NCBI GenBank assembly: GCA_017420755.1
Contig: JAFQOG010000050.1
Location: 4,146 to 68,145, forward strand
DNA length: 64,000 bases
Direction of reading: 5' to 3'
From: Clostridia bacterium
Lineage (GTDB): Bacteria > Bacillota > Clostridia > Oscillospirales > CAG-272
In this document: one piece after another, positions 1 through 64,000 of the stretch
How positions within the stretch are numbered: the stretch's first letter is position 1
How the letters are laid out: the number at the start of each line of letters is the position of its first letter
The notes under the pieces: model-generated
The model's database searches: none
Seen by the model: only the letters and a program-made list of their open reading frames with translations
Told to the model about the DNA's origin: nothing
Translations under genes and position numbers: made by a program

Positions 1-89
1 TAGCCGCCAAAATATACGATAACTCCCATTATCGCAACTAAAAGCATAAGAACGATAAGAATTTTTACAATGGTTGAAATAACCTTCAT
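1..89 (-). CDS. 5' end of a gene for an N-terminally membrane-anchored protein (continues beyond left edge)
   Basis: ATG at 87-89 (rc) preceded by GGAGG (rc of ~97-101). Hand translation MKVISTIVKILIVLMLLVAIMGVIVYFGG forms one hydrophobic helix. Truncated by the window edge, so absent from the ORF track. Confidence 0.4.
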   Translation of the reverse strand, partial: MKVISTIVKILIVLMLLVAIMGVIVYFGG

Positions 90-101
90 TCTATCGCCTC
101 C

Positions 102-1046
102 TTACTGCTTAGCTACTGCTACCTTAAAGCTTGTAGAAAGTCCTGATGTCTTTTCCGTTACTGTAACTAAAACATAACAATCGCTTACATAAGAACGGAA
201 TTTGTCCTTATATGCTCTTGTTCTACCACCATCAATGATATTAAGGGTTTTGTAGTAGTCCTCAATAGGCTCGTGTGTTTCTACAACTATAGAATTTCCA
301 CTTTGAGTAATTGTGATAAAATCTGCCATTATATCGTTATATTCGTAAATCGTATCACTTGTATCATACCAATTTGAACCACCGCTTCTATATGTTTCAT
401 AATAACTATAAATTACTGAACCAACACCCTTTGTAGTGATTGAATAATTGTTGTAGCCACCGGCTTTTACATCACCTAAAATGCTTTCTTGTTCAATAAG
501 AAATGATGATTTTGAATTTGGTTGAATTTCATAGACGTTGTTCTCATTTTTAGCAAGTGTTGAGCTAACCTTAATGCTTGTTGGAACACCAATGTATGTT
601 GCTGTACACTTTGCCTTAAATCCGCCTGTTCTTGTTGTTACGGTGATTATAATTTCACCTGTGAATTGCTTATAGCAGTTGACATTAGCTACATTAGAGC
701 CATCACCTGTTGGTACAACCTTAATATAATCTTGTACATTTTCTGTTTTGGTTGTATCAGCCCATGCGACAGACCAATCTACTGTTTTATCCTCTGCTGT
801 TGCTGGAATAATAACTGCGGTAAGTGTTTTTGTTACACAATCTTCACTAACCGTCATTGGAGAGGCGAGCAATTCAATATTTTCGCTATTCTCCATTTTC
901 ATATCAAGCTGCTCTTCTAATGGTGTTGGCTCAACATCTCCCAAAATGGTGGGCTTGTCCTGTGTCGTTTTAACAATAATACCTATGCCTAAACCAACTA
1001 CCATAAGAAGCAAAATCGCTATGATAATAGCTGTTACCTTATTCAT
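102..1046 (-). CDS. membrane-anchored protein with Ig-like (BIG2-type) motif, function unknown
   Basis: 314-aa ORF with an ATG start and strong GGAGGAGG RBS. It has an N-terminal TM helix (AIIIAILLLMVVGLGIGIIV). The motif TLTAVIIPATAEDKTVDWSVAWAD resembles bacterial Ig-like group 2 domains. It overlaps the upstream ORF by 8 nt. Confidence 0.6.
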   Translation of the reverse strand: MNKVTAIIIAILLLMVVGLGIGIIVKTTQDKPTILGDVEPTPLEEQLDMKMENSENIELLASPMTVSEDCVTKTLTAVIIPATAEDKTVDWSVAWADTTKTENVQDYIKVVPTGDGSNVANVNCYKQFTGEIIITVTTRTGGFKAKCTATYIGVPTSIKVSSTLAKNENNVYEIQPNSKSSFLIEQESILGDVKAGGYNNYSITTKGVGSVIYSYYETYRSGGSNWYDTSDTIYEYNDIMADFITITQSGNSIVVETHEPIEDYYKTLNIIDGGRTRAYKDKFRSYVSDCYVLVTVTEKTSGLSTSFKVAVAKQ

Positions 1047-1650
1047 TACTAAATCCTCCTCCGAAATAGTCTGGTACTGTGTTTTCGTTAATGTTTATGC
1101 CCTCAGCCTCGTACTCACATCTAAATGGCAAACTGTAAACTGTTGTGCCATCCTTTAAGTGAACAACGATTTTGAAGAATGATTTTGAGCAGTCAACTTC
1201 CTCTGGGAAGTAAACTCTCTTGTCTGAATAAACCCATTCAATAACATCTGTAGCTTTGAATTTTTCATCAAGTGTAATAGTGAAATATTCCTCTTGTGTA
1301 TCAATTTCAAAGAACTCTGTTACATCTGAACGTGTTGCATAAAATGAAGAGTCTTGACCTTGAATTTTGAAATAAAAATTATTTCCGTCAGGAATACATT
1401 CCACAGTTACGTAATAATTCTGTTTTTCTTCTTCCATACCCTCAAAATATGCTATTTCAAAGCGTTCTTCAACGCCTTTATCAAGTAAAATACTGTCTAT
1501 GTTTTCTGTGATTTGAGTGCCTTCGTGTACTAAATAGAAATTAGCTTTCTTAGACTCTCTTACTACATTGATACTAATGAAGGCAATCACCGCTACTGCA
1601 ATAAGCACAACAACCACTATTGCACAAATTCTTAGTACCTTATTAGCCAT
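1039..1650 (-). CDS. membrane-anchored hypothetical protein
   Basis: 203-aa ORF with an N-terminal TM helix (ICAIVVVVLIAVAVIAFISI). It is tightly packed between the flanking ORFs (4-nt gap upstream, 8-nt overlap downstream). Confidence 0.55.
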   Translation of the reverse strand: MANKVLRICAIVVVVLIAVAVIAFISINVVRESKKANFYLVHEGTQITENIDSILLDKGVEERFEIAYFEGMEEEKQNYYVTVECIPDGNNFYFKIQGQDSSFYATRSDVTEFFEIDTQEEYFTITLDEKFKATDVIEWVYSDKRVYFPEEVDCSKSFFKIVVHLKDGTTVYSLPFRCEYEAEGININENTVPDYFGGGFSNE

Positions 1651-1654
1651 TTAA

Positions 1655-2833
1655 TCACTCTCCAAACTTCATATAGTCAAGCTCTGTTGCGTTGAAATTA
1701 TAGGTTGTTTGGTTAAGTGTAAGTGTTTTAGGTGCAACACCGCTATTCACAATATCACCAATCTTGATTTCAAAATTGATTCTATGATTTGATGGATGAA
1801 TTACTTCAATCCAGAATAATGTATCTGTACCTTTTGCCTTTGCATCTGTTAAAACTTCAGTGAGAAACGCAGGATCGTATTTATATAGGTTGTTTGTTGC
1901 TCCGCTTGAGTCCTTCATTAAATATGCTCCAAGCTCAGAAAGACTATCTACGTCAAAATATACTGTTTTTGTTGTAGAAAACTCGCTATAACAGAAATTA
2001 GGCACACCTGTATATTTCTTGCCATCGGATGCCATACCTTCAAATGAAGCCATAGAAGCGTCTGTTCCAAGATTTGAGTTACCACCAATTACACCCCATT
2101 GTGAAAGGTCGGTTACATCATAATGGTCGGTATCCCAATATTCAATGGTATAAGTGTCGGTAAAATCGACATCAAGTGTTACTAAACCACCTTTGCCCTT
2201 ATTACCTGTAGCTACCTCAAAATCTACATAGTTTACGCCCGGTGTAAGAACGTAATCATTGCCTACACGAAGGCTGACGCTTTCAACTCTACGCATATAT
2301 TCAAGCGGACACGTGTCTGAAATTTCAGCATTTTCTCTTGAAACAACCTTAACGATAATTTGTTCGCCAAAAGGTGCAATGCATTCAAGAGTTGCAGTTA
2401 AACTTCCCTCTTCGGTTGGTGTGATTGTTACATAGTCTGTTGCAGTTTTACCTGTAGCCCATTCGCTATCTGGATTAGCAAAATATACAGACCAATCTAC
2501 TGCTGTTTTTGTGGCAAATGATGGCTCTACAGTTGCAACAAGAGTAATACCCTCGCTCGCTGTTTCTGAAAGAGCTGTTGGTGTTGCAAAAACCATTCCT
2601 GAACGTGCCATTTTATACGCAACATTTGATACCATAGGTGTACCGTCAAGTATTGCTACATCTGGTACATTATCTAACGGAACGGGAGTTGCATTATCGC
2701 CGTCATCGTTAATATTTACCTTGTTGTCTGTGATTGAATCAATCTTATCGTCCTCTGGTGTGCAGCTTGTAACAAAGACACAAGTGAATACCATAAGAAC
2801 GCATAAAACGAGTGCAAAAATTCTCTTTTTCAT
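1655..2833 (-). CDS. lipoprotein with Ig-like (BIG2-type) motif, function unknown
   Basis: 392-aa ORF with a signal peptide and lipobox (VFVTS-C). The motif ITLVATVEPSFATKTAVDWSVYFAN parallels the one in the 314-aa ORF. A GGAGG RBS is present. Confidence 0.6.
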   Translation of the reverse strand: MKKRIFALVLCVLMVFTCVFVTSCTPEDDKIDSITDNKVNINDDGDNATPVPLDNVPDVAILDGTPMVSNVAYKMARSGMVFATPTALSETASEGITLVATVEPSFATKTAVDWSVYFANPDSEWATGKTATDYVTITPTEEGSLTATLECIAPFGEQIIVKVVSRENAEISDTCPLEYMRRVESVSLRVGNDYVLTPGVNYVDFEVATGNKGKGGLVTLDVDFTDTYTIEYWDTDHYDVTDLSQWGVIGGNSNLGTDASMASFEGMASDGKKYTGVPNFCYSEFSTTKTVYFDVDSLSELGAYLMKDSSGATNNLYKYDPAFLTEVLTDAKAKGTDTLFWIEVIHPSNHRINFEIKIGDIVNSGVAPKTLTLNQTTYNFNATELDYMKFGE

Positions 2834-2865
2834 TAAAAAATCCTCCTAAAAATTGATTTTAAAGT

Positions 2866-2902
2866 TAAAAATAGGCTTGTGCTCGTATTTGAACACAAGC
2901 CC
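2866..2902 (-). terminator. Rho-independent terminator downstream of the 113-aa ORF
   Basis: GGCTTGTG (2874-2881) pairs with CACAAGCC (2894-2901). On the minus strand the stem is followed by TATTTTTAAC. Confidence 0.5.
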
Positions 2903-2933
2903 ATTTCGTTAGTTATTTAGTCCTCGCTATACC

Positions 2934-3275
2934 TTATCTAATAAGCATATTGAGAAGAGCCTTGTCGGATGACTTTGCAGGCTTAACAGGACACTCATAT
3001 ACAAGACCGTTTTCATCAACTGAAATTACGGAATATGTATTACCTGCTGCTGTTACGTTGCCCTTGTCGTCCTTCATTTCGTAAGGCTTGAGTGCGAGTT
3101 CGCACGCCATCTCGTTATCAAAAACGATATCAAGAACTACATATCCACCCTTGTCCGGTGGAATTACCGCAAGTTTAACATCCTTACCTCTGATTGTTCC
3201 TTTGATAAAGTAAGAGAAATATGTATTTCCCTTGTACTCAAAGGTTTCTCTTTCAACAAAAATCTTCTTTTCCAT
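2934..3275 (-). CDS. hypothetical protein (113 aa)
   Basis: Clean ORF with an RBS (GGAGGTATTTAACTT-ATG). No motif recognised. Confidence 0.5.
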   Translation of the reverse strand: MEKKIFVERETFEYKGNTYFSYFIKGTIRGKDVKLAVIPPDKGGYVVLDIVFDNEMACELALKPYEMKDDKGNVTAAGNTYSVISVDENGLVYECPVKPAKSSDKALLNMLIR

Positions 3276-3303
3276 AAGTTAAATACCTCCAAAAATTATT
3301 AAA

Positions 3304-3603
3304 TTATTTCTTTTTCTGCACAGTCTGTGAAATGATTCGTGCCTCTTCCTTGCTCTTACCCTCGTTGATAGCCTTCTTATACTTATATAGGCCTGCGTGG
3401 TCGGTTTGACATTGGAGATAACCTGAACGGATACCTGCCTCGTAATCGGTGAGATCCTTGTCCTTCTTAGGACCGTGCTCGTGCTTCTTTGCCTTGCGCT
3501 CAGATGCGTAGGATGCTGCTCTGAGCTTTGGTTTTACCCATCTTCTTTGTGCGTACTTGTTTTCGCCTGACGCCTCAGGCTTCTTTTCGATAGCTTTCGC
3601 CAT
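3304..3603 (-). CDS. small highly basic hypothetical protein (99 aa)
   Basis: ORF with an AAAGGAGAAAAAATT-ATG RBS. The sequence is Lys/Arg-rich. No family recognised. Confidence 0.5.
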   Translation of the reverse strand: MAKAIEKKPEASGENKYAQRRWVKPKLRAASYASERKAKKHEHGPKKDKDLTDYEAGIRSGYLQCQTDHAGLYKYKKAINEGKSKEEARIISQTVQKKK

Positions 3604-3828
3604 AATTTTTTCTCCTTTGAAATAGTGTTATAATATAAAAGTAGTTAGGTTCGGCTCTTCGCCTATATTCAATTTTTAAAATGAACTATTTGAGTGGCTT
3701 TTTGACATTCTGTCTATGCGATAGTTGTTGGTAGGTGGCCACCTTTTAATATCCTCGAAAAACCGCAATCCCGAATCGTTTTCTCTAACTCAAATATTCA
3801 AGTATTAAAGGGATTTTTATTATCCCGT

Positions 3829-4098
3829 TTAATCTACATAAGTGCGAGTTGTCATTGTTGCCGGTACTCGCTTCGCATTAACAAGTGATGGTCTAATAGA
3901 CTTTAAAAATTCTAACTGGCTCATTCTTAAGCTTGTCTTTGCGTAAAATGTATCTCTGCTATATACAACAGTAATACCATTGATAATTTCTACTGAAACT
4001 TCCTGCCTAACTAAATAGGTTTTCGTTTCATAAATGTTATTCGCATTGTCAAGAAAATCTATTTCATCAAGTAAGATTTCCAATTCACATTTAGTCAT
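3829..4098 (-). CDS. hypothetical protein (89 aa)
   Basis: The ORF begins at the base adjoining the stop of the upstream ORF (4099), which suggests translational coupling. Confidence 0.45.
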   Translation of the reverse strand: MTKCELEILLDEIDFLDNANNIYETKTYLVRQEVSVEIINGITVVYSRDTFYAKTSLRMSQLEFLKSIRPSLVNAKRVPATMTTRTYVD

Positions 4099-4404
4099 TT
4101 ACTTTTCCTCCTTGTTCAAATATTCATATAAGAATTTAAAAAATTCTCTTTTCAATTTAGAAACATAACTAACGGACACCCCCCATTTTTCTGCCATTTG
4201 TGGTGCGTTAGATCCATTTTCATATCGTTCAATAAAATACCCTTTTATTTTTGTAGGAGCTTGCTTTATAACTTTCAGATATTTTTCTAGTAATTGAAAT
4301 GTTTCCTCAAAATCTCTAACTTTTTTATCGAATGTTTTTTTCATCAAATAATAGGTTTTTATTTCAGATAATTCTATTTTCATTTGCTCATAAGTTACTT
4401 TCAT
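4099..4404 (-). CDS. small sigma-70 region-4-like / phage-type HTH regulator (ArpU/RinA-like guess)
   Basis: The C-terminal segment NAPQMAEKWGVSVSYVSKLKREFFKF looks like a region-4 HTH. The start is trimmed to the internal ATG (MKVTYEQ) at 4404, which abuts the upstream stop at 4406. The ORF-track start at 4473 would overlap that gene by 68 nt. Confidence 0.45.
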   Translation of the reverse strand: MKVTYEQMKIELSEIKTYYLMKKTFDKKVRDFEETFQLLEKYLKVIKQAPTKIKGYFIERYENGSNAPQMAEKWGVSVSYVSKLKREFFKFLYEYLNKEEK

Positions 4405-4405
4405 A

Positions 4406-4732
4406 TTAGTAAGCTGATGGTCTTGCAAATTTTTTGAGAATTGATTCCAAAACGGCTTTTCTTTCCTCATCAACCTCTCCTAATAAAGACTCGATTGTTT
4501 CTTTTTGCTTAGAGTTTAAATAGTCTTTATCTCTGTAATAACCTTTCGCTATGTAAACTCCACCTCCTGTTCCTTTCTTTGTGAAAACAGGGTAAGATAG
4601 TGAAAGCTCTAAAATATCATTTTGAATCGTACTTCTTGCAACCCTAAATTCTGTTGTTAAAAAGCTCATGGTTAAAAATCTTTTTTCACACAAAAGTTCA
4701 ATTATTTTATCTCTTCGTTCAAGAGTGTTCAC
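4406..4732 (-). CDS. winged-HTH DNA-binding protein (DeoR/HTH_11-like N-terminus)
   Basis: RDKIIELLCEKRFLTMSFLTTEFRVARSTIQNDILEL is a typical HTH_11/DeoR-type N-terminal domain. The start is GTG, with a GGGGGTGAGG RBS. Confidence 0.55.
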   Translation of the reverse strand: MNTLERRDKIIELLCEKRFLTMSFLTTEFRVARSTIQNDILELSLSYPVFTKKGTGGGVYIAKGYYRDKDYLNSKQKETIESLLGEVDEERKAVLESILKKFARPSAY

Positions 4733-4766
4733 TACCTCACCCCCTTTCTGTAATCCAATTATCTCA

Positions 4767-4797
4767 TTCTAATGACCGGGTTCATCGGTCATTAGAA
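4767..4797. promoter_or_regulatory. 12-bp perfect inverted repeat, candidate operator overlapping a putative promoter of the HTH gene
   Basis: TTCTAATGACCG-N7-CGGTCATTAGAA. On the minus strand a TTGAAA-17-TCTAAT promoter candidate (4791-4819) has its -10 inside the right arm. Confidence 0.35.
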
Positions 4798-4829
4798 AAA
4801 GTTTTTTCAATTTTTTCAATTTTTTTGCA

Positions 4830-4891
4830 ACAAAAAAGCGAGCAGAAAAATCCTACAAAACCCATTATGGGCTTAGGAAATTTCTGCTCGC
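4830..4891 (-). terminator. long compound hairpin terminator ending the lexA / zinc-ribbon transcription unit
   Basis: GCGAGCAGAAA (4838-4848) pairs with TTTCTGCTCGC (4881-4891). Inner CCTA/TAGG and CCCA/TGGG pairs extend the stem. On the minus strand it is followed by TTTTTTG. Confidence 0.55.
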
Positions 4892-5028
4892 CAAGACGCA
4901 CATAGTTCTTGCTCTGACACCTTGAGGTGTTTTACGAACACTTATTTATATTGATAGGGAGCAAGGATTTACCTGAGCACTTATTTCAGCAGGACCTTAC
5001 TTTGTCATATAAACGTCAATATTCAATT

Positions 5029-5226
5029 TTAATAAGTTTCCGTTGTTACATACGGATTTGTAATTCTTATGTTAAACTCCTTAACATTCTTTCTTTTGCT
5101 AAATATTACGACCTTACATCTGTCGCACATTATTCTTAAAGCACCATCTTCGCTTTTATAACCTGTTATCTTATTTCCACAATTAGGACAATACATTTGA
5201 ACAGGCTCAAGATTTGAAAAATCCAC
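5029..5226 (-). CDS. small Cys4 zinc-ribbon protein (65 aa)
   Basis: CPNCG...N19...CDRC motif. The gene lies downstream of lexA on the same strand. Confidence 0.5.
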   Translation of the reverse strand: MDFSNLEPVQMYCPNCGNKITGYKSEDGALRIMCDRCKVVIFSKRKNVKEFNIRITNPYVTTETY

Positions 5227-5364
5227 TTATAAACCTCCACGTGCCACGAAAAACAAGACCCTGCTAAAATACTATTAATATGGTTGGCAGCCATTACAAC
5301 AATATATAGCCTTAAAACCTATAAATATAAACGGGAAGCTTACAACACTATTTTTCAAAGAATA

Positions 5365-5973
5365 TTACTCTACATCCTTTATGACTTTAACTACTATTCC
5401 TTGAATGTCAATAGTATCATAGTACATATCTTTCAAATTATCGTTTTCCGGATGCAATCTAACTTTTCTCTTCCTTTTATCTATATAGAACCTTTTTAGA
5501 GTTGCTTCTTCACCATCAATTAAGGCAACGACAATTTGACCTTCGTTTGCAGTGTTTTGTTTTCTTATCACAACATAGTCCCCGTCATCAATCCCGGCAT
5601 TTATCATACTATCTCCTTGGGCTACGAGAACAAAAAATTCTCCTGCTCCTAAAAAATTTCCCGATATTGACATATACGAGTCTATATTCTGCTCTGCTAA
5701 AATTGGAGTACCACAAGCTATTTTACCAACAACAGGGATTAAGTGGAAGTTACTCATTTGCTTTATCAATGGTGTGAGTAAACCCCTACGGTCAGCAGTT
5801 CTTTCAAGCATACCTTGATTTTCCATAGCACTAATGTACTTACTTGTTGTTCCTTTTGACAGCCCAATTCTGTCCGATATTTCTTGAACCGAAGGTACGA
5901 TATAACTATTCAAAAAACTATCGTTTATATAAGAAACAATCTCGTTCATTATTTCTTGGTTTTTGCTTCTCAT
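5365..5973 (-). CDS. lexA: LexA repressor (SOS regulator, S24 self-cleaving peptidase)
   Basis: 202 aa with an N-terminal winged HTH (VQEISDRIGLSKGTTSKYISAMENQGMLER). An A-G cleavage-type site (KIACGTP), a GDSM catalytic Ser motif and a downstream TLKRF Lys are present. Confidence 0.9.
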   Translation of the reverse strand: MRSKNQEIMNEIVSYINDSFLNSYIVPSVQEISDRIGLSKGTTSKYISAMENQGMLERTADRRGLLTPLIKQMSNFHLIPVVGKIACGTPILAEQNIDSYMSISGNFLGAGEFFVLVAQGDSMINAGIDDGDYVVIRKQNTANEGQIVVALIDGEEATLKRFYIDKRKRKVRLHPENDNLKDMYYDTIDIQGIVVKVIKDVE

Positions 5974-5994
5974 TTAGCAGCCCACCTTTCTATT

Positions 5995-6010
5995 TGAAAC
6001 ATTTGTTTCA
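5995..6010. promoter_or_regulatory. SOS (Cheo)-box-like operator upstream of lexA
   Basis: TGAAAC-ATTT-GTTTCA palindrome lying 22 nt upstream of the lexA ATG and 14 nt downstream of the -10. It resembles the Gram-positive GAAC-N4-GTTC box with an extra A/T in each arm. Confidence 0.65.
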
Positions 6011-6024
6011 TTTAGATTGATTAC

Positions 6025-6053
6025 ATTATACACTCTACTTGAGCCTTTGTCAA
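6025..6053 (-). promoter_or_regulatory. sigma-A promoter of lexA
   Basis: The minus strand reads TTGACA-17 nt-TATAAT, a perfect consensus for both hexamers and spacing. Confidence 0.7.
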
Positions 6054-6283
6054 TAGGATTTTTGAAGAAAATTCCCACCATTTTTATAATGTCGTGATTT
6101 TGGTACACACCTTTCTTTACTATGATTTTTTATTTCGCTTTTGTTGGTTTTTGCACAGTTATCGCAGATGTAAACAGGAGAAATTTCGGCTTAAAACCAT
6201 ATGGAGCAGAACTTTAACGCAGAAATTTCCTTTGGCTTAAAAATAAGGTTATAGACGCTGTTGACATCTGGTACAAAAAATAA

Positions 6284-6325
6284 GGTACAGTTATTCAAAA
6301 CGATTAACTGTGCCTTTTGGTTTTG
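6284..6325 (+). terminator. terminator/attenuator-like hairpin 40 nt upstream of the 95-aa ORF
   Basis: GGTACAGTTA pairs with TAACTGTGCC (10 bp, one G-U pair) across an 11-nt loop. It is followed by TTTTGGTTTTGGG. Confidence 0.4.
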
Positions 6326-6365
6326 GGCGAAATAAAAAAATTACAATAGAAAGGAAAAAATAAAG

Positions 6366-6653
6366 ATGATTAAAGTAGCTTACAGATTAACTAAAGTTAA
6401 TGATTTCAATTATGTAAAAAAAGGTATTGGATTTATATCTAACTCAAAAGAGGATTTGATACTCTATCCAAACACACAATTTGAAAAAGTAATTGAGGAC
6501 TGCATCAGATATTGTTACCCTATTCCATACCGTTCAGGTGAGTTTAAAGGTAGCTTTACACAATATGTTGACTGCGATTTTCAAGTAAAAGACAGCATCG
6601 AAACTAAAGAAATCGAAATCGAGTATAGACTTTGGTACAAAATCCTTGACTAA
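6366..6653 (+). CDS. hypothetical protein (95 aa)
   Basis: ORF with an AAAGGAAAAAA RBS region. It is divergent from lexA. No family recognised. Confidence 0.45.
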   Translation: MIKVAYRLTKVNDFNYVKKGIGFISNSKEDLILYPNTQFEKVIEDCIRYCYPIPYRSGEFKGSFTQYVDCDFQVKDSIETKEIEIEYRLWYKILD

Positions 6654-6758
6654 TATCAGCTTAATAGTAGAAAATCGGCTAAAGATATAAGAAGTTTTCA
6701 ACCACAACGGTGAGTTTTCTTAGATTTTTAGCCTTTTTTTATGTTCATCTACGAGCTA

Positions 6759-6804
6759 TACACCAAAATTTACACCAATTTACGCCAATTTTTACGCCAA
6801 AATC
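6759..6804 (+). repeat. four tandem 10-12 bp direct repeats TAC(A/G)CCAA(A/T)n
   Basis: TACACCAAAATT / TACACCAATT / TACGCCAATTTT / TACGCCAAAATC. A fifth copy, TACGCCAAAAAA, lies at 6936-6947. Confidence 0.7.
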
Positions 6805-6940
6805 AAAAAATTAGCCCTGCCGGAGTCAGATTTAACAGAGCTTTTTTGTATATAAATGAAGAAAAATCGCTTTATATTCAAGATAATTTGTAGCAACAAA
6901 TGAAAAAATATGCAGATTTTATTCACTATCACCCTTACGC

Positions 6941-6994
6941 CAAAAAATTAAAAACCACGAATTTTTGAGCTGAATTTTACTCAAATTTTCGTGG
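6941..6994 (-). terminator. probable lysS terminator
   Basis: 15-bp imperfect inverted repeat: CCACGAATTTTTGAG (6955-6969) and CTCAAATTTTCGTGG (6980-6994). On the minus strand it is followed by TTTTTAATTTTTTG. Confidence 0.5.
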
Positions 6995-7038
6995 CTTAGT
7001 ATTGCAGAAATATTGTTTTTTCCCCGTTTATGTTCAAT

Positions 7039-7094
7039 AATGCGTAAATAATGCGTAAATGCGTAAATTTTGCGCTATTGAAAATGCCGTAAAT
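7039..7094 (+). repeat. tandem (AAT)GCGTAAAT repeats, in inverted orientation relative to the 6759-6804 array
   Basis: AATGCGTAAAT x2, GCGTAAAT, and a degenerate GCCGTAAAT. The reverse complement ATTTACGC matches the core of the left array. Confidence 0.65.
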
Positions 7095-7119
7095 CCTTAT
7101 GCCATAAGGCTTTTTAGCT

Positions 7120-8646
7120 TTAGTTATCGCTTAAAGGCTTCATTGTTGGGAACAGTAGAACATCTCTGATTGATGCGCTATCGGTGAGGAGCATAACGAG
7201 GCGGTCGATGCCGAAGCCGAGGCCTCCTGTTGGGGGCATACCATATTCGAGGGCGTCGATGTAGTCGTAGTCTACCTCAGCCTTGGAGTCTGGTTCTTCC
7301 TTTAGCTTCTCTGCTACCTGCTCTTCAAATCTTCCCTTTTGGTCGATTGGGTCATTTAGCTCGCTAAATGCGTTACCGAACTCTGTCGCGTTGATAAAGT
7401 ACTCAAAGCGCTCGGTAAATGCTGGGTTAGTTGGCTTTCTCTTTGCAAGAGGGCTGTTCTCAACTGGGTAGTCATAGATAAATGTTGGCTGGATGAGCTT
7501 TTCTTCAACGTATGCGTCAAAGATTTCGATAAGAACTCTGCCCTTAGTTGCGTCGTCTGCCACCTCAACGTGTAGCTTCTTTGCAACCTCACGAGCTTCC
7601 TCGTCGCTTGCCCAGTCGTTATAGTCAACGCCAGCATATTTCTTAACTGCCTCAACCATAGTTAGTCTCTCCCAATTGCCCATATCAATTTCATTACCTT
7701 GATATGTAATCACTGTGGAGCCACAAACCTTCTCGGCGAGCATTTTGTACATTTCCTCAACCAAATCCATCATACCGTGATAGTCGGTAAATGCTTGGTA
7801 GAGCTCAATTGTTGTAAATTCCGGGTTATGCTTTGTGTCCATACCCTCGTTTCTAAAGATACGACCAACCTCGTAAACCTTGTGCATACCACCAACGATT
7901 AATCTCTTTAGGTATAGCTCGGTTTCGATACGGAGTGTCATATCAATGTCGAGTGTATTATGATGTGTCTTGAATGGACGAGCCGAAGCACCTATTTCCA
8001 TAGGTACTAAAATTGGAGTATCAACCTCTAAGAAGCCCTTGCCGTCAAGATAATTTCTGATTTCCTTTAAAATTTGTGAGCGCTTATAGAATGTGTCCTT
8101 AACCTCTGGATTAACGATTAGGTCAACGTATCTTTGTCTATATCTTTGCTCAAGATTAGTCAAGCCGTGATACTTTTCAGGGAGAGGACGGAGAGATTTT
8201 GAAAGAAGAACGGCACTTTTAGCGTGAATAGAAACCTCACCTGTTCTTGTTCTGAACAAAGCACCCTCAACACCGATAATATCGCCGATATCCCACTTTT
8301 TAAAGCCTGCATAGTCATCCTCGCCAAGGTCGTTCTTGGAAACGTAAAGCTGAACCTTGCCAGCCTCGTCGAGAAGATGTGCAAATGAAGCCTTACCCAT
8401 AATACGACGAGACATCATTCTGCCCGCAACGCGAACAATGATTTCCTCGCCCTCGCTAAGGGTTGCTTCCTTTTCCTCAAAAAGCTTGATTGCATCTTGG
8501 CTTAGATGAGTTACATCATATTTTGTAATTTCAAAGGGGTTCTTGCCCTCATCCTGCAAGGTCTTGAGCTTTTCCCTTCTTATAATCATTTGCTCGCTTA
8601 AATCCTCTTCAAGCGCCACATTTTCGTTATTTACTACTTCTGCCAT
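7120..8646 (-). CDS. lysS: lysine--tRNA ligase (class II)
   Basis: Full-length match in character to LysS: an OB anticodon domain, then class II motifs (FRNEG, GGLGFGIDRLVM). The start is moved to the ATG at 8646 (MAEVVNN). The track start at 8706 would overlap greA. Confidence 0.95.
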   Translation of the reverse strand: MAEVVNNENVALEEDLSEQMIIRREKLKTLQDEGKNPFEITKYDVTHLSQDAIKLFEEKEATLSEGEEIIVRVAGRMMSRRIMGKASFAHLLDEAGKVQLYVSKNDLGEDDYAGFKKWDIGDIIGVEGALFRTRTGEVSIHAKSAVLLSKSLRPLPEKYHGLTNLEQRYRQRYVDLIVNPEVKDTFYKRSQILKEIRNYLDGKGFLEVDTPILVPMEIGASARPFKTHHNTLDIDMTLRIETELYLKRLIVGGMHKVYEVGRIFRNEGMDTKHNPEFTTIELYQAFTDYHGMMDLVEEMYKMLAEKVCGSTVITYQGNEIDMGNWERLTMVEAVKKYAGVDYNDWASDEEAREVAKKLHVEVADDATKGRVLIEIFDAYVEEKLIQPTFIYDYPVENSPLAKRKPTNPAFTERFEYFINATEFGNAFSELNDPIDQKGRFEEQVAEKLKEEPDSKAEVDYDYIDALEYGMPPTGGLGFGIDRLVMLLTDSASIRDVLLFPTMKPLSDN

Positions 8647-8656
8647 TTTTTGTTCC

Positions 8657-9139
8657 TTATTTCTTTGTTCTTTCGAATGATACAATTTTTGCTTCCTTTT
8701 CACCAACAGGTGTAACGATTGTTACGCTATCTCCCTTTTTGTGACCAACAAGTGCCGAACCAATAGGTGAAAGGTCTGAAATTTTCTTTTCAAGAGGGTC
8801 AACCTCATTAGAAGAAACGATGTGGTATGTCACCTTTCTGCCATCCTCATATTTGATAGTAACAGATGAACCGATGCTAACAACATTTTTATCAATGTCC
8901 TCTTCTGAAACAACCTCACCGTTTTTGATAAGGAATTCAAGCTCGGCAATTCTATGCTCTACCTGTGCTTGAAGGTTCTTTGCTTCATCATACTCACTGT
9001 TTTCTGAAAGGTCACCGAAGCTTCTTGCTTCCTTCAAGAGTTCCTTAACCTCTTGACGACGTGTAATTTTTAAATATTCGAGCTCATCAATTAATTTTTG
9101 ATAGCCCTCTTGAGTATATTTGGTCTTTTGCTCTGCCAT
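8657..9139 (-). CDS. greA: transcription elongation factor GreA
   Basis: 160 aa with an N-terminal coiled coil (GDLSENSEYDEAK) and a C-terminal FKBP-like domain (SPIGSALVGHKKGD). Confidence 0.95.
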   Translation of the reverse strand: MAEQKTKYTQEGYQKLIDELEYLKITRRQEVKELLKEARSFGDLSENSEYDEAKNLQAQVEHRIAELEFLIKNGEVVSEEDIDKNVVSIGSSVTIKYEDGRKVTYHIVSSNEVDPLEKKISDLSPIGSALVGHKKGDSVTIVTPVGEKEAKIVSFERTKK

Positions 9140-9158
9140 TTTATTTACCTAACCTTTC

Positions 9159-10424
9159 TTACTGCTGGGGGTTTAGCGCCTCGTAGGCAACGCCAAGCTG
9201 ATTGTCCACAGCATCTGTAATTTCAAAATAATTTAATTCCTTGAGTGAGCCGTCAAGCTCAACCACCTTATCCGGTGTGATTCCAACACCATCGTAGTTA
9301 TCTGATTTTGGTGGGTTGTACATTTGAGTTGTTATGCGAAGTGCACCACCATTTGGTAATGTGAAGACCTCCTGCATACAGCCCTTGCCGTATGTTTTTG
9401 TGCCAACCACAACAGCCTTATTATAGTCTCTTAATGCACAAGTAAAAAGCTCACCTGCGCTTGCCGTTGCTCCGTCTGTTAAAACTGCCATAGGCACATT
9501 TATTTCATTTTTATCCGAATAGTGTGTATCAACGATAGTTCCGTCCGGATCTGTTATTTTTACAATTTCTCCTGCCGGAAGCAAGAAATCAAGTATTTCA
9601 AGACAGGAAGCGAGTGTTCCGCCCGGATTTGAACGCACATCAAACACAAGTGATGTACATCCATCAGCCAAAAGCTTATTTACTGCACCCTTAAATTGAC
9701 TTGGGGTTTCATTATTGAACTCAATTATGCGAACAATGCCAACCGTGCTATCAAGCGCGTATCTTCTATAAAATACGCTTTGAGCCTTGAATTCATTGCG
9801 TTCTATTTTAATTTCTTGTGTTTTGCCATCGCGAGTAATCTTAATTGTAACATTTGTACCAGGCTCACCAGCTATTTTGGCAATTGTTCCCTCATAGCCG
9901 AGGCTTGTTACAGCTTCACCATCGACATGTGTGATGATGTCGCCCTTTTTAACACCAGCCATTTGAGCGGGTGAATCTTGCATTACCTCTAAGATTTTAA
10001 TTCCTGTGTCGCCGTCCTTGTATCCCTTGACATAAACGCCGATACCAACATTTTTGCCGTCAAGCTCTCCCATCAGGCTCTCAACCTGTTCTGGTGGATA
10101 ATATACGCCATATCGGTCACCAACGCAAGCGATATAAGCATTCATAAGGTTATAAATCAACGCTTCCTTATTTATATCACTAACAAATCGTGATTGATAG
10201 AAATAATCGACCATTGCCAAGGCTTCAAAAAGCTCAGGATTTCTTTTCTCCTCTTCGAGCTCTGCCTGCCACGATTCAACTGCCGAGGTGGCACTTTCAT
10301 TCTTTTCCTTAAGGTCAATTAAGGAATTAACGGTTTGCACCACGGTAAATGTAACCGTGAATGTAACGATAATAGCAACGACAAGCGAAACTATTAGCGT
10401 CGTTAAATTAACTTTTCTTTGCAT
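9159..10424 (-). CDS. S41 family C-terminal processing peptidase with PDZ domain
   Basis: N-terminal TM helix, a PDZ domain (SPAQMAGVKKGDIITHVDG), an S41 Ser motif (TDGATASAGE) and a Lys motif (TYGKG). Confidence 0.85.
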   Translation of the reverse strand: MQRKVNLTTLIVSLVVAIIVTFTVTFTVVQTVNSLIDLKEKNESATSAVESWQAELEEEKRNPELFEALAMVDYFYQSRFVSDINKEALIYNLMNAYIACVGDRYGVYYPPEQVESLMGELDGKNVGIGVYVKGYKDGDTGIKILEVMQDSPAQMAGVKKGDIITHVDGEAVTSLGYEGTIAKIAGEPGTNVTIKITRDGKTQEIKIERNEFKAQSVFYRRYALDSTVGIVRIIEFNNETPSQFKGAVNKLLADGCTSLVFDVRSNPGGTLASCLEILDFLLPAGEIVKITDPDGTIVDTHYSDKNEINVPMAVLTDGATASAGELFTCALRDYNKAVVVGTKTYGKGCMQEVFTLPNGGALRITTQMYNPPKSDNYDGVGITPDKVVELDGSLKELNYFEITDAVDNQLGVAYEALNPQQ

Positions 10425-10460
10425 AATTTTCCTCTTACTTGGTTAATTTTTCAAGAGGTC

Positions 10461-11546
10461 TTAGAATTTTACCGGCTTAGATGTTAGATACTTTTTAACC
10501 ATCATAGCAACCTTGAATGTGATTGCATGATCAAATTCACGAAGATCAAGACCAGTAATTTTTCTAATCTTTTCAAGTCTATATACCAAGGTATTTCTAT
10601 GTACGAAAAGCTTTCTTGAGGTTTCCGATACATTTAAATTGTTTTCAAAAAATACTTGGATTGTATTTAATGTGTCTCTATCGAGTGTTTCGAGTGAGCC
10701 GTACTTAAATACCTCTGTTAAGAACATTTCGCAAAGGGTTGTTGGAAGCTGATAAATAAGACGACCGATACCAAGATTTTCATAGCTGATAATTTCTCTT
10801 TCGCTTTCGAAAACCTTGCCAACCTCAATTGCAATTTGTGATTCCTTGTATGAGCGTGCAAGATCCTTAATGTTTTCTACTATTGTACCGATACCGATAC
10901 CAACCTTGCAGTAAAATTCAGAGCCTATGGTGTCGCAAATGCCTTGCGCAAGCTGTTCAACATCACCACTTGTTGCATCTGCATCAAGTCCTTTAACGAT
11001 AACAACATCCTGTTCACCTGTTGAAATAACAAAGTCCTTTGCTTTGTCTGGGAACATATTTTGAATAACGTCGAATGGAGAAACATCGCTTCTTGTGTAG
11101 AAACGAGCCAACAAAACTGCTCTTTTCTCGTTTCCGTCAAAGTGGAGCTCCTTGCTCTTTGCATAAATATCACTTGGTAAAATATTGTCCATAATGATAT
11201 TTTTGATGAATGAGCTTTTGTCACTCTTTTCGTCGTAGTATTCCTTTATGTTTGAAAGCGAGATTGCCAAAATAGCAGAATATTTCTCTGCTGTTTTATC
11301 TTCACCCTCAACAAAAACGATAAATTCGGGGGTAGCGCCATTGCCTATATGATGATATGTGTAGCCGTCAACAGCCTTTATATCTGTCGTATAGGACATT
11401 TCCTCTTTCGCTTTTACACGAGTCTCTCCAATTATAGAAAGCTCGCTACAAGCGATTACAAGACCACTCTCGTCAATAACGCCGATAACACGGTCGAGTG
11501 CCGGTTGCATTTGATGGATTATGCCTTGGAACAATCTGTTTGACAT
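10461..11546 (-). CDS. PucR/CdaR family transcriptional regulator
   Basis: C-terminal PucR HTH (SETSRKLFVHRNTLVYRLEKIRKITGLD). The start is set at the ATG at 11546 (MSNRLFQ), 5 nt after GGAGG. Confidence 0.75.
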   Translation of the reverse strand: MSNRLFQGIIHQMQPALDRVIGVIDESGLVIACSELSIIGETRVKAKEEMSYTTDIKAVDGYTYHHIGNGATPEFIVFVEGEDKTAEKYSAILAISLSNIKEYYDEKSDKSSFIKNIIMDNILPSDIYAKSKELHFDGNEKRAVLLARFYTRSDVSPFDVIQNMFPDKAKDFVISTGEQDVVIVKGLDADATSGDVEQLAQGICDTIGSEFYCKVGIGIGTIVENIKDLARSYKESQIAIEVGKVFESEREIISYENLGIGRLIYQLPTTLCEMFLTEVFKYGSLETLDRDTLNTIQVFFENNLNVSETSRKLFVHRNTLVYRLEKIRKITGLDLREFDHAITFKVAMMVKKYLTSKPVKF

Positions 11547-11733
11547 AAAAACCTCCATTGTTTTTGTCTGTTTTTCTTTTGTGCACTTTTGTTAACTTTT
11601 GTGCAATTTGTGCACTTGTATTATCTATATTACACTATTTTGTTGTGTTTTTCAATAGTTTTTTTGATATTTTTTTGTGAAAATTGCACATTATTTTGTC
11701 AAAATAACCAAATTGGCAATTTTTTGTATGCTT

Positions 11734-12480
11734 TTACATTTCGGTTTCGTATGCAATGCACGAAAGAACAAAGGTTGGTGCCGTTTCGCATCTCAAGATT
11801 CGTTTTCCAAGAGAAACGCTCCTTGCCCCTGCCTCTATTATATAGTCTGCCTCTTTCACACTAAACCCGCCCTCTGCGCCGATTATAACGGAAATTTTAC
11901 CATTTGACGGATTTTCCTTTAGGGCTTGCTTTAAGCTCACCTTATCTTCTCTTTCGTTGCAAAAAATAACAAGGGATGAGTCCATAGCCGTTTTTATTGC
12001 ATCTTCAAAATTCAAAACGGTATTAACCTGAGGGATAATGCCTCTGCCCGATTGCTTAGCTCCACCCTCGGCAATTTTTTGCCATCTTTCTCTTTTCTTT
12101 TCAGCATCCTTAGAATCGAGCTTGACAATACATCTTTCACTTCTAAATGGAACGATTTTTGTAACACCACATTCGGTTGTCTTTTGAATTATAGTTTCCA
12201 TCTTGTCGCTTTTCGGGAGCGCTTGAAAAAGAATTATTTCGTATTTTGGCTCGCTTTGTACCTTGCTTTCTTCCAAAACTCTTGCAAAAACTTCCTTTTC
12301 CGTAAACTCTGTCAGCTCACAAAGATAAACATAGCCCTCGCTGCTTGACACCTCTATTCTCTCCTTTGTCGCCATTCTTAACGACCTTGAGATATGGTGT
12401 GCGTCCTCACCAGTTATTATTACTCTTTTTTCACCATTTTCTTCAACGATATTTTCTTTACTAATAAAAAATCTTGGCAT
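11734..12480 (-). CDS. rsmE: 16S rRNA (uracil1498-N3)-methyltransferase
   Basis: 248 aa with an MPRFF N-terminus, a PUA-like domain, and a SPOUT C-terminus (IGAEGGFS...LGKRILRCETA). Confidence 0.9.
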   Translation of the reverse strand: MPRFFISKENIVEENGEKRVIITGEDAHHISRSLRMATKERIEVSSSEGYVYLCELTEFTEKEVFARVLEESKVQSEPKYEIILFQALPKSDKMETIIQKTTECGVTKIVPFRSERCIVKLDSKDAEKKRERWQKIAEGGAKQSGRGIIPQVNTVLNFEDAIKTAMDSSLVIFCNEREDKVSLKQALKENPSNGKISVIIGAEGGFSVKEADYIIEAGARSVSLGKRILRCETAPTFVLSCIAYETEM

Positions 12481-12545
12481 TTTTACCTCTTTAAAAGTTA
12501 ATCTTTATTATAATATAGCATTAAGGTTATATTTTGTCAATATAA

Positions 12546-12573
12546 AATACGCACTACCGAAATAGTGCGTATT
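12546..12573 (-). terminator. hairpin terminator between prmA and rsmE
   Basis: AATACGCACTA-N6-TAGTGCGTATT. On the minus strand it is followed by TTATATT. Confidence 0.45.
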
Positions 12574-12577
12574 GGGT

Positions 12578-13504
12578 TTATTTTTTCAAAAGGCTAATTG
12601 CACACCAGCCGTTTTCGTGAATTTCATCAACTATTTTAAATCCGTTTTCGTTTATTGATTTATAAACATCCTCGCATCTTTCGTCAATAATTCCCGAAAT
12701 CACAAGGGCTGTTTTTTCGTGCATAAACTTACCAATATCAGGTAAAAGTCTGATTATAATATCTGCAACAATGTTTGCAGTTATTACATCGTATTTGCCT
12801 TCCTTCACACCCTTTAGTAGGTCTGACACGCCACACTCAATATTGGTAACATCATTGTCCTTAACGTTTTCCCTTGCCACCTTAACAGCAACAGGGTCAA
12901 TATCGTATGCATAGCACTCCTTTGCGCCTAATTTTGATGCGCAAATTGCAAGTATTCCGCTACCGCATCCAACATCAAGCATTATGGAGCTACTATCAAC
13001 ATACTTTTCAAGAAGTGTCGCGCAAAGACGTGTGGTTTCGTGTGTTCCTGTGCCAAATGCCATACCTGGGTCCATCTTAACGATGACCTCGCCGTTTTCG
13101 GCATTATATTTTTCCCACATAGGAACAACAACTAATTTTTCACCAATTTTTATAGGCTTATAATATTGCTTCCAAGAGTCTGCCCAATCCTCCTCGCAAA
13201 GAGAAATAAGGTCTATTGTAGCATCAACACCAAGCTGATTCAAGCGCTCCTTGATAAATGCAACGTGGTCAGTCACAGGCTTGTCAGCCGAAACATAAGC
13301 AGAAACAGAAACAACTGTTTTGTCAGCATTTAAAACGCTTTCATCAATCAAATCTCCATAAACCCCATCAAGAATTCTTTCCTCAAGGTCGGAATAGTCC
13401 TCGATTTGAAGTCCGTTTGAAATCATGCTCATAACAGCAGTTATTGAATCAAGGTTCTCGGTTTTCGAGCTAACCTTTATTTGTATCCATTTATTGTCTT
13501 CCAT
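12578..13504 (-). CDS. prmA: ribosomal protein L11 methyltransferase
   Basis: 308 aa with the DPGMAFGTGTHETT motif and the SAM-binding motif LDVGCGSGILA. Confidence 0.92.
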   Translation of the reverse strand: MEDNKWIQIKVSSKTENLDSITAVMSMISNGLQIEDYSDLEERILDGVYGDLIDESVLNADKTVVSVSAYVSADKPVTDHVAFIKERLNQLGVDATIDLISLCEEDWADSWKQYYKPIKIGEKLVVVPMWEKYNAENGEVIVKMDPGMAFGTGTHETTRLCATLLEKYVDSSSIMLDVGCGSGILAICASKLGAKECYAYDIDPVAVKVARENVKDNDVTNIECGVSDLLKGVKEGKYDVITANIVADIIIRLLPDIGKFMHEKTALVISGIIDERCEDVYKSINENGFKIVDEIHENGWCAISLLKK

Positions 13505-13513
13505 AAAAAGCCC

Positions 13514-14644
13514 TTACTTTCTTGGTTTTTTGAAAAATCCGGTTTTCTTTGCAAAATTCTTTTCTCCGCAGCTCTCTCCAAACGAGCGCATGATTTTCTT
13601 CTGCTCCGAGCTTAGCCCCTTAGGAGTTTCAACAACCACAGTAACGTAAAGGTTGCCCTTGCCCTTAGAATTAATCATCGGGACGCCTCTGCCTTTAACT
13701 GTAAAGACTGTTCCAGTTTGAGTTCCCTCAGGAATCTCTAATTGAGTATCGCCCTCTAACGTTGGAATAGTCAGAGTTGCGCCAAGAGTTGCATCAATAA
13801 TTGTGATTGGAACCTCGTAATAAATATCAAATCCATCGCGCTCGAAAAGGGTATGTGGTCTTACACTAACTTGAATAATCAAGTCACCTGCATATCCACC
13901 ATTTTTGCCCTCGTTTCCTTGACCGCGAAGAACAATTCTTTGTCCGTCATCAATTCCTGATGGGATTGAAACGTCGAGCTTCTTAGTTATTCTTACCAAG
14001 CCCTTACCCTTACAGTTAGAGCATGGCTTTTTAATAATCTTGCCTGTACCATTACAGTCTGGACAGCCACGTGTGGTTTGAGTCATACCGAAAATAGTTC
14101 TTTGCTGAACGGTTATTGTACCCCTGCCGCCACATCTACTACATTTTTCTATATCAGTGCCCTTTTGCGCGCCAGAGCCGCCACAATCAGAGCATTTTTG
14201 AATTTTAGGGAAGGAAATTTCCTTCTTGCATCCAAAAACAGCCTCTTCAAATGAAATAGCAATTCTAACAGTAATGTCCTCGCCATCGATTGGTGCGTTT
14301 GCACGATTTGTATAGGACGATGCTCCTCCACCAAAAATTGACGAGAAAATATCATTCATATCAAATCCGTCAAAGCCACCAAAGCCACTTGCACCATAGC
14401 CTCCACCTGCACCCGGATCGAATGCGGCGTGACCAAATTGGTCATATTTCGCTTTCTTTTCTTCATCTGAAAGAACGGAATATGCCTCGTTCACCTCTTT
14501 GAACTTCTGCTCCGCCTCGGCGTTGCCCGGGTTCATATCAGGGTGATATTGCTTAGCCATTTTTCTATATGCTTTTTTTATTTCATCTTGGCTTGCGCTT
14601 TTATCTACACCAAGCGTTTCGTAATAATCTCTTTTGTCTGCCAT
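13514..14644 (-). CDS. dnaJ: molecular chaperone DnaJ
   Basis: J-domain with HPD, a G/F region, and four CxxCxGxG zinc motifs. The ATG at 14644 (MADKRDYY) is preferred over the TTG at 14650. Confidence 0.95.
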
Positions 14645-14694
14645 CTTCAATCCATTCTAACAAGCTACTTGTTATTTTCTTATTATGTACCTTT

Positions 14695-14721
14695 GGGACT
14701 GCCTAAAAATTCGGCAGTCCC
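14695..14721. promoter_or_regulatory. 9-bp GC-rich hairpin between dnaK and dnaJ
   Basis: GGGACTGCC-N9-GGCAGTCCC. There is no clean T-run on the minus strand, so it is probably an mRNA processing, stability or partial-termination element. Confidence 0.4.
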
Positions 14722-14736
14722 TTATGGTTTTACAAA

Positions 14737-16572
14737 TTATTTATCTGTTTTGTCCTCAAAATCAGCATTGTAATATGTGCCGTCGTTTCCAGCCTCGCCG
14801 CCTTGGAAGCCACCCTCAGCACCACCTTGTGCTGCTTGAGCCTCCTTATAAAGCTTTTCGCTGATTGCATAGAAGGATTTTTCAAGAGCCTCTGTATCTC
14901 TCTTGATTGCCTCGATATCGTTACCCTTAACGGTTTCCTTAAGAGTATCTATAGCAGCTTGAACATCTGCCTTTTCTCCGTCTGTTACCTTGTCGCCAAG
15001 GTCAGAAAGTGTCTTTTCGCTTTGGAAAATCATATGCTCAGCGCGGTTCTTTGTTTCAACTGCTTCCTTAGCCTTTTTATCTTCCTCTGCAAACTTCTCC
15101 GCTTCCTTAACTGCGCGATCGATATCCTCCTCGCTCATATTAGTTGAAGAAGTGATTGTGATGTGTTGCTCCTTGCCAGTGCCCTTATCCTTTGCGCTTA
15201 CGTTTACAATACCGTTTGCGTCAATGTCGAAGGTAACCTCGATTTGTGGGATTCCACGTGGAGCTGGTGCAATACCATCAAGTGAGAATAGACCAAGAGT
15301 CTTGTTGCCTGATGCCATTTCTCTTTCACCCTGTAAAACGTGAATTTGAACAGATGTTTGGCTATCTGCTGCTGTTGAGAATACTTGGCTTCTCTTTGTT
15401 GGGATTGTTGTATTTCTTTCGATAATCTTTGTGCAAACACCACCGAGTGTCTCAATACCAAGTGAAAGTGGAGTTACGTCAAGAAGCAAGATATCCTTTG
15501 CCTCGCCACCAAGAACGCCACCTTGAATTGCAGCACCCATAGCAACGCACTCGTCTGGGTTGATTCCCTTGAAAGGCTCCTTGCCGATAAATTTCTTAAG
15601 TGCCTCTTGAACCGCTGGAATTCTTGATGAACCACCAACCAAGATAACCTTATTGATATCAGATGCCGAAAGCTTTGCGTCCTTAAGAGCTTGCTTTGTC
15701 GGAGCCATGGTAGCTTCAACCAAGTCAGCTGTTAATTCGTCAAACTTAGCGCGTGAAAGGTCAGCATCAAAGTGCTTAGGGCCTGTTGCATCTGCTGTTA
15801 TAAATGGAAGGTTAATATTTGTTGTTGTTACGCCTGAAAGCTCAATCTTAGCCTTTTCAGCAGCTTCCTTAAGTCTTTGGTGAGCCATATTGTCAAGGCG
15901 AAGGTCGATTCCATATTCAGCCTTGAATTGGTTTGCAATCCAGTCAATAATCTTCTTGTCGAAGTCATCACCACCGAGACGGTTGTTACCGGCTGTTGCC
16001 AAAACCTCAACTACACCATCGCCAGTGATATCAAGGATTGATACGTCGAATGTACCACCACCAAGGTCGAATACCATAATCTTTTGGTCCTCTTCCTTAT
16101 CCATGCCGAATGCAAGAGCTGCTGCTGTTGGCTCGTTGATAATTCTCTTAACCTCAAGTCCTGCAATCTTACCTGCGTCCTTTGTTGCTTGTCTTTGTGC
16201 ATCGCTGAAATAAGCAGGAACTGTGATAACGGCCTCTGTTACTGTTGTGCCAAGATAAGCCTCTGCATCAGCCTTCAATTTTTGAAGCACCATAGCAGAA
16301 ATCTCTTGAGGAGTGTATGATTTTGAGTCGATTGTCACCTTGTAATTTGAACCCATTTCTCTTTTAATTGAGCTAACTGTTCTTTCAGGGTTGGTAATTG
16401 CTTGACGCTTTGCAACCTGACCTACAAGTCTTTCGCCACTCTTTGTGAATGCAACAACTGATGGTGTTGTTCTTGCGCCTTCTGGATTTGGTATTACGAC
16501 AGGCTCGCCGCCTTCAAATACTGCTACGCAAGAGTTTGTTGTACCTAAGTCTATTCCTATAATTTTTCCCAT
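14737..16572 (-). CDS. dnaK: molecular chaperone DnaK (Hsp70)
   Basis: 611 aa with [18 protein letters not shown] and the other Hsp70 signatures. GGAGG RBS present. Confidence 0.98.
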
Positions 16573-16680
16573 TTTAATTTTCCTCCATATGAGTTATTTA
16601 TTTTACGCCTTTAGCGTTTTTTACTAAGTTAATTGAAGCCTTTTGATCCTTCGGCTCCTATAAGGATGATGCACATAGCA

Positions 16681-17208
16681 TCAGTTTGCAACCTTTACCA
16701 TTGCATATCTTACTACTCTTTCGCCGAGGATATAACCCTTTTGGAAAACCTCAACGATTTCGCCCTCTCCAAACGATTCATCATCTATATGCATTACTGC
16801 ATTATGAATATTTGGGTCAAACGTTTTGGTTTCGATTTCCTTAACGCCCATTTTTTCAAGAGTTTGGTGAACGGAAGCGATTATCAATTCCATTCCCTTT
16901 CTTGTGTCCTCGTCCTTTGCATATTCAAGCGCTCTTTCAATGTTATCAACAACCGGTATAAGCTGTTTTACTGCATCAAGGTATGCATCCTGATAAATCA
17001 AGTCGCGCTCCTTCAAGGTTCTTTTACGAAAGTTATCATACTCTGCGATTGTTCTTAAATACTTGTCTGTCGCTTCGTCGCATTTTGATGTTAAATCGTT
17101 AATTTTTTCATCAGCTTCCTTTAAAAGCGCGTCCTTTTCTACGCAACCATTGCACATTTCAATTTTTTCAGCTGTTTCGTTTATTGCTTCTTGCTCGTTT
17201 ATATTCAT
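16681..17208 (-). CDS. grpE: nucleotide exchange factor GrpE
   Basis: 175 aa. The AEYDNFRKR motif is present. The start forms an ATGA overlap with the hrcA stop. Confidence 0.93.
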   Translation of the reverse strand: MNINEQEAINETAEKIEMCNGCVEKDALLKEADEKINDLTSKCDEATDKYLRTIAEYDNFRKRTLKERDLIYQDAYLDAVKQLIPVVDNIERALEYAKDEDTRKGMELIIASVHQTLEKMGVKEIETKTFDPNIHNAVMHIDDESFGEGEIVEVFQKGYILGERVVRYAMVKVAN

Positions 17209-18317
17209 TTCTGTTCATCACTTTCTTCATTTTTTGCACTCGGCAACGCGTTTAAATCCGAAAGCTTGCTAATTTCCTCAGAAAGCTGGTCGATTGTTGA
17301 AAGCACCTTTGAATAGTCCATTCTGCAAGGTCCTATAATTCCAATCGCGCCAATTGTCTTTCCGTTAAGCTTCAGATTCTTATAAATAAGCGTTGAGTCA
17401 TCCATTATTTTCACCATATTTTCAGAGCCAATGAAAATTTTTGTGTCATCATCGCTTTGGTCAATTGTGCTGACCGCACGAATGATATCTTCCTTATTCT
17501 CTATTGTTGATATCATTTTTTGTAGTTTGTCAAGGTTTTTATATTCAGGATATTCAAGAAGTCTATTTACGCCCTCAAATTTGATATCAGAGCCAAGCTC
17601 GTTCATTGCCTCGTAGATACTCTTAACCGTGATGGAAACAAGCTCCTCTGCCATTTGCATATCGGAACTAACCAATTCCTTCAGTTGTGCGTTCATCGAC
17701 ATCATAAGGTGAATATTGATGCCGTCCACACTAACACCAGAAAGGTTAAGATTTAAAACCTTTGAAAGGGATAAAACATCCTCAGGAGTAATATCAAATG
17801 AAATATTAACTCTTTTTGTTTTTACGCTTTCTGTTGCTTGTGCTATCATTATAATTAAATATGAGCGCGAGTCAAGATAAACCACCTCGTATTTTTTAAT
17901 GGTAACGCTCGACATACGTGGACGCAAGGAAAGCGCCGTATAGTTTGTCATAGCAGAGGCAACCTTTGTTGCATTATCAAGAATCTTATCGATTTCCGAC
18001 ATCTTAAAGGAAAGAAGCTTTTTTAATTCTCCCGCTTCCTTTGTTTTGGTATCGTACTGAGAAACTAACGTATCAACATAAAATCTATATCCCAGCTCTG
18101 AAGGAATACGACCTGCCGAGGTATGAGGCTTTTCAAGATAGCCAAGCTCCTCAAGCTCTGCCATTTCGTTTCTTATGGTAGCTGACGAATAAGCAATTCC
18201 CATCTCTTGAGTGAGATATTTTGAGCCAACAGGCTCACCGAGCTTAATATGCGCTTCTACAATAGCTCTTAGTATTAATTTTTTTCTATCGCTTAACATA
18301 CTTTCCTCGTAACTCAT
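17205..18317 (-). CDS. hrcA: heat-inducible transcription repressor HrcA
   Basis: The N-terminal winged HTH (RKKLILRAIVEAHIKLGEPVGSKYL) is typical of HrcA. The start is set at the ATG at 18317 with a GGGGA RBS. The track's GTG at 18341 lies inside the CIRCE operator. Confidence 0.9.
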   Translation of the reverse strand: MSYEESMLSDRKKLILRAIVEAHIKLGEPVGSKYLTQEMGIAYSSATIRNEMAELEELGYLEKPHTSAGRIPSELGYRFYVDTLVSQYDTKTKEAGELKKLLSFKMSEIDKILDNATKVASAMTNYTALSLRPRMSSVTIKKYEVVYLDSRSYLIIMIAQATESVKTKRVNISFDITPEDVLSLSKVLNLNLSGVSVDGINIHLMMSMNAQLKELVSSDMQMAEELVSITVKSIYEAMNELGSDIKFEGVNRLLEYPEYKNLDKLQKMISTIENKEDIIRAVSTIDQSDDDTKIFIGSENMVKIMDDSTLIYKNLKLNGKTIGAIGIIGPCRMDYSKVLSTIDQLSEEISKLSDLNALPSAKNEESDEQK

Positions 18318-18334
18318 TCGCCATCCCCTTTCTT

Positions 18335-18361
18335 TTAGCACTCTTTTGAGTCAAGTGCTAA
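18335..18361. promoter_or_regulatory. CIRCE operator (HrcA binding site)
   Basis: TTAGCACTC-N9-AAGTGCTAA against the consensus TTAGCACTC-N9-GAGTGCTAA (one mismatch). It lies between the -10 and the hrcA start. Confidence 0.85.
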
Positions 18362-18372
18362 ACTCTATGAAT

Positions 18373-18401
18373 AATATATCACCATTTTATTGCTTTGTCA
18401 A
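18373..18401 (-). promoter_or_regulatory. sigma-A promoter of the hrcA-grpE-dnaK-dnaJ operon
   Basis: The minus strand reads TTGACA-17 nt-TATATT, directly upstream of CIRCE. Confidence 0.65.
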
Positions 18402-18430
18402 TACTTTTTCAAAATATTTTTTAGGATTTT

Positions 18431-18458
18431 TTAGCAAACTTTTCTTTTGAGTGCTTAA
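18431..18458. promoter_or_regulatory. second, degenerate CIRCE-like inverted repeat upstream of the -35
   Basis: TTAGCAAAC-N9-GAGTGCTTAA, with two left-arm mismatches and a 1-nt insertion in the right arm. Confidence 0.4.
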
Positions 18459-18523
18459 ATACTTTTTTGCTTCTTTTTTCGATGAATTTCTACATTATTT
18501 ATATGTAAAAAATATATAAAAAT

Positions 18524-18556
18524 AAAAAACGCACACCTCGAAGGTGTGCGTTTTTA
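18524..18556 (-). terminator. Rho-independent (bidirectional-looking) terminator after the glycoside hydrolase gene
   Basis: CGCACACCT-CGA-AGGTGTGCG, flanked by an A-run and a T-run. Confidence 0.8.
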
Positions 18557-18566
18557 TTATGTTTGA

Positions 18567-21497
18567 TTATTTTACAACAACATATGATGGGTTTTCTGTA
18601 ACTGTGATTGTTACAAAGCCGTCATTGATTTGGAGATTCTTTGTAACTCCGTCAATATCATTGTTATGTGCTGTTGTATGAGTTGCAGTTTTACCATTAA
18701 CTCTTAATTGGAAGTTTTCAACAACTGTTCCGTCAGAGGTTGGGCACCATACTGCATAACCAACTTGGCCCTTGCCATCTGCAAACTCGTAAACCCAAAC
18801 GTCTGGGTTGCCAGAGTCAATTTCCTTAACAAATGTCATATGACCGATTGTTTTGGAAAGCGTGTACATATAGAAGTATCCATCCTTTGGAAGGTATTCT
18901 GTTTCTGTTGTAATACCGGAATAATCTTTATTCGGATCACTGGTATTCTGTTTTTTCACTTCGGTGTTATCATCAACCTTGTAGTACTTAACTACTTCGT
19001 CAGCACCTTCACCAGTAGTAACCTTGTATACCCAGAAGACCTCGTCTGTTGATTTGCCATCTTCGCCGTGCATTGTTGCCTTGTAAATTGGCCAGTTATC
19101 CTCTGTATAAGGAGCATACCAAATACCACATGTACCGTACTTACCGATAGCAGTTGCTTCATTTGAACCAACGTCCTCGCACATGTACATTGTTGCTTTA
19201 TCTACACCGCATGAGGACAATAAAATGTATGCACGAACGAGCCACATACCTTGAATCTCACGAGCTCTTAATACCTTTTCGTAATCGGAGATTATGCCGT
19301 CACCGTTTGCATCCTTAGTATTGTATGCGTGTGCTGATGTCATTGTTTCATATGATTGGTTAGTGTCCCAACCGAACTCGGTTAGCCATACCTCAACATT
19401 AGGATAATATTTATCTCTATATTGAACAAGGGCTGTGAGTGATTGAACAAGTCCAAACTCCTCAGGGCTAACACCAACAATAATTTGTTGACCATTCATT
19501 GTAAAGTACTTACCGAAATATGTATGAACGTTGAACGCATCCATCGCGATGCAGTTATCAGTTCTGTTTGCTCTCATCCAGTAAGCCATTGACATAATAT
19601 ATCTGTCTTGGACACCTGCAAGACCTGCTATAGCAAGCTTGATATCAGGGTCAGCATTTTTTCCGCCAAATGGATATGAGAAACTATTTGGATTATAAAC
19701 GTTTGCAAGAAGTGTTCTTTGGTGACCGTCATATGCTGCAGACTGTAAAGCTGCAAGCTGATATGGAGTTGCACCCGCTGCGTCCTCACCATTTGGCTCG
19801 TTACCAAGCTCAATCCACTCAATGTATCCACGACCTGCCTCTGCGCCGATGCCAGCGTCAGAGTGAGCAATCATGTTTTCAACGAGGTATCCCATCTTAC
19901 TGCTACCATAACGTGCAGCGTATTGATAGATAAGGTCTGCGTATGCAGCGTATGTTGAAGGAAGATATTTTTCTTCCCATGTAGCGATTGTACTTGAGAG
20001 CTTGCCCTCTAAGTCGTCATAAACTCTTGCAGGGCTTGATCCTTCATTCCATTGTAAGCAAGGAATAACTAAGAATCCAGCCTCGCTGTAATCCTTATAT
20101 GCTTGGTCAAAGTTACCAACAACTGTGTTTACAAAGTTAGCTGCCTTACCCGGGAAAGAACCATTTGAATATGACCAACCAACGTTGTGATACTCTCGAA
20201 CTACGTATGAGCATGCAAGCTGTTCAAAAGTACAGTTACCGCCACCACCGGCAACGAAACCGCATTGTCCCATCATTTCTCCGATTGTTGGACGCTTATG
20301 GCTGGAGGTTTCCTTAATTTCCATATCAGGGCTTTCACCTAATGCGTAACCATATACAATTACTTCATTTGGAGATTGTCCGTCAACGAATTCAACTTGT
20401 ACATATCTAACCTCTTTCTTTATTGAAATAGGTAAGAATACAAATGATTCGATTTGTGAAGCTGGAATTTTAACTTCAAAATCCCAATGCTCAGGTGTTA
20501 AGAAGTTAGCAGCATCCTTTGAAGCACGAACTATAACATCATATGTTTTGTCACCATAGAAAAGCATAACTGTATCAACATAGTGAATATATTCAAGGTC
20601 TATGATTGGAGCTAAGCTTGTGCCATAACGCTCGTCAGTAAAGTCCTTCGTATAGTTAGGGAACACGTGACCCTCTTCATACCAGAACTGAGGAACGCTT
20701 GTTGATGGCAAGTCATCATAATCCTCTCTTAATGGGTCACCAACAATATCCTGCTCATCAATAATAGCAGTAAGATTTCTGTTTGTTTCACCAACAATTA
20801 AGTGCTGTGGATTTGTGTAGTCTCTTTCAATGATTTCAATACCACCTGCTCTTACTGTAATAAAATCAGTAGTAAAGTCGTCATTTGATGCAGTAAGTGC
20901 AAAATAGTACTTATTGTCAGCATCAGCCTTCATATTAGGAACAACGATAGTCTTTATCTCACCATCGCCGCTCATTTCGAAGCTATCAAGAACAGTTGCC
21001 TTTGCGTAGTTCTTTTCAGTAATAGCTTTAGTGGAATATCTAAGCTCATAGCTCTTAACGTCACCAATCACATTTACCTTTAATGTGATACTGTTTTCAC
21101 CAAGCTCTGATATACGGAGATATTTAATAATTGGCGCTGCTTTATATTCCAATGTGCTTGCAGAGCCTGTTGGGTTTTCAATCTCTGGTTTATCGCTTGA
21201 ACCTGGTGTGTTTGTGTCACTACCGCCCGGGGTATTTGTGTCACTACCACCTGGAGTATTTGTGTCACTTCCGCCTGGGGTATTTGTGTCACTACCACTT
21301 GGGGTGTTTGTATCACTACCACCTGGTTGATTTGTGTCGTCAGATGTGTTGTCATCATCTGTATCTCCATCGGTTGTTACCTTGTTAGTATCAGTGTCGC
21401 CCTTGCCATTATTAGAGCATCCGCAAGAAACGATCATTGGAACTATCAGGCAAAAGCAAATTGCCAAAACAATCAATGAAAGCCATCTTTTTTTCAT
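18567..21497 (-). CDS. secreted lipoprotein glycoside hydrolase (clan GH-A TIM barrel) with repeat linker, FN3-like and discoidin/CBM-like modules
   Basis: 976 aa with a signal peptide and lipobox (MIVS-C). A linker carries tandem GGSDTNTP repeats. The segment YVQVEFVDGQSPNEVIVYGY looks like the end of an F5/8-type-C domain. IELGNEPNG (acid/base NEP) and VWLTEFGWD (nucleophile) are typical of clan GH-A. Confidence 0.75.
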   Translation of the reverse strand: MKKRWLSLIVLAICFCLIVPMIVSCGCSNNGKGDTDTNKVTTDGDTDDDNTSDDTNQPGGSDTNTPSGSDTNTPGGSDTNTPGGSDTNTPGGSDTNTPGSSDKPEIENPTGSASTLEYKAAPIIKYLRISELGENSITLKVNVIGDVKSYELRYSTKAITEKNYAKATVLDSFEMSGDGEIKTIVVPNMKADADNKYYFALTASNDDFTTDFITVRAGGIEIIERDYTNPQHLIVGETNRNLTAIIDEQDIVGDPLREDYDDLPSTSVPQFWYEEGHVFPNYTKDFTDERYGTSLAPIIDLEYIHYVDTVMLFYGDKTYDVIVRASKDAANFLTPEHWDFEVKIPASQIESFVFLPISIKKEVRYVQVEFVDGQSPNEVIVYGYALGESPDMEIKETSSHKRPTIGEMMGQCGFVAGGGGNCTFEQLACSYVVREYHNVGWSYSNGSFPGKAANFVNTVVGNFDQAYKDYSEAGFLVIPCLQWNEGSSPARVYDDLEGKLSSTIATWEEKYLPSTYAAYADLIYQYAARYGSSKMGYLVENMIAHSDAGIGAEAGRGYIEWIELGNEPNGEDAAGATPYQLAALQSAAYDGHQRTLLANVYNPNSFSYPFGGKNADPDIKLAIAGLAGVQDRYIMSMAYWMRANRTDNCIAMDAFNVHTYFGKYFTMNGQQIIVGVSPEEFGLVQSLTALVQYRDKYYPNVEVWLTEFGWDTNQSYETMTSAHAYNTKDANGDGIISDYEKVLRAREIQGMWLVRAYILLSSCGVDKATMYMCEDVGSNEATAIGKYGTCGIWYAPYTEDNWPIYKATMHGEDGKSTDEVFWVYKVTTGEGADEVVKYYKVDDNTEVKKQNTSDPNKDYSGITTETEYLPKDGYFYMYTLSKTIGHMTFVKEIDSGNPDVWVYEFADGKGQVGYAVWCPTSDGTVVENFQLRVNGKTATHTTAHNNDIDGVTKNLQINDGFVTITVTENPSYVVVK
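21192..21341 (-). repeat. in-frame 24-nt tandem repeats encoding (G/S)GSDTNTP x5-6
   Basis: The DNA shows repeated ggtgtttgtgtcactaccacc-type units. The protein reads TNQPGGSDTNTPSGSDTNTPGGSDTNTPGGSDTNTPGGSDTNTPGSSD. Confidence 0.85.
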
Positions 21498-21554
21498 GCT
21501 TTTTTCCTCCGAGAAATTTTGCTTCTTATTTTATAAAAAATTTTATACATCTAT

Positions 21555-21583
21555 ATAATACTACAAAAGTGAATTTTTGTCAA
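21555..21583 (-). promoter_or_regulatory. sigma-A promoter of the glycoside hydrolase gene
   Basis: The minus strand reads TTGACA-17 nt-TATTAT, about 60 nt upstream of the ATG. Confidence 0.55.
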
Positions 21584-21726
21584 GCAACTTTATACTTATT
21601 TAACAAAAAATCGCTTAAAAAAATCGCATGTATGTGCATTTTTTACGTTTTCAACAAAAAATTTTTCTTTTTTCGCTTTTTAGAGCTTCCATTTTTGTTT
21701 AATTTGCCTATTGACTTTTTCGCTTT

Positions 21727-22287
21727 TCAATTTTCTTGAATGTTGCTTTGCTGCTCCGGTGGTGAATATAAAGCATCAAAGCAATCAATAATGTAGCGAG
21801 TGTCATATCGAACGCCCTCTATATGAATCACTCTTAAATCACTATACTCATAGCTGGACAGAGGTCTATTCAGAGCATCATTTGAATTGGCACATATAAA
21901 TATTTCTCCATTTTCTATTCTGCTAATAATCAAGGTGTGGTAAAATACGCCCTCTGCATTTTTAAGCTGTATTGCATCTCCCACCTCGGCGATCGATATG
22001 TCAACTACTTGACCAAATGGCCCTACGCTTGTGTTGGATGTTATAAAATTATAAAAGTATTCAACGCCTGACCATGAAGCGCTTCGCCGATTGAGAGACA
22101 GATAATACCAACCATAAATCGGTGTATAGTTCATTACACAGCTTCCCGCCAAAACGCATTGCGAAACAAAATTTGTGCAGTTTCCTCCCACTCCCTCAAA
22201 AGTATAAAAAAGCGGATTTCTAACAAGAGCATATTTTTCAGCATACATAACTGCTCTCTCCCTTAAATATTCTTTCTCAAGTATCAT
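21727..22287 (-). CDS. putative amidase-domain (Amidase_6 / NlpC-P60-like Cys peptidase) protein
   Basis: RERAVMYAEKYALVRNPLFYTFEGVGGNCTNFVSQCVLAG matches my recollection of the putative amidase domain family. The ATG at 22287 lies 7 nt after GGAGG, whereas the track start at 22305 is TTG. Confidence 0.65.
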   Translation of the reverse strand: MILEKEYLRERAVMYAEKYALVRNPLFYTFEGVGGNCTNFVSQCVLAGSCVMNYTPIYGWYYLSLNRRSASWSGVEYFYNFITSNTSVGPFGQVVDISIAEVGDAIQLKNAEGVFYHTLIISRIENGEIFICANSNDALNRPLSSYEYSDLRVIHIEGVRYDTRYIIDCFDALYSPPEQQSNIQEN

Positions 22288-22352
22288 ATTACTACCTCCA
22301 TTCAAATATATCTTATGTAAAGATCAAGTTTTTGCTATTTTATAGGAGGTCC

Positions 22353-23321
22353 ATGAGCGGTATTACTTTTTTGAGCTTGGGTGCGCTTTTTCTTTCCATT
22401 TTTGTTGTATTTGTAAATGGTTGGACTGATGCTCCAAGCTCTGTTTTCTCGGTTGTTGATTCCGGTGTTTTGAAGCTCTGGCAGGGAGTTTTATTGTCGT
22501 CGGCTTTCAACCTTCTCGGTGTTTTTATATTCTCATTATTAAGTCCACGTGTAAGTGAAAGCATTCTTTCTCTCGGCAATTTTGAAAATGAGCTTGTAAA
22601 CAAAATAGTATGCTTCTCCTGCTTTTTAACAATTATAGTCTTTGGAGTTGGTGCTTGGCTTTTTGGCATGCCTTCAAGTGAAAGCCATGCTTTAATTGCT
22701 TCCTTAGCGGGGACATCCCTTGCTTTAGGCAATTTTGACTATCAATTTTTCATACGCTTTTTAAAAATTTTAATTTATATGGCTTTCTCTTGTGTATTAT
22801 CCTTTATAATTTCCTATATAGCTTCCAATTTTTTCAAAAAAAGGGCTCTGCCATACAAAGGACTTCTGCTTGCCTCCTCTGGAGCTTTATCTTTTATGCA
22901 TGGAGCTCAGGATGGACAAAAATTTATCGCAATTATAATGCTTTTAACCGCAAAAAGCGGCAAGCCATCCATATACTTAGTAGGATTGGTTTCCCTTACA
23001 ATGGCGCTTTCAACACTGTTGGGCGGCAAAAAAATCATAAAATCCCTATCAAATTCTATAGAAAAAAGCGACACTCCCTCGGCTTTTTCGTCGGATTTTG
23101 CTTCTTTCTTAACTCTTTTAATTTGTTCTCTTTTGGGAATGCCTATAAGCACAGGAAATGTAAAAAGCATGTCATTGGTCGGTGGGAGCATTGCCAGCAA
23201 AAGAGGGATAAACAAAAAAATAATAACGGAGATTTTACTAACCTCCGTTATCACTTTCCCTGTATGCTTCATTATGGGGCTTATAATTTGCAAGCTACTT
23301 ATTGTTATTTTTCTTGGCTAA
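22353..23321 (+). CDS. PiT family inorganic phosphate transporter
   Basis: Polytopic membrane protein with FVNGWTDAP and HGAQDGQKF motifs (compare PitA FVNGFHDTAN and HGSNDGQK). The ATG at 22353 follows AGGAGG. Confidence 0.75.
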   Translation: MSGITFLSLGALFLSIFVVFVNGWTDAPSSVFSVVDSGVLKLWQGVLLSSAFNLLGVFIFSLLSPRVSESILSLGNFENELVNKIVCFSCFLTIIVFGVGAWLFGMPSSESHALIASLAGTSLALGNFDYQFFIRFLKILIYMAFSCVLSFIISYIASNFFKKRALPYKGLLLASSGALSFMHGAQDGQKFIAIIMLLTAKSGKPSIYLVGLVSLTMALSTLLGGKKIIKSLSNSIEKSDTPSAFSSDFASFLTLLICSLLGMPISTGNVKSMSLVGGSIASKRGINKKIITEILLTSVITFPVCFIMGLIICKLLIVIFLG

Positions 23322-23946
23322 CCAAATCCCAAATTTCGCCATTAGGCTTTGATTCAAATGACATATTTTCTTTCGTTTTTGGATGTATAAGCTCGATTTG
23401 GCAAGAGTGCAAAGCTATTTTCGAGTTGTCCTTAGCTCCGTATTTACCATCTCCATAGAGAACATATCCTCGCGAAGAAAATTGAGCTCTGATTTGATGC
23501 GTTCTGCCTGTGTATAGGCGAACCTTCACCAATGAAACATCCTTTCCTTTGATTTTTGACACCGAAAGTCTTTCATAGCTCAGTCTTGCTTCCTTTGTTC
23601 CTTTTCTTTTTGTATTAACAACAAAGGTCTTGTTTTTCATTTTGTCGTGAAAAAGCAAGTCCTGCATTTCACCGCTTTCTTCGCAAATTCCGTGACAGAT
23701 GCACAGATATCTTTTTATCATCTGTCCCTCTAAAATTTGTATTGAAATAGCGGACGCACTTTCCTTGTTTTTGGCGTAAACCATCACTCCTGTTGTTTGT
23801 ATATCAAGCCTGTGAACACAAAAAATGTCGCAACCTGTGTATGATTTTAATAGTTTCACCATGCTTTCGCCATCATTTTCTTGTGAAGCTACACCATATG
23901 GCTTTTCACAAACAATAATGTCGTCATCCTCGTAATAAATTGTCAT
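23305..23946 (-). CDS. RluA family pseudouridine synthase
   Basis: HRLDIQTTGVMVYAK catalytic Asp motif and GRTHQIR motif. Confidence 0.85.
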   Translation of the reverse strand: MTIYYEDDDIIVCEKPYGVASQENDGESMVKLLKSYTGCDIFCVHRLDIQTTGVMVYAKNKESASAISIQILEGQMIKRYLCICHGICEESGEMQDLLFHDKMKNKTFVVNTKRKGTKEARLSYERLSVSKIKGKDVSLVKVRLYTGRTHQIRAQFSSRGYVLYGDGKYGAKDNSKIALHSCQIELIHPKTKENMSFESKPNGEIWDLVSQEK

Positions 23947-23974
23947 ACCATGCTCCTTTTTCGTGCTTTGTCTA

Positions 23975-24003
23975 TAAAAGGGCTGATTGTTCAGCCCTTT
24001 TTG
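23975..24003 (-). terminator. terminator after gpmI
   Basis: GGGCTGA-TTGT-TCAGCCC, flanked by an A-run and a T-run. Confidence 0.65.
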
Positions 24004-24007
24004 TTTA

Positions 24008-25660
24008 TTATTTTACTTCGATTATAGAAGCATCCCACATGCTTGGTGCTTCATAGCCGAGGAAGTTAACGCAGGTTGCGGCTACGTTTGAAAGACCAAA
24101 CTCGCCATTGTCTGCTTTTACTGTATATTTATCGCTGTAGTAATTATCATAAATGATAAATGGAACAGGATTTAAGGTGTGGCTTGTTTTTGCCTTGTAT
24201 GAGCCATCCTTATTTTGCTTTGGAGTGCCTTTTTTGTCAAGCTCGTACATTTCGTCAGCATTGCCGTGGTCAGCTGTAATGAGAGCAACACCCTTAAGTC
24301 TGTCAACAACATCAAGGATTCTCTTTAGTTGAAGGTCAAGCGCTTCCATAGAGCATCTTGTTGCCAAAATATTACCAGTATGTCCAACCATGTCGCCATT
24401 TGGGAAGTTAACACGCAAGGTTGTAAACTTGCCACTTTCAAGGCTTTCAATAAGCTTGTCGGTGATTTCAGCGCACTTCATCCAAGGTCTTTGCTCGAAT
24501 GGTACAACATCAGAAGGAATTTCGATGTATGTTTCAAGCTCGTCACTAAACTTACCACTCTTGTTTCCATTCCAGAAATAGGTAACGTGTCCATACTTTT
24601 GAGTTTCGGAAATTGCAAGCTGTGAAATTCCGCTGTCGGCCAAATACTCACCCATTGTGTTTGTAATTTCAGGTGGGTTAACAAGATAGCTTGAAGGAAT
24701 ATGAAGGTCACCGTCATACTCAAGCATTCCTGCATATACTACATTTGGATAGCGAACTCTATCGAACTTTGTAAATTCCTTGTCGTCAAAAGCCTTGGAA
24801 ATTTCAATAGCACGGTCACCTCTGAAGTTGTAGAAAATAACGCTATCGCCATCGTTGATTGTTCCAACAGGCTCTCCGTCCTTTGCAATAACGAAAGGTG
24901 GAAGGTCTTGGTCGATAACCTTGTACTCTTCTCTATATGTCTCAACAGCCTTTTTAGCACAGCAAAATTGTCTGCCCTCGCCAAGAACATGAGTCTTCCA
25001 GCCGAGCTCAACCATTTGCCAGTTAGCCTCATATCTATCCATAGTAATAACCATTCTGCCGCCACCTGACGCAATCATAATATCAAAGTCAGGGGTACGA
25101 AGAGAATCAAGATATTCCTCAAACGGAACTATATAATCAAGCGCGCTTGTTTCGCCAACGTCACGTCCGTCGATAAGGATGTGAAGTCTAACCCTCTTTA
25201 CATTTTCAGCCTTGGCTCTGTCAATCATAGCCTTTAAGTGGTCGATATGAGAGTGAACGTTTCCGTCAGAGAAAAGACCAATGAAATGGAGGGTTGAATC
25301 GTTGTCCTTCACATTAGCAACTATATTCTGCCAGGTGTTGGATGCAAACATCTTGCCGTTAGCGATTGATTCAGAAACCAATTTTGCACCTTGTGCAAAA
25401 ACTTGTCCAGAGCCGAGTGCGTTGTGTCCAACCTCGGAGTTGCCCATATCGTCGTCAGTTGGAAGTCCAACAGCTGTTCCGTGAGCCTTTAATTTAACGC
25501 AAGGATATTTTGCCATTATCATATCAAGTGTAGGCGTATATGCTTGACTAACCGCGTTTGCAACGGTGTCGGGAGCGATGCCAACGCCGTCCATAACTAT
25601 AGTAAGAACCGGACCTTCAACGCCGATAGGATTTTCAAGCTTGTTAAGAATTTTTGCCAT
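24008..25660 (-). CDS. gpmI: 2,3-bisphosphoglycerate-independent phosphoglycerate mutase
   Basis: 550 aa with MGNSEVGHNALGSG (phospho-Ser site) and the C-terminal ADHGNAD metal motif. Confidence 0.92.
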   Translation of the reverse strand: MAKILNKLENPIGVEGPVLTIVMDGVGIAPDTVANAVSQAYTPTLDMIMAKYPCVKLKAHGTAVGLPTDDDMGNSEVGHNALGSGQVFAQGAKLVSESIANGKMFASNTWQNIVANVKDNDSTLHFIGLFSDGNVHSHIDHLKAMIDRAKAENVKRVRLHILIDGRDVGETSALDYIVPFEEYLDSLRTPDFDIMIASGGGRMVITMDRYEANWQMVELGWKTHVLGEGRQFCCAKKAVETYREEYKVIDQDLPPFVIAKDGEPVGTINDGDSVIFYNFRGDRAIEISKAFDDKEFTKFDRVRYPNVVYAGMLEYDGDLHIPSSYLVNPPEITNTMGEYLADSGISQLAISETQKYGHVTYFWNGNKSGKFSDELETYIEIPSDVVPFEQRPWMKCAEITDKLIESLESGKFTTLRVNFPNGDMVGHTGNILATRCSMEALDLQLKRILDVVDRLKGVALITADHGNADEMYELDKKGTPKQNKDGSYKAKTSHTLNPVPFIIYDNYYSDKYTVKADNGEFGLSNVAATCVNFLGYEAPSMWDASIIEVK

Positions 25661-25809
25661 TTTAAATTCTCCTTTATTTTATAACTAAATTTTATCGTAT
25701 TATAGTATATACCATATTTGTGAACAAATCTTGAACAAGGACAAAAATGTTGACATTTTTAGATATAAATGGTAAAATTACTCTTAGATTAACATCATCG
25801 GAGGGTGAA

Positions 25810-26352
25810 ATGAGTATTAGAGAGGAATGCATCCAAGCAGTAAAAGAGCTTTGTGAGGCTGCAAAATTAAAGGCTGGCGATATTTTAGTTATCGGATGCT
25901 CAACCAGTGAGGTTGCCGGAAACAAGATTGGAACAAGCGGCAGTGAGGATATTGCCATCGAGTTATACGATGCTATAACATATGTTTTGGTTCAAAAAAG
26001 AATATATCCTGCCTTTCAATGCTGTGAGCACCTAAACCGTGCAATAGTTATCGAAAGAGAGTGTATGCCCGCTTACTGCGAGGAGGTAAATGTTGTTCCT
26101 CAAAGAAACGCAGGTGGCTCCTTGGCAACCTATGCATATAGCTGCTTTTACGACCCCGTTGTCGTTGAAGAAATAAAGGCAGATGCAGGAATTGATATTG
26201 GCTCTACTCTTATCGGCATGCATCTTAAAAAGGTTGCTGTTCCAGTTCGTTTGTCAATTTCAAAAATAGGTGAGGCAAACATCACCTGTGCGCGAGTTAG
26301 ACCCAAGTTTATCGGAGGTTCTCGTGCCGTTTACAACGACAATCTTCTGTAA
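25810..26352 (+). CDS. UPF0340 / TIGR01440 family protein
   Basis: The GDILVIGCSTSEVAGNKIGTSGS motif is typical of the YwlG-like family. The ATG at 25810 follows GGAGGG. The track start at 25747 adds 21 atypical residues. Confidence 0.7.
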   Translation: MSIREECIQAVKELCEAAKLKAGDILVIGCSTSEVAGNKIGTSGSEDIAIELYDAITYVLVQKRIYPAFQCCEHLNRAIVIERECMPAYCEEVNVVPQRNAGGSLATYAYSCFYDPVVVEEIKADAGIDIGSTLIGMHLKKVAVPVRLSISKIGEANITCARVRPKFIGGSRAVYNDNLL

Positions 26353-26389
26353 AAACCTCGACCCAGTGTCTGTTTTTAACGTTTTTAAT

Positions 26390-26424
26390 AAAAAAGCTCC
26401 ACGCAAAAAGCGTGGAGCTTTTGT
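26390..26424. terminator. bidirectional terminator (ends the UPF0340 gene and the MoxR/vWA operon)
   Basis: GCTCCACGC-AAAAA-GCGTGGAGC with an A-run upstream and TTTTG downstream. Confidence 0.85.
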
Positions 26425-26437
26425 TTGTTTTGAAGGA

Positions 26438-29400
26438 TTATCTTCCTCTCATTGACTCGAGTTGTTCCTCATCCGTCATTTCCTTAACCTTCTTCTTTCT
26501 CTTCTTAATTACGAAGTTTCTAAAGATAAGGTCAATTATAAAGAGGATCAATGCCAAAATTACCAAAGGAATGTCAATATTGTAGGTTTTGCTTACCGTT
26601 TCTTCAATATCCTTTCCTCTTGTAAAGAAATTGTTTACGCGTTTTGAATTGAAATCAAGATCATTACCCTTATTGTCCTTTGCATAGTTGGTAAAGAAAA
26701 TCTTTGTTTTCAATGCCGCGTCGCCAGATCCCTCGCCATCTTCCAAATCGGAAAGATTTTTGTTCGTTACAAGGCTTGACATTAGAACAAGTCCAGCATC
26801 CTTATCCTCTTGGTCCTCTAAAAGAACATTATATTCTTCTGGAGTTTGTCCAACGATTGCAAAAGCAATTGTATCGCAAAGAGGATCATCGCCGTGAATA
26901 GCGTATTCTATTTCGGGTGGGTCGTTGATGTCCTCATTCCAAGCCGTCTTGATATGCTCAATGCGAACAACATATGTCATATCAGTGTACTCGGTTGGAA
27001 GAACCAAGGTATGGTTATTTCCTGTGCTTTCTGACGCGTAGTATATGCCAACTGTATTCCAAAGAGTAACATCTCCGTCGGTTTGTTGAACATACACGGT
27101 AGCTCTAATCTTTTCCTTGAAATACTGTTTGCCTACCTTTTTATCTCTTTCAGCCAAGTTTGCATAGGTTGTAACATTAACGATGATTTGTTCGTCGTCT
27201 CTCAAGGCTGAATATTCAAGACCTGTTGAGTCAACTCTATTACGAATAGGAGATAAGAGAATATTTTGAACAAGGCGTGAATTTACAATACCATCCGTAT
27301 CGTCAAAGAGAGATCCTGTCCATTTTTTGTTTCCTAAGTCTGTCATAAGAACGCAAACCTTACCAAGTCCATATTCCCACTCTGCATATAGTGGACGCAA
27401 AGCATCTACATAGAACACTCTGCTTGCCTCTGGTCTTAGTGTAGTTGCATAATATCCGTGAATTGTATCATATCCTTCATCGTCGCTAACGCCCTCGAAA
27501 ACTATAGAGTCTTGAGAGTCGGCAATTAGCTCGGCATCGATTTTTTCATTACGGATATCCTTTGAAATTTCATCTGTAATTTCAAAGAGTGTTTCATCAA
27601 GGTCTTTTGCAGCGTCAACCAAGAATGTATCACCCTTACCAGCTGTTGAGATGATGTTCAATTCCTCAAGAGCTGACGAATCAGTTGAGGATAGACCAAT
27701 ACCAATCGCAGTTGTACGAGTACCACTTGTTGCCAAGCGCTTAACAATACCCTCATATCCTGAGCCCTTATCGTTTGGCGCACCGTCTGACATAAATACA
27801 ATTTGCTTAACCTGAATCTTTGTTTTTGTTGTAATTCTGGTCATTAAAGCACTTGCCTCCTGCATTGCAGGTCTATATGCAGTACCATGGCTCTTAATCT
27901 TATCACCTGTAGCCTTATCGTCCTGACCTGGAGCATATGCGCTTTCGCCGCCTGCCTCAAGCAAGAATAAATCCTCTTCAGTAACAAGGTTGCCAGTATA
28001 ATCGCCGTTTGTGTCTTTTTCAGGACGAGTATACTTTACTCTGTACCATTCGTAAGTAACTCCATTCTTGTCTTTAACCTTAGCCATGCTTGAAAGCTTG
28101 GTCAAGGTATCAGAGGAGCTAACTTTAAAATCAGTATCTCTAACAACAATTTCGCCGTTTTCGTCTTCAATAATGTTGCCATCTTCGTCCATGCTTACTG
28201 TGCCATAATGAGCGTAGTAGAAATGGTCAAACTCCTTTTGAACCTTTTCACAAAGCTCTTCTCTGTTTTCCTTGTCACCGAGCATTTCGCCGTCAAGAGC
28301 AACATGATAGCCTTGGTTGAAGGCAACGACTCCAATGTAGTCGTAATCTTGAAGAGTTTTCTTTTCCTTTTCCTCGCCCTCATTTTCAGTGCCTCCGTTT
28401 ATTTCAACATCAGCAGAGTCTTGATCCTCAGGGGCAACCTCACCCATAATTACCTTCTTAACGCTTGAAAGCGCAACCTGATATCTTGTAGGTGTTACAA
28501 ATTTTGCGGTGTTGTAGCACTGAGGACAAATGGTTGGGGATTCGTTATCAACGTCCTCGTATAAGCAATATTTACAAATTAGTGGACTCTTAGTAACCAA
28601 TTCCTTCATAGAGGATGAAAGGTCAACTACAAGTACCATTGCTATAGTTTCGTGCTCCTTGTTGAGGTTTAAGTCAACAGGCAAAAGCTCAGCAATATCA
28701 GGATCAACAACGTATGAGCCAGTCGGCTTATCGTCTTCCTTTGAATCTGCCATTGGCTTTGTTCCACCGGATGATTCAGCAGTATAGATGTTTTCGCCGG
28801 CTGTAAATAACAAGCCTCTACCTACCTCTTCAACAAAGCGTTTGATGTTTGCGCCGGCACCTGTTGGTAGCTCGCTATAATTTACGTCCATAAGTATGAT
28901 TTCGTCATACTCAAGAAGCTTTTGAAGCGTATTTGGGAACGCTCTTGTTTCGCACTTATCAATTTGATATCCTGATTTTTCAGCTAATGCTTCTAAATCG
29001 ATTTGTGAAAGCTGATTTGCACTACCTTGAACAACAAGAATTTTGCCTTGTGCCTTGAATTTATACCAAGCAAAATACATATTGTTTTGATTTAAAACGT
29101 CATCAGGTCTTGAAATTGCCTTAACGTCACAGCTTGGGCATTTGTCAACACCAACAAGCTCAGACTTGGACCAAATAGAAGAACATGCCGGACACTCATA
29201 GCTTACTCTTGGCTTAACTGAAATTTCAGCCTTGATAGCTTGAATGCCTTGCCCTCTGATTTCGTCAAAGGCATCAACATACTTTTGAGGAACGCTAAAT
29301 TCCTTTGTATAGTCATATTGTTGAGCGACAAATGTTAATCTATGAGCAGAAATGCCCTTTGGAACGGTTATGCCATCCTCGGATACCAAGGTGTTACCCG

Positions 29401-30331
29401 TTACAACGTCTTTAAGGCTGATTGTTACATCGCGAATTTTGCTTGTGCTATTAACAGTTACAGTTGCACTATATTTTTTTCCATCTATCGCTTCGCCCTT
29501 TGTTTCCAAGCCGATAACCTGAAGCTCTGAAACAACGTTACTGTTTAAATAGTCAAAATATGCACATTCAAGAGCAACCCCTGAGCCTTCAAATTCTTGA
29601 AGAGCGTAGTAAACATTTCCAACGTTTTCGCGTCCGTCGGACAAAAGAATTACTCTTTTGTTGCTGTTTTCAAATGTTTTGTCATGTCTGTCTTCACCGA
29701 GCATTGTGTCTAAAGCCAAGTTGATGCCCGCTCTTATTGCGCTTCGGTCTCTGACGTCAGAGCTCTTAAGCGCCTCATAATCGTAAAGTATATCTGTTAC
29801 GGAAGGATCAAGTCCACCCGGCTCAATAACTTTGCCGGCGTTTTTCTTTTGATCTTCAGTAAGATTTGGGTCATTCATGCTTTGAGCAACCATTGTTCGG
29901 TTTTTAATAATTCCGTCATCTCCTCCGCCAAATACAACAAGACCAAATTTAGTCTTTGCTTCATCCGGATAGGTGGCTTCCTTTTTCTTTGCAGCCTCCA
30001 TAACATCACGCATATGCTCATTCATTTGAGATTTCATCTGGGCATTACTGTCAGACATATCTACGACAAACATAATTACGTTTCCGTTTGGATCTATCGT
30101 TGTTTTAGTTTCGGTATATGAAATACCTGCAACTACCGTTGATAGAATCAAGATAAGAGCCATGTGTATAATAAACGGAATTAAGTGCTTTGATGATACC
30201 CTACGTTTTTTGTTAAGTCTTAAAAACGGAACGATACCAAGAATCAAAGCTGGAATAGTAATAAGTAGGATCCATGGCTTTTCTGGTGGCCAGTTGAGTC
30301 CTGCGAATAGTGGGGCAAAATTAATATTCAT
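26438..30331 (-). CDS. very large membrane protein with BatA-type N-terminus, two vWA (MIDAS) domains and two Cys4 zinc-ribbon inserts
   Basis: ~1297 aa counted from the ATG at 30331 (the track start at 30355 is TTG).
- N-terminus: a double TM separated by RLNKKRRVSSKH.
- vWA 1: VVDMSDS.
- vWA 2: VVDLSSS...MSDGAPND.
- Zinc ribbons: CPAC..CPSC and CKYC..CPQC.
- C-terminus: a TM helix and a Lys-rich tail. Confidence 0.8.
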   Translation of the reverse strand: MNINFAPLFAGLNWPPEKPWILLITIPALILGIVPFLRLNKKRRVSSKHLIPFIIHMALILILSTVVAGISYTETKTTIDPNGNVIMFVVDMSDSNAQMKSQMNEHMRDVMEAAKKKEATYPDEAKTKFGLVVFGGGDDGIIKNRTMVAQSMNDPNLTEDQKKNAGKVIEPGGLDPSVTDILYDYEALKSSDVRDRSAIRAGINLALDTMLGEDRHDKTFENSNKRVILLSDGRENVGNVYYALQEFEGSGVALECAYFDYLNSNVVSELQVIGLETKGEAIDGKKYSATVTVNSTSKIRDVTISLKDVVTGNTLVSEDGITVPKGISAHRLTFVAQQYDYTKEFSVPQKYVDAFDEIRGQGIQAIKAEISVKPRVSYECPACSSIWSKSELVGVDKCPSCDVKAISRPDDVLNQNNMYFAWYKFKAQGKILVVQGSANQLSQIDLEALAEKSGYQIDKCETRAFPNTLQKLLEYDEIILMDVNYSELPTGAGANIKRFVEEVGRGLLFTAGENIYTAESSGGTKPMADSKEDDKPTGSYVVDPDIAELLPVDLNLNKEHETIAMVLVVDLSSSMKELVTKSPLICKYCLYEDVDNESPTICPQCYNTAKFVTPTRYQVALSSVKKVIMGEVAPEDQDSADVEINGGTENEGEEKEKKTLQDYDYIGVVAFNQGYHVALDGEMLGDKENREELCEKVQKEFDHFYYAHYGTVSMDEDGNIIEDENGEIVVRDTDFKVSSSDTLTKLSSMAKVKDKNGVTYEWYRVKYTRPEKDTNGDYTGNLVTEEDLFLLEAGGESAYAPGQDDKATGDKIKSHGTAYRPAMQEASALMTRITTKTKIQVKQIVFMSDGAPNDKGSGYEGIVKRLATSGTRTTAIGIGLSSTDSSALEELNIISTAGKGDTFLVDAAKDLDETLFEITDEISKDIRNEKIDAELIADSQDSIVFEGVSDDEGYDTIHGYYATTLRPEASRVFYVDALRPLYAEWEYGLGKVCVLMTDLGNKKWTGSLFDDTDGIVNSRLVQNILLSPIRNRVDSTGLEYSALRDDEQIIVNVTTYANLAERDKKVGKQYFKEKIRATVYVQQTDGDVTLWNTVGIYYASESTGNNHTLVLPTEYTDMTYVVRIEHIKTAWNEDINDPPEIEYAIHGDDPLCDTIAFAIVGQTPEEYNVLLEDQEDKDAGLVLMSSLVTNKNLSDLEDGEGSGDAALKTKIFFTNYAKDNKGNDLDFNSKRVNNFFTRGKDIEETVSKTYNIDIPLVILALILFIIDLIFRNFVIKKRKKKVKEMTDEEQLESMRGR

Positions 30332-32603
30332 CTCTATAATATACCCCCCATTCAATTATAAGTAAAACAATTAAAACTAATACAACCCATGGCAAAATAG
30401 GCGTACGTCTTACGTAAACCTGTGCCTCGGTAAGTCCCTTCGCAGGAACTATAAGCTCTTGAAGCTCAGTGTCACCGAGCTTGATTTCGCTATCGATTGC
30501 CTTAGTATATACAGAGTAAACCTCTGTTTTATGCTCTGTTTGCACTATGTTACCAAAATCGTCAACCTTATATGTTGGCTGATAGGTAACCTGCATTTCG
30601 TACAATCCGAATTTTTTAAGGGTGACATTTGGAAGTATTTCTCCATCTGACTTGCCCCATTGATATTCCTGATTTCCTGCGCCTCTGTCAGCGGTGTAAC
30701 GAGTTTGCTCTTCTTCAGGAGTATAGTATATATATTTTATACTTTCAATACCTGATGGAGGATTAAACTGTAGCTTTTCACCGATGAACGGTGTACGGTT
30801 AGGCAATATATCAGGAGTTGAAAAATCAATAAGATTTTCCATCAAGTTAATAAAGTTATCCGGGTCAAAGTGGATAAGAGTATTTTTCAATGTAAGCTCA
30901 AATGTAGTTACAACTACTCTTGTTGTACCAATTGTGCCTGCAATCATAATTGGAGCTGGTACAACCTTGGTAGCACCCTTCTCATTTGTTGCCACATATG
31001 GAACCGTAAATATAACGTCAAATCCGGTTGGTACAGTAAATATCGGGAAGCCTGCCTCGTCTAACGCACTATGAAGTAGCGAATAGCTATTCAATGTGGG
31101 TGGAATTATCGCATCTTCCTTACCATAGTTAACGTTTTCAAGTATTTCCTTTGCATAGTCACCTTGTAAAACAACCTCTTCAACCTTAGTTTTTGGAGCT
31201 TCTACAAGGGTGTCAGTTATAAGCAATCCCTCAACACCTGTTGGAACGCCTGATGCATTAAAATACCAAATCGCACCATCACTTGGTGCCTTTTCCGGTT
31301 TTGTTCCTTCATATATATATAGATTATATCCCGATGTTGGTGCCTTTCTGACATCATCTGCGTGAACAACATTGTCTTGGCTAAATGCAACACCCTGTGA
31401 ACGCAATGCGGTCATCAAAGCAGGCATTTTAGTAAGGTCAACCCTATGGGTTCCCTCTTGGTATTTGAGCTGATTACTTACATATAAAACCTTGAGCTCT
31501 TGTTCCGGAACATAATATAGATATGACTCATCGTCGTAATGAATAATATCCCTATCTGTTTCAACATATACTCTTGCTCTTTCGTATTCTTGAATCTTGA
31601 TAGGACCGAATGTAACAGTTGTTGTTCTCGGTGTTCCATCATTACTGTTTGTGCTAAGAGTAACCTTTTTTCTGTCCATCTCAACGCCATCAAGCTCAAA
31701 AACAACATCAGCCATATATGACTGATTTTTTCCTTGAGCATCAATCGTTACATCGAATGAATAGCTAATATCGGTTTTCTTTTCTTTGAAGCCAACAATA
31801 CCAAGGTTTCTATCGTTTTCGGGGTCGTCGCAAGAAATTATCTCTATATTTGAGTTTTCATTAAGAACAAAGCCGCTTCTTTCTCTATCGGTCAAAAGAT
31901 AAATTTTAGCCTCAGGGCTCGTGTCAATCGCCTCTGCTGCCAAAGCAAGTGCGCTGTTCAAATCTGTCGCTCTATTCGAGCATGATTTTTCCTCTAATAC
32001 ACCTATCAAGTCTTGAACTCTTGCTGGGTCATAAATATAGGGAACCTCTGTTTCATCTCCCTCCTCAATTCTTGGCTGTGATTTAGTCATAAGCTGAGGG
32101 GAGTCTCCCGCGAAAATGATACAAATACCATTTTGTGGACCTGTATCTTGTGCTAATTCCTCGAGTCTGTTAAGAGCATACTGATAGCGTGTTGCCATCG
32201 TCTCCTTTTTAGCACCCGTGGCGTTTGTAACATACGCTTCTCTTTCAAGTGTCATACTTGCAGAGGCGTCAATTACTATGATTTTATCATTATTTTGATA
32301 TTCGTCCTCTACTCTAACATCCATTAAAGCAAAGGTCGCTACCGTAACAGCTAAAAGCTGTACTATAAGTAAAAGGGACATTATAAAGTTTATAGGAATA
32401 CGGCGCTTCATATATTTGAGGCTTCGTTTCCAAATAAACGTACTGGATACTGTCTTAGGTACGTATTTCGATTTTATCAAATATATCAAAATGACGATAG
32501 GTATCGCAATAAGACCTAAAAGGCCCAGCAATCCAAATGTCCATCCGTGGCCAGTATCAACAATTCGTTGATTACTGAACTGTTCAAGAATGTTTGATAT
32601 CAT
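30321..32603 (-). CDS. BatA-like membrane protein with vWA domain
   Basis: 760 aa with an aerotolerance-regulator-type N-terminal double TM (LIAIPIVILIYLIKSKY...VSSTFIWKRS). The MIDAS motif is IVIDASASM, and there is a C-terminal TM helix. The start forms an ATGA overlap with the DUF58 stop. Confidence 0.8.
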   Translation of the reverse strand: MISNILEQFSNQRIVDTGHGWTFGLLGLLGLIAIPIVILIYLIKSKYVPKTVSSTFIWKRSLKYMKRRIPINFIMSLLLIVQLLAVTVATFALMDVRVEDEYQNNDKIIVIDASASMTLEREAYVTNATGAKKETMATRYQYALNRLEELAQDTGPQNGICIIFAGDSPQLMTKSQPRIEEGDETEVPYIYDPARVQDLIGVLEEKSCSNRATDLNSALALAAEAIDTSPEAKIYLLTDRERSGFVLNENSNIEIISCDDPENDRNLGIVGFKEKKTDISYSFDVTIDAQGKNQSYMADVVFELDGVEMDRKKVTLSTNSNDGTPRTTTVTFGPIKIQEYERARVYVETDRDIIHYDDESYLYYVPEQELKVLYVSNQLKYQEGTHRVDLTKMPALMTALRSQGVAFSQDNVVHADDVRKAPTSGYNLYIYEGTKPEKAPSDGAIWYFNASGVPTGVEGLLITDTLVEAPKTKVEEVVLQGDYAKEILENVNYGKEDAIIPPTLNSYSLLHSALDEAGFPIFTVPTGFDVIFTVPYVATNEKGATKVVPAPIMIAGTIGTTRVVVTTFELTLKNTLIHFDPDNFINLMENLIDFSTPDILPNRTPFIGEKLQFNPPSGIESIKYIYYTPEEEQTRYTADRGAGNQEYQWGKSDGEILPNVTLKKFGLYEMQVTYQPTYKVDDFGNIVQTEHKTEVYSVYTKAIDSEIKLGDTELQELIVPAKGLTEAQVYVRRTPILPWVVLVLIVLLIIEWGVYYRDEY

Positions 32604-33499
32604 TTGATTATCTCCGTTTCGTATCCTTTTCCGAAAATTACTTTTTCAATGGAATCCTCTGATGATACTGTAAAGAAAGTAACGTTTCTTGAAGCACAGA
32701 AGTCTATAAGCTCCTGCTCGTACTCGTCAAACGCTCTTTGATAAGCCTTAACAAGCTTTTTAGTCATTACTATTCTCATATTTCTATCATCGCCTGGTCC
32801 CGCAGCTTCAGAGTCAATCATCTGAATTCTACCATCAAGGTTTGGGAACAGTTCGTCCGGTGAAAGAACCTGTATCATTAGTATTTCCCTACGCTGGAAC
32901 ATAAGGAAATCTATGGCTTTTTTCCAGTTGCTTTCTGTCAAAAAGTCAGAAATTATAATTGTTAGACCGTCATCATATCCTGGTGTTTTCATATTAACAA
33001 TGGACTTTTCAAGGTCGGTTTCGCCCTCGAAATCAGTCGTTTCAAGCTTTTGAGCTGCACGGTAGAAGGTATCCTTGTTTGTGATAGTAAATCCAAGCTC
33101 CTCTGTTTTACCGTCCTTCATTAGCTCATAAGAAACTCTATCCATCGAACACACAGAAAGATATCCGAATGCTGCCGCAATTTTTAAGGCTGCTTGTGCC
33201 TTTTCTGGTTGTCCGCACGCCATAGAGGCTGAGCAGTCAATCATAATTCGGTTATGCATTTGTCTTTCATCTGTAAACAATTTAATAAAGTATTTTTCAC
33301 TACGTGCATATACGTTCCAGTCGATACGTCTAATATCGTCGCCAGGTGCATATTCACGGAAGTCAGCGAATTCTACAGTATTACCATATGAGCGGGCTTT
33401 TCTTGAGCCTCCAAAAAAGCCCGTCATTGGAGTTTTCAAAAGAAGTGCAGCGGCATCGAGACGGTCGAGAAAATCACCGTCTAATATTCTACGTTTCAT
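32600..33499 (-). CDS. DUF58 domain protein (vWA-like fold, MoxR partner)
   Basis: 299 aa. FREYAPGDDIRRIDWNVYARSEKYFIKLF is the DUF58 signature. Confidence 0.85.
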   Translation of the reverse strand: MKRRILDGDFLDRLDAAALLLKTPMTGFFGGSRKARSYGNTVEFADFREYAPGDDIRRIDWNVYARSEKYFIKLFTDERQMHNRIMIDCSASMACGQPEKAQAALKIAAAFGYLSVCSMDRVSYELMKDGKTEELGFTITNKDTFYRAAQKLETTDFEGETDLEKSIVNMKTPGYDDGLTIIISDFLTESNWKKAIDFLMFQRREILMIQVLSPDELFPNLDGRIQMIDSEAAGPGDDRNMRIVMTKKLVKAYQRAFDEYEQELIDFCASRNVTFFTVSSEDSIEKVIFGKGYETEIIK

Positions 33500-33513
33500 G
33501 TTTACCGCCTAAA

Positions 33514-34914
33514 TTATTTTTTGTTTTTCTTGTCTTTTTTGCCCTTTTTATCAAGCTTGAGCATTTCTTCGCTCTTTGTTGTTGTAGGAGCTGTAGATTT
33601 AACACCGAGGGTTGTAGCTGTTACGCCCTTGCCTGCACTGTTAAGGTCTTTTACAAGTGAAAGAACTACGTCATCTGCGCTCATCTTTGAAGTAACTGCT
33701 TCAAATCCAAGCTTAATTCTGTGACGAAGTACAGGTACTGCAAGTGAGTTGATATCATCGTATGAAACGTTGTATCTACCCTTAATAAGAGCACGTACCT
33801 TTGCGGCGGTAATGAGGGCCTGAGCCGCACGTGGGCTGGCACCCTCTCTAATATATCTCTTGGATGTTGCTGTCGCCACCTCGCTACTTGCGTGTGTAGA
33901 AGCAATCATTACCATGGCATAGTCAAGAACCTCTTTTGCGATTGGAATAGTCTTTGCTACTGCTCTCATACGAAGAAGCTCTTCGCCGTTACATGCGGCT
34001 TGCGCACATTCGTCCATGGTCTTTTGTGTCATTGTTACGATTTGTCCAAGCTCTTCAGCAGAAGGATTGGGAACTAATATTTTGAACATAAAACGGTCCA
34101 TTTGCGCCTCAGGAAGTGGGTATGTACCATCTTGCTCAATTGGGTTCTGTGTAGCAAGAACGAAGAATGGCTCGTCAAGCTTACGTGATACACCCATAAC
34201 TGTTACCTTATGCTCCTGCATGGCCTCAAGTAGAGCCGCCTGAGTTTTAGGTGTAGCACGGTTAATTTCGTCGGCAAGAACGATGTTACTAAAGATAGGA
34301 CCCTTTTGGAACTCGAACTTAGAGTTGCCGTTTTCGTCTCTTGTGATAATGTTGGTACCTGTAACGTCGGCAGGCATCAAGTCTGGGGTAAACTGGATTC
34401 TTGAGAATGGTAAGTCAAATACGTTACCGAGTGATCTTACAAGACGAGTTTTACCAAGTCCTGGTGCACCCTCAAGAAGTACGTTACCACCGGCAATTAT
34501 CGCGATAATTGTAAATTGAACAACCTCTGTTTGACCTATAATATCCTTCTTAACCTCTCTGAAGATTTTGTCACACTTTTCAGCGAAAAGCTTTAGTTCT
34601 TCAGCAGTTTTTGGGTCGATTACTGGTGCAGCTGGTTTTGCTGCTGGCTTTGCTGTTGATGCAGCTGCTGGCTTTGGTGCCTCAGCTGGCTTTGCTGCAG
34701 GTGCAGCTGCCGGCTTTGCTGTAGATGCCTCAGCTGGCTTTGGTGCCTCAGCTGGTTTAACAGCTTCGGCTGGCTTTGGAGCCTCGGCTTGTTTTGCTTC
34801 CGCCTTTACAGGCTCCACCTTGGGAGACTCCTCTTTTGGAGCCTCCGCAGGTGCTTTAACCTCTTGTACGTCGTTATTGCTGTTTTCTTCGACTTTTTTA
34901 TTAAAAATTCCCAT
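33514..34914 (-). CDS. MoxR family AAA+ ATPase with low-complexity N-terminal extension and Lys-rich C-terminal tail
   Basis: Walker A is GAPGLGKT and Walker B is LADEINRATPKTQAALLEAMQE, with the downstream region typical of AAA_3. The first ~100 aa are A/P/E/K repeats. Confidence 0.9.
   Translation of the reverse strand: MGIFNKKVEENSNNDVQEVKAPAEAPKEESPKVEPVKAEAKQAEAPKPAEAVKPAEAPKPAEASTAKPAAAPAAKPAEAPKPAAASTAKPAAKPAAPVIDPKTAEELKLFAEKCDKIFREVKKDIIGQTEVVQFTIIAIIAGGNVLLEGAPGLGKTRLVRSLGNVFDLPFSRIQFTPDLMPADVTGTNIITRDENGNSKFEFQKGPIFSNIVLADEINRATPKTQAALLEAMQEHKVTVMGVSRKLDEPFFVLATQNPIEQDGTYPLPEAQMDRFMFKILVPNPSAEELGQIVTMTQKTMDECAQAACNGEELLRMRAVAKTIPIAKEVLDYAMVMIASTHASSEVATATSKRYIREGASPRAAQALITAAKVRALIKGRYNVSYDDINSLAVPVLRHRIKLGFEAVTSKMSADDVVLSLVKDLNSAGKGVTATTLGVKSTAPTTTKSEEMLKLDKKGKKDKKNKK
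34614..34863 (-). repeat. GC-enriched in-frame repeats encoding (K)PAEAPKPAEA / TAKPAA low-complexity region of MoxR
   Basis: Repeated cagctggctttggtgcctcagctggcttt units in the DNA. The protein reads AEAPKPAEAVKPAEAPKPAEASTAKPAAAPAAKPAEAPKPAAASTAKPAAKPAAP. Confidence 0.8.
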
Positions 34915-34947
34915 AATTTCTCTCCGTATACTTTTATAAAATGAAGT

Positions 34948-37900
34948 TTAGTTCTGTCCTTTAAGTGCAGCAAGATAAGCTTCAATCTTCAAACGTGTTT
35001 CTTCAGGAAGATCCTTGAAGTATTGCGAGTCTGCAGCACCATCAAGTAATCCACTTGCAATCAATTCCTCAAGAGTCATATCAAGACCTGGGATGTAATC
35101 AGGATCTTCTTCCTCATCTCCCTCTTGTGGACCTGAGTTGCCGCCACCTTGATTTTCCTCATTAGGCTTTGATTGAGATTCTCCACCTTGTTGGTTGCCG
35201 TTTTGGTTTTCTTGGTTTTCTTGGTTTTGATCGCTATCTTGGTTTTCTTGATTTTGATTTTGATCACTTTCTTGGTCGCTGTTAGAATCGCTGTTTTGGT
35301 TGCCGTTTTGGCTGCTATTGCTGTTTTGGTTGTTTTGATTTTGGCTATTTTGGTTTTGGCTGTTTTGATTTTGGCTATTTTGGTTATCTTGATTTGGTGT
35401 TCCCATAATATTGTCTTGTGCATTTTGGAATGCATCGTTCATATTATTTTGAGCACCATTCATGTTTTCAAGCTTACCAAGAATATCTTCAACCTTTTGT
35501 TGTGCGTCATCAAGTGCGCCTGTTGCGTCCTCGATTGCGCCTTCTTCATTACCTTGTTCAGCCTTGTCGAGTGCGCCTTGGAATGCATTTTCAAGACTCT
35601 CATAAATGTCCTTCAAGTCGCCCTCTGGCAAGCTATCTGCCATGTCGCCGAATTGATCCTTCATGCTTCCGAGCTGTTCCTTAAGCGCGTCGCCCTTCAA
35701 CCATTCGCCACTTACTGGGTTCTTGAGTTGCTCCTCAAGGCTACCGAAAGCGTCCTCAACCTTGTCGTATGCGTCCTCAACGCCTTGGTCGTCGCCCTTT
35801 TCAAGTGCGTCGTTTGCGTCTTGGATAGCGTCGTTGATATCTTCCATTGAGCCTTGAGTTTTATCATTTGATGGTTGTTGCTCACTGTCAGGATTTTGTG
35901 TTTGATCGCCACTTGGCTTCATGCTCTCAAGATATTGATCCTTGTCGCTTTGGATCATATCGTTGATTTCATTCTTTGCATCTTCGATTTTGTCAATGAT
36001 TTCTGACTTGGAGGCATCGTTTTCTATCATGTCACCAAGCTCCTTGTCGAGTTGATCAAGCTTATCATTGATTTCTTCTCTTGTGCTCTCGTTGTAAACA
36101 GGAGTATTGTTAACCTCATTCTTAAGGTCGTCAAACATATCCTCTGTTTCCTTTTGAGTTGTGCCAACCAAATCCTCACGGAGATCACCGAGGTTGTCAC
36201 TTGTCTCTTGCTTTGTATCTGTTGCTGCGTTGTTATTGTTAATGTCCTCTTCAACCTTGTCAAAGTTTTCGCCGAGCTGCTCATCAAATGTCTTGTCATT
36301 GCTTTCGGCATCGTCCTTGTTTTGGTGAAGCTTATCAGCGAAGTCGAGAAGGTCATCTCTCATATCAGAAGGTGTAGATGGGCTTGCAGCGTTTTGGATA
36401 GCGTCTGCAACCTTGTCTGCTGTTTCTTGCTTTTCTTGATCAGTCTTTTCTTCACCGTTTTCATTAGGACCGGTAATCAAATCCTCAATCTTATCGAGTG
36501 CGTCCTTGATAGCGTCTTGGTCGCCCTTTTCGATAGCGTCGCCAAGGTCTTCGAGTGCATCGCCAATCTCCTTGTCGGATTCGTTTTCGCTGTCCTTAAA
36601 CTCGTTATCCTTCAAGTTGTCAGAAATTTCTTCCTTTGATTGATTATCTTGATTGATTTCTTGATCAAGCTTGTTTTGCTCATCTCTTATAGCGTCGTTT
36701 GCATCTTGCTTCAAGTCTTCTTCAGTTTTGTTTTGTTGATTTTCTTTGAAGTTTTCCTCAATTGTTGGACCCATTGTGTCAAGAATTTCGTCCTTTGCTG
36801 CATCGTTGATCGCATCGTCCATTTGGTCCTTCTTGCTCTCGTCGAACGCGTCGTTTACTTCGTCCTTCTTTTCTTCGTCGGTTTTTGTATTGTCGCCAAA
36901 GATTTCGTCAACCTTATCCTTGAGGTCTTCCTTATCCTCGCTGGACATGTTGTCGCTATTGTCGATTTGGTCCTTGATTTCCTCTTTGGTTGCATCATCA
37001 ACAGCGTCCTGCATATTGTCTGACTTTTCTTCGTCAGTCTGGTTTTGGTCGCCCATGATGTCTTCTATCTTATCCTTGAGGTCTTCCTTGTTCTCGTCGG
37101 ACATACTGCCGTTATCGTCGATGTTATCCTTGATTTCTTCCTTGGTTGCATCATCAACAGCATCCTTCAAGTCGTCGGATTTTTCTTCATCAGTCTTGTT
37201 TTGATCTCCTACGATTTCGTCAACCTTATCCTTGAGGTCTTCCTTGTTCTCGTTGGACATACTGTCATTATTGTCGATTGCGTCCTTGATTTCTTCCTTC
37301 TTTTGGTCGTCAGTCTTGTTTTCATCCTTCATGATGTTATCAATCTGATCCTTAAGGTCAGAAGAATCTTGCATTGTATCTTCGATTTTATCCTTGAGAT
37401 CCTCGGAATCGTTCATTGTGTCGTTAGCGTCGTTCTTAATGTCGGAGTTGTCGTCAATGATGTCGCCCATCTCATCCTTGAGATTTTCCTTGTTTTTATC
37501 AGACAATGTATCATCCTTATCAATCGCGTCGTTAACTTCTTCCTTTGTTGTTTCGTCGATCTTATCCTTGATTTCCTCTTTGGTTACATCGTTAACAGCA
37601 TCCTTCAAGTCGTCGGATTTTTCTTCGTCAGTCTTGTTTTGATCGCCTACGATTTCGTCAACCTTATCCTTGAGGTCCTCTTTGTTTTCATCGGACATGT
37701 TGTCGCTATTGTCGATTTCGTTCTTGATTTCTTCCTTCTTCTCGTCGTCAGTCTTGTTTTCATCCTTTAAGATGTCATCAATCTTGTCCTTGAGATCGGA
37801 AGAATCTTGCATTGTGTCATCAACGTCTTGCTTGAGGTCCTCTTTATTTTCATCAGACATATTTTCGTTTTTGTCGATTTGGTCCTTGATTTCCTCTTTT

Positions 37901-40900
37901 GTAGTTTCGTCAACCTTGTCCTTGATTTCCTCTTTAGTTGCGTCGTCAACAGCGTCTTCCATTTCATCAGATTTTTCTTCGTCAGTCTTGTTTTGATCGC
38001 CTACGATTTCGTCAACCTTATCCTTGAGGTCCTCTTTGTTTTCATCGGACATATTTTCGTTTTTGTCGATTTCGTTCTTGATTTCTTCCTTCTTCTCTTC
38101 GTCAGTCTTGTTTTCATCCTTTAAGATTTCATCAATCTTGTCCTTGAGGTCGGAAGAATCTTGCATTGAATCTTCAACCTTGTCCTTGAGGTCTTCCTTG
38201 TTCTCGTCAGAAAGGTTTTCGTTTTTATCAATGTTGTCCTTGATTTCCTCTTTGATGGTTTCGTCAACTGCATCCTTCAAGTCATCGGATTTTTCTTCGT
38301 CAGTCTTGTTTTGATCGTCAAAGATTTCGTCAACCTTATCCTTGAGGTCCTCTTTGTTTTCATCAGAGAGATTTTCGTTTTTGTCGATTTCGTTCTTGAT
38401 TTCTTCCTTCTTCTCTTCGTCAGTCTTGTTTTCATCCTTTAAGATTTCATCAATCTTGTCTTTGAGATCGGAAGCGTCATCCATTGTATTTTCTATTTTA
38501 TCTTTAAGCTCCTCGGACTCCTCTAAGGTGTCATCAACCTTATCCTTGAGCTCTTCGTTTTCATCAACAATCTTATCTATCTCTTCCTTGAGGTTAGGCA
38601 TATTATCAATGATATCGTCGATATCTTCCTTGATTTGTTCCTTTTCCTCTTCGGTCAAGCCCTTGTCGTTTTCGTCAATAATTTTGTCGATTTCTTCCTT
38701 CTTTTCCTCGTCGGTCTTGGTTGGATCCTTCAAGATGTCCTCAATCTTATCAGCAAGATCTTGGTCCCTGTTAAGAATATCCTCGAGCTTATCCCTGAGG
38801 TCATCCATTTCATCCTTGAGGTCTTCCTTGTCCTTATCGGTCATTTCGGAATTTTCAATATCGTCTTCTATCTTATCAAATGCATCGTCAACCTTGTCTT
38901 GGTCGGTTTGTTCCTTATCCTTATCTTCTTCCTTTTCGGGATCGTTAGGAGTTTCAATTTCCTCGTCTAACATATCCTCAAATTCCTTTTCGATTTCGTC
39001 GATAAGGTCCTTTAGGTTCTCTGTGCCCTTGATTGCTTCGATGATATCTTCTGTTGATTCTTCAAATTTTTCGTCAATGAAGGTGGTAAGCTCGTCGTAA
39101 TTTAAGGTGTTATCCATTTCGGTCTTAATAGCCTCTAAATTAGCAACAAATTTAACCATTGCCTTCTCAAGCTCGCTAATAGCAACGGTTGAGTCAGCTC
39201 CTTCTGGCTTTGTTGAAGCAATTGCAGAATTGATTGCTTCAATTATTTTTGTAATAGGAGGATTTGCAATCATGATAGCATCGCTGAGGTTGTTCATAGC
39301 AGTTTCAATTGCCTTCTCGCCCTCTTTGATCTTTGAGCTATCCTTTTCTTGAGTAGCAATTTGGAGCTTTTCCATTGCTACGCCAAGTTCTTTTGTGATT
39401 TCGTTTTTCTTGAGCGCTTCAATTAAGGAAATCATGTTTTCCTTTTCCTTCTCAGCCTCTTCTTCGAGGTCCTTAATTGTTTCGTCAATCTTATCCTTTA
39501 TTGCTTCGTCCTTTTGGTCAGGAGATAATTTGTCGTCGTTGATGATGTCCTTAAGGTCTTCCTCAAGCTTATCCATTTCTTCCTTGAGGTCTTCCTTCTT
39601 GTCTTCGGTTATCTCAGCGTCTTCAATATCTTCCTCAATTTTATCCATTGTATCTTCGAGAATTTCGTCGTCAACCTTACCAGTTTCGGTTTCTTCCTTG
39701 ATAAGCTCGTCAAATTCCTTCTCGATGAGCTCAGCCAATTCCTTTAAGCTTGTTGCATTCTTTGCAGCTTCAATGATTTCCTCAGCTGATTCTTGGAACT
39801 TCTTATCTGTAAATGTTGCAAGGTCGCTTGCACCTGCAATAACCTTACCCTTCACCTCTTCGAGGTTAGAGCAGAAATTGTTAAGTGACTTTTCAAGTGC
39901 GCTTGATGCAACAGAAAGGTCTGTGCCCACAGGCTTTGTTGAAGCGATTGCCGCCTTGATTGCGGAAACAATAGCACTAATTTTTGTTGCGGAATTTGCT
40001 GTAGACTTTAAGCCATTCATTGCTGTTCTTACAGCTGTCTCAGCATCTGCGATTTTTGAAACGCTACCTGTTTCTGAAGCCTTTTGAAGCTTATCAAGTG
40101 CTTCTCCAAGCTCTTTTGTTATATCGTTTTGCTTTAATGCTTCAATAATAGAAATAGCATTTGTCTTTTCTTGCTCTACTTTAATATCAAGGTTTTCTAA
40201 TGTTTGGTTAACCTTATTCTTAATAGCAGTTTCTCTTTCTTCAATTGTAAGATTAGCATTGCCTAAGATATTCTTAAGCGCTTGACCAACGCTTTCCATT
40301 TCGAGCTTTAGCTCTGCCTTTGTATCACTTGTTACCTTAGAGTTTGCAATATGCTCTTGAATCTTTTGCATGATTTCATCAATTTTATCAAGAGTAATTT
40401 TGGAATCATCGCTCATTTCAGTGTTGAAACGATCTTCAAACGCTTCGATAATTCCATCAATCATTACTGCAAATGGAGTAACCTGCATAAGTGCTTCAAC
40501 GATTTTTTCGTTTGTTTGCTCGAATACGCCTTCAATCTTTGCAGCCTTAACGTCAGGCTCGATATTGATAGTGCCGATAACAACCTTAAGAGCATCGAGC
40601 TCAGTAACGAAGCCATTCATTACCTTTTCAAAGCCACCAACATATGTGCTTGGCGCTCCGTTTCTTTCTTCAAGAACCGCCTTTGCCTTTGCAAGTGCAC
40701 CGCTGATAGCATTCTTCAATTCATCTACGTCAAATGATTTCTTTTGTCTTGCTGCTTCAAGAGCCGCGATAATCATATCCTTAGCAGCTCCACTATTGCC
40801 CTTTTCAGCCTCTTTCTCGGCTAAAGCAAAGTCTAAATAAAGTTGCTCGTATGCTTTCTTATATTCGCCATCAGTAAGGTTAACGTAACCATTAACTCTT

Positions 40901-42345
40901 TCTTTTTCTGTATAAATCTTAAGTACTAATGGTTCACCAGTGAGCCATTCGCCATTTTCATCCTTAAAAAGATCCTCATAGCCAGCTAAATCCTTTGACA
41001 TATCAAAGGTCGCCTCTGATCCCTTTTGAATCATATATTCAAGGCTATCAATTGCTTCCTTAAGATCTTCCTTAGCTGTATTGGTTTCCTTTTCGCCAAG
41101 TGCCTCTTCGATAGCCTTATTAAGTCTGCCAATAGCAACACCAAGTTCGTTTGTGATGATGTTTTCCTTGAGTGCGTTTACGATAGCCTTAATTTGTGCT
41201 TGCTCATCGCTTACCATTTTCTCAAGAACCTTAACAGTTGCTAAAGCAGCGTCCTTCTTTGCTGTTTCTCTGTCAAGTGCGCTCAATGTTTCATCAACTG
41301 AAATATTTTCAAACTTAACCTTCAAGGCTGCGATTTCAGCTCTTACGGTTGCCTTTTTGTCATCTGGAACATCTTGAGCATCGTTAATAACCTTTTCGAT
41401 CTTTTCGAATAGCTCTTTATCTCTTTGCGCAGGATCCTTTGTGTTTTCGATGGCACTATCCATCTCGTCCTTTGCGTTCTCAAGATCTTCTTTTATACCT
41501 TCAAGCTTATCCTTTAATTCTTCATCCTCTGTTTCCAGAATGATTTTATCAATTTCTCCAATTGCTATATCAAGTCTATCTTGAACCATTTGATTAACTT
41601 GATCTCTATTCAAATCTTTATCATAGATAATATCTTTAATGTCTTTATCTAATGATTCAATAATATCTGCAACAGCATTATATTCCTTTTCAGGCAATCC
41701 TTCAGCTGATTGGAACAAGCCGGTCTTAATTGATTCCCACTCAGCCAATACATCTTTACGCCATTGGTCTTGACCTGGAAGGTGGAAAGCACCTGCAACA
41801 ACTGAAAGCAGCATTGTAAATGCCAAGAAAAGTGAAAGAATCGAAATCAACTTTTTCTTTGGTGGCTTAACAACAATGTTCTTTGTATCAAACTCCTCTA
41901 AACGCTTTTCCGCATCTTCTCTTTGAAGCTTTGCAACGTAAGATAGGTCTTGTTGGTACTCAACCATTGTGATAACGCGCTCTTCAAGTCCGAGTGAGTC
42001 GATAGTGCTGATTGCACGCTTAACGCCTTTCTTGTAAATATCAATGTAAGATGCTATTGTGATAGCAACTGTTACAAGAAGTCCTATTGCAAGCGAAATG
42101 CCAGCGATTATAGCAACAGGCTGCCAGTTGTCCTCGAGTATGCGAACGAACTCTTTGCTGAAGTTGTCAGCAAGTCCCCATCCGTTGTTAGCTGCTGATC
42201 TGCAGATTACTGCAGCAATTCCGAGAACTACGGAATAAATAAGAGCTGAAGCTAAGCCAAGCACTGCGCCTAGTGTAATAGCTCTTACGAATGCATCCAA
42301 AGCCAACTTTTTCTTGTAAGGTCTGATTAATTCCTTAAGATTCAT
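34948..42345 (-). CDS. giant (2465 aa) membrane-anchored, highly acidic, internally repetitive coiled-coil-like protein; first gene of the MoxR/vWA operon
   Basis: Uninterrupted 7.4-kb ORF with an ATG and AGGAGG RBS.
- N-terminal ~190 aa: three hydrophobic helices.
- Next: three divergent ~240-340 aa modules.
- Next: about 10 or more D/E/K-rich repeats.
- Next: a Q/N-rich tract.
- C-terminus: a short non-repetitive end. Confidence 0.8.
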   Translation of the reverse strand: MNLKELIRPYKKKLALDAFVRAITLGAVLGLASALIYSVVLGIAAVICRSAANNGWGLADNFSKEFVRILEDNWQPVAIIAGISLAIGLLVTVAITIASYIDIYKKGVKRAISTIDSLGLEERVITMVEYQQDLSYVAKLQREDAEKRLEEFDTKNIVVKPPKKKLISILSLFLAFTMLLSVVAGAFHLPGQDQWRKDVLAEWESIKTGLFQSAEGLPEKEYNAVADIIESLDKDIKDIIYDKDLNRDQVNQMVQDRLDIAIGEIDKIILETEDEELKDKLEGIKEDLENAKDEMDSAIENTKDPAQRDKELFEKIEKVINDAQDVPDDKKATVRAEIAALKVKFENISVDETLSALDRETAKKDAALATVKVLEKMVSDEQAQIKAIVNALKENIITNELGVAIGRLNKAIEEALGEKETNTAKEDLKEAIDSLEYMIQKGSEATFDMSKDLAGYEDLFKDENGEWLTGEPLVLKIYTEKERVNGYVNLTDGEYKKAYEQLYLDFALAEKEAEKGNSGAAKDMIIAALEAARQKKSFDVDELKNAISGALAKAKAVLEERNGAPSTYVGGFEKVMNGFVTELDALKVVIGTINIEPDVKAAKIEGVFEQTNEKIVEALMQVTPFAVMIDGIIEAFEDRFNTEMSDDSKITLDKIDEIMQKIQEHIANSKVTSDTKAELKLEMESVGQALKNILGNANLTIEERETAIKNKVNQTLENLDIKVEQEKTNAISIIEALKQNDITKELGEALDKLQKASETGSVSKIADAETAVRTAMNGLKSTANSATKISAIVSAIKAAIASTKPVGTDLSVASSALEKSLNNFCSNLEEVKGKVIAGASDLATFTDKKFQESAEEIIEAAKNATSLKELAELIEKEFDELIKEETETGKVDDEILEDTMDKIEEDIEDAEITEDKKEDLKEEMDKLEEDLKDIINDDKLSPDQKDEAIKDKIDETIKDLEEEAEKEKENMISLIEALKKNEITKELGVAMEKLQIATQEKDSSKIKEGEKAIETAMNNLSDAIMIANPPITKIIEAINSAIASTKPEGADSTVAISELEKAMVKFVANLEAIKTEMDNTLNYDELTTFIDEKFEESTEDIIEAIKGTENLKDLIDEIEKEFEDMLDEEIETPNDPEKEEDKDKEQTDQDKVDDAFDKIEDDIENSEMTDKDKEDLKDEMDDLRDKLEDILNRDQDLADKIEDILKDPTKTDEEKKEEIDKIIDENDKGLTEEEKEQIKEDIDDIIDNMPNLKEEIDKIVDENEELKDKVDDTLEESEELKDKIENTMDDASDLKDKIDEILKDENKTDEEKKEEIKNEIDKNENLSDENKEDLKDKVDEIFDDQNKTDEEKSDDLKDAVDETIKEEIKDNIDKNENLSDENKEDLKDKVEDSMQDSSDLKDKIDEILKDENKTDEEKKEEIKNEIDKNENMSDENKEDLKDKVDEIVGDQNKTDEEKSDEMEDAVDDATKEEIKDKVDETTKEEIKDQIDKNENMSDENKEDLKQDVDDTMQDSSDLKDKIDDILKDENKTDDEKKEEIKNEIDNSDNMSDENKEDLKDKVDEIVGDQNKTDEEKSDDLKDAVNDVTKEEIKDKIDETTKEEVNDAIDKDDTLSDKNKENLKDEMGDIIDDNSDIKNDANDTMNDSEDLKDKIEDTMQDSSDLKDQIDNIMKDENKTDDQKKEEIKDAIDNNDSMSNENKEDLKDKVDEIVGDQNKTDEEKSDDLKDAVDDATKEEIKDNIDDNGSMSDENKEDLKDKIEDIMGDQNQTDEEKSDNMQDAVDDATKEEIKDQIDNSDNMSSEDKEDLKDKVDEIFGDNTKTDEEKKDEVNDAFDESKKDQMDDAINDAAKDEILDTMGPTIEENFKENQQNKTEEDLKQDANDAIRDEQNKLDQEINQDNQSKEEISDNLKDNEFKDSENESDKEIGDALEDLGDAIEKGDQDAIKDALDKIEDLITGPNENGEEKTDQEKQETADKVADAIQNAASPSTPSDMRDDLLDFADKLHQNKDDAESNDKTFDEQLGENFDKVEEDINNNNAATDTKQETSDNLGDLREDLVGTTQKETEDMFDDLKNEVNNTPVYNESTREEINDKLDQLDKELGDMIENDASKSEIIDKIEDAKNEINDMIQSDKDQYLESMKPSGDQTQNPDSEQQPSNDKTQGSMEDINDAIQDANDALEKGDDQGVEDAYDKVEDAFGSLEEQLKNPVSGEWLKGDALKEQLGSMKDQFGDMADSLPEGDLKDIYESLENAFQGALDKAEQGNEEGAIEDATGALDDAQQKVEDILGKLENMNGAQNNMNDAFQNAQDNIMGTPNQDNQNSQNQNSQNQNSQNQNNQNSNSSQNGNQNSDSNSDQESDQNQNQENQDSDQNQENQENQNGNQQGGESQSKPNEENQGGGNSGPQEGDEEEDPDYIPGLDMTLEELIASGLLDGAADSQYFKDLPEETRLKIEAYLAALKGQN
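35110..35400 (-). repeat. in-frame Q/N/S/D-rich microsatellite-like tract of the giant gene
   Basis: The DNA is ttttggctattttggttttggctgttttga-type repeats. The protein reads NQNSQNQNSQNQNSQNQNNQNSNSSQNGNQNSDSNSDQESDQNQNQENQ... Confidence 0.85.
36900..38500 (-). repeat. degenerate in-frame tandem repeats (~150-440 nt period) in the giant gene
   Basis: The motif (t)tcgtcaaccttatccttgaggtc(c/t)tc recurs near 36903, 37215, 37653, 38006 and 38325, with a divergent copy (gtcttctatcttatccttgaggtcttc) near 37061. The protein units look like DKNENMSDENKEDLKDKVDEIVGDQNKTDEEKSDDLKDAVDDATKEEIKD. Confidence 0.85.
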
Positions 42346-42376
42346 TATAAATCCTCCTAAAATTTCTTACTATATT

Positions 42377-42405
42377 ATTATAACACGCACATTTATATTT
42401 TGCAA
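42377..42405 (-). promoter_or_regulatory. sigma-A promoter of the giant-protein/MoxR/vWA operon
   Basis: The minus strand reads TTGCAA-17 nt-TATAAT, about 30 nt upstream of AGGAGG-N7-ATG. Confidence 0.65.
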
Positions 42406-42550
42406 TTAAAAATAAATTTTTGAGCCAAATTCGGTCGTTTTTCGTCACAATGCACAATTTTCCTTTTCGACCATCGGTATTTGCGGCTTAAAAACTATCA
42501 ATTTTACCCAAACCAAAGTGCATGTCATAAAAAGTCTGAGCAATTTTTTC

Positions 42551-42587
42551 GGCAGAATATTTTTCTGCCCGTTGTTTTTTTGTTTTT
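42551..42587 (+). terminator. orphan terminator-like hairpin in a 650-bp non-coding region
   Basis: GGCAGAA-TATTT-TTCTGCC followed by CGTTGTTTTTTTGTTTTT. There is no credible ORF upstream on the plus strand. Confidence 0.45.
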
Positions 42588-42997
42588 GGTTATACTCCAT
42601 CGAATCTCTTGTGCCAGCGTCAGAACGCGAGCACGATTGTCACTCTAAATTTTGCCCGAGTGGGGAGGCTTCATTTTTGTCGCTTTCACTCCTTTTCATC
42701 TGTTTTGTATATGGGAATTGGACCAGATTTCTGTAGCTCATACTACAGGGTATTCTTTTGCCACAAACAGTCTACCATATAATTAGTAGAAATTGGTAAC
42801 TAAATCAAAAAATTCAACATAGTCTCATAACCTTTTCGGCTCGTTTTCACATAAACATCACATTGGAAAATTTTCATGTAAAAAATCGTGAATTTTTTGT
42901 AAACTTTTTTCACTTTCCACTCTCAAAAATCCGCCAAGCAAACATAAAACCAAATCCCCTTGGAAAGCATAAATAAAAACGTGAGGAAAACATAAGA

Positions 42998-44290
42998 ATG
43001 AATTGGATAGAAAATGAAGCAATAAAAATCGAAAAGAAGATTATTGCCCACCATCGCTATTTGCACAAAAATGCCGAGTGTGGGTTTTCACTTGAGAAAA
43101 CATACAGCTATGTTTTCAACGTGCTAAAAGAGTTAGGTTGCCAACCGAGAAAATGCGGCACTATGGGAATTGCAACAAAAATCAGCGGAAATGGGGCAAA
43201 ATACGCCTTCACCCCTTATTCCCTCTCTATAAATTTAGACGAAAAAAACGAGCAAGAAATTACAAAATCACAGGAAAAAGATCGCCGTTTTTCCATACTT
43301 TTGCGAGCAGATATGGATGCATTACCAATGAAAGAAAAAACGAGCTTGCCATACAAAAGCGAAACCGAATGTATGCACTCATGTGGACACGACATGCACA
43401 CAGCTATGCTTCTCGGTGCTGCAGAAATACTTATCAACAACAAGGACAAATTCGCATCAGAAATAACTCTTTTATTTCAGCCGTCGGAAGAAACGCTTGA
43501 AGGAGCTAATGATATATTAAATTCTGGTGATTTAGACACGTCAACTATTGATTATGGAATTATGATACATGCCTTGACAGACACAAAATTAGACACAGGA
43601 GCCCTTATTTTGCCGCAATCCGAAACAATTGCGCCATGCGCGGACCTGTTTGAAATAGAGATTTTGGGCAAGGGTGCTCACGGAGCTATGCCTGAAAAAA
43701 CCATAGACCCTATACTTATTGGTGCTCACATTTCTCTCGCCTTAGAGGAGCTTATAACAAGAGAATTTGCAGGTGTGAACGGTACAGCACTGACAATTGG
43801 AGAATTCAATGGTGGAAACGCACCAAATGTTATACCGGAAGCATCAAAAATAAACGGGACAATCAGAACCTATGACGAAGCACGAAGAAGCTATATGAAA
43901 AAGCGAGTTGGGGAGCTCGCAAAAGCGCAGGCGGAGACCTTTAATGGCACAGCAAATGTCAGCTTTGGCGGTGGTTGCCCCACGTTCAAAAACGACATAA
44001 ATTTGTCAAAAAGCGCCCACACGTGTCTAAAAAACACATTTTCAAGTACTCGAATATGCAAAAACATTCCCGTGATTTTTGCGCCAAAAAGCGATACTCG
44101 TTCATCGCTTGCCTCGGAGGATTTTTCATATTTTTCACATAAATTCCCGTGTACAATGATTGCCTTAGCAGCCGGCAAAAGCGAGGATGGCTTTTCTCAC
44201 CCTTTGCACAGTCCAAGAGCTACATTTGATGAAAAAGCGTTATTATATGGCACGATTGCATACTGCGCCATTGGTGCAAATTTAAAATAA
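42998..44290 (+). CDS. M20D family amidohydrolase (aminoacylase / hippurate hydrolase type)
   Basis: 430 aa with MHSCGHDMHTAMLLGAA metal-binding motif, FQPSEE, and GKGAHGAMPE. An insertion of roughly 40 aa (NGAKYAF...EKDRRFS) precedes LRADMDALP. Confidence 0.8.
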   Translation: MNWIENEAIKIEKKIIAHHRYLHKNAECGFSLEKTYSYVFNVLKELGCQPRKCGTMGIATKISGNGAKYAFTPYSLSINLDEKNEQEITKSQEKDRRFSILLRADMDALPMKEKTSLPYKSETECMHSCGHDMHTAMLLGAAEILINNKDKFASEITLLFQPSEETLEGANDILNSGDLDTSTIDYGIMIHALTDTKLDTGALILPQSETIAPCADLFEIEILGKGAHGAMPEKTIDPILIGAHISLALEELITREFAGVNGTALTIGEFNGGNAPNVIPEASKINGTIRTYDEARRSYMKKRVGELAKAQAETFNGTANVSFGGGCPTFKNDINLSKSAHTCLKNTFSSTRICKNIPVIFAPKSDTRSSLASEDFSYFSHKFPCTMIALAAGKSEDGFSHPLHSPRATFDEKALLYGTIAYCAIGANLK

Positions 44291-44318
44291 AAAAGCTCGG
44301 CTTTTTGCCGAGCTTTTT
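44290..44318. terminator. bidirectional terminator between the M20 gene and rfbB
   Basis: AGCTCGGC-TTTTT-GCCGAGCT flanked by an A-run and a T-run. Confidence 0.85.
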
Positions 44319-44320
44319 AC

Positions 44321-45340
44321 TTATCTGTTTTTATACATCTTGTCATAGTAGCTTTGATATTCGCCAGAGATAATAGTTTCCCACCATTCTCTATTTTCTA
44401 AATACCATTTTATTGTCAAATCAATGCCGTCCTTGAATTTGGTTTCAGGTAGCCAGCCAAGCTCTCGATGGATTTTAGTTGGGTCGATTGCATAGCGCAT
44501 ATCGTGTCCCTTTCTATCAGCGACATAGGTAATTAAATCCTCGCTTTTACCGAGCTTTTGACAAATAAGCTTTACTATATCTATATTTGCCATTTCGTTG
44601 TGTCCGCCAACGTTGTAAACCTCGCCTACTCTGCCCTTGTGTATAATCAAATCAATCGCCTTACAATGGTCCTTTACATAGAGCCAATCGCGAACATTTT
44701 CGCCTTTTCCGTACACTGGTAGGGGTTTTTCGTTCAAAGCATTAGCAATCATCAATGGAATTAGCTTCTCCGGAAAATGGTATGGACCATAGTTGTTTGA
44801 GCATCTTGAAATGGTCACTGGCAAGCCGTATGTTCTATGGTATGCGAGCACCAAAAGGTCTGCGCCTGCCTTTGAGGAGCTATATGGACTGCTTGTATGT
44901 ATCGGTGTTTCCTCTGTAAAGAATAGCTCCGGACGATCAAGCGGTAAGTCGCCATAAACCTCATCGGTTGATACCTGATGGTAACGGTCGATTCCGTATT
45001 TTCTGCAGGCATCCATCAAAACCTGAGTGCCAAGAATATTAGTCTTCAAAAACACCTCAGGGTTGTCAATTGAACGGTCAACATGACTCTCTGCTGCAAA
45101 ATTCACTACAATATTGGGCTTTTCGTCCTCAAATATCTTGTATATTTCCTCACGGTCGCAAATATTTGTCTTATAAAACTTGAAATTAGGGTTTTCAAGC
45201 GCGCCTTCAAGGGTCGAAAGGTTGCCTGCATAGGTTAAGCAGTCAACGCAAACTATCTTGTAATCACTATATTTTTCAAGCATATGATAAACAAAGTTTG
45301 AGCCAATAAATCCCGCCCCACCTGTCACAATGATAGTCAT
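44321..45340 (-). CDS. rfbB: dTDP-glucose 4,6-dehydratase
   Basis: 339 aa with GGAGFIGSN, the YSSSK catalytic motif, and an overall RmlB character. Confidence 0.93.
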   Translation of the reverse strand: MTIIVTGGAGFIGSNFVYHMLEKYSDYKIVCVDCLTYAGNLSTLEGALENPNFKFYKTNICDREEIYKIFEDEKPNIVVNFAAESHVDRSIDNPEVFLKTNILGTQVLMDACRKYGIDRYHQVSTDEVYGDLPLDRPELFFTEETPIHTSSPYSSSKAGADLLVLAYHRTYGLPVTISRCSNNYGPYHFPEKLIPLMIANALNEKPLPVYGKGENVRDWLYVKDHCKAIDLIIHKGRVGEVYNVGGHNEMANIDIVKLICQKLGKSEDLITYVADRKGHDMRYAIDPTKIHRELGWLPETKFKDGIDLTIKWYLENREWWETIISGEYQSYYDKMYKNR

Positions 45341-45341
45341 A

Positions 45342-46214
45342 TTATCTTCCTTCCTTTGCTAATGATATTAAGTATTGTCCGTAATCGGTTGTCTTTAGCT
45401 TTTCGCCAATGGTAAGAAGCTGTTCAGTTGAAATAAAGCCACGGCGCCATGCAATCTCCTCAATGCATGAAACATAAAAGCCTTGACAATCTTGTACCGT
45501 CTTTACAAATTCAGAAGCCTTTAGCATTCCCTCTGGAGTACCTGTATCAAGCCAAGCCATGCCTCTGCCAAGAAGTGCCACGTTTAATTCACCCATTTCA
45601 AGATAAGCATTGTTTACAGCGGTAATTTCAATTTCACCACGAGCTGATGGTTTAACATTTTTTGCAATTTCCACTACTCTATTATCATAGAAATAGAGGC
45701 CTGGAACCGCATATTTGGATTTTGGATTTTCCGGCTTTTCCTCAATGGATACAACCTTGTGGTTTTTGTCAAATTCAACAACACCAAAAGCACGCGGATC
45801 CTTAACCGGATATCCAAAAATAGTCGCCCCTGTGTCGTTTTTCATAGCATCTCTCAAAATTTTTGTCAAATTTGGACCATAGAAAACATTGTCGCCAAGA
45901 ATCAAGCAAACGCTATCATTTCCTATAAATTCCTCGCCAAGAATAAAGGCATCAGCCAAGCCCCTTGGGCTTTCTTGCACTTTGTACGAAATATTGATGC
46001 CTATCTCCTCGCCTGTGCCAAGAAGCTTTTCATAAACAGGAGTGTCCTCAGGAGTGGAAATTATCAAAACGTCTTTAATCCCTGCAAGTAATAAAATTGA
46101 TAGTGGGTAATAAACAAGCGGTTTATCATATATAGGCAAAAGCTGCTTTGAAACCGCCTTTGTCATAGGGTAAAGTCTTGTTCCCTTTCCACCTGCTAAA
46201 ATAATGCCTTTCAT
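45342..46214 (-). CDS. rfbA: glucose-1-phosphate thymidylyltransferase
   Basis: 290 aa. [18 protein letters not shown] and the following sequence are typical of RmlA. Confidence 0.95.
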
Positions 46215-46223
46215 ATGTACTCC

Positions 46224-47324
46224 TTAATTAAGAATTATATCACAAATTTTGTCAACATCTTCAATCGTTAAATCTGCATAAAGCGGCAAGGTCAATACTC
46301 TATTTGCTATGTGCTTCGCCACCGGCGTTTTTTCTTCCCCTGCCGTTTCTAAATTTTTGTAGCATTCAAATCCGTTAATTAGCGGATAGAAATACTTTCT
46401 TGCTATTATATCGTTTGCCTTTAGCTTTTCAAAAATCTCATCGCGAGTATATTTGTATCCGTCAAATACTACTGGGAAATATGCGTAGTTCGTTTCTACG
46501 TTTTCCTGAATTGGGCAAAGAATTATTCCATTTGTGTTACCAAGTCTTTCACGGTAACGAGCAACCGCTCGTCCTCTTTTCGCAATTTCCTCGTCTATAT
46601 GACGAAGATTGCAAATTCCCATTGCCGCTTGGAATTCGTTCATTTTAGCATTACCAGAAACGTAAATGCCCTCCTCGGGTGTGTGCAGTCCGAAATTCTT
46701 CATATCGGTTAAAACCACCTCAAGAGAGCTATCATTATATGTAACTGCACCGCCCTCGATGGTGTTGAACACCTTTGTTGCGTGAAAGCTGAACATAGAT
46801 GCATCTCCAAAGTTAGCTGATGAAACGCCCTTATATTTCACGCCAAATGCGTGCGCGGAATCATAAATAACCTTTAAATTATGCTTTTTTGCAATAGCAT
46901 CAATCATTTCAACATCGCACATATTTCCATATACGTGTACAGGCACAATAGCTACTGTTTTATCAGTAATAAGCGATTCAATTTTTGTTACATCAATGGT
47001 ATAATCTATTGGATTTATATCGCAAAATACAGGAACAAGCCCATTTCTTGCTATTGCATGGGTGGTTGAGGCAAAGGTAAATGGTGTTGTAATAACCTCA
47101 CTGCCCTTTGGAAAATTCATCGCCTCAATCACAATTTCAAGCGCTAAGTGCCCGTTTGTAAAAAGCGTAACGCCTTTTGTGTTTAGATATTTTTTCAAAT
47201 CAGCCTCAAGCTGCTTGTGCTTTGCACCATTGTTGGTCAGCCAACGCGAGTCCCAAAGCTCCTTTATTTCCTCGCAATACTCCTCATAATTTGGCATTGA
47301 CGAGCGTGTTACGTTAATTGACAT
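46224..47324 (-). CDS. DegT/DnrJ/EryC1/StrS family sugar aminotransferase (likely acts on dTDP-4-keto-6-deoxyhexose)
   Basis: 366 aa. The PLP-Lys motif is SFHATKVFNTIEGG. It is adjacent to rfbA and rfbB. No 3,4-isomerase was seen in the locus. Confidence 0.85.
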   Translation of the reverse strand: MSINVTRSSMPNYEEYCEEIKELWDSRWLTNNGAKHKQLEADLKKYLNTKGVTLFTNGHLALEIVIEAMNFPKGSEVITTPFTFASTTHAIARNGLVPVFCDINPIDYTIDVTKIESLITDKTVAIVPVHVYGNMCDVEMIDAIAKKHNLKVIYDSAHAFGVKYKGVSSANFGDASMFSFHATKVFNTIEGGAVTYNDSSLEVVLTDMKNFGLHTPEEGIYVSGNAKMNEFQAAMGICNLRHIDEEIAKRGRAVARYRERLGNTNGIILCPIQENVETNYAYFPVVFDGYKYTRDEIFEKLKANDIIARKYFYPLINGFECYKNLETAGEEKTPVAKHIANRVLTLPLYADLTIEDVDKICDIILN

Positions 47325-47343
47325 AATTTTCTCGTTAATTTAA

Positions 47344-48372
47344 TTATAAATTTAATTCTTTCATTATTTCATCAAGCTCTTGCTTAAAGCCTTTTTTAGT
47401 TGCGACTTGCCACACAAACTGACCTCTTGAGTTTCCTTCAACCATAACCCAACCGTCGTTGGTTAACGCGACGTCCCATCCAGTATATCTGTTCATCGGT
47501 ATAATCTGTGCTAATTCCTTGACCAGCTCAATCGCTTCGTTCCATCGAGGGATTTTAAACCCTATCAAATCATATTCAGTTTCAGGATGCTTTGTATATG
47601 ATTTCCCTTTTTCATCAGCTGCAGCTATGGTAATACCTGTTTGAGCATCAACCGCAACAATAATTCCTCCCGATCCTGCGTTATCGACAACCGAGTCCCC
47701 TCTGCCGACTCTTAAAAACGGATGTATAACCTCCACTCTATCATCAAAACGAATTGTAGGTATCCTTACAGTGTTGCAGGATTGAGGATGGAATTTGGCC
47801 ATTTCATCGACTTGAACAATAAGCTGCTCAGCCAAAAAACCATTCTTTCTTTTTTCTAATAGCTCGTAAAATGTTTCTTTTATACTTTTTTGTATGGTTA
47901 CGATCTCAACGCCTCTTCCAAAGCATGAATCCACAGGCTTTACGATAAAGCGGTTGTGCTTAGCGCAAAATTTTTCAAAAGCATCAAAGCTTTTTTCGTT
48001 TGTTACAGAACAAACATCTCGTTTGAAATATCTTTCAAAATATTGCAATGTTTTTTCTTTATCATCAAATATTTCAAGATTCCCATTTTGGTTCATTTTC
48101 TTTGCAGTTTCAGATCTCTGCCAATCCGAAACAAATTCCAAACGTTGCTCCATAGTCAAATCTTTAAAGCCTAAATAGCAAAACTCATCATATCCATAAA
48201 AATACTCTTTGTTTAAAAAGATCATTTCTTTTACTAATTTTCTTTTTTCTTTGTTCCCAATCTCGTTTCCATAAAACTTATTAATAGCATTTTTCGCTTT
48301 TTTTACATTTCTACGATGATCTACTATTTTTTTCAAAAAAGTTTTTCTTAAAATCTTTTTAACAACAGACAT
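47344..48372 (-). CDS. sugar-transfer-associated ATP-grasp protein (ATPgrasp_ST-like)
   Basis: 342 aa. FIVKPVDSCFGRGV and VDNAGSGGIIVAVDAQTG match my recollection of the PF14397-type family. Confidence 0.7.
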   Translation of the reverse strand: MSVVKKILRKTFLKKIVDHRRNVKKAKNAINKFYGNEIGNKEKRKLVKEMIFLNKEYFYGYDEFCYLGFKDLTMEQRLEFVSDWQRSETAKKMNQNGNLEIFDDKEKTLQYFERYFKRDVCSVTNEKSFDAFEKFCAKHNRFIVKPVDSCFGRGVEIVTIQKSIKETFYELLEKRKNGFLAEQLIVQVDEMAKFHPQSCNTVRIPTIRFDDRVEVIHPFLRVGRGDSVVDNAGSGGIIVAVDAQTGITIAAADEKGKSYTKHPETEYDLIGFKIPRWNEAIELVKELAQIIPMNRYTGWDVALTNDGWVMVEGNSRGQFVWQVATKKGFKQELDEIMKELNL

Positions 48373-48474
48373 AATAAGATCCTTTTCTTCCTAAACGTTA
48401 CTCCTTATGAAAAGCAACATTTTTCATTTATTTTAAAGATTATATATCGTATATTTCGTGTTTTATTTTCGCAA

Positions 48475-49782
48475 TTATAAAACCAACGGCCATAGCAACG
48501 GAACCAACACAAGCAACATAATCATCGATATCAACGTCATTGGTCCTGCATACTTTAAATAATCGCTGAATTTATAGTTTGCAACCATTGACATACCTAT
48601 TGTTGTATTAGCCAAAGGAGTAGCAACGGCCATAGCCGCGGCTATTGTCAAGCCAATTGCAAACGCATATGTATTGTAGCCCATTTCCGCGGTTATAGAG
48701 AAAACAACCGGCAAAATGATTGTTAAAACCGTAGAGTTCGAAAGGAACTGCGTTAAAACGATAACCAAAACAAGGAAGGCAAAATACAACCAGAATGCAG
48801 GAATATTAGAACCAAACAATCCTATAAACCACTTAGCAAGCAATTCACCGCCGCCGCTTGAATTTAAGCCTGCGGCTATTCCAAGACAAGCACAGAACCA
48901 AATTGCCAAATTCCAGTTGATGCTTTTAAGCGCATCCTTGTGAGAAATACAACCGGTCAAAACACACACGAGTGCGGAAATAAGCGCAACCGTTCCCACG
49001 TTAAATGCAGGTATTGACTTTTTAATAGTGTCCGCCAAAACAAACAATATAAGTGTTGCGATGAATATAACCGCCATAATTATCATCTTGCTTTTCTTAT
49101 ATTCTGTCTTTTCTGCTGCTTTTTTATCGATAGGAACCTCTGTATAATCTTCACGTTTTCCCCAAATCTTTTTGCCAAGAGGATATCCGATAAAGCCTGC
49201 ATATAAAACCAACACCGCTATTATTATAAATCCGGGAATCGAGAAGGAAAAGAATCCAAAGCCCTTTCCCGCGCCTAAATATTCTTCCAAAAGTCCGTTA
49301 GCCGTCAGCTGTGTGGTTGAGCCAACCAATGTTGCCGCGCCGCCAATTACCGCCGCCATTGAAACAGGCATAATAACGTTTTTAAATCTCACCTTTTCAT
49401 TTGACGAGGCAATACCCGTTAAAATGGAAATCATAATCGCAAGCGTTGCAATATTTGAAAGAAATGCCGATATAATAGCCGTTATTGCCGTACTGAGAAT
49501 AACAACAAGTCTTTCGTTTCCGCGCGCCAACTTGATTACCGAGTTTCCTACCAGCTGCGCCAAGCCCGTGTTAAAGGTTGCTTGTCCGACAACCATCATT
49601 GCGCAAATTAAAACAATTGTGCTGCTCCCGAAATTTTTAAATCCGTCGCTAAACGATACCACGTTTGTTAGCATCATTGCGGCAAGTCCAAGTAGCGCCA
49701 CAACGGCCGTCGGAAGCTTGTTCCAAATGAATAGAACAACAACGACCGCAAATATAATCAAGCTTGTAATCGCCGGACTCAT
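48475..49782 (-). CDS. SLC13/DASS- or CitMHS-like anion permease (ArsB/NhaD superfamily)
   Basis: 435-aa polytopic membrane protein with a central charged loop (KREDYTEVPIDKKAAEKTEYKKSK). The start forms an ATGA overlap with the upstream ATP-grasp stop. Confidence 0.65.
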   Translation of the reverse strand: MSPAITSLIIFAVVVVLFIWNKLPTAVVALLGLAAMMLTNVVSFSDGFKNFGSSTIVLICAMMVVGQATFNTGLAQLVGNSVIKLARGNERLVVILSTAITAIISAFLSNIATLAIMISILTGIASSNEKVRFKNVIMPVSMAAVIGGAATLVGSTTQLTANGLLEEYLGAGKGFGFFSFSIPGFIIIAVLVLYAGFIGYPLGKKIWGKREDYTEVPIDKKAAEKTEYKKSKMIIMAVIFIATLILFVLADTIKKSIPAFNVGTVALISALVCVLTGCISHKDALKSINWNLAIWFCACLGIAAGLNSSGGGELLAKWFIGLFGSNIPAFWLYFAFLVLVIVLTQFLSNSTVLTIILPVVFSITAEMGYNTYAFAIGLTIAAAMAVATPLANTTIGMSMVANYKFSDYLKYAGPMTLISMIMLLVLVPLLWPLVL

Positions 49783-51071
49783 TGATTTTCACCATACCTT
49801 TCAAATAGTCTTCTCACGTCAAAATCTTTATATTTCATACTTTTGCCGTTTTCATCTAAAACGTCGACCGCGTTTTGAATGGATTTAATCGCTTCAGCAA
49901 CTTCTTTAATATTTCCGCTTCGAATGACAGCCCTAAAGCCTCTTTGCGACAACGTGTTGTTGTCAACAATTTTTTCTCCAACATCATGCATATATTCCGC
50001 CGACTTTACACATTTCAAAGCCAAAGCATCTTCAAGTCCGAATTGCTTTGATATAGTTCCTCCGTGAAGCCATATGTTATAATTCAACATATATTCGGGA
50101 AACTCGGCATTATCCTTGCTAAGATCACCGCAGCCCATTTCACCGGTAACAGCATGATAAAGCATCATTTTCATAAAATTGATTCCGTTAATTTCCTCAA
50201 TCAAGCGGTAATCGTGTGCTCCGTTTGGACGGTATCCGCATTCAAAAAGCACGATTCGTTCTTTTGTCGCCACACCTTGGAAAAATACTGTTCCGTCAGT
50301 CGCCTTCATACCCTTAAGCATCGAAACGACGTTTGGATTGATTTCTCTTTGATACATCGGCAAATAACACGACGGGCAAACCAACACATCTCCTTGAGAG
50401 GTTATGTTTTCATGATCCTCGGAAATAAGCTTATCTCTAAAGCAGGATAGTGATATTTCTCCGTTTTTCATTGTATAAGTAGCCGTTATCTCATCGCCTA
50501 CTACATATTCTTCAACCAAAACATTTTTGCCGGGCGATACGGAAAGAGCATATTCGTAAGCTTCATGCAATTCTTCTTTTGTTCTGCAAATACGAACGCC
50601 ACGTCCACCGCTGCTGTCAACAGGCTTAACTATAACCGGGAACTCAACCTTAGTTACGTCTATATCATTATTTGTAATTGCATCTTTATAATCCTTTGGA
50701 ACGGACACTCCATACTCTCGGCATACTTCCTTGAAAAACTTTTTGTCCAAGGACATATGTATCTGCTCCTTAGATGCATAAAACGGCAAATTCAAGCGAT
50801 CACAAATTTCTCTTGCGTACGGAAGCATAGAATCGATAAACGCTGTAAAAATTCCATCCACCTTTTCTTTTTTACAAAACTCCACAACCGCATCAACGTC
50901 GGTTGTGCTGATTAAGTGAGCCTCATCAGCCACCTTTTTTGCGGGAGAATCGGGCAAATAATCAATAACTATCGTATAAATTTCCATTTCCTTTGCTATT
51001 TTAACAGGCTCACATAGAGCGCGTATAGCTCCTAAAAACAGCAGACGTTTTCCTTTTACTTCTTCGTACAT
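49779..51071 (-). CDS. ATP-grasp domain ligase (carboxylate-amine ligase type)
   Basis: 430 aa with a pre-ATP-grasp Rossmann region (KRLLFLGA). FPVIVKPVDSSGGRGV and the LVEEYV motif are present. Confidence 0.8.
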   Translation of the reverse strand: MYEEVKGKRLLFLGAIRALCEPVKIAKEMEIYTIVIDYLPDSPAKKVADEAHLISTTDVDAVVEFCKKEKVDGIFTAFIDSMLPYAREICDRLNLPFYASKEQIHMSLDKKFFKEVCREYGVSVPKDYKDAITNNDIDVTKVEFPVIVKPVDSSGGRGVRICRTKEELHEAYEYALSVSPGKNVLVEEYVVGDEITATYTMKNGEISLSCFRDKLISEDHENITSQGDVLVCPSCYLPMYQREINPNVVSMLKGMKATDGTVFFQGVATKERIVLFECGYRPNGAHDYRLIEEINGINFMKMMLYHAVTGEMGCGDLSKDNAEFPEYMLNYNIWLHGGTISKQFGLEDALALKCVKSAEYMHDVGEKIVDNNTLSQRGFRAVIRSGNIKEVAEAIKSIQNAVDVLDENGKSMKYKDFDVRRLFERYGENQ

Positions 51072-51131
51072 TTATTTCTCCTTAAGTTTAATACAGTGTT
51101 TTTAACCACAGCTTTTTTCTTTGAATTTCGT

Positions 51132-51666
51132 TTAAAATCCCAAGCCTAGTATATCATCTGAGCATTCATCTTTTAAAACACCCATAATAACCATGCTAAT
51201 ATATTTCCCATTTTTATAATTGGATTCTCTTTTTATCCCTTCCTTCGAGAAACCAATTTTTTCGTAAAGCTTAATTGCCGGAATATTGTTTTCAAGAACA
51301 CCAAGCTCTATTCTGCGCAAATTCAAATTATTAAACGCATGAGAGAGCATATGCTTAACAGCAAATGTGCCTATTCCTTTTCCGTGATTTTTAGAGTCCC
51401 CTATCATAATGTGAAGCTCGGCTGTACGATTTATATAGTTAATATTTAACAAGCTTATTAAGCCTAAAATCTCTTCTTCATGCTCTGTATCATAAATTAC
51501 GCAACGAACCGAATTGTTTCTAGAGCCCAAATACTTATCAGTCAATATCAACATCCTCGTTAATAAAACGATATGGTGCGCCAAGACACGCTATCAAATT
51601 TGAATCGTTTCGCCATTTGTTAATTTTCTTTACATCTTCTCTTTCAAGTTCTCTCAATCTAAGCAT
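51132..51666 (-). pseudogene. GNAT N-acetyltransferase interrupted by a frameshift
   Basis: Frame A (51538-51666) reads MLRLRELEREDVKKINKWRNDSNLIACLGAPYRFINEDVDID*. Frame B (51132-~51545) continues TDKYLGSRNNSVRCVIYD...HGKGIGT...KLYEKIGF. The track ORF start at 51584 is a TTG artefact. Confidence 0.7.
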
Positions 51667-52604
51667 TTTAGTAAGTCCTCCACCATTCTTTGCATATCCT
51701 CTATACCGTACCGTTGGTCACACGGCAAAGGCAAAATGTTTTCTGCATAATCCTTTTCCAAAGAACCATGCATTGTTAGTACATTTGGCCAAAGGGTTGG
51801 TACATAAATTTTCTTTTCAGCAAGCTTCTTTTTTATCTCCATCCCATTTTTACAGTAAAACGGATATGCGTACGGACCTATTGGCGTTTTTAACTTTAGC
51901 TTATTTTTATCACCGAGGGCTTTGTGCAAATATTCAAAATTTTCTTCTCTTTTTTGACAAATCGAGTCGTAGTCGGCAGCTTTCAAAAGATTGTGTGTCA
52001 GTTTAGACATTTCCATTAGAGGCAAATCCTTAAAGCTTCTATCATTGGATTTAAAGGCAGCGTAATAGTCGCTTGCATTTTCTCCTTCGTATCTTCCCAA
52101 AACGTGAGTCATTCTGTCTTTAGAGGCATCTTGGGAAAGAGCATTTTTTAAAAAGGTCGTACAATAAACGTATCCGCCGTCAGGAACTCCGAAAAACTTG
52201 CGACAAGAATATACAGTATCTATCCCCGCTATCGGCATTTCAAAAAACGCCTGTACATTATCGACTATAATGCTTTTATAGCGCCTTTTCAGCTCCGCTA
52301 TTCTGTCTTTTCCGATTTGACCGTAATAGTTTACAACATATAAATATTCGTTTTCTTCAAGGCTATCTTCAAAAATTGGCATAAAGTTTTCATCTATATG
52401 ATAATAACCAAATTCATAGCCTTCTCTTTTGCACATATCGGATACGGAATCACACAAAAAATACGGTATATATATTTTTCCAACATGTTTAGCTTCTAAT
52501 ATATATAACAAGGCGTTTCTTGCATTGTTCACCGCTACCGCATCCTTATGATATTCCTCGCCTTCAAATTCTTCAAGACCGAAATATCCACCTATTTCTT
52601 TCAT
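51654..52604 (-). CDS. short DegT-like PLP-dependent aminotransferase family protein
   Basis: 316 aa. The N-terminus NARNALLYILEAK and the YSCRKFFGVPDGGYV motif (candidate PLP Lys) resemble the fold-type-I sugar aminotransferase family. Confidence 0.55.
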   Translation of the reverse strand: MKEIGGYFGLEEFEGEEYHKDAVAVNNARNALLYILEAKHVGKIYIPYFLCDSVSDMCKREGYEFGYYHIDENFMPIFEDSLEENEYLYVVNYYGQIGKDRIAELKRRYKSIIVDNVQAFFEMPIAGIDTVYSCRKFFGVPDGGYVYCTTFLKNALSQDASKDRMTHVLGRYEGENASDYYAAFKSNDRSFKDLPLMEMSKLTHNLLKAADYDSICQKREENFEYLHKALGDKNKLKLKTPIGPYAYPFYCKNGMEIKKKLAEKKIYVPTLWPNVLTMHGSLEKDYAENILPLPCDQRYGIEDMQRMVEDLLKCLD

Positions 52605-52623
52605 GCAAGCCTCCTTCTTGAAG

Positions 52624-55290
52624 TTATTTTAATACAACCCTTATCCACTCTTGTGAATTATCCATCATATCAAGCATCTCTTCCATGCTATCAAACCTCA
52701 TAAGTAAAATACCCAATGTTGTATTTGCACCTACGAAGGCTTTGATTTCATCCCCTTGCTTTTTCAAAATGTGATTTTCAACTATATTATTCTTTTCTAC
52801 ATTTTCATCTATTTCGATTTTGTCAAGTATTCCATCATGCAAGCTATGCACCGCATAGTAAGCATAGTATCCGTTTGGCTTGCCAAAATCACACTTTATT
52901 TCTTCGCCCATTGCAGCCTTTATTGAGCATTCAACCAAATCAACGCCTGTTGCGTATTTAATTATTTGAGGAATATAATTTCCACCATCTCTTGGTGCTA
53001 TTTCCATAAGATAAACATTATAATCCTTATCAATACGCATGTCAAAATTATAAGTAGTTGTTTTCATGTCAAGCAAATCAATTAGACGTTGTATTTCGTT
53101 ATGAACCTTTGTTTGAACTTCCTCTGACATATTGTAAGGAAAGCTTGCTGAAATTGGTACAAATGGGTTTACGCAGTTAGGATTAAAGTGATCATTTGCA
53201 AAATATCTAAAAACAAGCTTGCCGTCAACCGAAAGGCCATCTCCTGCTATTTGATATCCAAGCTTTTCAACGAACTCCTCAACTATAACACGATGTCCTC
53301 TTGAAAACGACATCGCATAATTTAATTTTTCTAATGCTTCTTCACAGCTGTCTATTCGAGATACTCCCTTGCTTCCTGACGAATCAACAGGCTTTACTAT
53401 AACAGGAAGGGCGAATATTCCCTTTTTAACATCCTCAAGCGCCTCATTCACATCACAATAGCCCTGCGCTTTTGGGGTGCAAAAGCCATTATCGGACAAG
53501 AACTTTCTAAATTTATCTTTATTACATAAAATATCAACAGATTCATACGGGCTCGTCGCAAGTCCCATCTTCTCTGCAACATATGCCGCCGTTGGAGCAG
53601 CGGGATCTGACGCATAAGCAAGAACACCGTCAACCATTTCCTTTTGTGCCACCTCAAGCACGGCTTCCTTGTCGGTCGTGCTAATAAGATAGAACTTGTC
53701 CGCATGCTCTTGACCTGGATTATCAGTTAAATAGTCACATAATACGGTGTAGTATCCGAGCTTTTTAGCTGTTTTTATCGCCACTATTTGCTGCGCAGAC
53801 CCACCTAAAAGCAATATTTTTTTCATTTTGTCATCTTTCTTTTTTGATTTTCCTTTTAGAATAGATTTGATTTTAGAAATCAAAAATTCAAATCCTTTCA
53901 ATTTAAATATCGCAGAAAGCGCAATATATATTGCCACGCCTGTAATAATCTGCAACACTAACAGCACAGCGCTTGGCAAATTTACAAATGATATTGCATA
54001 AACCATTCCAAACATTACAAGAGAAATAAGAAATGCTGGAAATAAATCCTTAATTTGTTCAAAATATGAATATCCTATGAGCTTTTTGTTTGGGAAGGCG
54101 TTAATAAATGAGCCAGAAAAGGCCGTAAAAACACCAGTCATTGCAATTGCTATTGGGCTATTGAAGCAGAACACCGCTATAACCAAAGCCGAAATGCCCA
54201 TTATCTTCTTTATAATTTCAAGCTTTAAAAATATATCACTTCTGCCCATTGCATTTATCGCTTGCAAATTACAGCTATGTATTGGCAAAAATGCCAAAAT
54301 AAAGCAATATATCATCATATATGGCACTGCCGGCAACCATTTATCTGTCAAAATAACAGAAATAAGCGGGGACGCAACTGCAGCAAGTCCTGCCATCATT
54401 GGAAATATTATATATGCGCTAACCGACATTGATGTGCGCATCATTGCTTTGACCTTAGTCTTTTCGTCTTGCTCCTTTGCCATAGCTGGGAGCATAACGC
54501 TTTGCACTGCGCCATTGATTCCGTTCATCAAAAACTGTGGGAACTGTTTTCCACGGTTATAATATCCAAGAGTTCCGCTATCATATTTTTTTCCTATTAC
54601 TAAGCTTCTTAAGTCTTGATAAAGTGTGTCGATAAGACCGGAAACTAATAGCTTCCATCCGAATGAGAAAAGCTCCTTTATTCTTTTGAAATTTATAACA
54701 AGCCTTGGGAACCATCTTACCGTAAACATCATAACAACCGATGCAACACAAACGTTGACAAGGTTTTGAGCGACGAGTGCCCAAACACCTGCCCCCATAT
54801 ATGCCATACCTATACCGACAGCGCCGGAAACAATAATTGAGCCAAGGTTACTTATAAACACCTTTTTAAAGTTCATTTCTCTACTAACCTTAGCAAGCTG
54901 AATAGAGTTGAACGCACCAGGCAACAGCATTAATCCAAGGCACCTGAATGGTTTTACGATTTCTGGCATATCATAAAAATCTGCAATTAATGGCGCTGCG
55001 AAAAATAGTATTATGTATGCAACAACAGCGATTGCAAAGGATACCCAAAATGCAGATGAATAATCATCCTTTGTTATATTCTTTTTTTGTATTAGTGCCG
55101 TATTAAAGCCGTTTTGTATAAACACATTTGCAAGTGTTGTAAATATTATCATTATGGATAAAACGCCATAATGCTCAGGAGAAAGTAATCGTGCAAGAAT
55201 AATTTGCAAAACAAACTGTACGCCATGAACTCCAAAGCGCTCTAATAGCTTCCAGCCAAGTGCTTTTGAGACACTATTTGTGTTATTCAT
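52624..55290 (-). CDS. fusion protein: Wzx-type (MOP superfamily) polysaccharide flippase (aa 1-~488) + ATP-grasp ligase (aa ~489-888)
   Basis: The N-terminal half is polytopic and typical of polysaccharide biosynthesis flippases. There is no stop before the in-frame MKKILLLGGSAQQIV...VIVKPVDSSGSKGV segment, which is a paralogue of the 430-aa ATP-grasp. The internal ATG at 53826 has no good SD. Confidence 0.75.
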   Translation of the reverse strand: MNNTNSVSKALGWKLLERFGVHGVQFVLQIILARLLSPEHYGVLSIMIIFTTLANVFIQNGFNTALIQKKNITKDDYSSAFWVSFAIAVVAYIILFFAAPLIADFYDMPEIVKPFRCLGLMLLPGAFNSIQLAKVSREMNFKKVFISNLGSIIVSGAVGIGMAYMGAGVWALVAQNLVNVCVASVVMMFTVRWFPRLVINFKRIKELFSFGWKLLVSGLIDTLYQDLRSLVIGKKYDSGTLGYYNRGKQFPQFLMNGINGAVQSVMLPAMAKEQDEKTKVKAMMRTSMSVSAYIIFPMMAGLAAVASPLISVILTDKWLPAVPYMMIYCFILAFLPIHSCNLQAINAMGRSDIFLKLEIIKKIMGISALVIAVFCFNSPIAIAMTGVFTAFSGSFINAFPNKKLIGYSYFEQIKDLFPAFLISLVMFGMVYAISFVNLPSAVLLVLQIITGVAIYIALSAIFKLKGFEFLISKIKSILKGKSKKKDDKMKKILLLGGSAQQIVAIKTAKKLGYYTVLCDYLTDNPGQEHADKFYLISTTDKEAVLEVAQKEMVDGVLAYASDPAAPTAAYVAEKMGLATSPYESVDILCNKDKFRKFLSDNGFCTPKAQGYCDVNEALEDVKKGIFALPVIVKPVDSSGSKGVSRIDSCEEALEKLNYAMSFSRGHRVIVEEFVEKLGYQIAGDGLSVDGKLVFRYFANDHFNPNCVNPFVPISASFPYNMSEEVQTKVHNEIQRLIDLLDMKTTTYNFDMRIDKDYNVYLMEIAPRDGGNYIPQIIKYATGVDLVECSIKAAMGEEIKCDFGKPNGYYAYYAVHSLHDGILDKIEIDENVEKNNIVENHILKKQGDEIKAFVGANTTLGILLMRFDSMEEMLDMMDNSQEWIRVVLK

Positions 55291-55311
55291 TTATTTCTCC
55301 CTTCTAATTTT

Positions 55312-56259
55312 TTATAATTTTTTCTTTATTGTTGACCCACGCTGTCCTGTAAATATTTTTTTAAAAATCATCACTATTGCTGCTGGTTCTTTAAATGCAT
55401 AGTAAATTGCTTTTTTGGTTATTTTGAATACGTTTTTGTCAACAAAAATATCTTCAAATGCCAATTGATTTTTTCTGTTTTTAAATTTTATTTTTCTTCC
55501 GAAATTTTCTTTTGTTGCTTTTTCGAGTGTTCTAAGCGCATTCCAAAACCTATGAATCCTTTTTTTGTCACCCAAGATTCTTGATGACCAAGAATTTCCG
55601 CCTTGCTCACTTACGTGCCTATAAACGGAATGCTTTTCATCAAGTCGCCATATATCCCCGTAAAGAAGCAAGAAAAGAGTTATTTTCATATCACCGGGTA
55701 GCTTGGCTTTTTCAAAGCATAGATACTTTTCAAGGTTGCTTGTAAATATATTGCGGCAAACATATGTCGCCAACTGTCCCGGCATTTCATATTTTTGAAA
55801 ATCATCAAGAGTATATACACCCTCGTTTTCATAATACCCAAAAGTTATTTTGTCAACCTTTTCGCCTTTTCTATTAATTACATCATATTTATGTATGCAC
55901 GCTATATATTCGGGGTGTTCGTCTAAAAAATCAACTTGTCTTTGGAGCTTGTCTTCACTAGTCCAGTAGTCATCTCCCTCGCACCAAGCTATATATTCAC
56001 CTTTTGCTATCGGATAAATATAAGTAGATGAGATTTTCACTCCCTTTGACATTTGATTTTCTGTTTGGTATATAGGCTTTATTATGTTTGGATACTTCTC
56101 CTCATACTCGCGAATAATGCTTGCAGAATTATCAGTCGAAGCATCATCGTGTATTAAAACCTCATATTCAAAATTACATTTTTGATTTACAAAGCCATCA
56201 AGACATTTTCTTAAATATGGCTCGTGATTGTAAACCAAACAAATTACTGAAACCTTCAT
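55312..56259 (-). CDS. family 2 glycosyltransferase
   Basis: MKVSVICLVYNHEPYLRKCLDG...HDDASTDN are GT-A/GT2 motifs. Confidence 0.85.
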   Translation of the reverse strand: MKVSVICLVYNHEPYLRKCLDGFVNQKCNFEYEVLIHDDASTDNSASIIREYEEKYPNIIKPIYQTENQMSKGVKISSTYIYPIAKGEYIAWCEGDDYWTSEDKLQRQVDFLDEHPEYIACIHKYDVINRKGEKVDKITFGYYENEGVYTLDDFQKYEMPGQLATYVCRNIFTSNLEKYLCFEKAKLPGDMKITLFLLLYGDIWRLDEKHSVYRHVSEQGGNSWSSRILGDKKRIHRFWNALRTLEKATKENFGRKIKFKNRKNQLAFEDIFVDKNVFKITKKAIYYAFKEPAAIVMIFKKIFTGQRGSTIKKKL

Positions 56260-56301
56260 GTTGAATCCTTTTATACTTTGATAATATTCTCTCGTTTCGG
56301 A

Positions 56302-57270
56302 CTAATGCGCTTTTCCCTGCTTGCGACTCATAATTTTTAAATATAGCCTTGGACAAATCGAAGCGACCAGTGCTTTTGCCTTTGCCCTATATCTAAGCTT
56401 TTTAAACGAACGCAAGTTTAAATGCTTTTTCAAATTTTTAATAATATTTTTTGAATATTTCTTTTGAGCCTCTTTATCCCCTGCTATTTTAGAAAGCATA
56501 CCAAGATCACTATTTATAGTCTTTGCATCCACAGTTGACACAAGGGCTTTTTTATCTTTTTCCAAAACAAGCTCTCTCATTTTTTGGCACGCTTTATGAG
56601 ATGAATTCATATAGCGCTCGGTGAGTTTGCTGTGAAATGCACTATTTTCGTGTAAATAATAATTATATAACGGCTCGGAGAAGTATACGATTTTTATAGG
56701 ATTAAACAAAATCCTTAAAACCGCAAGCATATCTTCAAAAATATAAATATCCTCATCGAGTCTTACGTTTTCAAAAAGCTCTGCCTTGAAAAGTTTGTTA
56801 CATAGATGTCCTGCAAAGGGCTTTCCCTTTAAAACCACCTCAAGCGCGACAGATGAATCATAGATTTCTGTTTTTATTTCGCTTTTGTTTTCTTGTACTC
56901 CACTCGGAGTAATAAATTTAAAATCACAAACAGAAATTTGAGCGTTTGAATCTATTAAATTGTTATAAAGCTTTTCATACATAGTCGGCTCGATTGTATC
57001 ATCACTGTCAACAAAGCCAACATATTCACCTTTTATATTATTAAGTGCAGTATTTCTCGCAGAGGAAACGCCGCCGTTTTCTTTATGTATTACAACTATT
57101 CTATCGTCTTTTTTCGCCCACTCGTCGCAAATTTTGCCACAATTGTCGGGCGAGCCATCGTCTACAAGTATTAACTCAAAATCCTTAAACGTCTGATTTA
57201 AAATACTTTCAATACATTTATCAAGATATTTTTCAGTTTTATATACAGGAACTATTATGCTTATTTTCAT
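56302..57270 (-). CDS. family 2 glycosyltransferase
   Basis: ISIIVPVYKTEKYLDKCIESILNQT...VDDGSPD...DSDD. Confidence 0.88.
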   Translation of the reverse strand: MKISIIVPVYKTEKYLDKCIESILNQTFKDFELILVDDGSPDNCGKICDEWAKKDDRIVVIHKENGGVSSARNTALNNIKGEYVGFVDSDDTIEPTMYEKLYNNLIDSNAQISVCDFKFITPSGVQENKSEIKTEIYDSSVALEVVLKGKPFAGHLCNKLFKAELFENVRLDEDIYIFEDMLAVLRILFNPIKIVYFSEPLYNYYLHENSAFHSKLTERYMNSSHKACQKMRELVLEKDKKALVSTVDAKTINSDLGMLSKIAGDKEAQKKYSKNIIKNLKKHLNLRSFKKLRYRAKAKALVASICPRLYLKIMSRKQGKAH

Positions 57271-57292
57271 AAATTCTCCAAAACTTCAAAAC

Positions 57293-58447
57293 TTACAAGC
57301 CTAACTCGTCAATCAGGCTTTTGGCTGTATTTCTTTCTTCTTGTGTCACGCTTTTATTGCTTTTTATTTCCGTGGTGGCGCGCTTTCTGCCTGGACCAAA
57401 GGCTATTCTAAACCACCTTACAATCTGCAAAAATGGATATAGAATCGGCCATTTAATTAAAACCTTATAGCTTTTCTTTAGCTGGCTATATGGCATAAAG
57501 ATTCTGCCCCAAAGGCGCTTAAATGCTCCGCCCTTAGCCCCCTGCTCCATTGCAAGATTTTGCTCAACCGTTCCGTAAACACCGCCTTGCAAAATAAAGT
57601 CTTCCATGCTTTTTGTAATCTCTGTATGACTTTGATTTTCAAACCACGCGTCAACAAGTAAAAGTGCAAAGCTATAAAGCTTGTCAAGTCCTTCTTGCTT
57701 AAGAAGCGCAGCGACCTTATTTTCATCATAATTCATTTTGTTCTTTATAATCCACAAATCAACAAGTGGCTTTATTCCGCATCCACCATACTTAAAATGC
57801 TTTGCCATATGGTATATGTGGAAAAACAAGAACATTTCATTTGTCATTGCGTATTCGCAACCCGAAACCTTAACAAGCTCTCCACCGTCCCAAATTTGGG
57901 TTAAAAGTGGCGATTCCTTAAAATCTGTTTCTTTAAGCTCAAAGTGAAGCTCTATATGTACTCTGTTCGGCGACAGTAAAGAAATATCGTGAGTTGAAAC
58001 GAATGTGCACTCGTAATTTAGCTCATTGACAATCAAGCCCTTTGCTTTTTCAATATCCTCTTTTTTAATTAAAATATCTATATCACAGCTTGTCCTTAGC
58101 CACGGCTCCTTATAGTAGTTTCTTAAAACTGAGCCCTTGAGTGGGAGAAATGGTATTTCGTTTTTCTCAAGCAATGAGCGAACGCGATTAAGTTCATAAT
58201 TTTGGTTTTCATATCTGAATATTGTTTTAAAAATAGACTTCTTATAATTTGCATCCGTATCGAGCACAAGCCCATTTTTATGTAGTCCATCAAAAACCAA
58301 CTGTGTTATATCGTGCTCCTTTGCCATTTGCAAAGCCTCGGATATAATTTCCTCTGTGCATAGCTTTTTGTCGTTTTCAGACAGAGGTGCTTCTTTTAAA
58401 GACGACTCAAGACAAGAAAACAGTATTCTATTTGTATTTTCGTTCAT
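57293..58447 (-). CDS. uncharacterised nucleotidyltransferase family protein (NTP_transf_5-like)
   Basis: 384 aa. IPFLPLKGSVLRNYYKEPWLRTSCDIDILI matches my recollection of the PF14907 family. Confidence 0.6.
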   Translation of the reverse strand: MNENTNRILFSCLESSLKEAPLSENDKKLCTEEIISEALQMAKEHDITQLVFDGLHKNGLVLDTDANYKKSIFKTIFRYENQNYELNRVRSLLEKNEIPFLPLKGSVLRNYYKEPWLRTSCDIDILIKKEDIEKAKGLIVNELNYECTFVSTHDISLLSPNRVHIELHFELKETDFKESPLLTQIWDGGELVKVSGCEYAMTNEMFLFFHIYHMAKHFKYGGCGIKPLVDLWIIKNKMNYDENKVAALLKQEGLDKLYSFALLLVDAWFENQSHTEITKSMEDFILQGGVYGTVEQNLAMEQGAKGGAFKRLWGRIFMPYSQLKKSYKVLIKWPILYPFLQIVRWFRIAFGPGRKRATTEIKSNKSVTQEERNTAKSLIDELGL

Positions 58448-58487
58448 TTATAGCACCCCTTTCTAAAATATAATCTAAAATATAATT

Positions 58488-59666
58488 TTATCCTAACGCG
58501 AAGAAATAATTTTCTGCGAAATTAACCATAAATGTATATATATCATTAAACATAAACATAAAGAACGCAACCGGCAAAACTATAATATTCTCCCAGCTCA
58601 TCTCTTTTTTTTCATTATGTATTGGTATTATCATAAGGAACGCGTAAGAAACCAAATACATAAATCTTTCAAGGTATAAATAGTTAAATGAAAGTCCTAT
58701 GGCAACAGCGCCAACCGTTGCTGTAAAGTTAGCTATTGTTTTTTTATACCCATCCTCATCCTTATATTTTTCCTTTGCCCTAAGCGAAATAACAAACAAA
58801 TATATAGATAAGGCAATAAAGCAAAAATATATAAGAATTGTTGCTCCATGAAAGCTTTTGAGTGCTGTCGAAAAGCTCTTGCTTTCAAGGGTTTGAAGGA
58901 TTCTATTAAACGAAAAGCGTAAATATCCGCTATTTACATTGTTTATCATAAATCGAGAAATTGGCTCTATCGCAAATCCAATTCCCAAAGCGATTAACAT
59001 TGTTAAAACAGGCTTTCTCAGCTTTGAAGCCAACCATGTAAGTATAACCACAAGTGCGAAGTTGTGAACAAAAATAGCAACCACACACAAAAGAACAGCC
59101 ATAACTATTGAAAGTGCCTTGTTTTTCTTTTTTGTCATCAAAAGATATATAGCCAAGGAAACAAGAGAAACGGCAAATGAGCATCTGATACCGGAAATTA
59201 CAAGCTTCATACCAAATGTACAAAGCCACATAAGAATTGCTAAAATTCTAACTTTTCCACTTGTCTGTGGCAAATAAGTTTTGAACATTTTGCGATATAT
59301 GTATCCAACTATCGCAAAATCAATAATAAGTGGAATTGTTGTTAAAAGATTTTTTAAATTTTCGGGTAACATGCTTATAAAATACGCAAAATAGTTAAAG
59401 ACATATAAGTCCTTATACTGGCTTTCAAAAACAACGTATTTTATTCCGCCCTCACGCATTTCGTCAAGCAAATAAAAGTGCTCAATCAAGTCCCATCTTA
59501 TAAACTCTTTAGGCTCAAAGAAAAACGAAAAAACAACAAAGATAGCAAAAATCGCAATTAAATATCCGCCACTGACTTTAGTGGAGGTTTTGCCTTCTGT
59601 TGCCAAGGTCAAACACATTGCAAAAAGCACTATTGCAAGAAATATAAAGCATATTATCTCTATCAT
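58488..59666 (-). CDS. EpsG/Wzy-like polysaccharide polymerase (polytopic membrane protein)
   Basis: 392 aa with about 10 or more hydrophobic helices and no other flippase-like signature. The call rests on position in the glycan locus. The start forms an ATGA overlap with the upstream GT. Confidence 0.55.
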   Translation of the reverse strand: MIEIICFIFLAIVLFAMCLTLATEGKTSTKVSGGYLIAIFAIFVVFSFFFEPKEFIRWDLIEHFYLLDEMREGGIKYVVFESQYKDLYVFNYFAYFISMLPENLKNLLTTIPLIIDFAIVGYIYRKMFKTYLPQTSGKVRILAILMWLCTFGMKLVISGIRCSFAVSLVSLAIYLLMTKKKNKALSIVMAVLLCVVAIFVHNFALVVILTWLASKLRKPVLTMLIALGIGFAIEPISRFMINNVNSGYLRFSFNRILQTLESKSFSTALKSFHGATILIYFCFIALSIYLFVISLRAKEKYKDEDGYKKTIANFTATVGAVAIGLSFNYLYLERFMYLVSYAFLMIIPIHNEKKEMSWENIIVLPVAFFMFMFNDIYTFMVNFAENYFFALG

Positions 59667-60733
59667 TTCTGTCCTCCCTTGTAAATGTCAATATATTTTT
59701 TTGCCATCTCTACCGATGAAAATGCTTGCGAACGATAAAGAGCATTTTGTCCAAGCTTTTTTCTCAGTTCTTCATCGTTTGAAAGACGCAAAAATGCATC
59801 CGCTATTTCTTTTGCATCAATCCTTGTCAAAATACCACTTTCGTTATTTGTCAGCATATCAGGAATTCCACCAACCTCTGTTGCAACAATTGGCAAGCCT
59901 GTGCCCATTGCCTCAATTAAAGTCATTGGTATTCCCTCATATATTGATGGTAAGGTGAAAACGTCCGCCTCGTGCAAAAATCCATAGACATTGCTTTGTA
60001 GTCCCAAGAATTTAACAGAGTGGGATAATCCGTTTTCCTTAGCATACTCCTCTATTTCTTCCTTTTTGGGCCCATCACCAATAAGCCAAAGCTCACTTTC
60101 CGGTTTTAGCGAATTGAATGCTTTAAAAGCATCTATAAGTCCTTTGTGGTTTTTTTCCTCAGAAAATCTTCCTATGTGAACTATTTTAAAGTTGTCATCT
60201 GTGCCATAGCTTTCTTTTTTTATACATTTTGATAAATTTATGCCGTTAAACACAACCGGAATATTATCAATACCATATACGTCAGCTACCGTTTCCTTTA
60301 CAGCCTCACTTAAAGCAACGGGAACGATGCCCTGCTTTTTATAAAATCTTTTAGCTAATATTTTATCGATTCTAGTAAGCTCCTTTTGTGCAACACTGTG
60401 CACTGTATGAGCGCGTGACGGCACTTTTGCTTTTTTTGCTGCTATCATAGCATATTTTTGCGATGACAAATGAGAATGAACAACATCCGGCTTTTCCTTC
60501 TCAAAAACCTTCTTAAGCTTTTTGAACATGGATATATCCATTCCCGGCTTTTTATCAAGAAAAATTATTTCAACACCGCTTTCTTTAAGTCTTTCAGTTA
60601 TTGGCGTTTTTTGGTTATACAAGCTTACTATTTTCACATCAACGCCCATATTCTTTAATTCAAGCGTTAAATTTTCACACATTATTTCAGCGCCACCCAT
60701 TAAAAGATTGGGTATAACCTGTATAACCTTCAT
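59663..60733 (-). CDS. family 4 (GT-B) glycosyltransferase
   Basis: C-terminal EGIPMTLIEAMGTGLPIVATEVGGIPD is the Glycos_transf_1 motif. Confidence 0.88.
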   Translation of the reverse strand: MKVIQVIPNLLMGGAEIMCENLTLELKNMGVDVKIVSLYNQKTPITERLKESGVEIIFLDKKPGMDISMFKKLKKVFEKEKPDVVHSHLSSQKYAMIAAKKAKVPSRAHTVHSVAQKELTRIDKILAKRFYKKQGIVPVALSEAVKETVADVYGIDNIPVVFNGINLSKCIKKESYGTDDNFKIVHIGRFSEEKNHKGLIDAFKAFNSLKPESELWLIGDGPKKEEIEEYAKENGLSHSVKFLGLQSNVYGFLHEADVFTLPSIYEGIPMTLIEAMGTGLPIVATEVGGIPDMLTNNESGILTRIDAKEIADAFLRLSNDEELRKKLGQNALYRSQAFSSVEMAKKYIDIYKGGQK

Positions 60734-60746
60734 AATTTTTCCTTTC

Positions 60747-61781
60747 TCATCTCTTGGATGAACAAATCAAATCCCAAATTTGTTTAGTTATTGTATCTAA
60801 TGAAAACTTTTCGGCAGATTTTAGACATTCTGCGCGGTATCCATTTATCTTTTCGATGTTTTCAACACAGTATTTTAACTTCGCATATAAATCCTCTGTG
60901 TCTGCGAATCTATATGTAATTGAGTCTTTTTCCGACAAAACATCAGCGTATGACTCCCACTCACTTGCCAAAACAGGAACGCCTGCTGAAAAGGCGTCTA
61001 TTATTGTTCCGGGTACGCCCTCTGTGTAGAACAGCGTTGGGAACAACAGCATATAGTGTCCCTTTAAAGCCTCTACGCTTTTGCTTGGATCGACAACCCC
61101 TTTATATTGAACAAAGGACGAATATTCCTCACATAGATTAGAAAATTCTTCCTTGTAGTCCTCACTAACCGGACCGTGTATATTAAGTGTGCAAACGTTT
61201 TTACCTGCCTCTTTGTTTAGTCTGTCACAGGCGCAAATTGCATCACCAATACCCTTTTGCTTTAAAATTCTAGAGAATATGCAAAGTGGGAGCGGCTCTT
61301 CAAAATCATATTTGATTTCTTTCTCGTTAATTGGAGTTATATCCTTGAAATTAGGAACGGTAACTACGTTATTAAAGCCCTGCGCCTCCAGCTTTTTTTG
61401 CATTGTTTTTGTTTCGGAAAAAATATAATCGAATTTTTTTAGTTGCTTTTTTAGTCCCTTTTTATTTTCCAAAAGCGATGGTAACCACGCGCCGATTACA
61501 CTGTATATCTTTACCTTTTTCTTTCCAAAAAGATTTATTATGCGCGTGTATATTTTTACGCTTCCACTTGCCGGTAGCATAATTATTACGTCGCTTTTTC
61601 GTGCTAACCTAACAACCTTGAAAAAGAACGAAAACGGATGCTTTTTCCATCTGTATGAATCAACGGTCAAAAATTCTTCTTTTTCGTTTAACAAAGCCTT
61701 TTCAAGGTTTCTTGTTTTCGTGGTTTGCCCGTCACACAGCTCTGTGCCCCTTGCAAAGTGTCCTAAAATGCCGATTTTCAT
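60747..61781 (-). CDS. GT-B fold glycosyltransferase (GT4-like)
   Basis: The TEGVPGTIIDAFSAGVPVLASEW motif. Confidence 0.75.
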   Translation of the reverse strand: MKIGILGHFARGTELCDGQTTKTRNLEKALLNEKEEFLTVDSYRWKKHPFSFFFKVVRLARKSDVIIMLPASGSVKIYTRIINLFGKKKVKIYSVIGAWLPSLLENKKGLKKQLKKFDYIFSETKTMQKKLEAQGFNNVVTVPNFKDITPINEKEIKYDFEEPLPLCIFSRILKQKGIGDAICACDRLNKEAGKNVCTLNIHGPVSEDYKEEFSNLCEEYSSFVQYKGVVDPSKSVEALKGHYMLLFPTLFYTEGVPGTIIDAFSAGVPVLASEWESYADVLSEKDSITYRFADTEDLYAKLKYCVENIEKINGYRAECLKSAEKFSLDTITKQIWDLICSSKR

Positions 61782-61800
61782 TTAAATTCTCCTGTGCTTA

Positions 61801-63012
61801 TCAATCCCTACGGAATAAGTCGCGAGTATAAACCTTATCAAAAACATCATCAAGACATGAATCATATCGGTTTGCTATTATAGCGTCCGACTTCGTCTTG
61901 AATTCATCAATATCGTTTACAACCTCGTTTCCGTAAAAGAGCTCTCCGCTATTTAAAGTAGGCTCATAAATTATTATTTTTGCACCGTTTGCGCTGATTC
62001 TCTTCATTACACCCTGGATTGACGACTGACGGAAATTATCCGAGCCCTCTTTCATAGTAAGCCTATATACGCCTACAACAGGGGCTTGTCCGTCCGAGTT
62101 TTTATGATCTGCTATTTTCAAAACTCTTTCAGAAATAAAGTCTTTTCTTGTACGATTGGATTGCACAATAGCCGACATCATGTTTTGCGGAACATCAGCA
62201 TAATTTGCAAGTAGCTGCTTTGTATCTTTAGGAAGACAATATCCGCCGTAACCGAAAGAAGGATTGTTATAATACGAGCCAATTCTTGGGTCAAGGCAAA
62301 CACCCTCTATAATTGAGCGAGCATCTAACCCTTTCATTTCCGCATATGTATCAAGCTCATTGAAATATGAAACTCGAAGCGCCAAATAAGTGTTAGCAAA
62401 AAGCTTTACCGCTTCCGCTTCAGTAGCCCCCATAAACAAGGTATCAATATTTTCCTTGATTGCGCCTTGCTTTAAAAGCTCTGCAAATGTTCTTGCAGCG
62501 TTAGCCATCTCTTCGTTTTCCATATCCGCACCGACAATAATTCTTGACGGAAAGAGGTTATCGTAAAGAGCCTTTGACTCTCTTAAAAATTCAGGGCTGA
62601 ACAATATTCTGTTTGTATTGTATTTGCTTTTCACCCTTTGCGTAAAGCCGACAGGAATTGTCGATTTAATCACAATAAATGCCGTAGGATTATAATTCAA
62701 AACACATTCTATTACGTTTTCAACTGCCGTTGTATCAAAGAAATTCTTTTCCGAATCATAATTTGTCGGAGCCGATACAACAACAAAGTCCGCGCCCTCA
62801 TATGCCTCTTTAGCATCTAAAGTTGCAAAAAGATTGAGTTCCTTTTCTTTGAAAAACTTTTCTATATATTCATCTTGAATCGGAGAAATTCTGTTGTTTA
62901 TTTTCTCTACCTTTTCAGGAATAATGTCAATCGCAACAACCTGATGATTTTGCGCTAACAAGGTTGCTATTGACAAACCAACATATCCCGTTCCAGCCAC
63001 TGCAATTTTCAT
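61801..63012 (-). CDS. ugd: UDP-glucose 6-dehydrogenase
   Basis: 403 aa with [14 protein letters not shown], the [10 protein letters not shown] catalytic Cys motif, and a UDPG_MGDP_dh C-terminal domain. Confidence 0.92.
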
Positions 63013-63036
63013 CTTTATAAACTCCTATCATTAAAT

Positions 63037-63855
63037 TTAATCGTTATCTTTATTTTTTACGGAATTAACATATCTTACTTTTTTCCAAAAGCCAAAATAC
63101 AAATTAACTAAAGTGTGCCATGTTGCTCTAATAGCGCCCATGTTTTCTCCGTAACGGAATAGCCTATAGTGACCGTTTAGTTTCTTTTTAAACCCGCTAT
63201 GAGAAATCGAATTGCTTCTTATACGATAAGATGCCAAGTTTTTGTCATAAAGATAGCAGTCACATTTTTTGCAAACCTTCAACCACATAGCGTAATCATT
63301 TCTGCATTTTAAAGACGGCTCCACTTGAATCAAACCAACATACTCATGATCATACATAACCGTCAAACATCCCAAATAGTCATATCTAAACATTTTTCTC
63401 TTGTTTATTTTTTTAGGTCCTGTTACTTCAACGTTTAAAGGATTGGATTTTTCATCAACATGGAAATAAGGAGTACCCGAAAAATGATATCCATTCTCAA
63501 CCATAAAGGCGATTTGCTCTTCGAGCTTTGTCGGAGCCCACAAATCATCGCTGTCAAGAAAGGCAATCCATTTTCCCTTCGCTTCTCTTAATGCATAGTT
63601 TCTTGAAACGGCGGCGCCACTATTTGCTTCGTTTTGAAGAATTTTAATACGCTCATCGTTAAACGAGCGGGCAATTTCAAGCGAATTATCAGTCGAGCAA
63701 TCGTCAACAAACAAAAGCTCCCAATTTTTATATGTTTGGGCAAGCACGCTTTTTATTGTTTCTGCCACATATTTTTCAGAATTATAGTTTGGCATTACAA
63801 TCGAAACCAAGCCGTAATCCTTTTCTTCGTTTGTTTTTTGATTCAATTCTTGCAT
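63037..63855 (-). CDS. family 2 glycosyltransferase (TuaG-like)
   Basis: VSIVMPNYNSEKYVAETIKSVLAQT...VDDCSTDNS...LDSDD. The ATG at 63855 (MQELNQ) is preferred, because the ATG at 63903 would sit almost at the predicted transcription start. Confidence 0.85.
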   Translation of the reverse strand: MQELNQKTNEEKDYGLVSIVMPNYNSEKYVAETIKSVLAQTYKNWELLFVDDCSTDNSLEIARSFNDERIKILQNEANSGAAVSRNYALREAKGKWIAFLDSDDLWAPTKLEEQIAFMVENGYHFSGTPYFHVDEKSNPLNVEVTGPKKINKRKMFRYDYLGCLTVMYDHEYVGLIQVEPSLKCRNDYAMWLKVCKKCDCYLYDKNLASYRIRSNSISHSGFKKKLNGHYRLFRYGENMGAIRATWHTLVNLYFGFWKKVRYVNSVKNKDND

Positions 63856-63911
63856 CTTATGTCCTTTATTACATATATAATTATTGCGCGTGGGTATACG
63901 CATACATTATT

Positions 63912-63940
63912 ATTATATATTATAGTATTTTATTTGTCAA
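63912..63940 (-). promoter_or_regulatory. sigma-A promoter at the head of the glycan locus
   Basis: The minus strand reads TTGACA-17 nt-TATAAT (perfect consensus). Confidence 0.65.
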
Positions 63941-63954
63941 GTAAAATCTTGCAA

Positions 63955-63985
63955 AGAAAAACCGCCGAGGCTCGGCGGTTTTTGT
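63955..63985 (-). terminator. terminator of the gene upstream of the window's right edge
   Basis: CCGCCG-AGGCT-CGGCGG with flanking A- and T-runs. On the minus strand it is followed by TTTTTCTTTG. Confidence 0.7.
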
Positions 63986-64000
63986 TTTGATTATTATTTA

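Follow-up and report, generated by a model that had tools for sequence, protein, structure and literature searches.

Cys4 zinc ribbons are overwhelmingly cytoplasmic, the classical ones being known from the cytoplasm or the nucleus. A gene for a double-vWA membrane protein, in which two such ribbons fall within a region predicted to lie outside the membrane, therefore raises the question of what these inserts are and on which side of the membrane they reside. We addressed it by computational analysis of the gene and its surroundings in the window, the whole stretch of 64,000 nucleotides from a Clostridia bacterium that was analysed. Our search of the literature for zinc ribbons outside the cytoplasm turned up no direct precedent. 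The protein is predicted to be a cell-surface component of a known, poorly understood MoxR/DUF58/Bat-like cluster, with the ribbons as its variant feature.

The gene and its domain architecture

The mechanically called open reading frame (26438-30355, minus strand) begins with a TTG at 30355 and encodes 1305 aa. We replaced this start by the ATG at 30331, for which both the N-termini of homologues (M[NS]IN...) and the stop of the upstream gene at 30321 speak; the resulting length agrees with the ~1300 aa of the initial annotation. The protein is identical to P0001 of our homologue set, the NCBI entry 'MAG: VWA domain-containing protein [Clostridia bacterium]'. All motifs that had been quoted for it (RLNKKRR, VVDMSDS, CPACSSIW...CPSCDV, VVDLSSSMKEL, CKYC...CPQC, IVFMSDGAPND and KKRKKKVKE) were recovered in the translation, although the first Asp of the MIDAS motif VVDMSDS, placed near aa 96, becomes residue 91 with the ATG start. 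Features are listed in Table 1.

Table 1. Features of the target gene and its cluster (positions in the window; residues counted from the ATG)
Feature	Position	Strand	Basis
Giant 2465-aa acidic repeat protein	34948..42345	-	Hydropathy, homologue clusters
MoxR-type AAA+ ATPase (AAA_3, AAA_lid_2)	33514..34914	-	Pfam
DUF58 protein, 299 aa, no TM segment	32600..33499	-	Pfam, hydropathy
Upstream partner, 760 aa, same 2+1 TM layout, one vWA	30321..32603	-	Pfam, hydropathy
Target, whole gene, 1297-aa double-vWA membrane protein	26438..30331	-	Last of conserved five-gene cluster
TM helix 1, about residues 20-38	30218..30274	-	Hydropathy; kept in homologues
Basic loop RLNKKRRVSSKH, residues 39-50, predicted cytoplasmic	30182..30217	-	Homologue alignment, K+R bias
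TM helix 2, about residues 51-73	30113..30181	-	Hydropathy; homologues
vWA domain 1 (vWA1), about residues 84-262	29546..30082	-	Pfam VWA_2, PDB profile matches, invariance, AF2 secondary structure
CARDB-like beta-sandwich, about residues 268-427	29051..29530	-	AF2 strands, Foldseek
Ribbon 1, residues 376-409, Cys 380/383/398/401	29105..29206	-	Before last beta-sandwich strand
GATase1-like (PF07090/STM1381-like) alpha/beta domain, N-terminal half, about residues 428-515	28787..29050	-	PDB profiles
Disordered acidic loop, residues 520-537, pLDDT <50	28721..28774	-	AF2
vWA domain 2 (vWA2), about residues 562-925	27557..28648	-	Pfam VWA, AF2, invariance
Ribbon 2, residues 580-612, Cys 586/589/602/605	28496..28594	-	Between DxSxS loop and vWA2 helix alpha-1
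GATase1-like domain, C-terminal half, about residues 940-1030	27242..27514	-	PF07090 positions 161-242; homologues
C-terminal beta-sandwich region, about residues 1039-1160	26852..27217	-	AF2 strands
TM helix 3, about residues 1252-1273	26513..26578	-	Hydropathy; homologues
Predicted cytoplasmic tail, KKRKKKVKE then terminal motif MTDEEQLESMRGR	26441..26512	-	Homologues

Hydropathy analysis detected three hydrophobic segments (residues 18-40, 45-73 and 1246-1277), the last of which, together with the basic tail behind it, bears out the C-terminal TM segment described initially. The N-terminus had been called BatA-type, which holds for its layout (TM, basic loop, TM, vWA) but not for its Pfam profile: the BatA model (PF07584) gave no match there at E<=10, a difference from BatA itself, and among the homologues the distant P0049 alone scored (16.5 bits). 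The basic loop is among the best-conserved parts of the protein in the homologue alignment, and the terminal motif, conserved in the subfamily, is present in 55 of 199 sequences.

Both vWA domains carry a complete MIDAS site that is invariant in 49 homologues (D91, S93, S95, S/T197, which is S197 in the target, and D232 in vWA1; D570, S572, S574, T817 and D849 in vWA2). vWA1 gave profile matches to the BatB crystal structure 3ibs and to 4jdu and scored just under the VWA_2 (PF13519) cut-off, at 26.1 versus 27 bits, with homologues reaching 41-70 bits, while vWA2 passed PF00092 (33.9 bits, cut-off 23.8). vWA2 also holds a disordered loop of acidic character (633-657), a beta-rich insert seen throughout the family (about 708-814) and ribbon 2; the latter had been placed directly after the start of vWA2 and does lie within the domain, but its first Cys follows 12 residues past S574. 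The CARDB-like sandwich ends in an invariant DD.L.QNN motif (N416/N417 invariant) and matched CARDB 3idu in Foldseek (E 2.2e-4, TMt 0.65); Pfam CARDB had no match in the target or the scanned homologues. The N-terminal half of the GATase1-like domain matched the profiles of 2gk3 and 3soz, and in homologue P0016 it covers PF07090 positions 46-146. In the target, PF07090 reached 20.8 bits (cut-off 27, passed by homologues P0030 with 39.5 and P0042 with 34.9) in a match split around vWA2, so that the domain seems to enclose vWA2. Literature searches on PF07090/DUF1355 found nothing informative. The C-terminal sandwich region had weak Big_1 and Filamin matches in a Pfam scan of selected homologues.

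Membrane topology and the gene cluster

Positive-inside reasoning had placed the loop and the tail in the cytoplasm and about 1200 aa outside. In 159 representatives of the family that have this 2+1 TM arrangement, mean K+R was 6.2 in the loop and 5.7 in the tail compared with 0.3, 0.8 and 1.35 on the opposite side, and K+R was higher inside than outside in all but one (158/159). Borrelia BB0173, which shares this layout, was mapped in eukaryotic microsomes with its N-terminus out, its C-terminus in and its vWA domain translocated (PMC5700661). Charge bias and mapping thus both support the proposed orientation, in which about 1170 residues, both vWA domains and the ribbons included, are predicted to lie outside the membrane. 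As the BB0173 mapping indicates, an extracytoplasmic vWA domain would not be new among Bat-like proteins. Amino-acid composition did not discriminate the predicted ectodomain from the window's cytoplasmic proteins.

The target gene closes a cluster of five, in the order giant acidic TM protein, MoxR, DUF58, BatA-like vWA protein and target, and both the cluster and its gene order are kept in relatives at 31-43% identity. The N-terminal TM module of the giant protein is conserved at the head of equivalent clusters in distant relatives. The MoxR protein (AAA_3, 208 bits) has an Ala/Pro/Lys-rich N-terminal extension of about 100 aa, and the 760-aa partner has a DASAS motif (residue 112) and scores just below the threshold of Pfam BatA (24.9, cut-off 25.9); BLASTP detected no paralogy between this partner and the target. 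As its genes for the MoxR AAA+ ATPase, for DUF58 and for TM-anchored vWA proteins lie side by side, the cluster is, judging from gene content, of the Bat-like/MoxR-proper type. PADLOC returned no match for the target, the 760-aa protein and DUF58 and weak generic matches only for MoxR and the coiled-coil giant, and so did not assign the cluster to anti-phage defence.

How cytoplasmic MoxR and DUF58 could reach the outer vWA domains had been raised as a question. The DUF58 protein (DUF58, 112 bits), however, carries a MIDAS-like motif of its own (D88-x-S-x-S, followed by a T near residue 161 and a D near residue 185), so that MoxR need not reach the outer domains. Given this motif and its weak vWA and ViaA profile matches, DUF58 is likely the cytoplasmic vWA partner of MoxR. 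The founding Mxa system is divided likewise, its ATPase being cytoplasmic and the target extracytoplasmic (PMC12276312).

The Cys4 inserts and their possible roles

Both inserts conform to CxxC-x12-14-CxxC. When 13 Cys were placed randomly in 1297 positions, at least one such motif arose in 37 of 200,000 trials and two arose in 2 of 200,000. All four Cys are invariant wherever an insert exists, while the remainder varies: only the four Cys and one Ser just upstream are invariant in 19 copies of ribbon 2 (22-64% identity to the target copy), and every Cys of ribbon 1 is kept in all homologues having it. Ribbon 1 aligned in register with the eL43 zinc ribbon (E 0.0067), and the region around it (residues 376-457) matched the adenylate-kinase model NF001385 (E 1.9e-5). 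In the full AF2 model, ribbon 1 had a pLDDT of about 72-78 and ribbon 2 of 81-85, and DSSP strands and bridges flank each CxxC knuckle in the AF2 models. Modelled alone (39 residues, pLDDT 73), ribbon 2 had Foldseek neighbours that were overwhelmingly Cys-rich Zn/Fe modules, at TMq 0.45-0.68 and with E values short of significance (best 0.27). The neighbours listed included ribosomal zinc ribbons, MCM, NZF, RING, Rpb12 and rubrerythrin; among them a rubrerythrin chain had the highest TMq (0.68), the match presumably being to its rubredoxin-like Cys4 domain. A PDB sequence search with ribbon 2 gave matches at chance level only. Sequence and models together support both inserts as genuine zinc-ribbon-like modules and putative metal sites.

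In the family, which comprises 2822 representatives at E<=1e-30, ribbons were found in 23 of the 199 sequences examined, all within one small clade that is single in an NJ tree. Ribbon 2 is common to this clade, ribbon 1 occurs only in the 8 closest homologues, and one subgroup nested in the clade has no ribbon at all. Two further sites are used in relatives: sister-clade proteins have a third zinc ribbon at the site of the target's acidic loop 520-537, and homologue P0024 has an extra one just before the S/T197 MIDAS loop of vWA1. Because they occupy four different loop sites in one clade only, with a ribbon-less subgroup inside it, the ribbons are optional, lineage-specific insertions that are accessory to the family. 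With this distribution, they cannot serve as evidence on how the Bat family as a whole is oriented in the membrane.

Could the inserts instead, as the initial annotation had allowed, be loop staples of two disulfide bonds each, with no metal? Their predicted extracytoplasmic location (K+R bias; BB0173, PMC5700661) and the even number and strict conservation of the Cys would fit, but their spacing and CPxC knuckles are those of classical zinc ribbons, ribbon 1 aligns with eL43, and the model of ribbon 2 has metal-bound modules as its structural neighbours. An even-Cys bias, an indicator of disulfides, was moreover found in only 2 of 20 anaerobic Firmicutes (PMC2823432), and the label of the sample, XIEF21, by itself hints at an origin in the anoxic gut of a ruminant; we consider disulfide staples unlikely. 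Inverting the protein, so that the 1170-residue region is cytoplasmic and MoxR and DUF58 contact the vWA domains directly, would accommodate the typical location of Cys4 ribbons, the lack of TM segments in MoxR and DUF58 and the label 'cytoplasmic protein' of the closest solved GATase1-like relatives (2gk3, 3soz). It is nevertheless very unlikely, as it would put the loop (6 K/R) and the tail (9 K/R) outside against the 158/159 bias and conflicts with the experimental BB0173 topology; the CARDB-like and Ig-like sandwiches suit a surface protein, and most of the family works without ribbons.

The ribbons might also be sensors, with a Zn- or Fe-(Cys)4 centre beside the MIDAS loop of vWA2 working as a switch, set by oxidant or metal, that alters ligand binding once the anaerobe encounters oxygen. 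The insertion of ribbon 2 after the vWA2 DxSxS, the extra ribbon of P0024 adjoining the vWA1 MIDAS loop and the rubrerythrin chain as top TMq match of ribbon 2 are consistent with such a role, and the Bat operon owes its name to an aerotolerance phenotype, with a sensing role suggested (PMC3557215). Against it, the ribbons are dispensable, as they are missing from most of the family and from the nested subgroup, two of the four sites (sandwich loop and linker loop) are not assigned to MIDAS-bearing loops, no redox-partner genes were found in the cluster, and published Bat phenotypes are weak or absent, the Leptospira bat mutants having none (PMC3557215). We regard sensing as an unlikely function. 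A bolder version, that a gut Clostridia clade repeatedly grafted a portable Cys4 module onto at least four surface loops, two of them adjoining a MIDAS, as surface oxidant or metal switches on vWA domains, strikes us as improbable; if true, Bat-type 'aerotolerance' systems would have an element of their own that senses oxygen directly, and the surface of a bacterium would offer a rare documented case of functional Zn/Fe(Cys)4 sites.

Proposed role and comparison with known systems

We think it fairly probable that the target belongs, as its largest subunit, to a Bat-like cell-envelope complex that is associated with MoxR/DUF58 in an anaerobic Clostridia bacterium, with putative structural zinc-ribbon inserts and DUF58 as adaptor. 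The chain would be anchored by the N-terminal helical hairpin and the single C-terminal helix and would expose vWA1, the CARDB-like sandwich, the GATase1-like domain with nested vWA2 and a further beta-sandwich. Since each vWA domain keeps a complete MIDAS site, both most likely use a divalent cation to bind acidic ligands carried by partner proteins or by components of the envelope. The ribbons would have joined surface loops in the recent history of one clade and are most likely structural staples, each a Zn(Cys)4 site that makes an exposed loop more rigid. An anoxic habitat could make such sites tolerable outside the cell; exported Cys are tolerated in anaerobic Firmicutes (PMC2823432). Ribbon 2 emerges from the junction of MIDAS loop 1 and alpha-1 of vWA2 and, from this order along the chain, probably forms part of the ligand-binding face or caps it. 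Coupling on the cytoplasmic side would most likely run through the conserved basic loop and the C-terminal tail MTDEEQxESMRGR, with DUF58 acting as a vWA-type adaptor for the MoxR hexamer.

We know of no mechanism for Bat-like MoxR/DUF58/vWA clusters, which are widespread, with 2822 representative clusters in the target family alone. The conserved loop and tail are a candidate link between cytoplasmic MoxR/DUF58 and the outward vWA domains, and ribbon 2 would mark the probable vWA2 ligand face. Orthologues with and without ribbons form a natural set bearing on Cys4 metal sites outside the membrane of anaerobes; if the ribbons are merely structural, the result is a modest refinement of the annotation.

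The closest known systems are those of Bacteroides BatA/BatB and Borrelia BB0173, which share with the target cluster the order MoxR, DUF58, TM-vWA proteins and with the target two N-terminal TM segments around a basic loop, a C-terminal TM segment and, as mapped in BB0173 and predicted here, an outward vWA domain (PMC5700661). The target, however, is four times longer than these proteins and differs from them in its two vWA domains, CARDB-like sandwich, split GATase1-like domain, C-terminal sandwich and Cys4 ribbons. Its cluster, unlike Bat operons, has no BatC/BatD/BatE-type TPR genes and is headed by the giant acidic TM protein. In the Mxa system (MxaR-MxaS-MxaA-MxaC-MxaK-MxaL), a MoxR ATPase, a DUF58 protein and TM-vWA proteins (vWA in MxaS, MxaC and MxaL) likewise act on an extracytoplasmic target, loading Ca2+ into a periplasmic enzyme (PMC12276312), whereas near our target there is neither a methanol dehydrogenase nor another evident client enzyme, its domain architecture differs and its host is a Gram-positive-type anaerobe.

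The ribbons themselves resemble those of eL43/eL40, Rpb12, MCM and rubrerythrin in having two CxxC knuckles 12-14 residues apart with short flanking strands, but they are built into loops of domains whose predicted place is outside the membrane, and a single protein family carries them at four loop positions. Mussel PTMP1 and the integrin and complement I-domains have extracellular MIDAS-type vWA domains, the location predicted here as well, and PTMP1, a tandem double vWA like the target, was the best PDB match by both sequence and structure. These proteins are eukaryotic, secreted and only about 10% identical, and they lack a membrane hairpin, an ATPase partner and ribbons.

A double-vWA protein in a MoxR-DUF58 gene cluster

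A single long open reading frame on the minus strand encodes the target, a membrane protein with two vWA domains, and all of the motifs quoted in the initial annotation were recovered in its translation. As called mechanically, the frame opens with TTG. The ATG at position 30331, which yields 1297 residues, is the better start because it shares 11 nucleotides with the stop of the upstream gene and because an M[NS]IN... start is common to 40 homologues. NCBI has an identical protein under the name 'MAG: VWA domain-containing protein [Clostridia bacterium]'. Hydropathy analysis placed three membrane segments in the target, at residues 18-40, 45-73 and 1246-1277. A profile of 44 homologues, searched against 1.8 billion proteins, retrieved 2822 representative clusters at E<=1e-30. 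Family members are mostly 850-1000 residues long, and the inserts of the target put it among the longest.

The order of elements in the target was derived by combining the AF2 model (mean pLDDT 81 over residues 70-1250) with profile and fold matches. First comes an N-terminal TM hairpin, then vWA1, for which BatB (PDB 3ibs) and the structure 4jdu are matches, and then a CARDB-like beta-sandwich (TMt 0.65 and E 2e-4 for 3idu). The GATase1-like/STM1381-like domain that follows is in two halves, with vWA2 between them; beyond its second half come another beta-sandwich, a low-confidence linker and the C-terminal TM helix with its tail. Both vWA domains contain a complete MIDAS, the vWA metal site, which was invariant across 49 sequences. 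As the two GATase1-like halves flank vWA2, this domain appears to be nested inside the GATase1-like domain, and the data suggest such nesting across the whole family. The Pfam match to PF07090 was itself split, with profile positions ~46-146 lying before vWA2 and ~160-242 after it.

Features of the target, its gene cluster and other genes in the window
Feature	Window position (strand)	Description
Cluster gene 1	34948-42345 (-)	Acidic repeat protein of 2465 aa, TM helices at the N-terminus
Cluster gene 2	33514-34914 (-)	MoxR-type AAA+ ATPase (AAA_3, 208 bits)
Cluster gene 3		DUF58 protein (112 bits)
Cluster gene 4		760-aa protein; 2+1 TM layout like that of the target, one vWA domain, BatA match near threshold
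Cluster gene 5	26438-30331 (-)	Target, from ATG
Long ORF as called	26438-30355 (-)	Target, from TTG
PF07090 match	27242-29050 (-)	GATase1-like, target residues 428-1030
DUF436 gene	25747-26352 (+)	Convergent to the target
976-aa ORF	18567-21497 (-)	No Pfam match
HrcA region	13514-18341 (-)	HrcA (Pfam), then three ORFs (175, 611 and 378 aa)

The target is the last of five co-directional, closely packed genes, which form a cluster of the Bat-like, MoxR-proper type; PADLOC models returned no defence-system assignment for it. Homologues with only 31% and 43% identity sit in clusters that have the five genes in the same order, with DUF436 and iPGM after them, and there the giant protein encoded by gene 1 likewise retains its N-terminal TM module (33% identity, E 6e-28). 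This giant acidic protein probably serves as a fifth subunit in the MoxR/DUF58/vWA system. After its TM helices come ~2200 residues of D/E/K-rich, highly acidic repeats, and the region shows a strong AT skew (down to -0.44) and gave no meaningful Pfam match. In distant relatives, the protein at the cluster head shares the first ~190 residues and is 1053 or at least 1604 residues long.

The first ~100 codons of the MoxR gene encode an Ala/Pro/Lys-rich low-complexity extension with AEAPKPAEA-type repeats, and the C-terminal tail is Lys-rich; the MoxR homologue in the related locus L004 has 391 residues, so the extension varies in length. In every relative examined, DUF436 lies directly behind the cluster, which may reflect simple synteny instead of a functional link. 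Elsewhere in the window, the position syntenic to the 976-aa ORF, between Amidase_6 and HrcA, is occupied in two relatives' loci (L001 and L003) by unannotated genes (901 and 1121 aa). The HrcA region, in which the 378-aa ORF contains DnaJ-type CxxCxGxG motifs, looks like an hrcA-grpE-dnaK-dnaJ heat-shock operon.

Distribution and modelling of the Cys4 ribbons

Eight of the 13 cysteines in the target make up two CxxC-x12-14-CxxC motifs, ribbon 1 at residues 380-401 and ribbon 2 at residues 586-605. When 13 cysteines were placed randomly, one such motif arose about twice in 10,000 trials and a pair about once in 100,000; the two Cys4 motifs are real and not due to chance. Judging from the alignments, they are insertions and not features of the family. 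Ribbon 1 was present only in the eight closest homologues (at least 59% identity), the rest having a clean gap of 34-36 residues, and ribbon 2 in ~20 of 49 aligned homologues. Eight relatives (P0009-P0012, P0015, P0024, P0025 and P0028) have a third ribbon in the loop matching target residues 517-540, in the target itself an acidic, disordered stretch, and a single one, P0024, has a fourth in a vWA1 loop (residue 162). An extra Cys4 ribbon was also listed at residue 137 of the homologue P0067; in all, the extra ribbons of relatives occupy two further loop positions. The signature Y-x-C-x2-C-x3-[YFW]-x-K-x-E-L...C-P-x2-C, common to the ribbons at three of the four sites, suggests that one module or mini-domain was copied between loops within the family. 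All ribbon-bearing proteins formed one clade in a neighbour-joining tree with a ribbon-less subgroup nested inside it, indicating gains as well as a loss.

Conservation of the cysteines among homologues, proposed as a check in the initial annotation, was borne out, in that they never vary where a ribbon is present. Across 19 copies of ribbon 2 (22-64% identical to that of the target), only the four cysteines and one serine slightly upstream were invariant; the five non-ribbon cysteines of the target vary freely, with A, I, V or T in their place. A PDB search gave an in-register alignment of ribbon 1 to the Cys4 ribbon of eL43, a ribosomal protein (E 0.0067), and residues 376-457, which contain it, matched an adenylate-kinase model (E 1.9e-5). 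Each knuckle is flanked by short strands or bridges in the full AF2 model (pLDDT 72-78 in ribbon 1 and 81-85 in ribbon 2), and ribbon 2 modelled by itself reached a pLDDT of 73. The neighbours listed for the ribbon 2 model were overwhelmingly Cys-rich zinc or iron modules, among them ribosomal zinc ribbons, MCM, NZF, RING, Rpb12, eIF2-gamma and rubrerythrin (TMq 0.45-0.68, rmsd about 2-4 A), with non-significant E-values for this very short query. The modelling lends indirect support to the predicted clustering of the ribbon thiols. That the ribbons act as functional extracellular metal-thiolate switches adjoining the MIDAS sites is, in our estimate, unlikely.

Predicted membrane topology and proposed coupling to MoxR and DUF58

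The loop between the first two membrane segments of the target contains six K/R residues and the tail nine, and few K/R occur at the N-terminus or on either flank of the ectodomain. Among 159 family representatives of the same layout, mean K+R was 6.2 in the loop and 5.7 in the tail, compared with 0.3, 0.8 and 1.35 on the opposite side, and inside exceeded outside in 158. BB0173, a Borrelia Bat-like protein with the same 2+1 layout, has a vWA domain bracketed by TM helices at residues 7-25, 57-77 and 310-328, and glycosylation scanning placed its N-terminus out and its C-terminus in, the vWA domain being translocated (PMC5700661). A periplasmic Bat complex was proposed by Tang et al., according to the citation in PMC3557215, and MxaR, MxaS/DUF58, MxaC and MxaL, the founding MoxR system, serve a periplasmic enzyme (PMC12276312). 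Together, these lines of evidence support the topology first predicted, with loop and tail inside and the bulk of the chain outside, and make the predicted outward orientation an expected one, already known for such proteins.

The initial annotation had also called Cys4 ribbons outside the cell unusual. This holds for the modules in the predicted outer region but not for the outer region itself. Cysteines are common in the exported proteins of anaerobic Firmicutes, which rarely have a disulfide-type even bias (PMC2823432), and the contig label XIEF21, our sole indication, hints at an anoxic, ruminant-gut source, so that the modules are less surprising there. Nor can the ribbons decide how the Bat family as a whole is oriented in the membrane, since they are accessory: only 23 of the 199 family sequences examined have any.

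MoxR ATPases normally work with a cytoplasmic vWA adaptor. The DUF58 protein of the cluster, with no TM segment by hydropathy, a MIDAS-like motif of its own (D88-x-S-x-S, T near residue 161 and D near residue 185) and weak vWA and ViaA matches, fits this role; the earlier question of how MoxR and DUF58 reach the outer vWA domains therefore probably does not arise. Outside the vWA cores, the best-conserved stretches of the target include PFLRLNKKRRxSSKHLIPFIIH, its predicted cytoplasmic loop, and M-[TS]-D-E-E-Q-x-[EA]-S-M-R-G-R at its very C-terminus, the latter a subfamily mark found in 55 of 199 sequences. Loop and tail may dock the MoxR-DUF58 pair, and ATP-driven remodelling would be passed on via the membrane anchors.

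Overall, what was initially observed stands, and its interpretation does so only in part. Bat-like TM-vWA proteins of MoxR-DUF58 clusters are already known; the target is a ribbon-decorated, double-vWA, split-GATase1-like form of them, and this form is new. The proposed transmission through its anchors would loosely resemble integrin inside-out signalling.

Follow-up and report, generated by a model that had tools for sequence, protein, structure and literature searches.

A probable Wzx/Wzy-type surface heteropolysaccharide operon with a putative amide decoration module in a Clostridia bacterium

The window analysed here, a 64-kb (64,000-nucleotide) stretch of DNA from a Clostridia bacterium, contains 17 ORFs in one orientation (44321-63903, minus strand), tightly packed with intergenic gaps of -13 to 102 nt. 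They bear out the earlier note's description of a single unit running from a perfect promoter to a bidirectional terminator, and nearly all of its gene calls proved right when checked against Pfam and NCBIfam. By these models the 5' half reads GT2, Ugd, GT4 (weak), GT4, EpsG-like Wzy, NTP_transf_5, GT2 and GT2, and the 3' half a single Wzx+ATP-grasp ORF, an ORF with no Pfam match, GNAT, ATP-grasp, CitMHS/DASS permease, ATPgrasp_ST, DegT, RmlA and RmlB. The features are:

63957..63983, plus strand as scored: hairpin terminator 3' of the upstream PPIase gene (12-pair stem, 6 GC)
63912..63940, minus: perfect sigma-70-type promoter, TTGACA-17-TATAAT, at the operon head; homologous promoter and leader at the head of a related locus, L008
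63037..63903, minus: GT2a, soluble GT2 glycosyltransferase (PF00535, 3e-40; best match TuaG)
61801..63012, minus: Ugd, UDP-glucose 6-dehydrogenase (TIGR03026, 312 bits, cutoff 190; PRK15057, 556 bits)
60747..61781, minus: GT-B (GT4-like) glycosyltransferase, weak match (Glyco_trans_1_4, 38.6 bits)
59663..60733, minus: GT4 glycosyltransferase (PF00534, 2e-38; PF13439)
58488..59666, minus: EpsG-family membrane protein, candidate Wzy polymerase (PF14897, 36.6 bits, cutoff 30.1)
57293..58447, minus: NTP_transf_5 nucleotidyltransferase (PF14907, 1e-43)
56302..57270, minus: GT2b, GT2 glycosyltransferase (Pfam)
55312..56259, minus: GT2c, GT2 glycosyltransferase (Pfam)
53827..55290, minus: Wzx (MOP/PST flippase) half of an 888-aa fusion ORF (PF13440, 5e-98)
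52624..53826, minus: AG1, L-amino-acid-ligase (LAL)-like ATP-grasp, read through from Wzx (4dim, 1e-28; 3vot, 2e-20)
53017..53045, minus: second perfect promoter-like site, within the AG1 coding sequence of the fusion gene
51654..52604, minus: X316, divergent DegT-fold protein (predicted structure, pLDDT 87.6)
51132..51666, minus: PseH-like GNAT N-acetyltransferase, disrupted (Pfam, NCBIfam)
49779..51071, minus: AG2, second LAL-like ATP-grasp, paralogue of AG1 (28% identity)
48475..49782, minus: CitMHS/DASS (SLC13-like) anion permease (Pfam, NCBIfam)
47344..48372, minus: ATPgrasp_ST (PF14397) ligase with RimK-like C-terminal region (3.5e-52)
46224..47324, minus: DegT-family sugar aminotransferase, closest to the C-4 type (Pfam, 5e-98; DesI model best)
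45342..46214, minus: RmlA, glucose-1-phosphate thymidylyltransferase (TIGR01207, 467 bits, cutoff 361)
44321..45340, minus: RmlB, dTDP-glucose 4,6-dehydratase (TIGR01181, 484 bits, cutoff 365)
44290..44318, no single strand: bidirectional intrinsic terminator common to the operon and a convergent M20 amidohydrolase gene

The promoter is not a chance pattern, because the window has three perfect TTGACA-17-TATAAT matches where shuffled sequence predicts 0.02; the internal site at 53045-53017 shows no conservation in the relatives compared. Upstream lies a gene for a 759-aa Pro_isomerase, from which the terminator at 63957-63983 insulates the operon, and the reverse complement of this hairpin likewise ends in a T-run, past the stem on the minus strand. 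The terminator at the other end exactly occupies the interval between two convergent genes, M20 with its stop codon at 44290 and RmlB with its stop codon at 44321. Past the right edge of the window come the PPIase gene, a terminator and metabolic genes, which supports the earlier reading of this end of the unit. For GT2a, the ATG at 63855, with AAAGGA ahead of it, is more likely to be the true start than 63903.

The enzyme families support the proposal of a Wzx/Wzy-type heteropolysaccharide locus that would draw on UDP-GlcA and a dTDP-4-amino-4,6-dideoxyhexose. The narrower label of a teichuronic-acid-like polymer has matches to TuaG, TuaB and TuaC as its sole basis, and all of them fall below cutoff (GT2a scores 228 bits against the TuaG model, where the cutoff is 400). 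The NTP_transf_5 gene recurs in related loci, and a search for a PDB relative of its protein found none. GT2c lies directly upstream of Wzx, an arrangement conserved in relatives, and is a candidate transferase for the amino-sugar. RmlA and RmlB both score above their equivalog cutoffs, and the top solved relatives of the DegT protein are DesI (2po3, 6e-53) and perosamine synthases; the locus contains no 3,4-ketoisomerase. The absence of rfbC and rfbD noted earlier extends to the whole window, 10 kb to its right and 4.7 kb to its left, none of which encodes RmlC or RmlD.

No priming transferase (Bac_transf), Wzz/CpsCD or LCP gene had been seen inside the unit, and none is present across the 64-kb window, in the 10 kb past its right edge or in the 4.7 kb on the left, up to the scaffold end. 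A priming transferase heads the locus in 13 of 30 relatives, including the closest, L008, where a Bac_transf gene follows the common promoter and leader, whereas the window locus has no such gene. The missing transferase is thus a point in which this locus departs from relatives rather than a trait of the locus type.

None of the ATP-grasp ligases is a housekeeping enzyme by NCBIfam, since all score far under every equivalog cutoff, as the earlier note had expected; LAL_C2 and several ATP-grasp Pfam matches also fall under their curated cutoffs. A PDB search with ATPgrasp_ST, a variable accessory of related loci, gave no relative. X316, which had been called DegT-like, finds no match in Pfam, NCBIfam or PDB by sequence, and the call stands by predicted structure only: the model matches ArnB, KabA, WlaRG and PseC (probability 1.0, TM about 0.64), with D115 and K136 aligned to the PLP Asp and Lys and invariant across a family that comprises over 7000 clusters and has no Pfam model. 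X316 is therefore probably, on the strength of this model, a PLP-dependent enzyme. The frameshift reported in the GNAT gene comes from the loss of 5 bp between 51541 and 51540, which splits the gene, and an independent sample carries an intact 179-aa gene without the deletion.

The fusion of Wzx to AG1 is a single ORF here, as described, but it does not define the system, since the two are separate, adjacent genes in most relatives, where AG1 stands alone at about 400 aa. It is a rare stop-loss variant, in which the Wzx stop codon was lost: none of 14 adjacent Wzx/AG1 pairs in an unbiased set is fused, and among 1.84 billion representatives the fusion turns up in a single further 50%-identity cluster besides that of the window. 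Such fusions have three or more separate origins, their linkers being unrelated, and the fused ORF is seen again in independent samples and in other lineages; elsewhere Wzx occurs joined to different tailoring enzymes. The Wzx half ends in a basic, cytoplasmic tail, consistent with the cytoplasmic C-terminus of Wzx (PMC2932511). At the same time, the window GT2c and Wzx are closest to those of L008 (73% and 79%), a locus that lacks AG1, X316, GNAT and ATPgrasp_ST, so neither protein looks tuned to an AG1-dependent decoration, and the idea of coupling to the flippase is weakened.

Comparison of 110 related loci reveals a recurrent Oscillospiraceae module, GT2-Wzx-AG1-DegT-fold protein-(GNAT)-AG2-(transporter)-DegT-RmlA-RmlB, and the same order, with GT2c at its head and X316 as the DegT-fold protein, recurs across 30 genome loci. 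Of the 30 AG1-anchored metagenome loci whose flanks were adequate, 80% encode DegT and 70% X316, which habitually sits beside AG1; 63% have Wzx, 53% an AG2-like gene and only 13% Ugd. The end of AG2 and the start of the permease gene share 4 nt, and in the genome loci the slot after AG2 holds DASS in 8 (the window included), DctM in 5 (6 copies) and SSF in 1. All three families are typically importers, and their occurrence in one slot, unrelated as they are, points to an imported acyl donor, for which we propose the permease as importer. The AG1-anchored metagenome loci yielded no transporter, so the link between ligase and importer holds for about half of the genome-derived loci only. The suggestion of multiple or sequential amide decorations is consistent with tandem fusions of AG1-type and AG2-type ligases elsewhere (P0279, P0387), with the varying number of ligases per locus and with the adjacent GNAT.

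On balance, judging from sequence and analogy, we consider a surface polysaccharide with amide-linked amino or organic acids on its amino-sugar to be the most likely product of the operon. A Wzx/Wzy-type heteropolysaccharide operon with an amide decoration module acting on the amino-sugar is the best explanation of the whole, at a probability of roughly 0.6; substrates are assigned to the module proteins throughout from family, synteny and analogy. In an uncultured gut Clostridia host of Oscillospiraceae type, one operon would serve the making of this heteropolysaccharide, and priming would have to depend on a transferase whose gene lies at another place in the genome. The 5' half would supply the backbone, with Ugd providing UDP-GlcA, five glycosyltransferases assembling the lipid-linked repeat unit and the EpsG-like Wzy polymerising it, while the 3' half would be a cassette-like decoration module, recurrent in relatives. 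There, RmlA and RmlB would yield dTDP-4-keto-6-deoxyglucose, which DegT would aminate at C-4 to dTDP-4-amino-4,6-dideoxyhexose, and the LAL-type ATP-grasp enzymes would attach an aminoacyl, acyl or short peptide-like group to its amino function by an amide link. AG1 would act with its partner X316, AG2 would add a second unit from a carboxylate imported by the translationally coupled permease, and ATPgrasp_ST might add a further, strain-variable unit or amidate GlcA; GNAT would cap a free amine, although its gene is broken in the window strain. GT2c would transfer the amino-sugar and Wzx export the finished unit. Most speculatively, AG1 may carry out its ligation on the lipid-linked unit at the membrane, immediately before the unit is flipped, because in many relatives its gene comes right after Wzx and here it is fused to the cytoplasmic C-terminus of the flippase.

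The same genes could instead serve glucuronate. The earlier note drew this analogy with Campylobacter jejuni HS:2, where Cj1438C, with Cj1436/1437, amidates GlcA on the chain with amines made by PLP enzymes (PMC11800379); here GlcA, within the growing or lipid-linked glycan, would be activated at its C-6 carboxylate by one or more ligases and joined to an amine supplied by X316 and the permease. Ugd is encoded within the operon, X316 has a PLP fold and is no replacement for the sugar aminotransferase, and ATPgrasp_ST leaves room for such a role. Nonetheless, Cj1438C is a TupA-like ATP-grasp (PMC11800379), whereas none of the three window ligases matches that Pfam family at E<=0.01, AG1 and AG2 resemble ligases that activate an amino-acid carboxylate, and only 13-20% of AG1 loci have Ugd, against 80-100% with DegT. 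Since AG1 keeps company with the C-4 aminotransferase rather than with Ugd, and no Cj1438/TupA-type ligase is present, N-acylation of the 4-amino-4,6-dideoxyhexose is likelier, and the glucuronamide analogy becomes the weaker reading, unlikely for the operon as a whole; it may apply to ATPgrasp_ST alone. A shade less probable is that identical chemistry feeds a protein O-glycan, the lipid-linked glycan going to an S-layer protein, flagellin or other surface protein rather than a wall polysaccharide. The nearest chemical precedent is a flagellin glycan (PMC5207245), related loci are flanked by large surface proteins, the locus lacks LCP ligase and chain-length genes, and the best NCBIfam match of the Wzx half is an O-glycosylation flippase model; yet that match, at 278 bits, is far under the model's 720-bit cutoff, the operon encodes an EpsG-type polymerase, and the window shows no protein resembling an oligosaccharyltransferase (Wzy_C/PglL-type).

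The broken GNAT and the lost Wzx stop codon could mean that the operon is partly defective in the window strain. We think it quite improbable that it is a partly inactivated remnant yielding no finished polymer, even with the priming transferase of its relatives missing behind the promoter and leader shared with L008, and with GNAT and one of Wzx, GT2c and GT2b lacking a protein accession in the NCBI annotation of the same MAG. Against decay, only one of the 17 reading frames is broken in the 19.6 kb that follow a perfect promoter, the fused ORF recurs as described above, WecA/TagO-type priming from outside the glycan locus is commonplace, and loss of a capping acetyltransferase is typical serotype-like variation. 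It is very improbable that AG1, X316, GNAT, AG2, ATPgrasp_ST and the permease merely hitch-hike in a glycan operon and serve to produce, for export, a free metabolite of dipeptide-like or acyl-amino-acid type: LAL-type ligases do normally yield free dipeptides (3vot, 4wd3) and a permease is embedded in the module, but the slot favours importers, and the module keeps its position between Wzx and DegT-RmlAB, within a tightly packed operon, in many independent loci.

Decoration of the amino-sugar in a surface heteropolysaccharide thus remains our preferred reading, and we see the locus as a member of a family of such loci that is widespread yet unstudied, not as a system of a novel kind. Escherichia coli O antigens contain N-(acetyl)aminoacyl amino-dideoxyhexoses (PMC7685785). 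The window locus has its closest precedent in the peptidylamido-Fuc3N of Clostridioides difficile type B flagellin, in which Fuc3N is N-acylated with taurinyl-Ala-Gly (PMC5207245) and whose locus encodes a PF13535 ATP-grasp and an FdtB-like DegT with rml genes nearby, the ATP-grasp mutant lacking the terminal peptidylamido-sugar (PMC5207246).

The predicted surface-glycan operon is a run of 17 co-oriented minus-strand ORFs that fills 44321-63903, with intergenic gaps of -13 to 102 nt. In this the count made in the earlier note holds, as do the promoter and terminator it had placed at the head of the run and the bidirectional terminator it had placed at the end. The 64-kb window has three perfect matches to the promoter pattern TTGACA-17-TATAAT, where shuffled sequence would give 0.02; these sites and the terminators lie as follows.

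63957-63983: hairpin terminator with a 12-pair stem, just upstream of the operon promoter
63940-63912, minus strand: perfect TTGACA-17-TATAAT promoter at the head of the operon
53045-53017, minus strand: perfect promoter-like site inside the fusion gene, in the part that codes for the ATP-grasp ligase AG1, about 410 nt upstream of the gene for X316 (a 316-aa protein)
44290-44318: bidirectional terminator where an M20 amidohydrolase gene and RmlB converge, occupying the space from one stop codon to the other
6053-6025, minus strand: perfect promoter in front of a LexA-like repressor gene

The internal site at 53045-53017 coincides with the codons F-D-M...Y-N and has no counterpart in AG1 from other lineages; the decoration module might be transcribed separately from this site, and we leave it unexplained and claim no feature there. 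For the first gene, which encodes the GT2 glycosyltransferase GT2a, the probable start is ATG 63855, which is preceded by an AAAGGA Shine-Dalgarno sequence, rather than the most upstream ATG, 63903. Promoter and leader are homologous between the window and its closest relative among the compared loci, L008. The leaders of both fold no better than shuffled sequence (z = 0.1 and -0.3) and Rfam gives no match at gathering score, either for the locus or for the window as a whole, and on these grounds we rejected a conserved leader RNA. The glycosyltransferase half (54001-64000) has a G+C content of 0.34-0.37, against mostly 0.38-0.44 in the rest of the window, which fits horizontal exchange of that part; megablast of the whole locus against plasmids returned no match.

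Pfam and NCBIfam give the transcription order as GT2, Ugd, a weak GT4, GT4, an EpsG-family Wzy candidate, NTP_transf_5, GT2, GT2, one ORF combining Wzx and AG1, X316, a PseH-like GNAT, the second LAL-like ATP-grasp ligase AG2, a CitMHS/DASS permease, ATPgrasp_ST (the third ligase), DegT, RmlA and RmlB. Almost every gene call of the earlier note is reproduced; the ORF it had called DegT-like, X316, matches no Pfam or NCBIfam model. Three nucleotide-sugar enzymes pass their model cutoffs: Ugd that of TIGR03026, RmlA with 467 bits against 361 (TIGR01207) and RmlB with 484 against 365 (TIGR01181). The DegT aminotransferase (PF01041, 5e-98) finds its best NCBIfam model in DesI, at 268 bits against a cutoff of 650. 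Among solved structures it is nearest to DesI (2po3, 183 bits) and to perosamine synthases, all of them C-4 enzymes, and the C-3 enzyme QdtB follows with 162 bits; the locus holds no ketoisomerase gene. The absence of rfbC and rfbD claimed from the sequence extends to the whole window, which has neither a dTDP_sugar_isom match nor an RmlD equivalog, and RmlC is found in some related loci.

For assembly, the operon encodes a Wzx flippase of the MOP/PST type (PF13440, 5e-98, 328 bits, residues 31-323 of an 888-aa ORF) and a Wzy-type polymerase candidate of the EpsG family, whose PF14897 score of 36.6 bits is weak, yet above the gathering cutoff of 30.1. No Wzz/CpsCD chain-length regulator and no LCP or ligase attachment enzyme is matched by Pfam anywhere in the window, so that the earlier statement on their absence from the unit can be widened. 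The same note had found no WbaP/WecA-type transferase in the unit, and indeed none of the scanned window ORFs has a Pfam match to a priming transferase (Bac_transf/WbaP/PglC or WecA/TagO type), while tblastn with the Bac_transf protein of L008 finds nothing in the window. It had also named a priming gene beyond the right edge as evidence that would count against it; the 10 kb there encode a 759-aa cyclophilin-type PPIase followed by radical-SAM, decarboxylase, DAPDH and PFL genes, and no priming transferase, and the reading passes. None is present on the left either, where the scaffold ends after 4.7 kb of ORFs without Pfam match. Among the relatives, 13 of 30 carry a Bac_transf gene at the locus head, and in L008 it stands directly behind the homologous promoter and leader, at the place where the operon here opens with a soluble GT2. 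We considered GT2a as a polyprenyl-phosphate glycosyltransferase in place of the priming enzyme and rejected this, as it is a soluble GT2 without C-terminal membrane segments. Glycan loci are commonly primed by a transferase encoded elsewhere; either that is the arrangement here, or the locus is partly defective in this strain.

The three ATP-grasp ligases fall into two lineages. AG1 and AG2 are paralogous (28% identity). AG1 has PF13535 as its best Pfam match, reaches 32.5 bits for ATP-grasp_4 (cutoff 27), and stays below the LAL_C2 cutoff (21.9 against 29.4 bits); its solved relatives are 4dim (1e-28), 3vot (2e-20) and 4wd3 (7e-5), and those of AG2 are 4dim (4e-17) and 3vot (5.5e-8). Of these, 4dim is uncharacterised and 3vot is the L-amino acid ligase BL00235. 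ATPgrasp_ST stands apart from both, with a RimK-like C-terminal region and 177.8 bits for PF14397 (cutoff 31.4; 3.5e-52) over profile positions 3-277 of 278, and has no solved relative in the PDB. Our literature search returned essentially nothing on ATPgrasp_ST/PF14397, with no experimental paper, and essentially nothing on ATP-grasp combined with Wzx. A housekeeping identity, which the earlier note had said would refute its reading, is rejected for the ligases: all matches (PurT, PurK, Ddl, CarB, PylC) lie far below the NCBIfam equivalog cutoffs. Two LAL-like ATP-grasp modules stand in tandem in the single polypeptides P0279 (799 aa) and P0387 (824 aa); by Rosetta-stone logic this hints at a shared pathway for ligases of the AG1 and AG2 types.

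AG1 is joined to the flippase. The Wzx frame runs stop-free into the ancestral AG1 start (…KKKDDK-MKKILLLGG…), and the fused frame recurs in another sample, so the fusion claimed earlier is real in the DNA. It is nevertheless a rare variant, because separate genes dominate and a single other cluster, P0260, has an end-to-end Wzx-AG1 fusion among 1.84 billion representatives. The related genomes usually have two separate genes, one for a Wzx of about 484 aa and one for an AG1 of about 400 aa, with -4 to +23 nt between them, and fusion is limited to the window, L005 and L033, with unrelated linkers. In the AG1-anchored metagenome sample Wzx lies directly upstream in 14 loci and is fused in none of them, and the nearest 120 AG1 clusters are standalone, bar one 599-aa form with a Hexapep domain. 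Hydropathy being too crude for a helix count of Wzx, we used its basic tail and published topology instead: the Wzx half ends in a strongly basic stretch, and the C-terminus of Wzx is cytoplasmic (PMC2932511). Other Wzx proteins of this clade are fused C-terminally to other cytoplasmic domains, in seven clusters (P0294, P0360, P0391, P0308, P0361, P0263, P0362) of which three carry a CDP-glycerol glycerophosphotransferase, one a WbqC-like and one a thymidylate-kinase-like domain, and two an extension without confident domain match. Flippase-tethered tailoring enzymes may be a wider pattern, and the repeated fusion is a hint of possible physical coupling between flipping and the last decoration step.

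The protein encoded 3' of AG1, X316, found no match in Pfam, NCBIfam, a PDB phmmer search or a PDB search with the family profile, and on Pfam and NCBIfam its sequence falls outside PF01041 (DegT/DnrJ/EryC1/StrS). More than 7000 clusters are homologous to it, and the few with a source name are all labelled hypothetical. Its fold was resolved by structure prediction alone. An AlphaFold (AF2) model built from 37 homologues is confident, with a pLDDT of 87.6, and when it is compared with the PDB by Foldseek, each of the top 50 matches is a DegT-type sugar aminotransferase (ArnB, KabA, WlaRG, PseC, WecE), at probability 1.0, TM about 0.64 (range 0.58-0.66) and 10-18% identity. The earlier DegT-like call thus stands at the level of fold, with no counterpart at the level of sequence. 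An hhalign comparison with the DegT of the locus is full-length and co-linear but weak (probability 3.4%, E 0.013), and places the family-invariant D115 and K136 of X316 on the PLP-binding Asp and Schiff-base Lys of DegT. On the model, X316 represents a new DegT-fold protein family without a Pfam model, and is probably a divergent, shortened, active PLP enzyme.

The frameshift reported in the GNAT gene is a deletion of five bases, TGGTA, between 51541 and 51540. An independent sample has an identical X316 followed by an intact 179-aa GNAT, with one further SNP in 600 nt, and by this comparison the break is a strain-level inactivation and not a feature of the family. Proteins identical to those encoded here occur on a 171-kb metagenome scaffold and in an NCBI MAG labelled Clostridia bacterium. 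In the public annotation of this MAG (MBQ3041411-MBQ3041418), AG1 is a separate 400-aa protein and the GNAT and one of Wzx/GT2c/GT2b (the last two being GT2 glycosyltransferases) appear without protein accession, which hides both the fused frame and the frameshift from the public record.

We compared 30 genome loci, all from Oscillospiraceae/Clostridia gut MAGs, and 80 metagenome loci. The order GT2c-Wzx-AG1-X316-(GNAT)-AG2-(transporter)-DegT-RmlA-RmlB recurs, and the partners of AG1 were counted in an unbiased set of AG1-anchored loci with adequate flanks.

Genes accompanying AG1 in AG1-anchored loci (n = 30)
DegT: 80%
X316: 70%
Wzx: 63%
AG2-like: 53%
GNAT: 27%
Ugd: 13%

AG1 keeps 72-79% identity where Wzx is down to 42-52%, and loci that lack AG1 have other ATP-grasp genes directly behind Wzx. 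The transporter slot behind AG2 is filled from three unrelated families, DASS in 8 loci (the window included), DctM in 5 (with two copies in L029) and SSF in 1; in the window the AG2 and permease genes overlap by 4 nt. As far as these sequence comparisons go, the window is a mosaic in which the ligase-transporter core behaves as a variable cassette between conserved arms. We read it so because the arms (GT2c, Wzx, DegT and RmlAB) are closest to L008, at 73-94% identity, while L005 and L014 have the nearest AG1 and X316, and the AG2 and permease have diverged to 34% and 42% identity with their L008 counterparts. L008 itself is without AG1, X316, GNAT and ATPgrasp_ST. The locus family is large, uncharacterised and belongs to the Oscillospiraceae. 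The M20 amidohydrolase gene (42998-44290, plus strand; TIGR01891 above cutoff) runs towards the operon and has the terminator in common with it; with a homologue convergent in L008 and another co-oriented inside the locus in L005, it is seen in three loci only. A possible role of the enzyme is the supply or recycling of an N-acyl amino acid.

Elsewhere the window has housekeeping genes (dnaK operon, lysS, greA), a MoxR/DUF58/VWA cluster and a patch of small ORFs. At 34948-42345 (minus strand) a 2465-aa protein rich in D (14%), E (14%) and K (12%), with an N-terminal membrane segment and long coiled-coil-like acidic repeats, is encoded upstream (5') of genes for a MoxR AAA ATPase, DUF58, BatA/VWA and a 1305-aa VWA protein (26438-34914, minus strand), and together they make a Bat-like cluster with an unusually large partner. 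A 976-aa protein at 18567-21497 (minus strand), with a lipoprotein-like N-terminus, Gly/Thr/Asp-rich GGSDTNTP repeats and no Pfam match, is encoded beside a putative amidase (Amidase_6, 21727-22305). The small ORFs without Pfam match and the HTH protein at 2934-6053 (minus strand) adjoin a LexA-like S24/HTH repressor (5365-5973), and the region may be what is left of a mobile element or of a prophage control region. At 102-2833 of the window (minus strand) and at 10958-15306 of L117, at least six consecutive ORFs (187-698 aa) lack a Pfam match and reach the scaffold end; several are Thr-, Val- and Asp-rich and begin with signal, lipoprotein-like or membrane segments, and they look like a cluster of uncharacterised surface proteins.

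From enzyme families, operon structure and synteny, which the sequence gives directly, we infer the following route. RmlA, RmlB and DegT would make a dTDP-4-amino-4,6-dideoxyhexose, on whose 4-amino group AG1, with X316, and then AG2 would assemble an aminoacyl, acyl or short peptide-like group in amide linkage, the permease bringing in the carboxylate for AG2. ATPgrasp_ST may add a strain-variable unit or amidate GlcA, and the GNAT, inactive in this strain, would cap a free amine. GT2c would transfer the sugar, Wzx flip the unit and the EpsG-like Wzy polymerise it. The decorated Wzx/Wzy polymer proposed in the earlier note is supported in part, and sharpened to N-acylation of an amino sugar.

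Taken to its full extent, the argument would run that the gut Oscillospiraceae possess a widespread peptide-on-sugar line, in which LAL-type cassettes with X316, capping GNATs and importers put short peptide or acyl chains of varying make-up on 4-amino-4,6-dideoxyhexose; that the first ligase is docked at, or fused to, the cytoplasmic face of Wzx, mechanically coupling decoration of the lipid-linked repeat to its export; and that cassette exchange between the GT2c-Wzx and DegT-RmlAB arms is a main source of surface-antigen diversity. We give this whole reading about one chance in five. The ligases may act on the lipid-linked unit or on the nucleotide sugar. Ligation on the lipid-linked unit at the membrane is favoured by the adjacency of AG1 to Wzx and their repeated fusion, and by the precedent of on-chain amidation in Campylobacter jejuni. 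Ligation on the nucleotide sugar is favoured by the Clostridioides difficile ATP-grasp mutant, which is without the whole terminal sugar (PMC5207246), and by the Wzx and GT2c of the window, which do not co-vary with the presence of AG1. Were the inferred N-acylation route to hold, it would offer testable aminoacyl- and peptidyl-sugar enzymology, a way into the serotype-like diversity of uncultured commensals, and ligases new to glyco-engineering.

For decades chemists have described amino acids amide-linked to the amino sugars of O antigens, and a clostridial flagellin glycan has joined these more recently; to our knowledge, the enzymes that attach them are still poorly defined. The organisms of this locus family dominate ruminant and human gut communities, and we know of no characterised surface glycan from them. 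The family gives abundant candidate enzymes: AG1, its fixed partner X316, AG2 with its importer, and the capping GNAT.

The closest precedent is the type B flagellin glycan of C. difficile. Its locus in RT027/023 comprises GT1-3, CDR20291_0244-0247 and rmlDACB, and its product is a sulfonated peptidylamido-Fuc3N in which taurinyl-Ala-Gly N-acylates Fuc3N (PMC5207245). It includes a PF13535 ATP-grasp annotated as a carboxylate-amine ligase, an FdtB-like DegT and nearby rml genes (PMC5207246), and an ATP-grasp mutant lacks the terminal peptidylamido-sugar (PMC5207245, PMC5207246). Both are clostridial loci with GT2s, a PF13535-type ATP-grasp, DegT and rml genes, and both products, ours by prediction, are amino-dideoxyhexoses with a short peptide acylating the amino group. 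The type B glycan is, however, a protein O-glycan made without Wzx and Wzy, both of which the operon here has; its amino sugar is C-3 (FdtB-like), whereas the DegT here looks C-4 type; and it has one ligase against three, with no X316-type protein and no transporter. It also carries a FemAB-like protein and an ornithine cyclodeaminase, for neither of which the scanned window ORFs have a Pfam match.

The glucuronamide system of the C. jejuni HS:2 capsule shares an ATP-grasp amide on a glycan residue, PLP helper enzymes (Cj1436/1437) and Ugd (Cj1441), and also includes Cj1435 and the amidoligase Cj1438C, a TupA-like ATP-grasp fused to GT2 that activates the GlcA carboxylate, the assembled chain being decorated rather than the nucleotide sugar (PMC11800379). 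The capsule it serves is of the ABC-transporter type, whereas the operon here is Wzx/Wzy-type. The Cj1438 analogy drawn in the earlier note finds no support in the ligase families: AG1, AG2 and ATPgrasp_ST have no ATPgrasp_TupA match at E<=0.01 and so fall outside the TupA-like family of Cj1438C (PMC11800379). AG1, moreover, goes with DegT and not with Ugd, which sits in this operon though few AG1 loci (13-20%) have it.

LALs (BL00235/3VOT and 4WD3), together with 4DIM, are the nearest solved relatives of AG1 and AG2. LALs join two free amino acids in secondary metabolism; unlike them, the AG genes sit between a flippase and an amino-sugar pathway, one of them fused to Wzx, and the acceptor would be a sugar amine.

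As a Gram-positive Wzx/Wzy-type anionic polymer locus, the Bacillus subtilis teichuronic acid operon tuaABCDEFGH has counterparts here in a TuaB-like flippase, the TuaD function (Ugd), TuaG-like GT2s, a TuaC-like GT4 and a polymerase. The term teichuronic-acid-like, used earlier, reaches no further than such matches, and all fall far below the equivalog cutoffs (TuaB 152/580, TuaD 146/700, TuaG 228/400 and TuaC 88/550 bits), and TuaA (priming) and TuaF have no counterpart in the locus. The tua operon in turn has no amino-sugar, ligase or transporter module.

In chemistry there is also a likeness to E. coli O antigens, which bear glycine (O91), N-acetylglycine (O121), N-acetyl-L-serine (O114) or D-allothreonine (O63/O110) amide-linked on amino-dideoxyhexoses (PMC7685785). 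As predicted here, these are aminoacyl groups, often N-acetylated, on an amino-dideoxyhexose in a Wzx/Wzy repeat (PMC7685785), and the pairing of ligase and GNAT in our locus would yield N-acetyl-aminoacyl groups of the same kind; the O antigens belong to Gram-negative LPS, and the analogy is one of chemistry. Amide-decorated Wzx/Wzy glycans are already known, and this locus would encode a variant of them.

Follow-up and report, generated by a model that had tools for sequence, protein, structure and literature searches.

The locus analyzed here raises the question of whether a membrane flippase and an ATP-grasp ligase encoded in one uninterrupted reading frame are made as a single protein and, if so, whether their attachment has a role in export. 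The window (the whole stretch of DNA analyzed, 64,000 nucleotides of Clostridia bacterium, GCA_017420755.1 JAFQOG010000050.1:4146-68145) carries this frame in a polysaccharide operon of gut Clostridia (Table 1). The overall explanation that we favor, with a probability of roughly 0.7, is a real fusion generated by stop-codon loss, in which the tether is optional and the ligase would decorate a 4-amino-6-deoxyhexose with an amide-linked group.

Architecture of the flippase-ligase protein

The original prediction described an 888-residue frame that begins as a polytopic MOP/Wzx-type protein and continues without a stop into a full ATP-grasp enzyme, and both points held: the frame is single, 14 transmembrane helices lie in its N-terminal part, and the ligase domain is complete. 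Polysacc_synt_3 (PF13440) matched residues 31-323 with an E-value of 5e-98 (328.3 bits versus a cut-off of 23), and the flippase half covered profile positions 1-293 of 293. The AF2 model of the core contains 14 long helices with pLDDT values of about 80-90. The predicted inside loops of this half hold 19 Lys or Arg residues and the outside loops only 1, giving an N-in/C-in topology with the flippase C-terminus in the cytoplasm, as had been supposed. The scores against named flippase equivalogs were all below cut-off (NF058658, O-glycosylation Wzx, 277.6 versus 720; PRK10459, WzxC-like, 186.7 versus 273; NF047674, TuaB, 152 versus 580), and membership in these was rejected. We describe the N-terminal half as a predicted MOP/Wzx repeat-unit flippase; transport of an undecaprenyl-PP-linked unit is predicted from the operon context, which includes glycosyltransferases and an EpsG-like polymerase candidate.

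Across the junction the sequence is ILKGKSKKKDDK-MKKILLLGGSAQQ, free of stop codons and with an internal ATG at 53826; a stretch of protein that spans it is SILKGKSKKKDDKMKK. Linker residues 478-487 have pLDDT values below 50, and the linker varies from roughly 5 to 75 aa in length among homologues. The AF2 model of the whole fusion has a mean pLDDT of 85 and a pTM of 0.52, and these values, together with those of the linker, suggest two well-folded domains joined by a flexible tether.

Table 1. Features of the operon around the fused reading frame, with positions counted from the first nucleotide of the window
Feature	Position	Strand	Basis
Wzx-type flippase and ATP-grasp ligase, single 888-aa ORF	52624..55290	-	ORF list, Pfam and NCBIfam domains, ATG start
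Spacer with the strong Shine-Dalgarno site of the fusion gene, AAGGGAGA, 21 nt	55291..55311	-	anti-SD duplex dG -13.0
MOP/Wzx membrane core, residues ~13-462, 14 TM helices	53905..55254	-	Polysacc_synt_3, AF2 helices, K/R count
Amphipathic helix (cytoplasmic) and flexible Lys-rich linker, residues 463-488, ending KLKGFEFLISKIKSILKGKSKKKDDK	53827..53904	-	AF2 pLDDT
ATP-grasp carboxylate-amine ligase domain, residues 489-888 plus stop	52624..53826	-	Pfam, PDB, Foldseek
Divergent DegT-like fold-type-I PLP enzyme, 316 aa	51654..52604	-	AF2 and Foldseek; Pfam-invisible
GNAT N-acetyltransferase, frameshifted by a 5-bp deletion	51132..51666	-	Pfam GNAT on 150-aa remnant
Stand-alone ATP-grasp ligase, 430 aa	49779..51071	-	Pfam; transporter-paired in L001, L005 and L007
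DASS/CitMHS-type anion transporter, start overlapping the upstream ligase gene by 4 nt	48475..49782	-	Pfam CitMHS E 2e-58
Third ligase, ATPgrasp_ST ('sugar-transfer associated' ATP-grasp)	47344..48372	-	PF14397 E 3.5e-52
Canonical DegT/DnrJ/EryC1 sugar aminotransferase	46224..47324	-	PF01041 E 5e-98
RmlA	45342-46214	-	TIGR01207 467 bits, above 360.65 cut-off
RmlB	44321-45340	-	TIGR01181 484 bits, above 365.1 cut-off
Upstream assembly block: GT2, GT2, NTP_transf_5 protein, EpsG-like polymerase candidate, GT4, GT4, Ugd-like nucleotide-sugar dehydrogenase, GT2	55312..63903	-	Pfam

Three Pfam models matched the ligase domain above their cut-offs at residues ~590-800, namely ATP-grasp_4 (32.5 versus 27), Dala_Dala_lig_C (30.7 versus 24) and CPSase_L_D2 (23.5 versus 19.8). 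In the PDB, its sequence matched 4dim (E 1e-28) and 3vot (E 2e-20), and Foldseek matched its fold to 4dim, BL00235, BacD, RizA and PurT, with a probability of 1.00 for 4dim, 3vot and 1kj9. The expected ATP- and Mg-binding residues (two Lys, a hinge Glu, acidic Mg ligands, Arg/Asn) are present: K591, K633, E671, D684 and R767 are invariant among 28 fused proteins, positions 750 and 763 are always acidic save for one Gln at 750, and N771 occurs in 24 of the 28. Judged by its sequence, the domain is complete and resembles L-amino-acid ligases most, with its predicted catalytic residues retained. Its closest solved relatives are the L-amino-acid ligases BL00235 (3vot), BacD/YwfE (3vmm) and RizA (4wd3) and the structural-genomics entry 4dim, with sequence E-values from 1e-28 to 7e-5 and TM-scores of 0.7-0.8 on the target. 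The match to these relatives takes in a putative LAL_C2-like C-terminal subdomain; the LAL_C2 (PF18603) score of the fused domain is below cut-off (21.9 bits versus 29.4). These four relatives differ from the fused domain in being soluble, stand-alone, dipeptide-making enzymes that share just 16-23% identity with it. The name of 4dim hinted at the purine pathway; PurT, PurD or PurK identity was rejected from the scores of PurT PRK09288 (63.4 versus 339), TIGR01142 (49.9 versus 502) and PurK (27.2 versus 375), and equivalog membership in PurD, Ddl or cyanophycin synthetase was rejected likewise, with scores far under the NCBIfam cut-offs. The paralogy claimed between the fused domain and the stand-alone ligase is true but distant (28% identity, E 4e-34).

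Neighboring genes and the putative decoration pathway

The 316-aa protein had no match in Pfam, NCBIfam or a PDB sequence search. Its AF2 model (pLDDT 87, pTM 0.86) was matched by Foldseek to ArnB, WbpE, PseC and other sugar aminotransferases with E-values of ~1e-12, and R135-K136 is invariant in it. The gene occupies the same position in L001, L007, L008 and L009 and is a conserved partner of the fused ligase subtype; the triad of ligase, DegT-like protein and GNAT recurs in the same four loci. Alignment with the window recovered an intact 179-aa GNAT in L091 and L007, and in L090 the gene is called as fragments of 42 aa and 91 aa. The transporter scored 152.9 bits against the NCBIfam DASS subfamily, under the 198.6 cut-off. 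The best model for the canonical DegT, dTDP-4-dehydro-6-deoxyglucose aminotransferase (TIGR04427), reached 268 bits, below its cut-off of 650. RmlA and RmlB constitute a route to dTDP-4-keto-6-deoxyglucose. On the other side of the fusion, the Ugd-like gene (61801-63012) scored 312 bits against the NDP-sugar dehydrogenase subfamily, above the 189.8 cut-off. Loci of this kind form a large uncharacterized set of gut-Clostridia EPS loci, in which a dedicated transporter and a GNAT are combined with a DegT-like enzyme that Pfam does not detect and with as many as three ATP-grasp ligases, a gene set that points to 4-amino-6-deoxyhexoses decorated with amino acids or organic acids, structurally undescribed so far.

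We propose that the ligase, together with the DegT-like PLP enzyme, the GNAT, the two further ATP-grasps and the DASS transporter, probably builds an amide-linked side group; an amino acid or organic acid would form this group and be N-acetylated later. The acceptor would be a 4-amino-4,6-dideoxyhexose supplied by RmlA, RmlB and DegT and, by analogy with other ATP-grasp ligases, the reaction would pass through an ATP-dependent acyl-phosphate that is then attacked by the sugar amine. In this reading the covalent link to Wzx is optional, and may provide a 1:1 stoichiometry and membrane proximity, with no coupling to export required. A precedent comes from a Bacillus cereus ATP-grasp enzyme which, in the account cited in PMC11257628, joins 2-oxoglutarate to a UDP-amino sugar, yielding UDP-yelosamine. 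As far as that account goes, it is a glycan-operon enzyme that forms an acid-to-amine amide on a nucleotide-activated amino sugar, as proposed here; it differs in being stand-alone and in using a UDP-sugar.

Alternatively, a uronic acid, given the Ugd-like gene, or a lipid-linked intermediate could serve as acceptor; the conserved partners of the ligase (DegT-like, GNAT, DegT, RmlA and RmlB) look like a nucleotide-sugar precursor pathway, not like enzymes of lipid-linked units. If the acceptor were a uronic acid, the fusion would be the same and the chemistry another: the C6 carboxylate of the uronic acid in the repeat unit would be activated by the ligase and joined in an amide to an amino acid or amine, in the manner of the TupA-like Cj1438C, and no amino sugar would be acylated. 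Amidation of capsule GlcA by an ATP-grasp enzyme is established (PMC11800379), a Ugd-like dehydrogenase is encoded in the assembly block of the window, and the presence of three ATP-grasp ligases at the locus means that both types of reaction could occur. However, none of L001-L009 showed a Ugd within 7-10 kb, whereas all nine have a DegT aminotransferase near the ligase, and the likeness of the domain is to L-amino-acid ligases and PurT rather than to TupA-like proteins; we consider a uronic acid acceptor unlikely. Cj1438 of Campylobacter jejuni, a GT2 with a TupA-like ATP-grasp amidoligase (PMC11800379), is comparable as an amide-forming ATP-grasp fused to an assembly enzyme, with decoration during assembly. 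It differs in that the partner is a glycosyltransferase rather than a flippase, the ATP-grasp belongs to another family and the pathway is ABC-transporter-dependent.

Split relatives and cassette exchange at the junction

The two halves are separate genes in the closest syntenic orthologue, L007 (flippase 80% and ligase 87% identical), where the junction reads TAA-gaggccaa-ATG (stop, Shine-Dalgarno GAGG, start) and the downstream gene order is that of the window; L008 is likewise split. Among 80 loci from GTDB species representatives, 5 were fused, 26 split and adjacent, and 10 split and distant, counts that are no unbiased census because likeness to the complete fusion set the ranking of the loci and proteins, which favored loci with both halves. 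Several split loci are a single mutation away from fusion: L021 has TAA|ATG in frame between the halves, and L030, L047, L064 and L004 have start/stop overlaps of the xTGA type (ATGA/GTGA). Split wzx and ATP-grasp pairs of Bacillota EPS/CPS loci (L007; Ruminococcus albus KH2T6, L034; Aerococcus viridans, L047; Lysinibacillus, L064) contain the same two families, gene order and downstream cassette as the window and differ in the stop and Shine-Dalgarno site or 4-nt start/stop overlap between the genes, where the window frame is uninterrupted. The original prediction had regarded orthologues with a stop between the halves as the mark of an error; such orthologues are indeed many, L007 included, but the fused form also recurs among relatives and the fusion in the window is therefore no error.

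To account for the flippase tree, the ATP-grasp fusion must have been gained or lost at least 5 times, and both halves of every fused protein have unfused relatives at 52-87% identity. At least 7 gain or loss events were inferred for GNAT fusions to the same Wzx clade; reuse of the cassette GNAT in these fusions was rejected, the two GNATs being just 22% identical. Stand-alone ligases of ~400 aa dominate the family, and a homology search with the ligase alone listed only stand-alone proteins, omitting known fusions, probably as an effect of candidate ranking.

Comparison of near-identical loci placed a recombination boundary at the junction. L001 and L002 are 97.8% identical until ~28 nt inside the ligase domain, unrelated from there to the DegT start, and 98.9% identical thereafter. 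Proteins P0003 and P0010 share 99% identity in the flippase and 43% in the ligase, and the corresponding values for P0014 and P0018 are 96% and 38%. The position of the breakpoint and the pairing of 99%-identical flippases with 43%-identical ligases suggest that the ligase is inherited with the variable downstream cassette (DegT-like PLP enzyme, GNAT, more ATP-grasps, DASS transporter, DegT, RmlA and RmlB), and argue against a co-adapted flippase-ligase pair. The swap left the reading frame of the fusion intact.

Our best reading of the fusion is a recurrent stop-loss event at the boundary between an assembly block and a precursor-decoration block. The two genes are neighbors, often coupled in translation, and the stop codon and Shine-Dalgarno site between them would have been lost; wzx is the last gene of the assembly/export block and the ligase gene the first of the variable decoration block. 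Since most relatives keep the two genes separate, the merger looks recurrent and optional rather than a new export mechanism, and the many split orthologues, L007 among them, make tethering clearly dispensable. If the fusion is neutral, the 3' end of wzx and the 5' end of the ligase gene mark a recombination boundary where loci that are otherwise 98% identical exchange their decoration cassettes, and one flippase apparently handles differently decorated units. The persistence of the fused form across a wide divergence (43-93% identity) and through a swap that kept the frame could reflect a selective benefit of tethering, and the adjacency of wzx and ligase genes, which spans several phyla, could reflect a physical interaction.

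Such an interaction would be general if decoration enzymes normally assembled on Wzx even when separately encoded, the last amide or acetyl group being added to the lipid-linked unit at the flippase entrance in the manner of MprF. That tailoring enzymes, ATP-grasp and GNAT alike, have been fused repeatedly and independently to the cytoplasmic C-terminal tail of this Wzx clade would be Rosetta-stone evidence of a physical complex. We think it quite unlikely that the enzymes act in this way.

The original prediction went on to propose a quality gate that couples the last modification of the lipid-linked unit to its export. In such a gate the tethered ligase would finish the undecaprenyl-PP-linked unit at the cytoplasmic mouth of Wzx, and only finished units would be flipped. 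The fusions of ATP-grasp and GNAT domains to the C-terminus of this Wzx clade, the survival of the fusion through a cassette swap and the widespread adjacency with start/stop overlaps are in favor of a gate. Its logical precedent is MprF (PMC8131360), in which a membrane flippase carries a cytoplasmic domain at its C-terminus and the molecule destined for flipping receives an amino acid from this domain. In the growing Campylobacter capsule, the next transferase can act only once the ATP-grasp domain of Cj1438 has amidated GlcA (PMC11800379). If tethering were functional, the fusion would provide a handle on where side-chain decorations enter and how Wzx selects complete units in Wzx/Wzy systems. 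The MprF flippase, however, is not of the MOP type, its synthase is GNAT-like and tRNA-dependent, and its substrate is a phospholipid. The MprF fusion is also universal, whereas the split state is commoner among the relatives inspected here (of the loci of GTDB representatives, 36 were split and 5 fused), so that the locus lacks the obligate fusion of MprF. The closest syntenic orthologue is itself split, and for some close homologues of the ligase the nearest flippase is kilobases away, or none lies within 6 kb. Neither a co-adapted interface nor flippase recognition specific to the modification is indicated by the swapped ligase modules, AF2 gave no confident inter-domain packing as judged by pTM alone, and the partner enzymes are of nucleotide-sugar-pathway types. 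The gate thus fared poorly, and we regard it as decidedly improbable.

In a targeted literature search (ATP-grasp with flippase or Wzx; ATP-grasp with viosamine) we found no paper on this architecture and no characterized flippase that has it, in agreement with what had been stated from the sequence. MviN/MurJ of Mycobacterium tuberculosis (PMC12599244) is likewise a MOP-superfamily flippase with an extra C-terminal cytoplasmic domain, but that domain is a pseudokinase, a non-catalytic regulatory scaffold rather than a tailoring enzyme, and the substrate is lipid II.

Continuity of the reading frame and the internal start

The fusion ORF was 100% identical over 756 aa in a contig from an independent sample (L091) and was present on 4 contigs of the protein collection. 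A further 27 fused clusters (885-937 aa, 43-93% identity) covered 99-100% of the window protein, with conservation in both halves. The closest of these, P0001 (93% identical), reads DKKKILLLGG at the junction, with Lys in place of Met; the junction Met is absent from ~15 of the 27 fused homologues and is kept in the window and in ~12 of them. These results bear out a genuine in-frame fusion, and led us to reject a sequencing or assembly error. A homopolymer indel relative to the split relatives was rejected as well, the whole segment with the stop and Shine-Dalgarno site being replaced in comparison with L007. On the evidence of its sequence, the 888-residue protein is a real, bifunctional polypeptide.

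The original prediction placed the internal ATG correctly and found it poor in Shine-Dalgarno sequence, and we obtained a duplex of just dG -5.6, formed by the upstream AGAAAG. The 16 gene starts of the operon, including that of the fusion, ranged from +2.9 to -14.8, with 13 of the 16 at -6.0 or better, and the four weakest were at -6.4, -6.0, -3.0 and +2.9. Among the 73 internal ATGs the junction ATG ranked 11th in Shine-Dalgarno strength (background -3.1 +/- 2.5).

It is very unlikely that the fusion is merely apparent, with two proteins made and the ligase started at 53826, or with a stop missing through an artefact of assembly or strain. In favor of a merely apparent fusion, the NCBI annotation of this genome gives the ligase half as a 400-aa protein of its own (MBQ3041415.1), the internal Met is kept here and in some fused homologues, the pairing of AGAAAG with the 16S 3' end is comparable to that of the four weakest real starts and the A-rich runs at the junction are indel-prone, but the stop is absent from two independent sample assemblies, an entire segment rather than a homopolymer distinguishes the window from L007, P0001 has Lys at the Met position and ten internal ATGs outrank that of the junction. 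As there is no stop, the flippase is necessarily made with the ligase attached, regardless of internal initiation. A look-up of the 400-aa ligase half as a separately called gene returned no record.

With regard to annotation, NCBI splits the ORF in the MAG, yet labels the Rummeliibacillus fusion just 'oligosaccharide flippase family protein'. Among the carriers of the fusion is a cultured isolate, Rummeliibacillus sp. NPDC094406.

Domains and predicted structure of the fusion

We analyzed the reading frame originally predicted to join a MOP/Wzx flippase (residues 1-~488) to a full ATP-grasp ligase (~400 aa). It is a single ORF preceded by a strong Shine-Dalgarno site, AAGGGAGA, and both domains were recovered with Pfam: Polysacc_synt_3 at residues 31-323 (E 5e-98), several ATP-grasp models at residues ~590-800, and a weak match of residues 819-887 to the C-terminal subdomain of L-amino-acid ligases. 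NCBIfam agreed ('MOP flippase' plus a generic ATP-grasp), with no named equivalog at or above cut-off. The stand-alone ATP-grasp gene at 49779-51071, proposed as a paralogue of the fused domain, is indeed one, though distant (28% identity, E 4e-34).

Fused gene and cassette features in window coordinates
Feature	Position	Strand	Source or detail
Fusion ORF, 888 aa, ATG start	52624..55290	-	ORF list
316-aa 'hypothetical' protein, divergent DegT-like PLP fold	51654-52604	-	AlphaFold/Foldseek fold match
GNAT gene, frameshifted	51132-51666	-	5-bp deletion (TGGTA) at ~51540
ATP-grasp gene + DASS/CitMHS anion transporter	48475-51071	-	transporter start overlaps ATP-grasp gene by 4 nt

The AlphaFold2 model, built on a 28-sequence alignment (mean pLDDT 85, pTM 0.52), has 14 long membrane helices, an amphipathic helix (465-478), a linker with pLDDT <50 (478-487) and then a well-folded alpha/beta domain. 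The fusion is thus modelled as two confidently folded domains joined by a flexible tether, and no docking between them was confidently predicted. Across homologues the K/E/N-rich linker is between ~5 and ~75 residues long. Of the K/R residues counted, 19 fall in loops and the tail predicted to be cytoplasmic and 1 outside, indicating an N-in/C-in topology that places the ATP-requiring domain in the cytoplasm, as had been anticipated for the Wzx C-terminus.

In the PDB the ligase half best matched 4dim (E 1e-28), which comes from structural genomics and carries the name 'PurD', followed by the L-amino-acid ligases BL00235 (3vot, E 2e-20) and RizA; Foldseek with the whole model returned the same order (4dim, BL00235, BacD/YwfE, RizA, PurT). 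Stand-alone relatives of this half, ~400 aa long and 74-87% identical, number in the hundreds, and an exhaustive 50%-cluster search yielded 780 clusters below E 1e-30, with almost all among the best 150 of ~400 aa. Other fusions of the family or of neighboring genes were also seen (P0122, 799 aa; P0130, 824 aa; P0319, 599 aa; locus L009 9761-11641, 626 aa), including tandem ATP-grasp-ATP-grasp, ATP-grasp with a hexapeptide acyltransferase, and ATP-grasp with GNAT.

Split relatives and the module boundary

Orthologous loci do encode the halves separately. The best stand-alone ligase relative (P0270, 87%) lies in L007, which has the gene order of the window (wzx, ligase, 316-aa protein, GNAT, ATP-grasp 430, CitMHS, ATPgrasp_ST, DegT, RmlA) and a flippase 80% identical to that of the window; its junction reads ...AAA AAA TAA GAGGCCAA ATG AAA AAA ATA..., with a stop codon, then a Shine-Dalgarno site, then a start codon. 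The related locus L008 is also split, with a gap of 11 nt, and in L009 wzx is not adjacent to the ligase. Classes were assigned by script to 80 GTDB species-representative loci, a similarity-ranked sample and not a census: five were fused at the junction (L010, L014 of Rummeliibacillus, L017, L020, L057), 26 were split-adjacent with -3 to +68 nt between genes, 10 were split at 0.8-4 kb, and one half alone was detected under the script thresholds in 39. Among the split-adjacent loci are some from cultured organisms (Ruminococcus albus KH2T6, Aerococcus viridans, Lysinibacillus, Porcipelethomonas) and from MAGs (Akkermansia, Phascolarctobacterium, Avigastranaerophilus).

In L021, TAA|ATG separates the halves in the same frame, and GTGA or ATGA overlaps occur in L030, L047, L064 and L004; in L004 the ATP-grasp start lies in an ATGA overlap with the stop of P0029 (70%), the closest unfused flippase of the NCBI-derived set. 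Judging from such junctions, one substitution or a 1-nt indel would convert split to fused. For both halves of every fused protein, the loci compared include unfused relatives (52-87% identity). Parsimony on a neighbor-joining tree of the flippase half (top 120 hits) gave at least five gains or losses of the ATP-grasp fusion and at least seven of a second kind, Wzx-GNAT (596-674 aa). Members of the latter, with a C-terminal GNAT and in the same Wzx clade, are P0028, P0030, P0038, P0066, P0069, P0075, P0092, P0109 and L005 8001-9923; their GNAT shares only 22% identity with that of the cassette.

The halves have discordant histories: flippase and ligase are 99% and 43% identical between P0003 and P0010, 96% and 38% between P0014 and P0018, and 45-47% and 76-77% between the query and P0004, P0006 and P0007. 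In DNA, L001 and L002 share 97.8% identity from the upstream glycosyltransferases as far as position 11550, ~28 nt inside the ligase domain, and identity resumes (98.9%) exactly where the DegT gene starts. The unrelated segment between comprises, in L001 (5.2 kb), the ligase domain, 316-aa protein, GNAT, ATP-grasp 424 and CitMHS, and in L002 (3.5 kb), a different ligase domain, ATP-grasp 423 and an ornithine-cyclodeaminase-family gene; the junction reading frame was kept. The discordant halves and this swap together mark the flippase/ligase junction as a module boundary. Essentially one flippase would thus serve two different decoration cassettes, the ligase being, by these comparisons, part of the downstream cassette and not of the flippase.

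The cassette and the proposed coupling to export

The 316-aa protein had no match in Pfam, NCBIfam or, by sequence, the PDB. Its model (pLDDT 87, pTM 0.86) resembles DegT-family sugar aminotransferases (ArnB, WbpE, PseC, perosamine synthase; Foldseek E ~1e-12); an R135-K136 pair is invariant, and 7266 homologues were found at E<=1e-5. The triad of this ligase subtype, DegT-like protein and GNAT recurs in L001, L007, L008 and L009; the DegT-like protein invariably neighbored this ligase subtype and a GNAT. The window GNAT is frameshifted relative to the intact 179-aa genes of L007 and of L091, a contig of the same species from a second sample; the cause may be pseudogenization or strain variation, or else a fault in the assembly. 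The ATP-grasp/transporter pair, set within the EPS operon, also occurs in L001, L005 and L007, L005 adding an amino-acid permease, and the pairing suggests that the ligated group is taken up from outside.

A canonical DegT aminotransferase was present in all nine loci L001-L009, and an NTP-transferase or 4,6-dehydratase family gene only in L004-L008. The window RmlA and RmlB score above equivalog cut-offs; a Ugd-like gene was found in the window and none was seen in L001-L009. From family chemistry, the most economical reading is a two-step amino-sugar acylation: RmlA, RmlB and DegT would form dTDP-4-amino-4,6-dideoxyhexose, the ATP-grasp ligases would amide-link amino acids or organic acids, as carboxylate-bearing groups, to this sugar, import of one such group may fall to the DASS transporter of the cassette, and GNAT would cap a free amine.

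In Gram-positive cps loci, e.g. Streptococcus pneumoniae, nucleotide-sugar genes lie 3' of wzx, at the 3' end, a layout that fits wzx as merely the last gene before a precursor block. PALP-family and ornithine-cyclodeaminase-family genes occur in the alternative cassette (L002 and L003, genes 133-1077 and 14004-15038). The pair resembles SbnA/SbnB, which make L-2,3-diaminopropionate, and by analogy might supply an unusual amino acid to the ligases. The ATP-grasp enzyme of the UDP-yelosamine pathway is a precedent for the amino-sugar acylation proposed above (PMC11257628).

We read the fusion most readily as a recurring merger of adjacent co-translated genes that needs little mutation; as an architecture it is an uncharacterised variant built from two known families. 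It might instead report a real complex between Wzx and a tailoring enzyme, a minority possibility and rather improbable. Known systems offer partial likenesses. MprF, a flippase domain with a cytoplasmic aminoacylating domain (PMC8131360), is closest in logic, but the folds are unrelated and fusion is the rule in MprF. Cj1438 joins an ATP-grasp amidoligase to a capsule assembly enzyme and works on the growing chain (PMC11800379); M. tuberculosis MviN is a MOP flippase with an additional C-terminal cytoplasmic domain, there regulatory (PMC12599244). Literature searches found no paper describing a Wzx-ATP-grasp protein. The 'quality gate' originally proposed, in which the tethered ligase couples the last repeat-unit modification to export, was not supported, because most relatives dispense with the tether, the halves are not co-inherited, docking is not predicted and the partners of the ligase are precursor-pathway enzymes.

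Minor observations concern the flanks. An M20 peptidase/deacylase gene (42998-44290, +), also found directly after DegT in L001 and L002, may belong to the decoration pathway. Genes of the MoxR AAA ATPase, DUF58 and VWA/BatA-like types come after a 2465-aa ORF (34948-42345), all within 30321-42345 (-), and a 1305-aa ORF lies at 26438-30355.

Authenticity of the junction

The junction reads ...SILKGKSKKKDDK|MKKILLLGGSAQQ..., with an internal ATG at 53826 from which the ligase half could be made separately. Its anti-SD duplex is -5.6 kcal/mol, as against +2.9 to -14.8 for 16 operon gene starts including the fusion's own (13 of them at -6.0 or better), and ranks only 11th of 73 internal ATGs; the lack of a convincing Shine-Dalgarno site was therefore upheld, and internal initiation is unsupported and considered unlikely. 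The junction Met is absent from ~15 of 27 fused homologues, including the 93% relative P0001 (...NEDKKKILLLGG), so those proteins have no separate ligase start at that position. Both halves are conserved in the alignment of fused homologues: K591, K633, E671, D684 and R767 never vary, an acidic residue stands at positions 750 and 763 throughout save one Gln at 750, and N771 occurs in 24 of 28.

An artefact was ruled out, as the ORF is present on four contigs of the protein collection, L091 is 100% identical across the 756 aa present there, and 27 protein clusters of 885-937 aa, 43-93% identical to the query, align over 99-100% of it; on these sequences, the fusion is genuine. The 316-aa neighbor is 100% identical to NCBI MBQ3041414.1 (Clostridia MAG). 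NCBI annotates the ligase half of the window's genome (52624-53826, -) as a separate 400-aa protein, MBQ3041415.1, which begins at the internal Met even though no stop lies upstream in the DNA, and the Rummeliibacillus fusion carries only the NCBI name 'oligosaccharide flippase family protein'.
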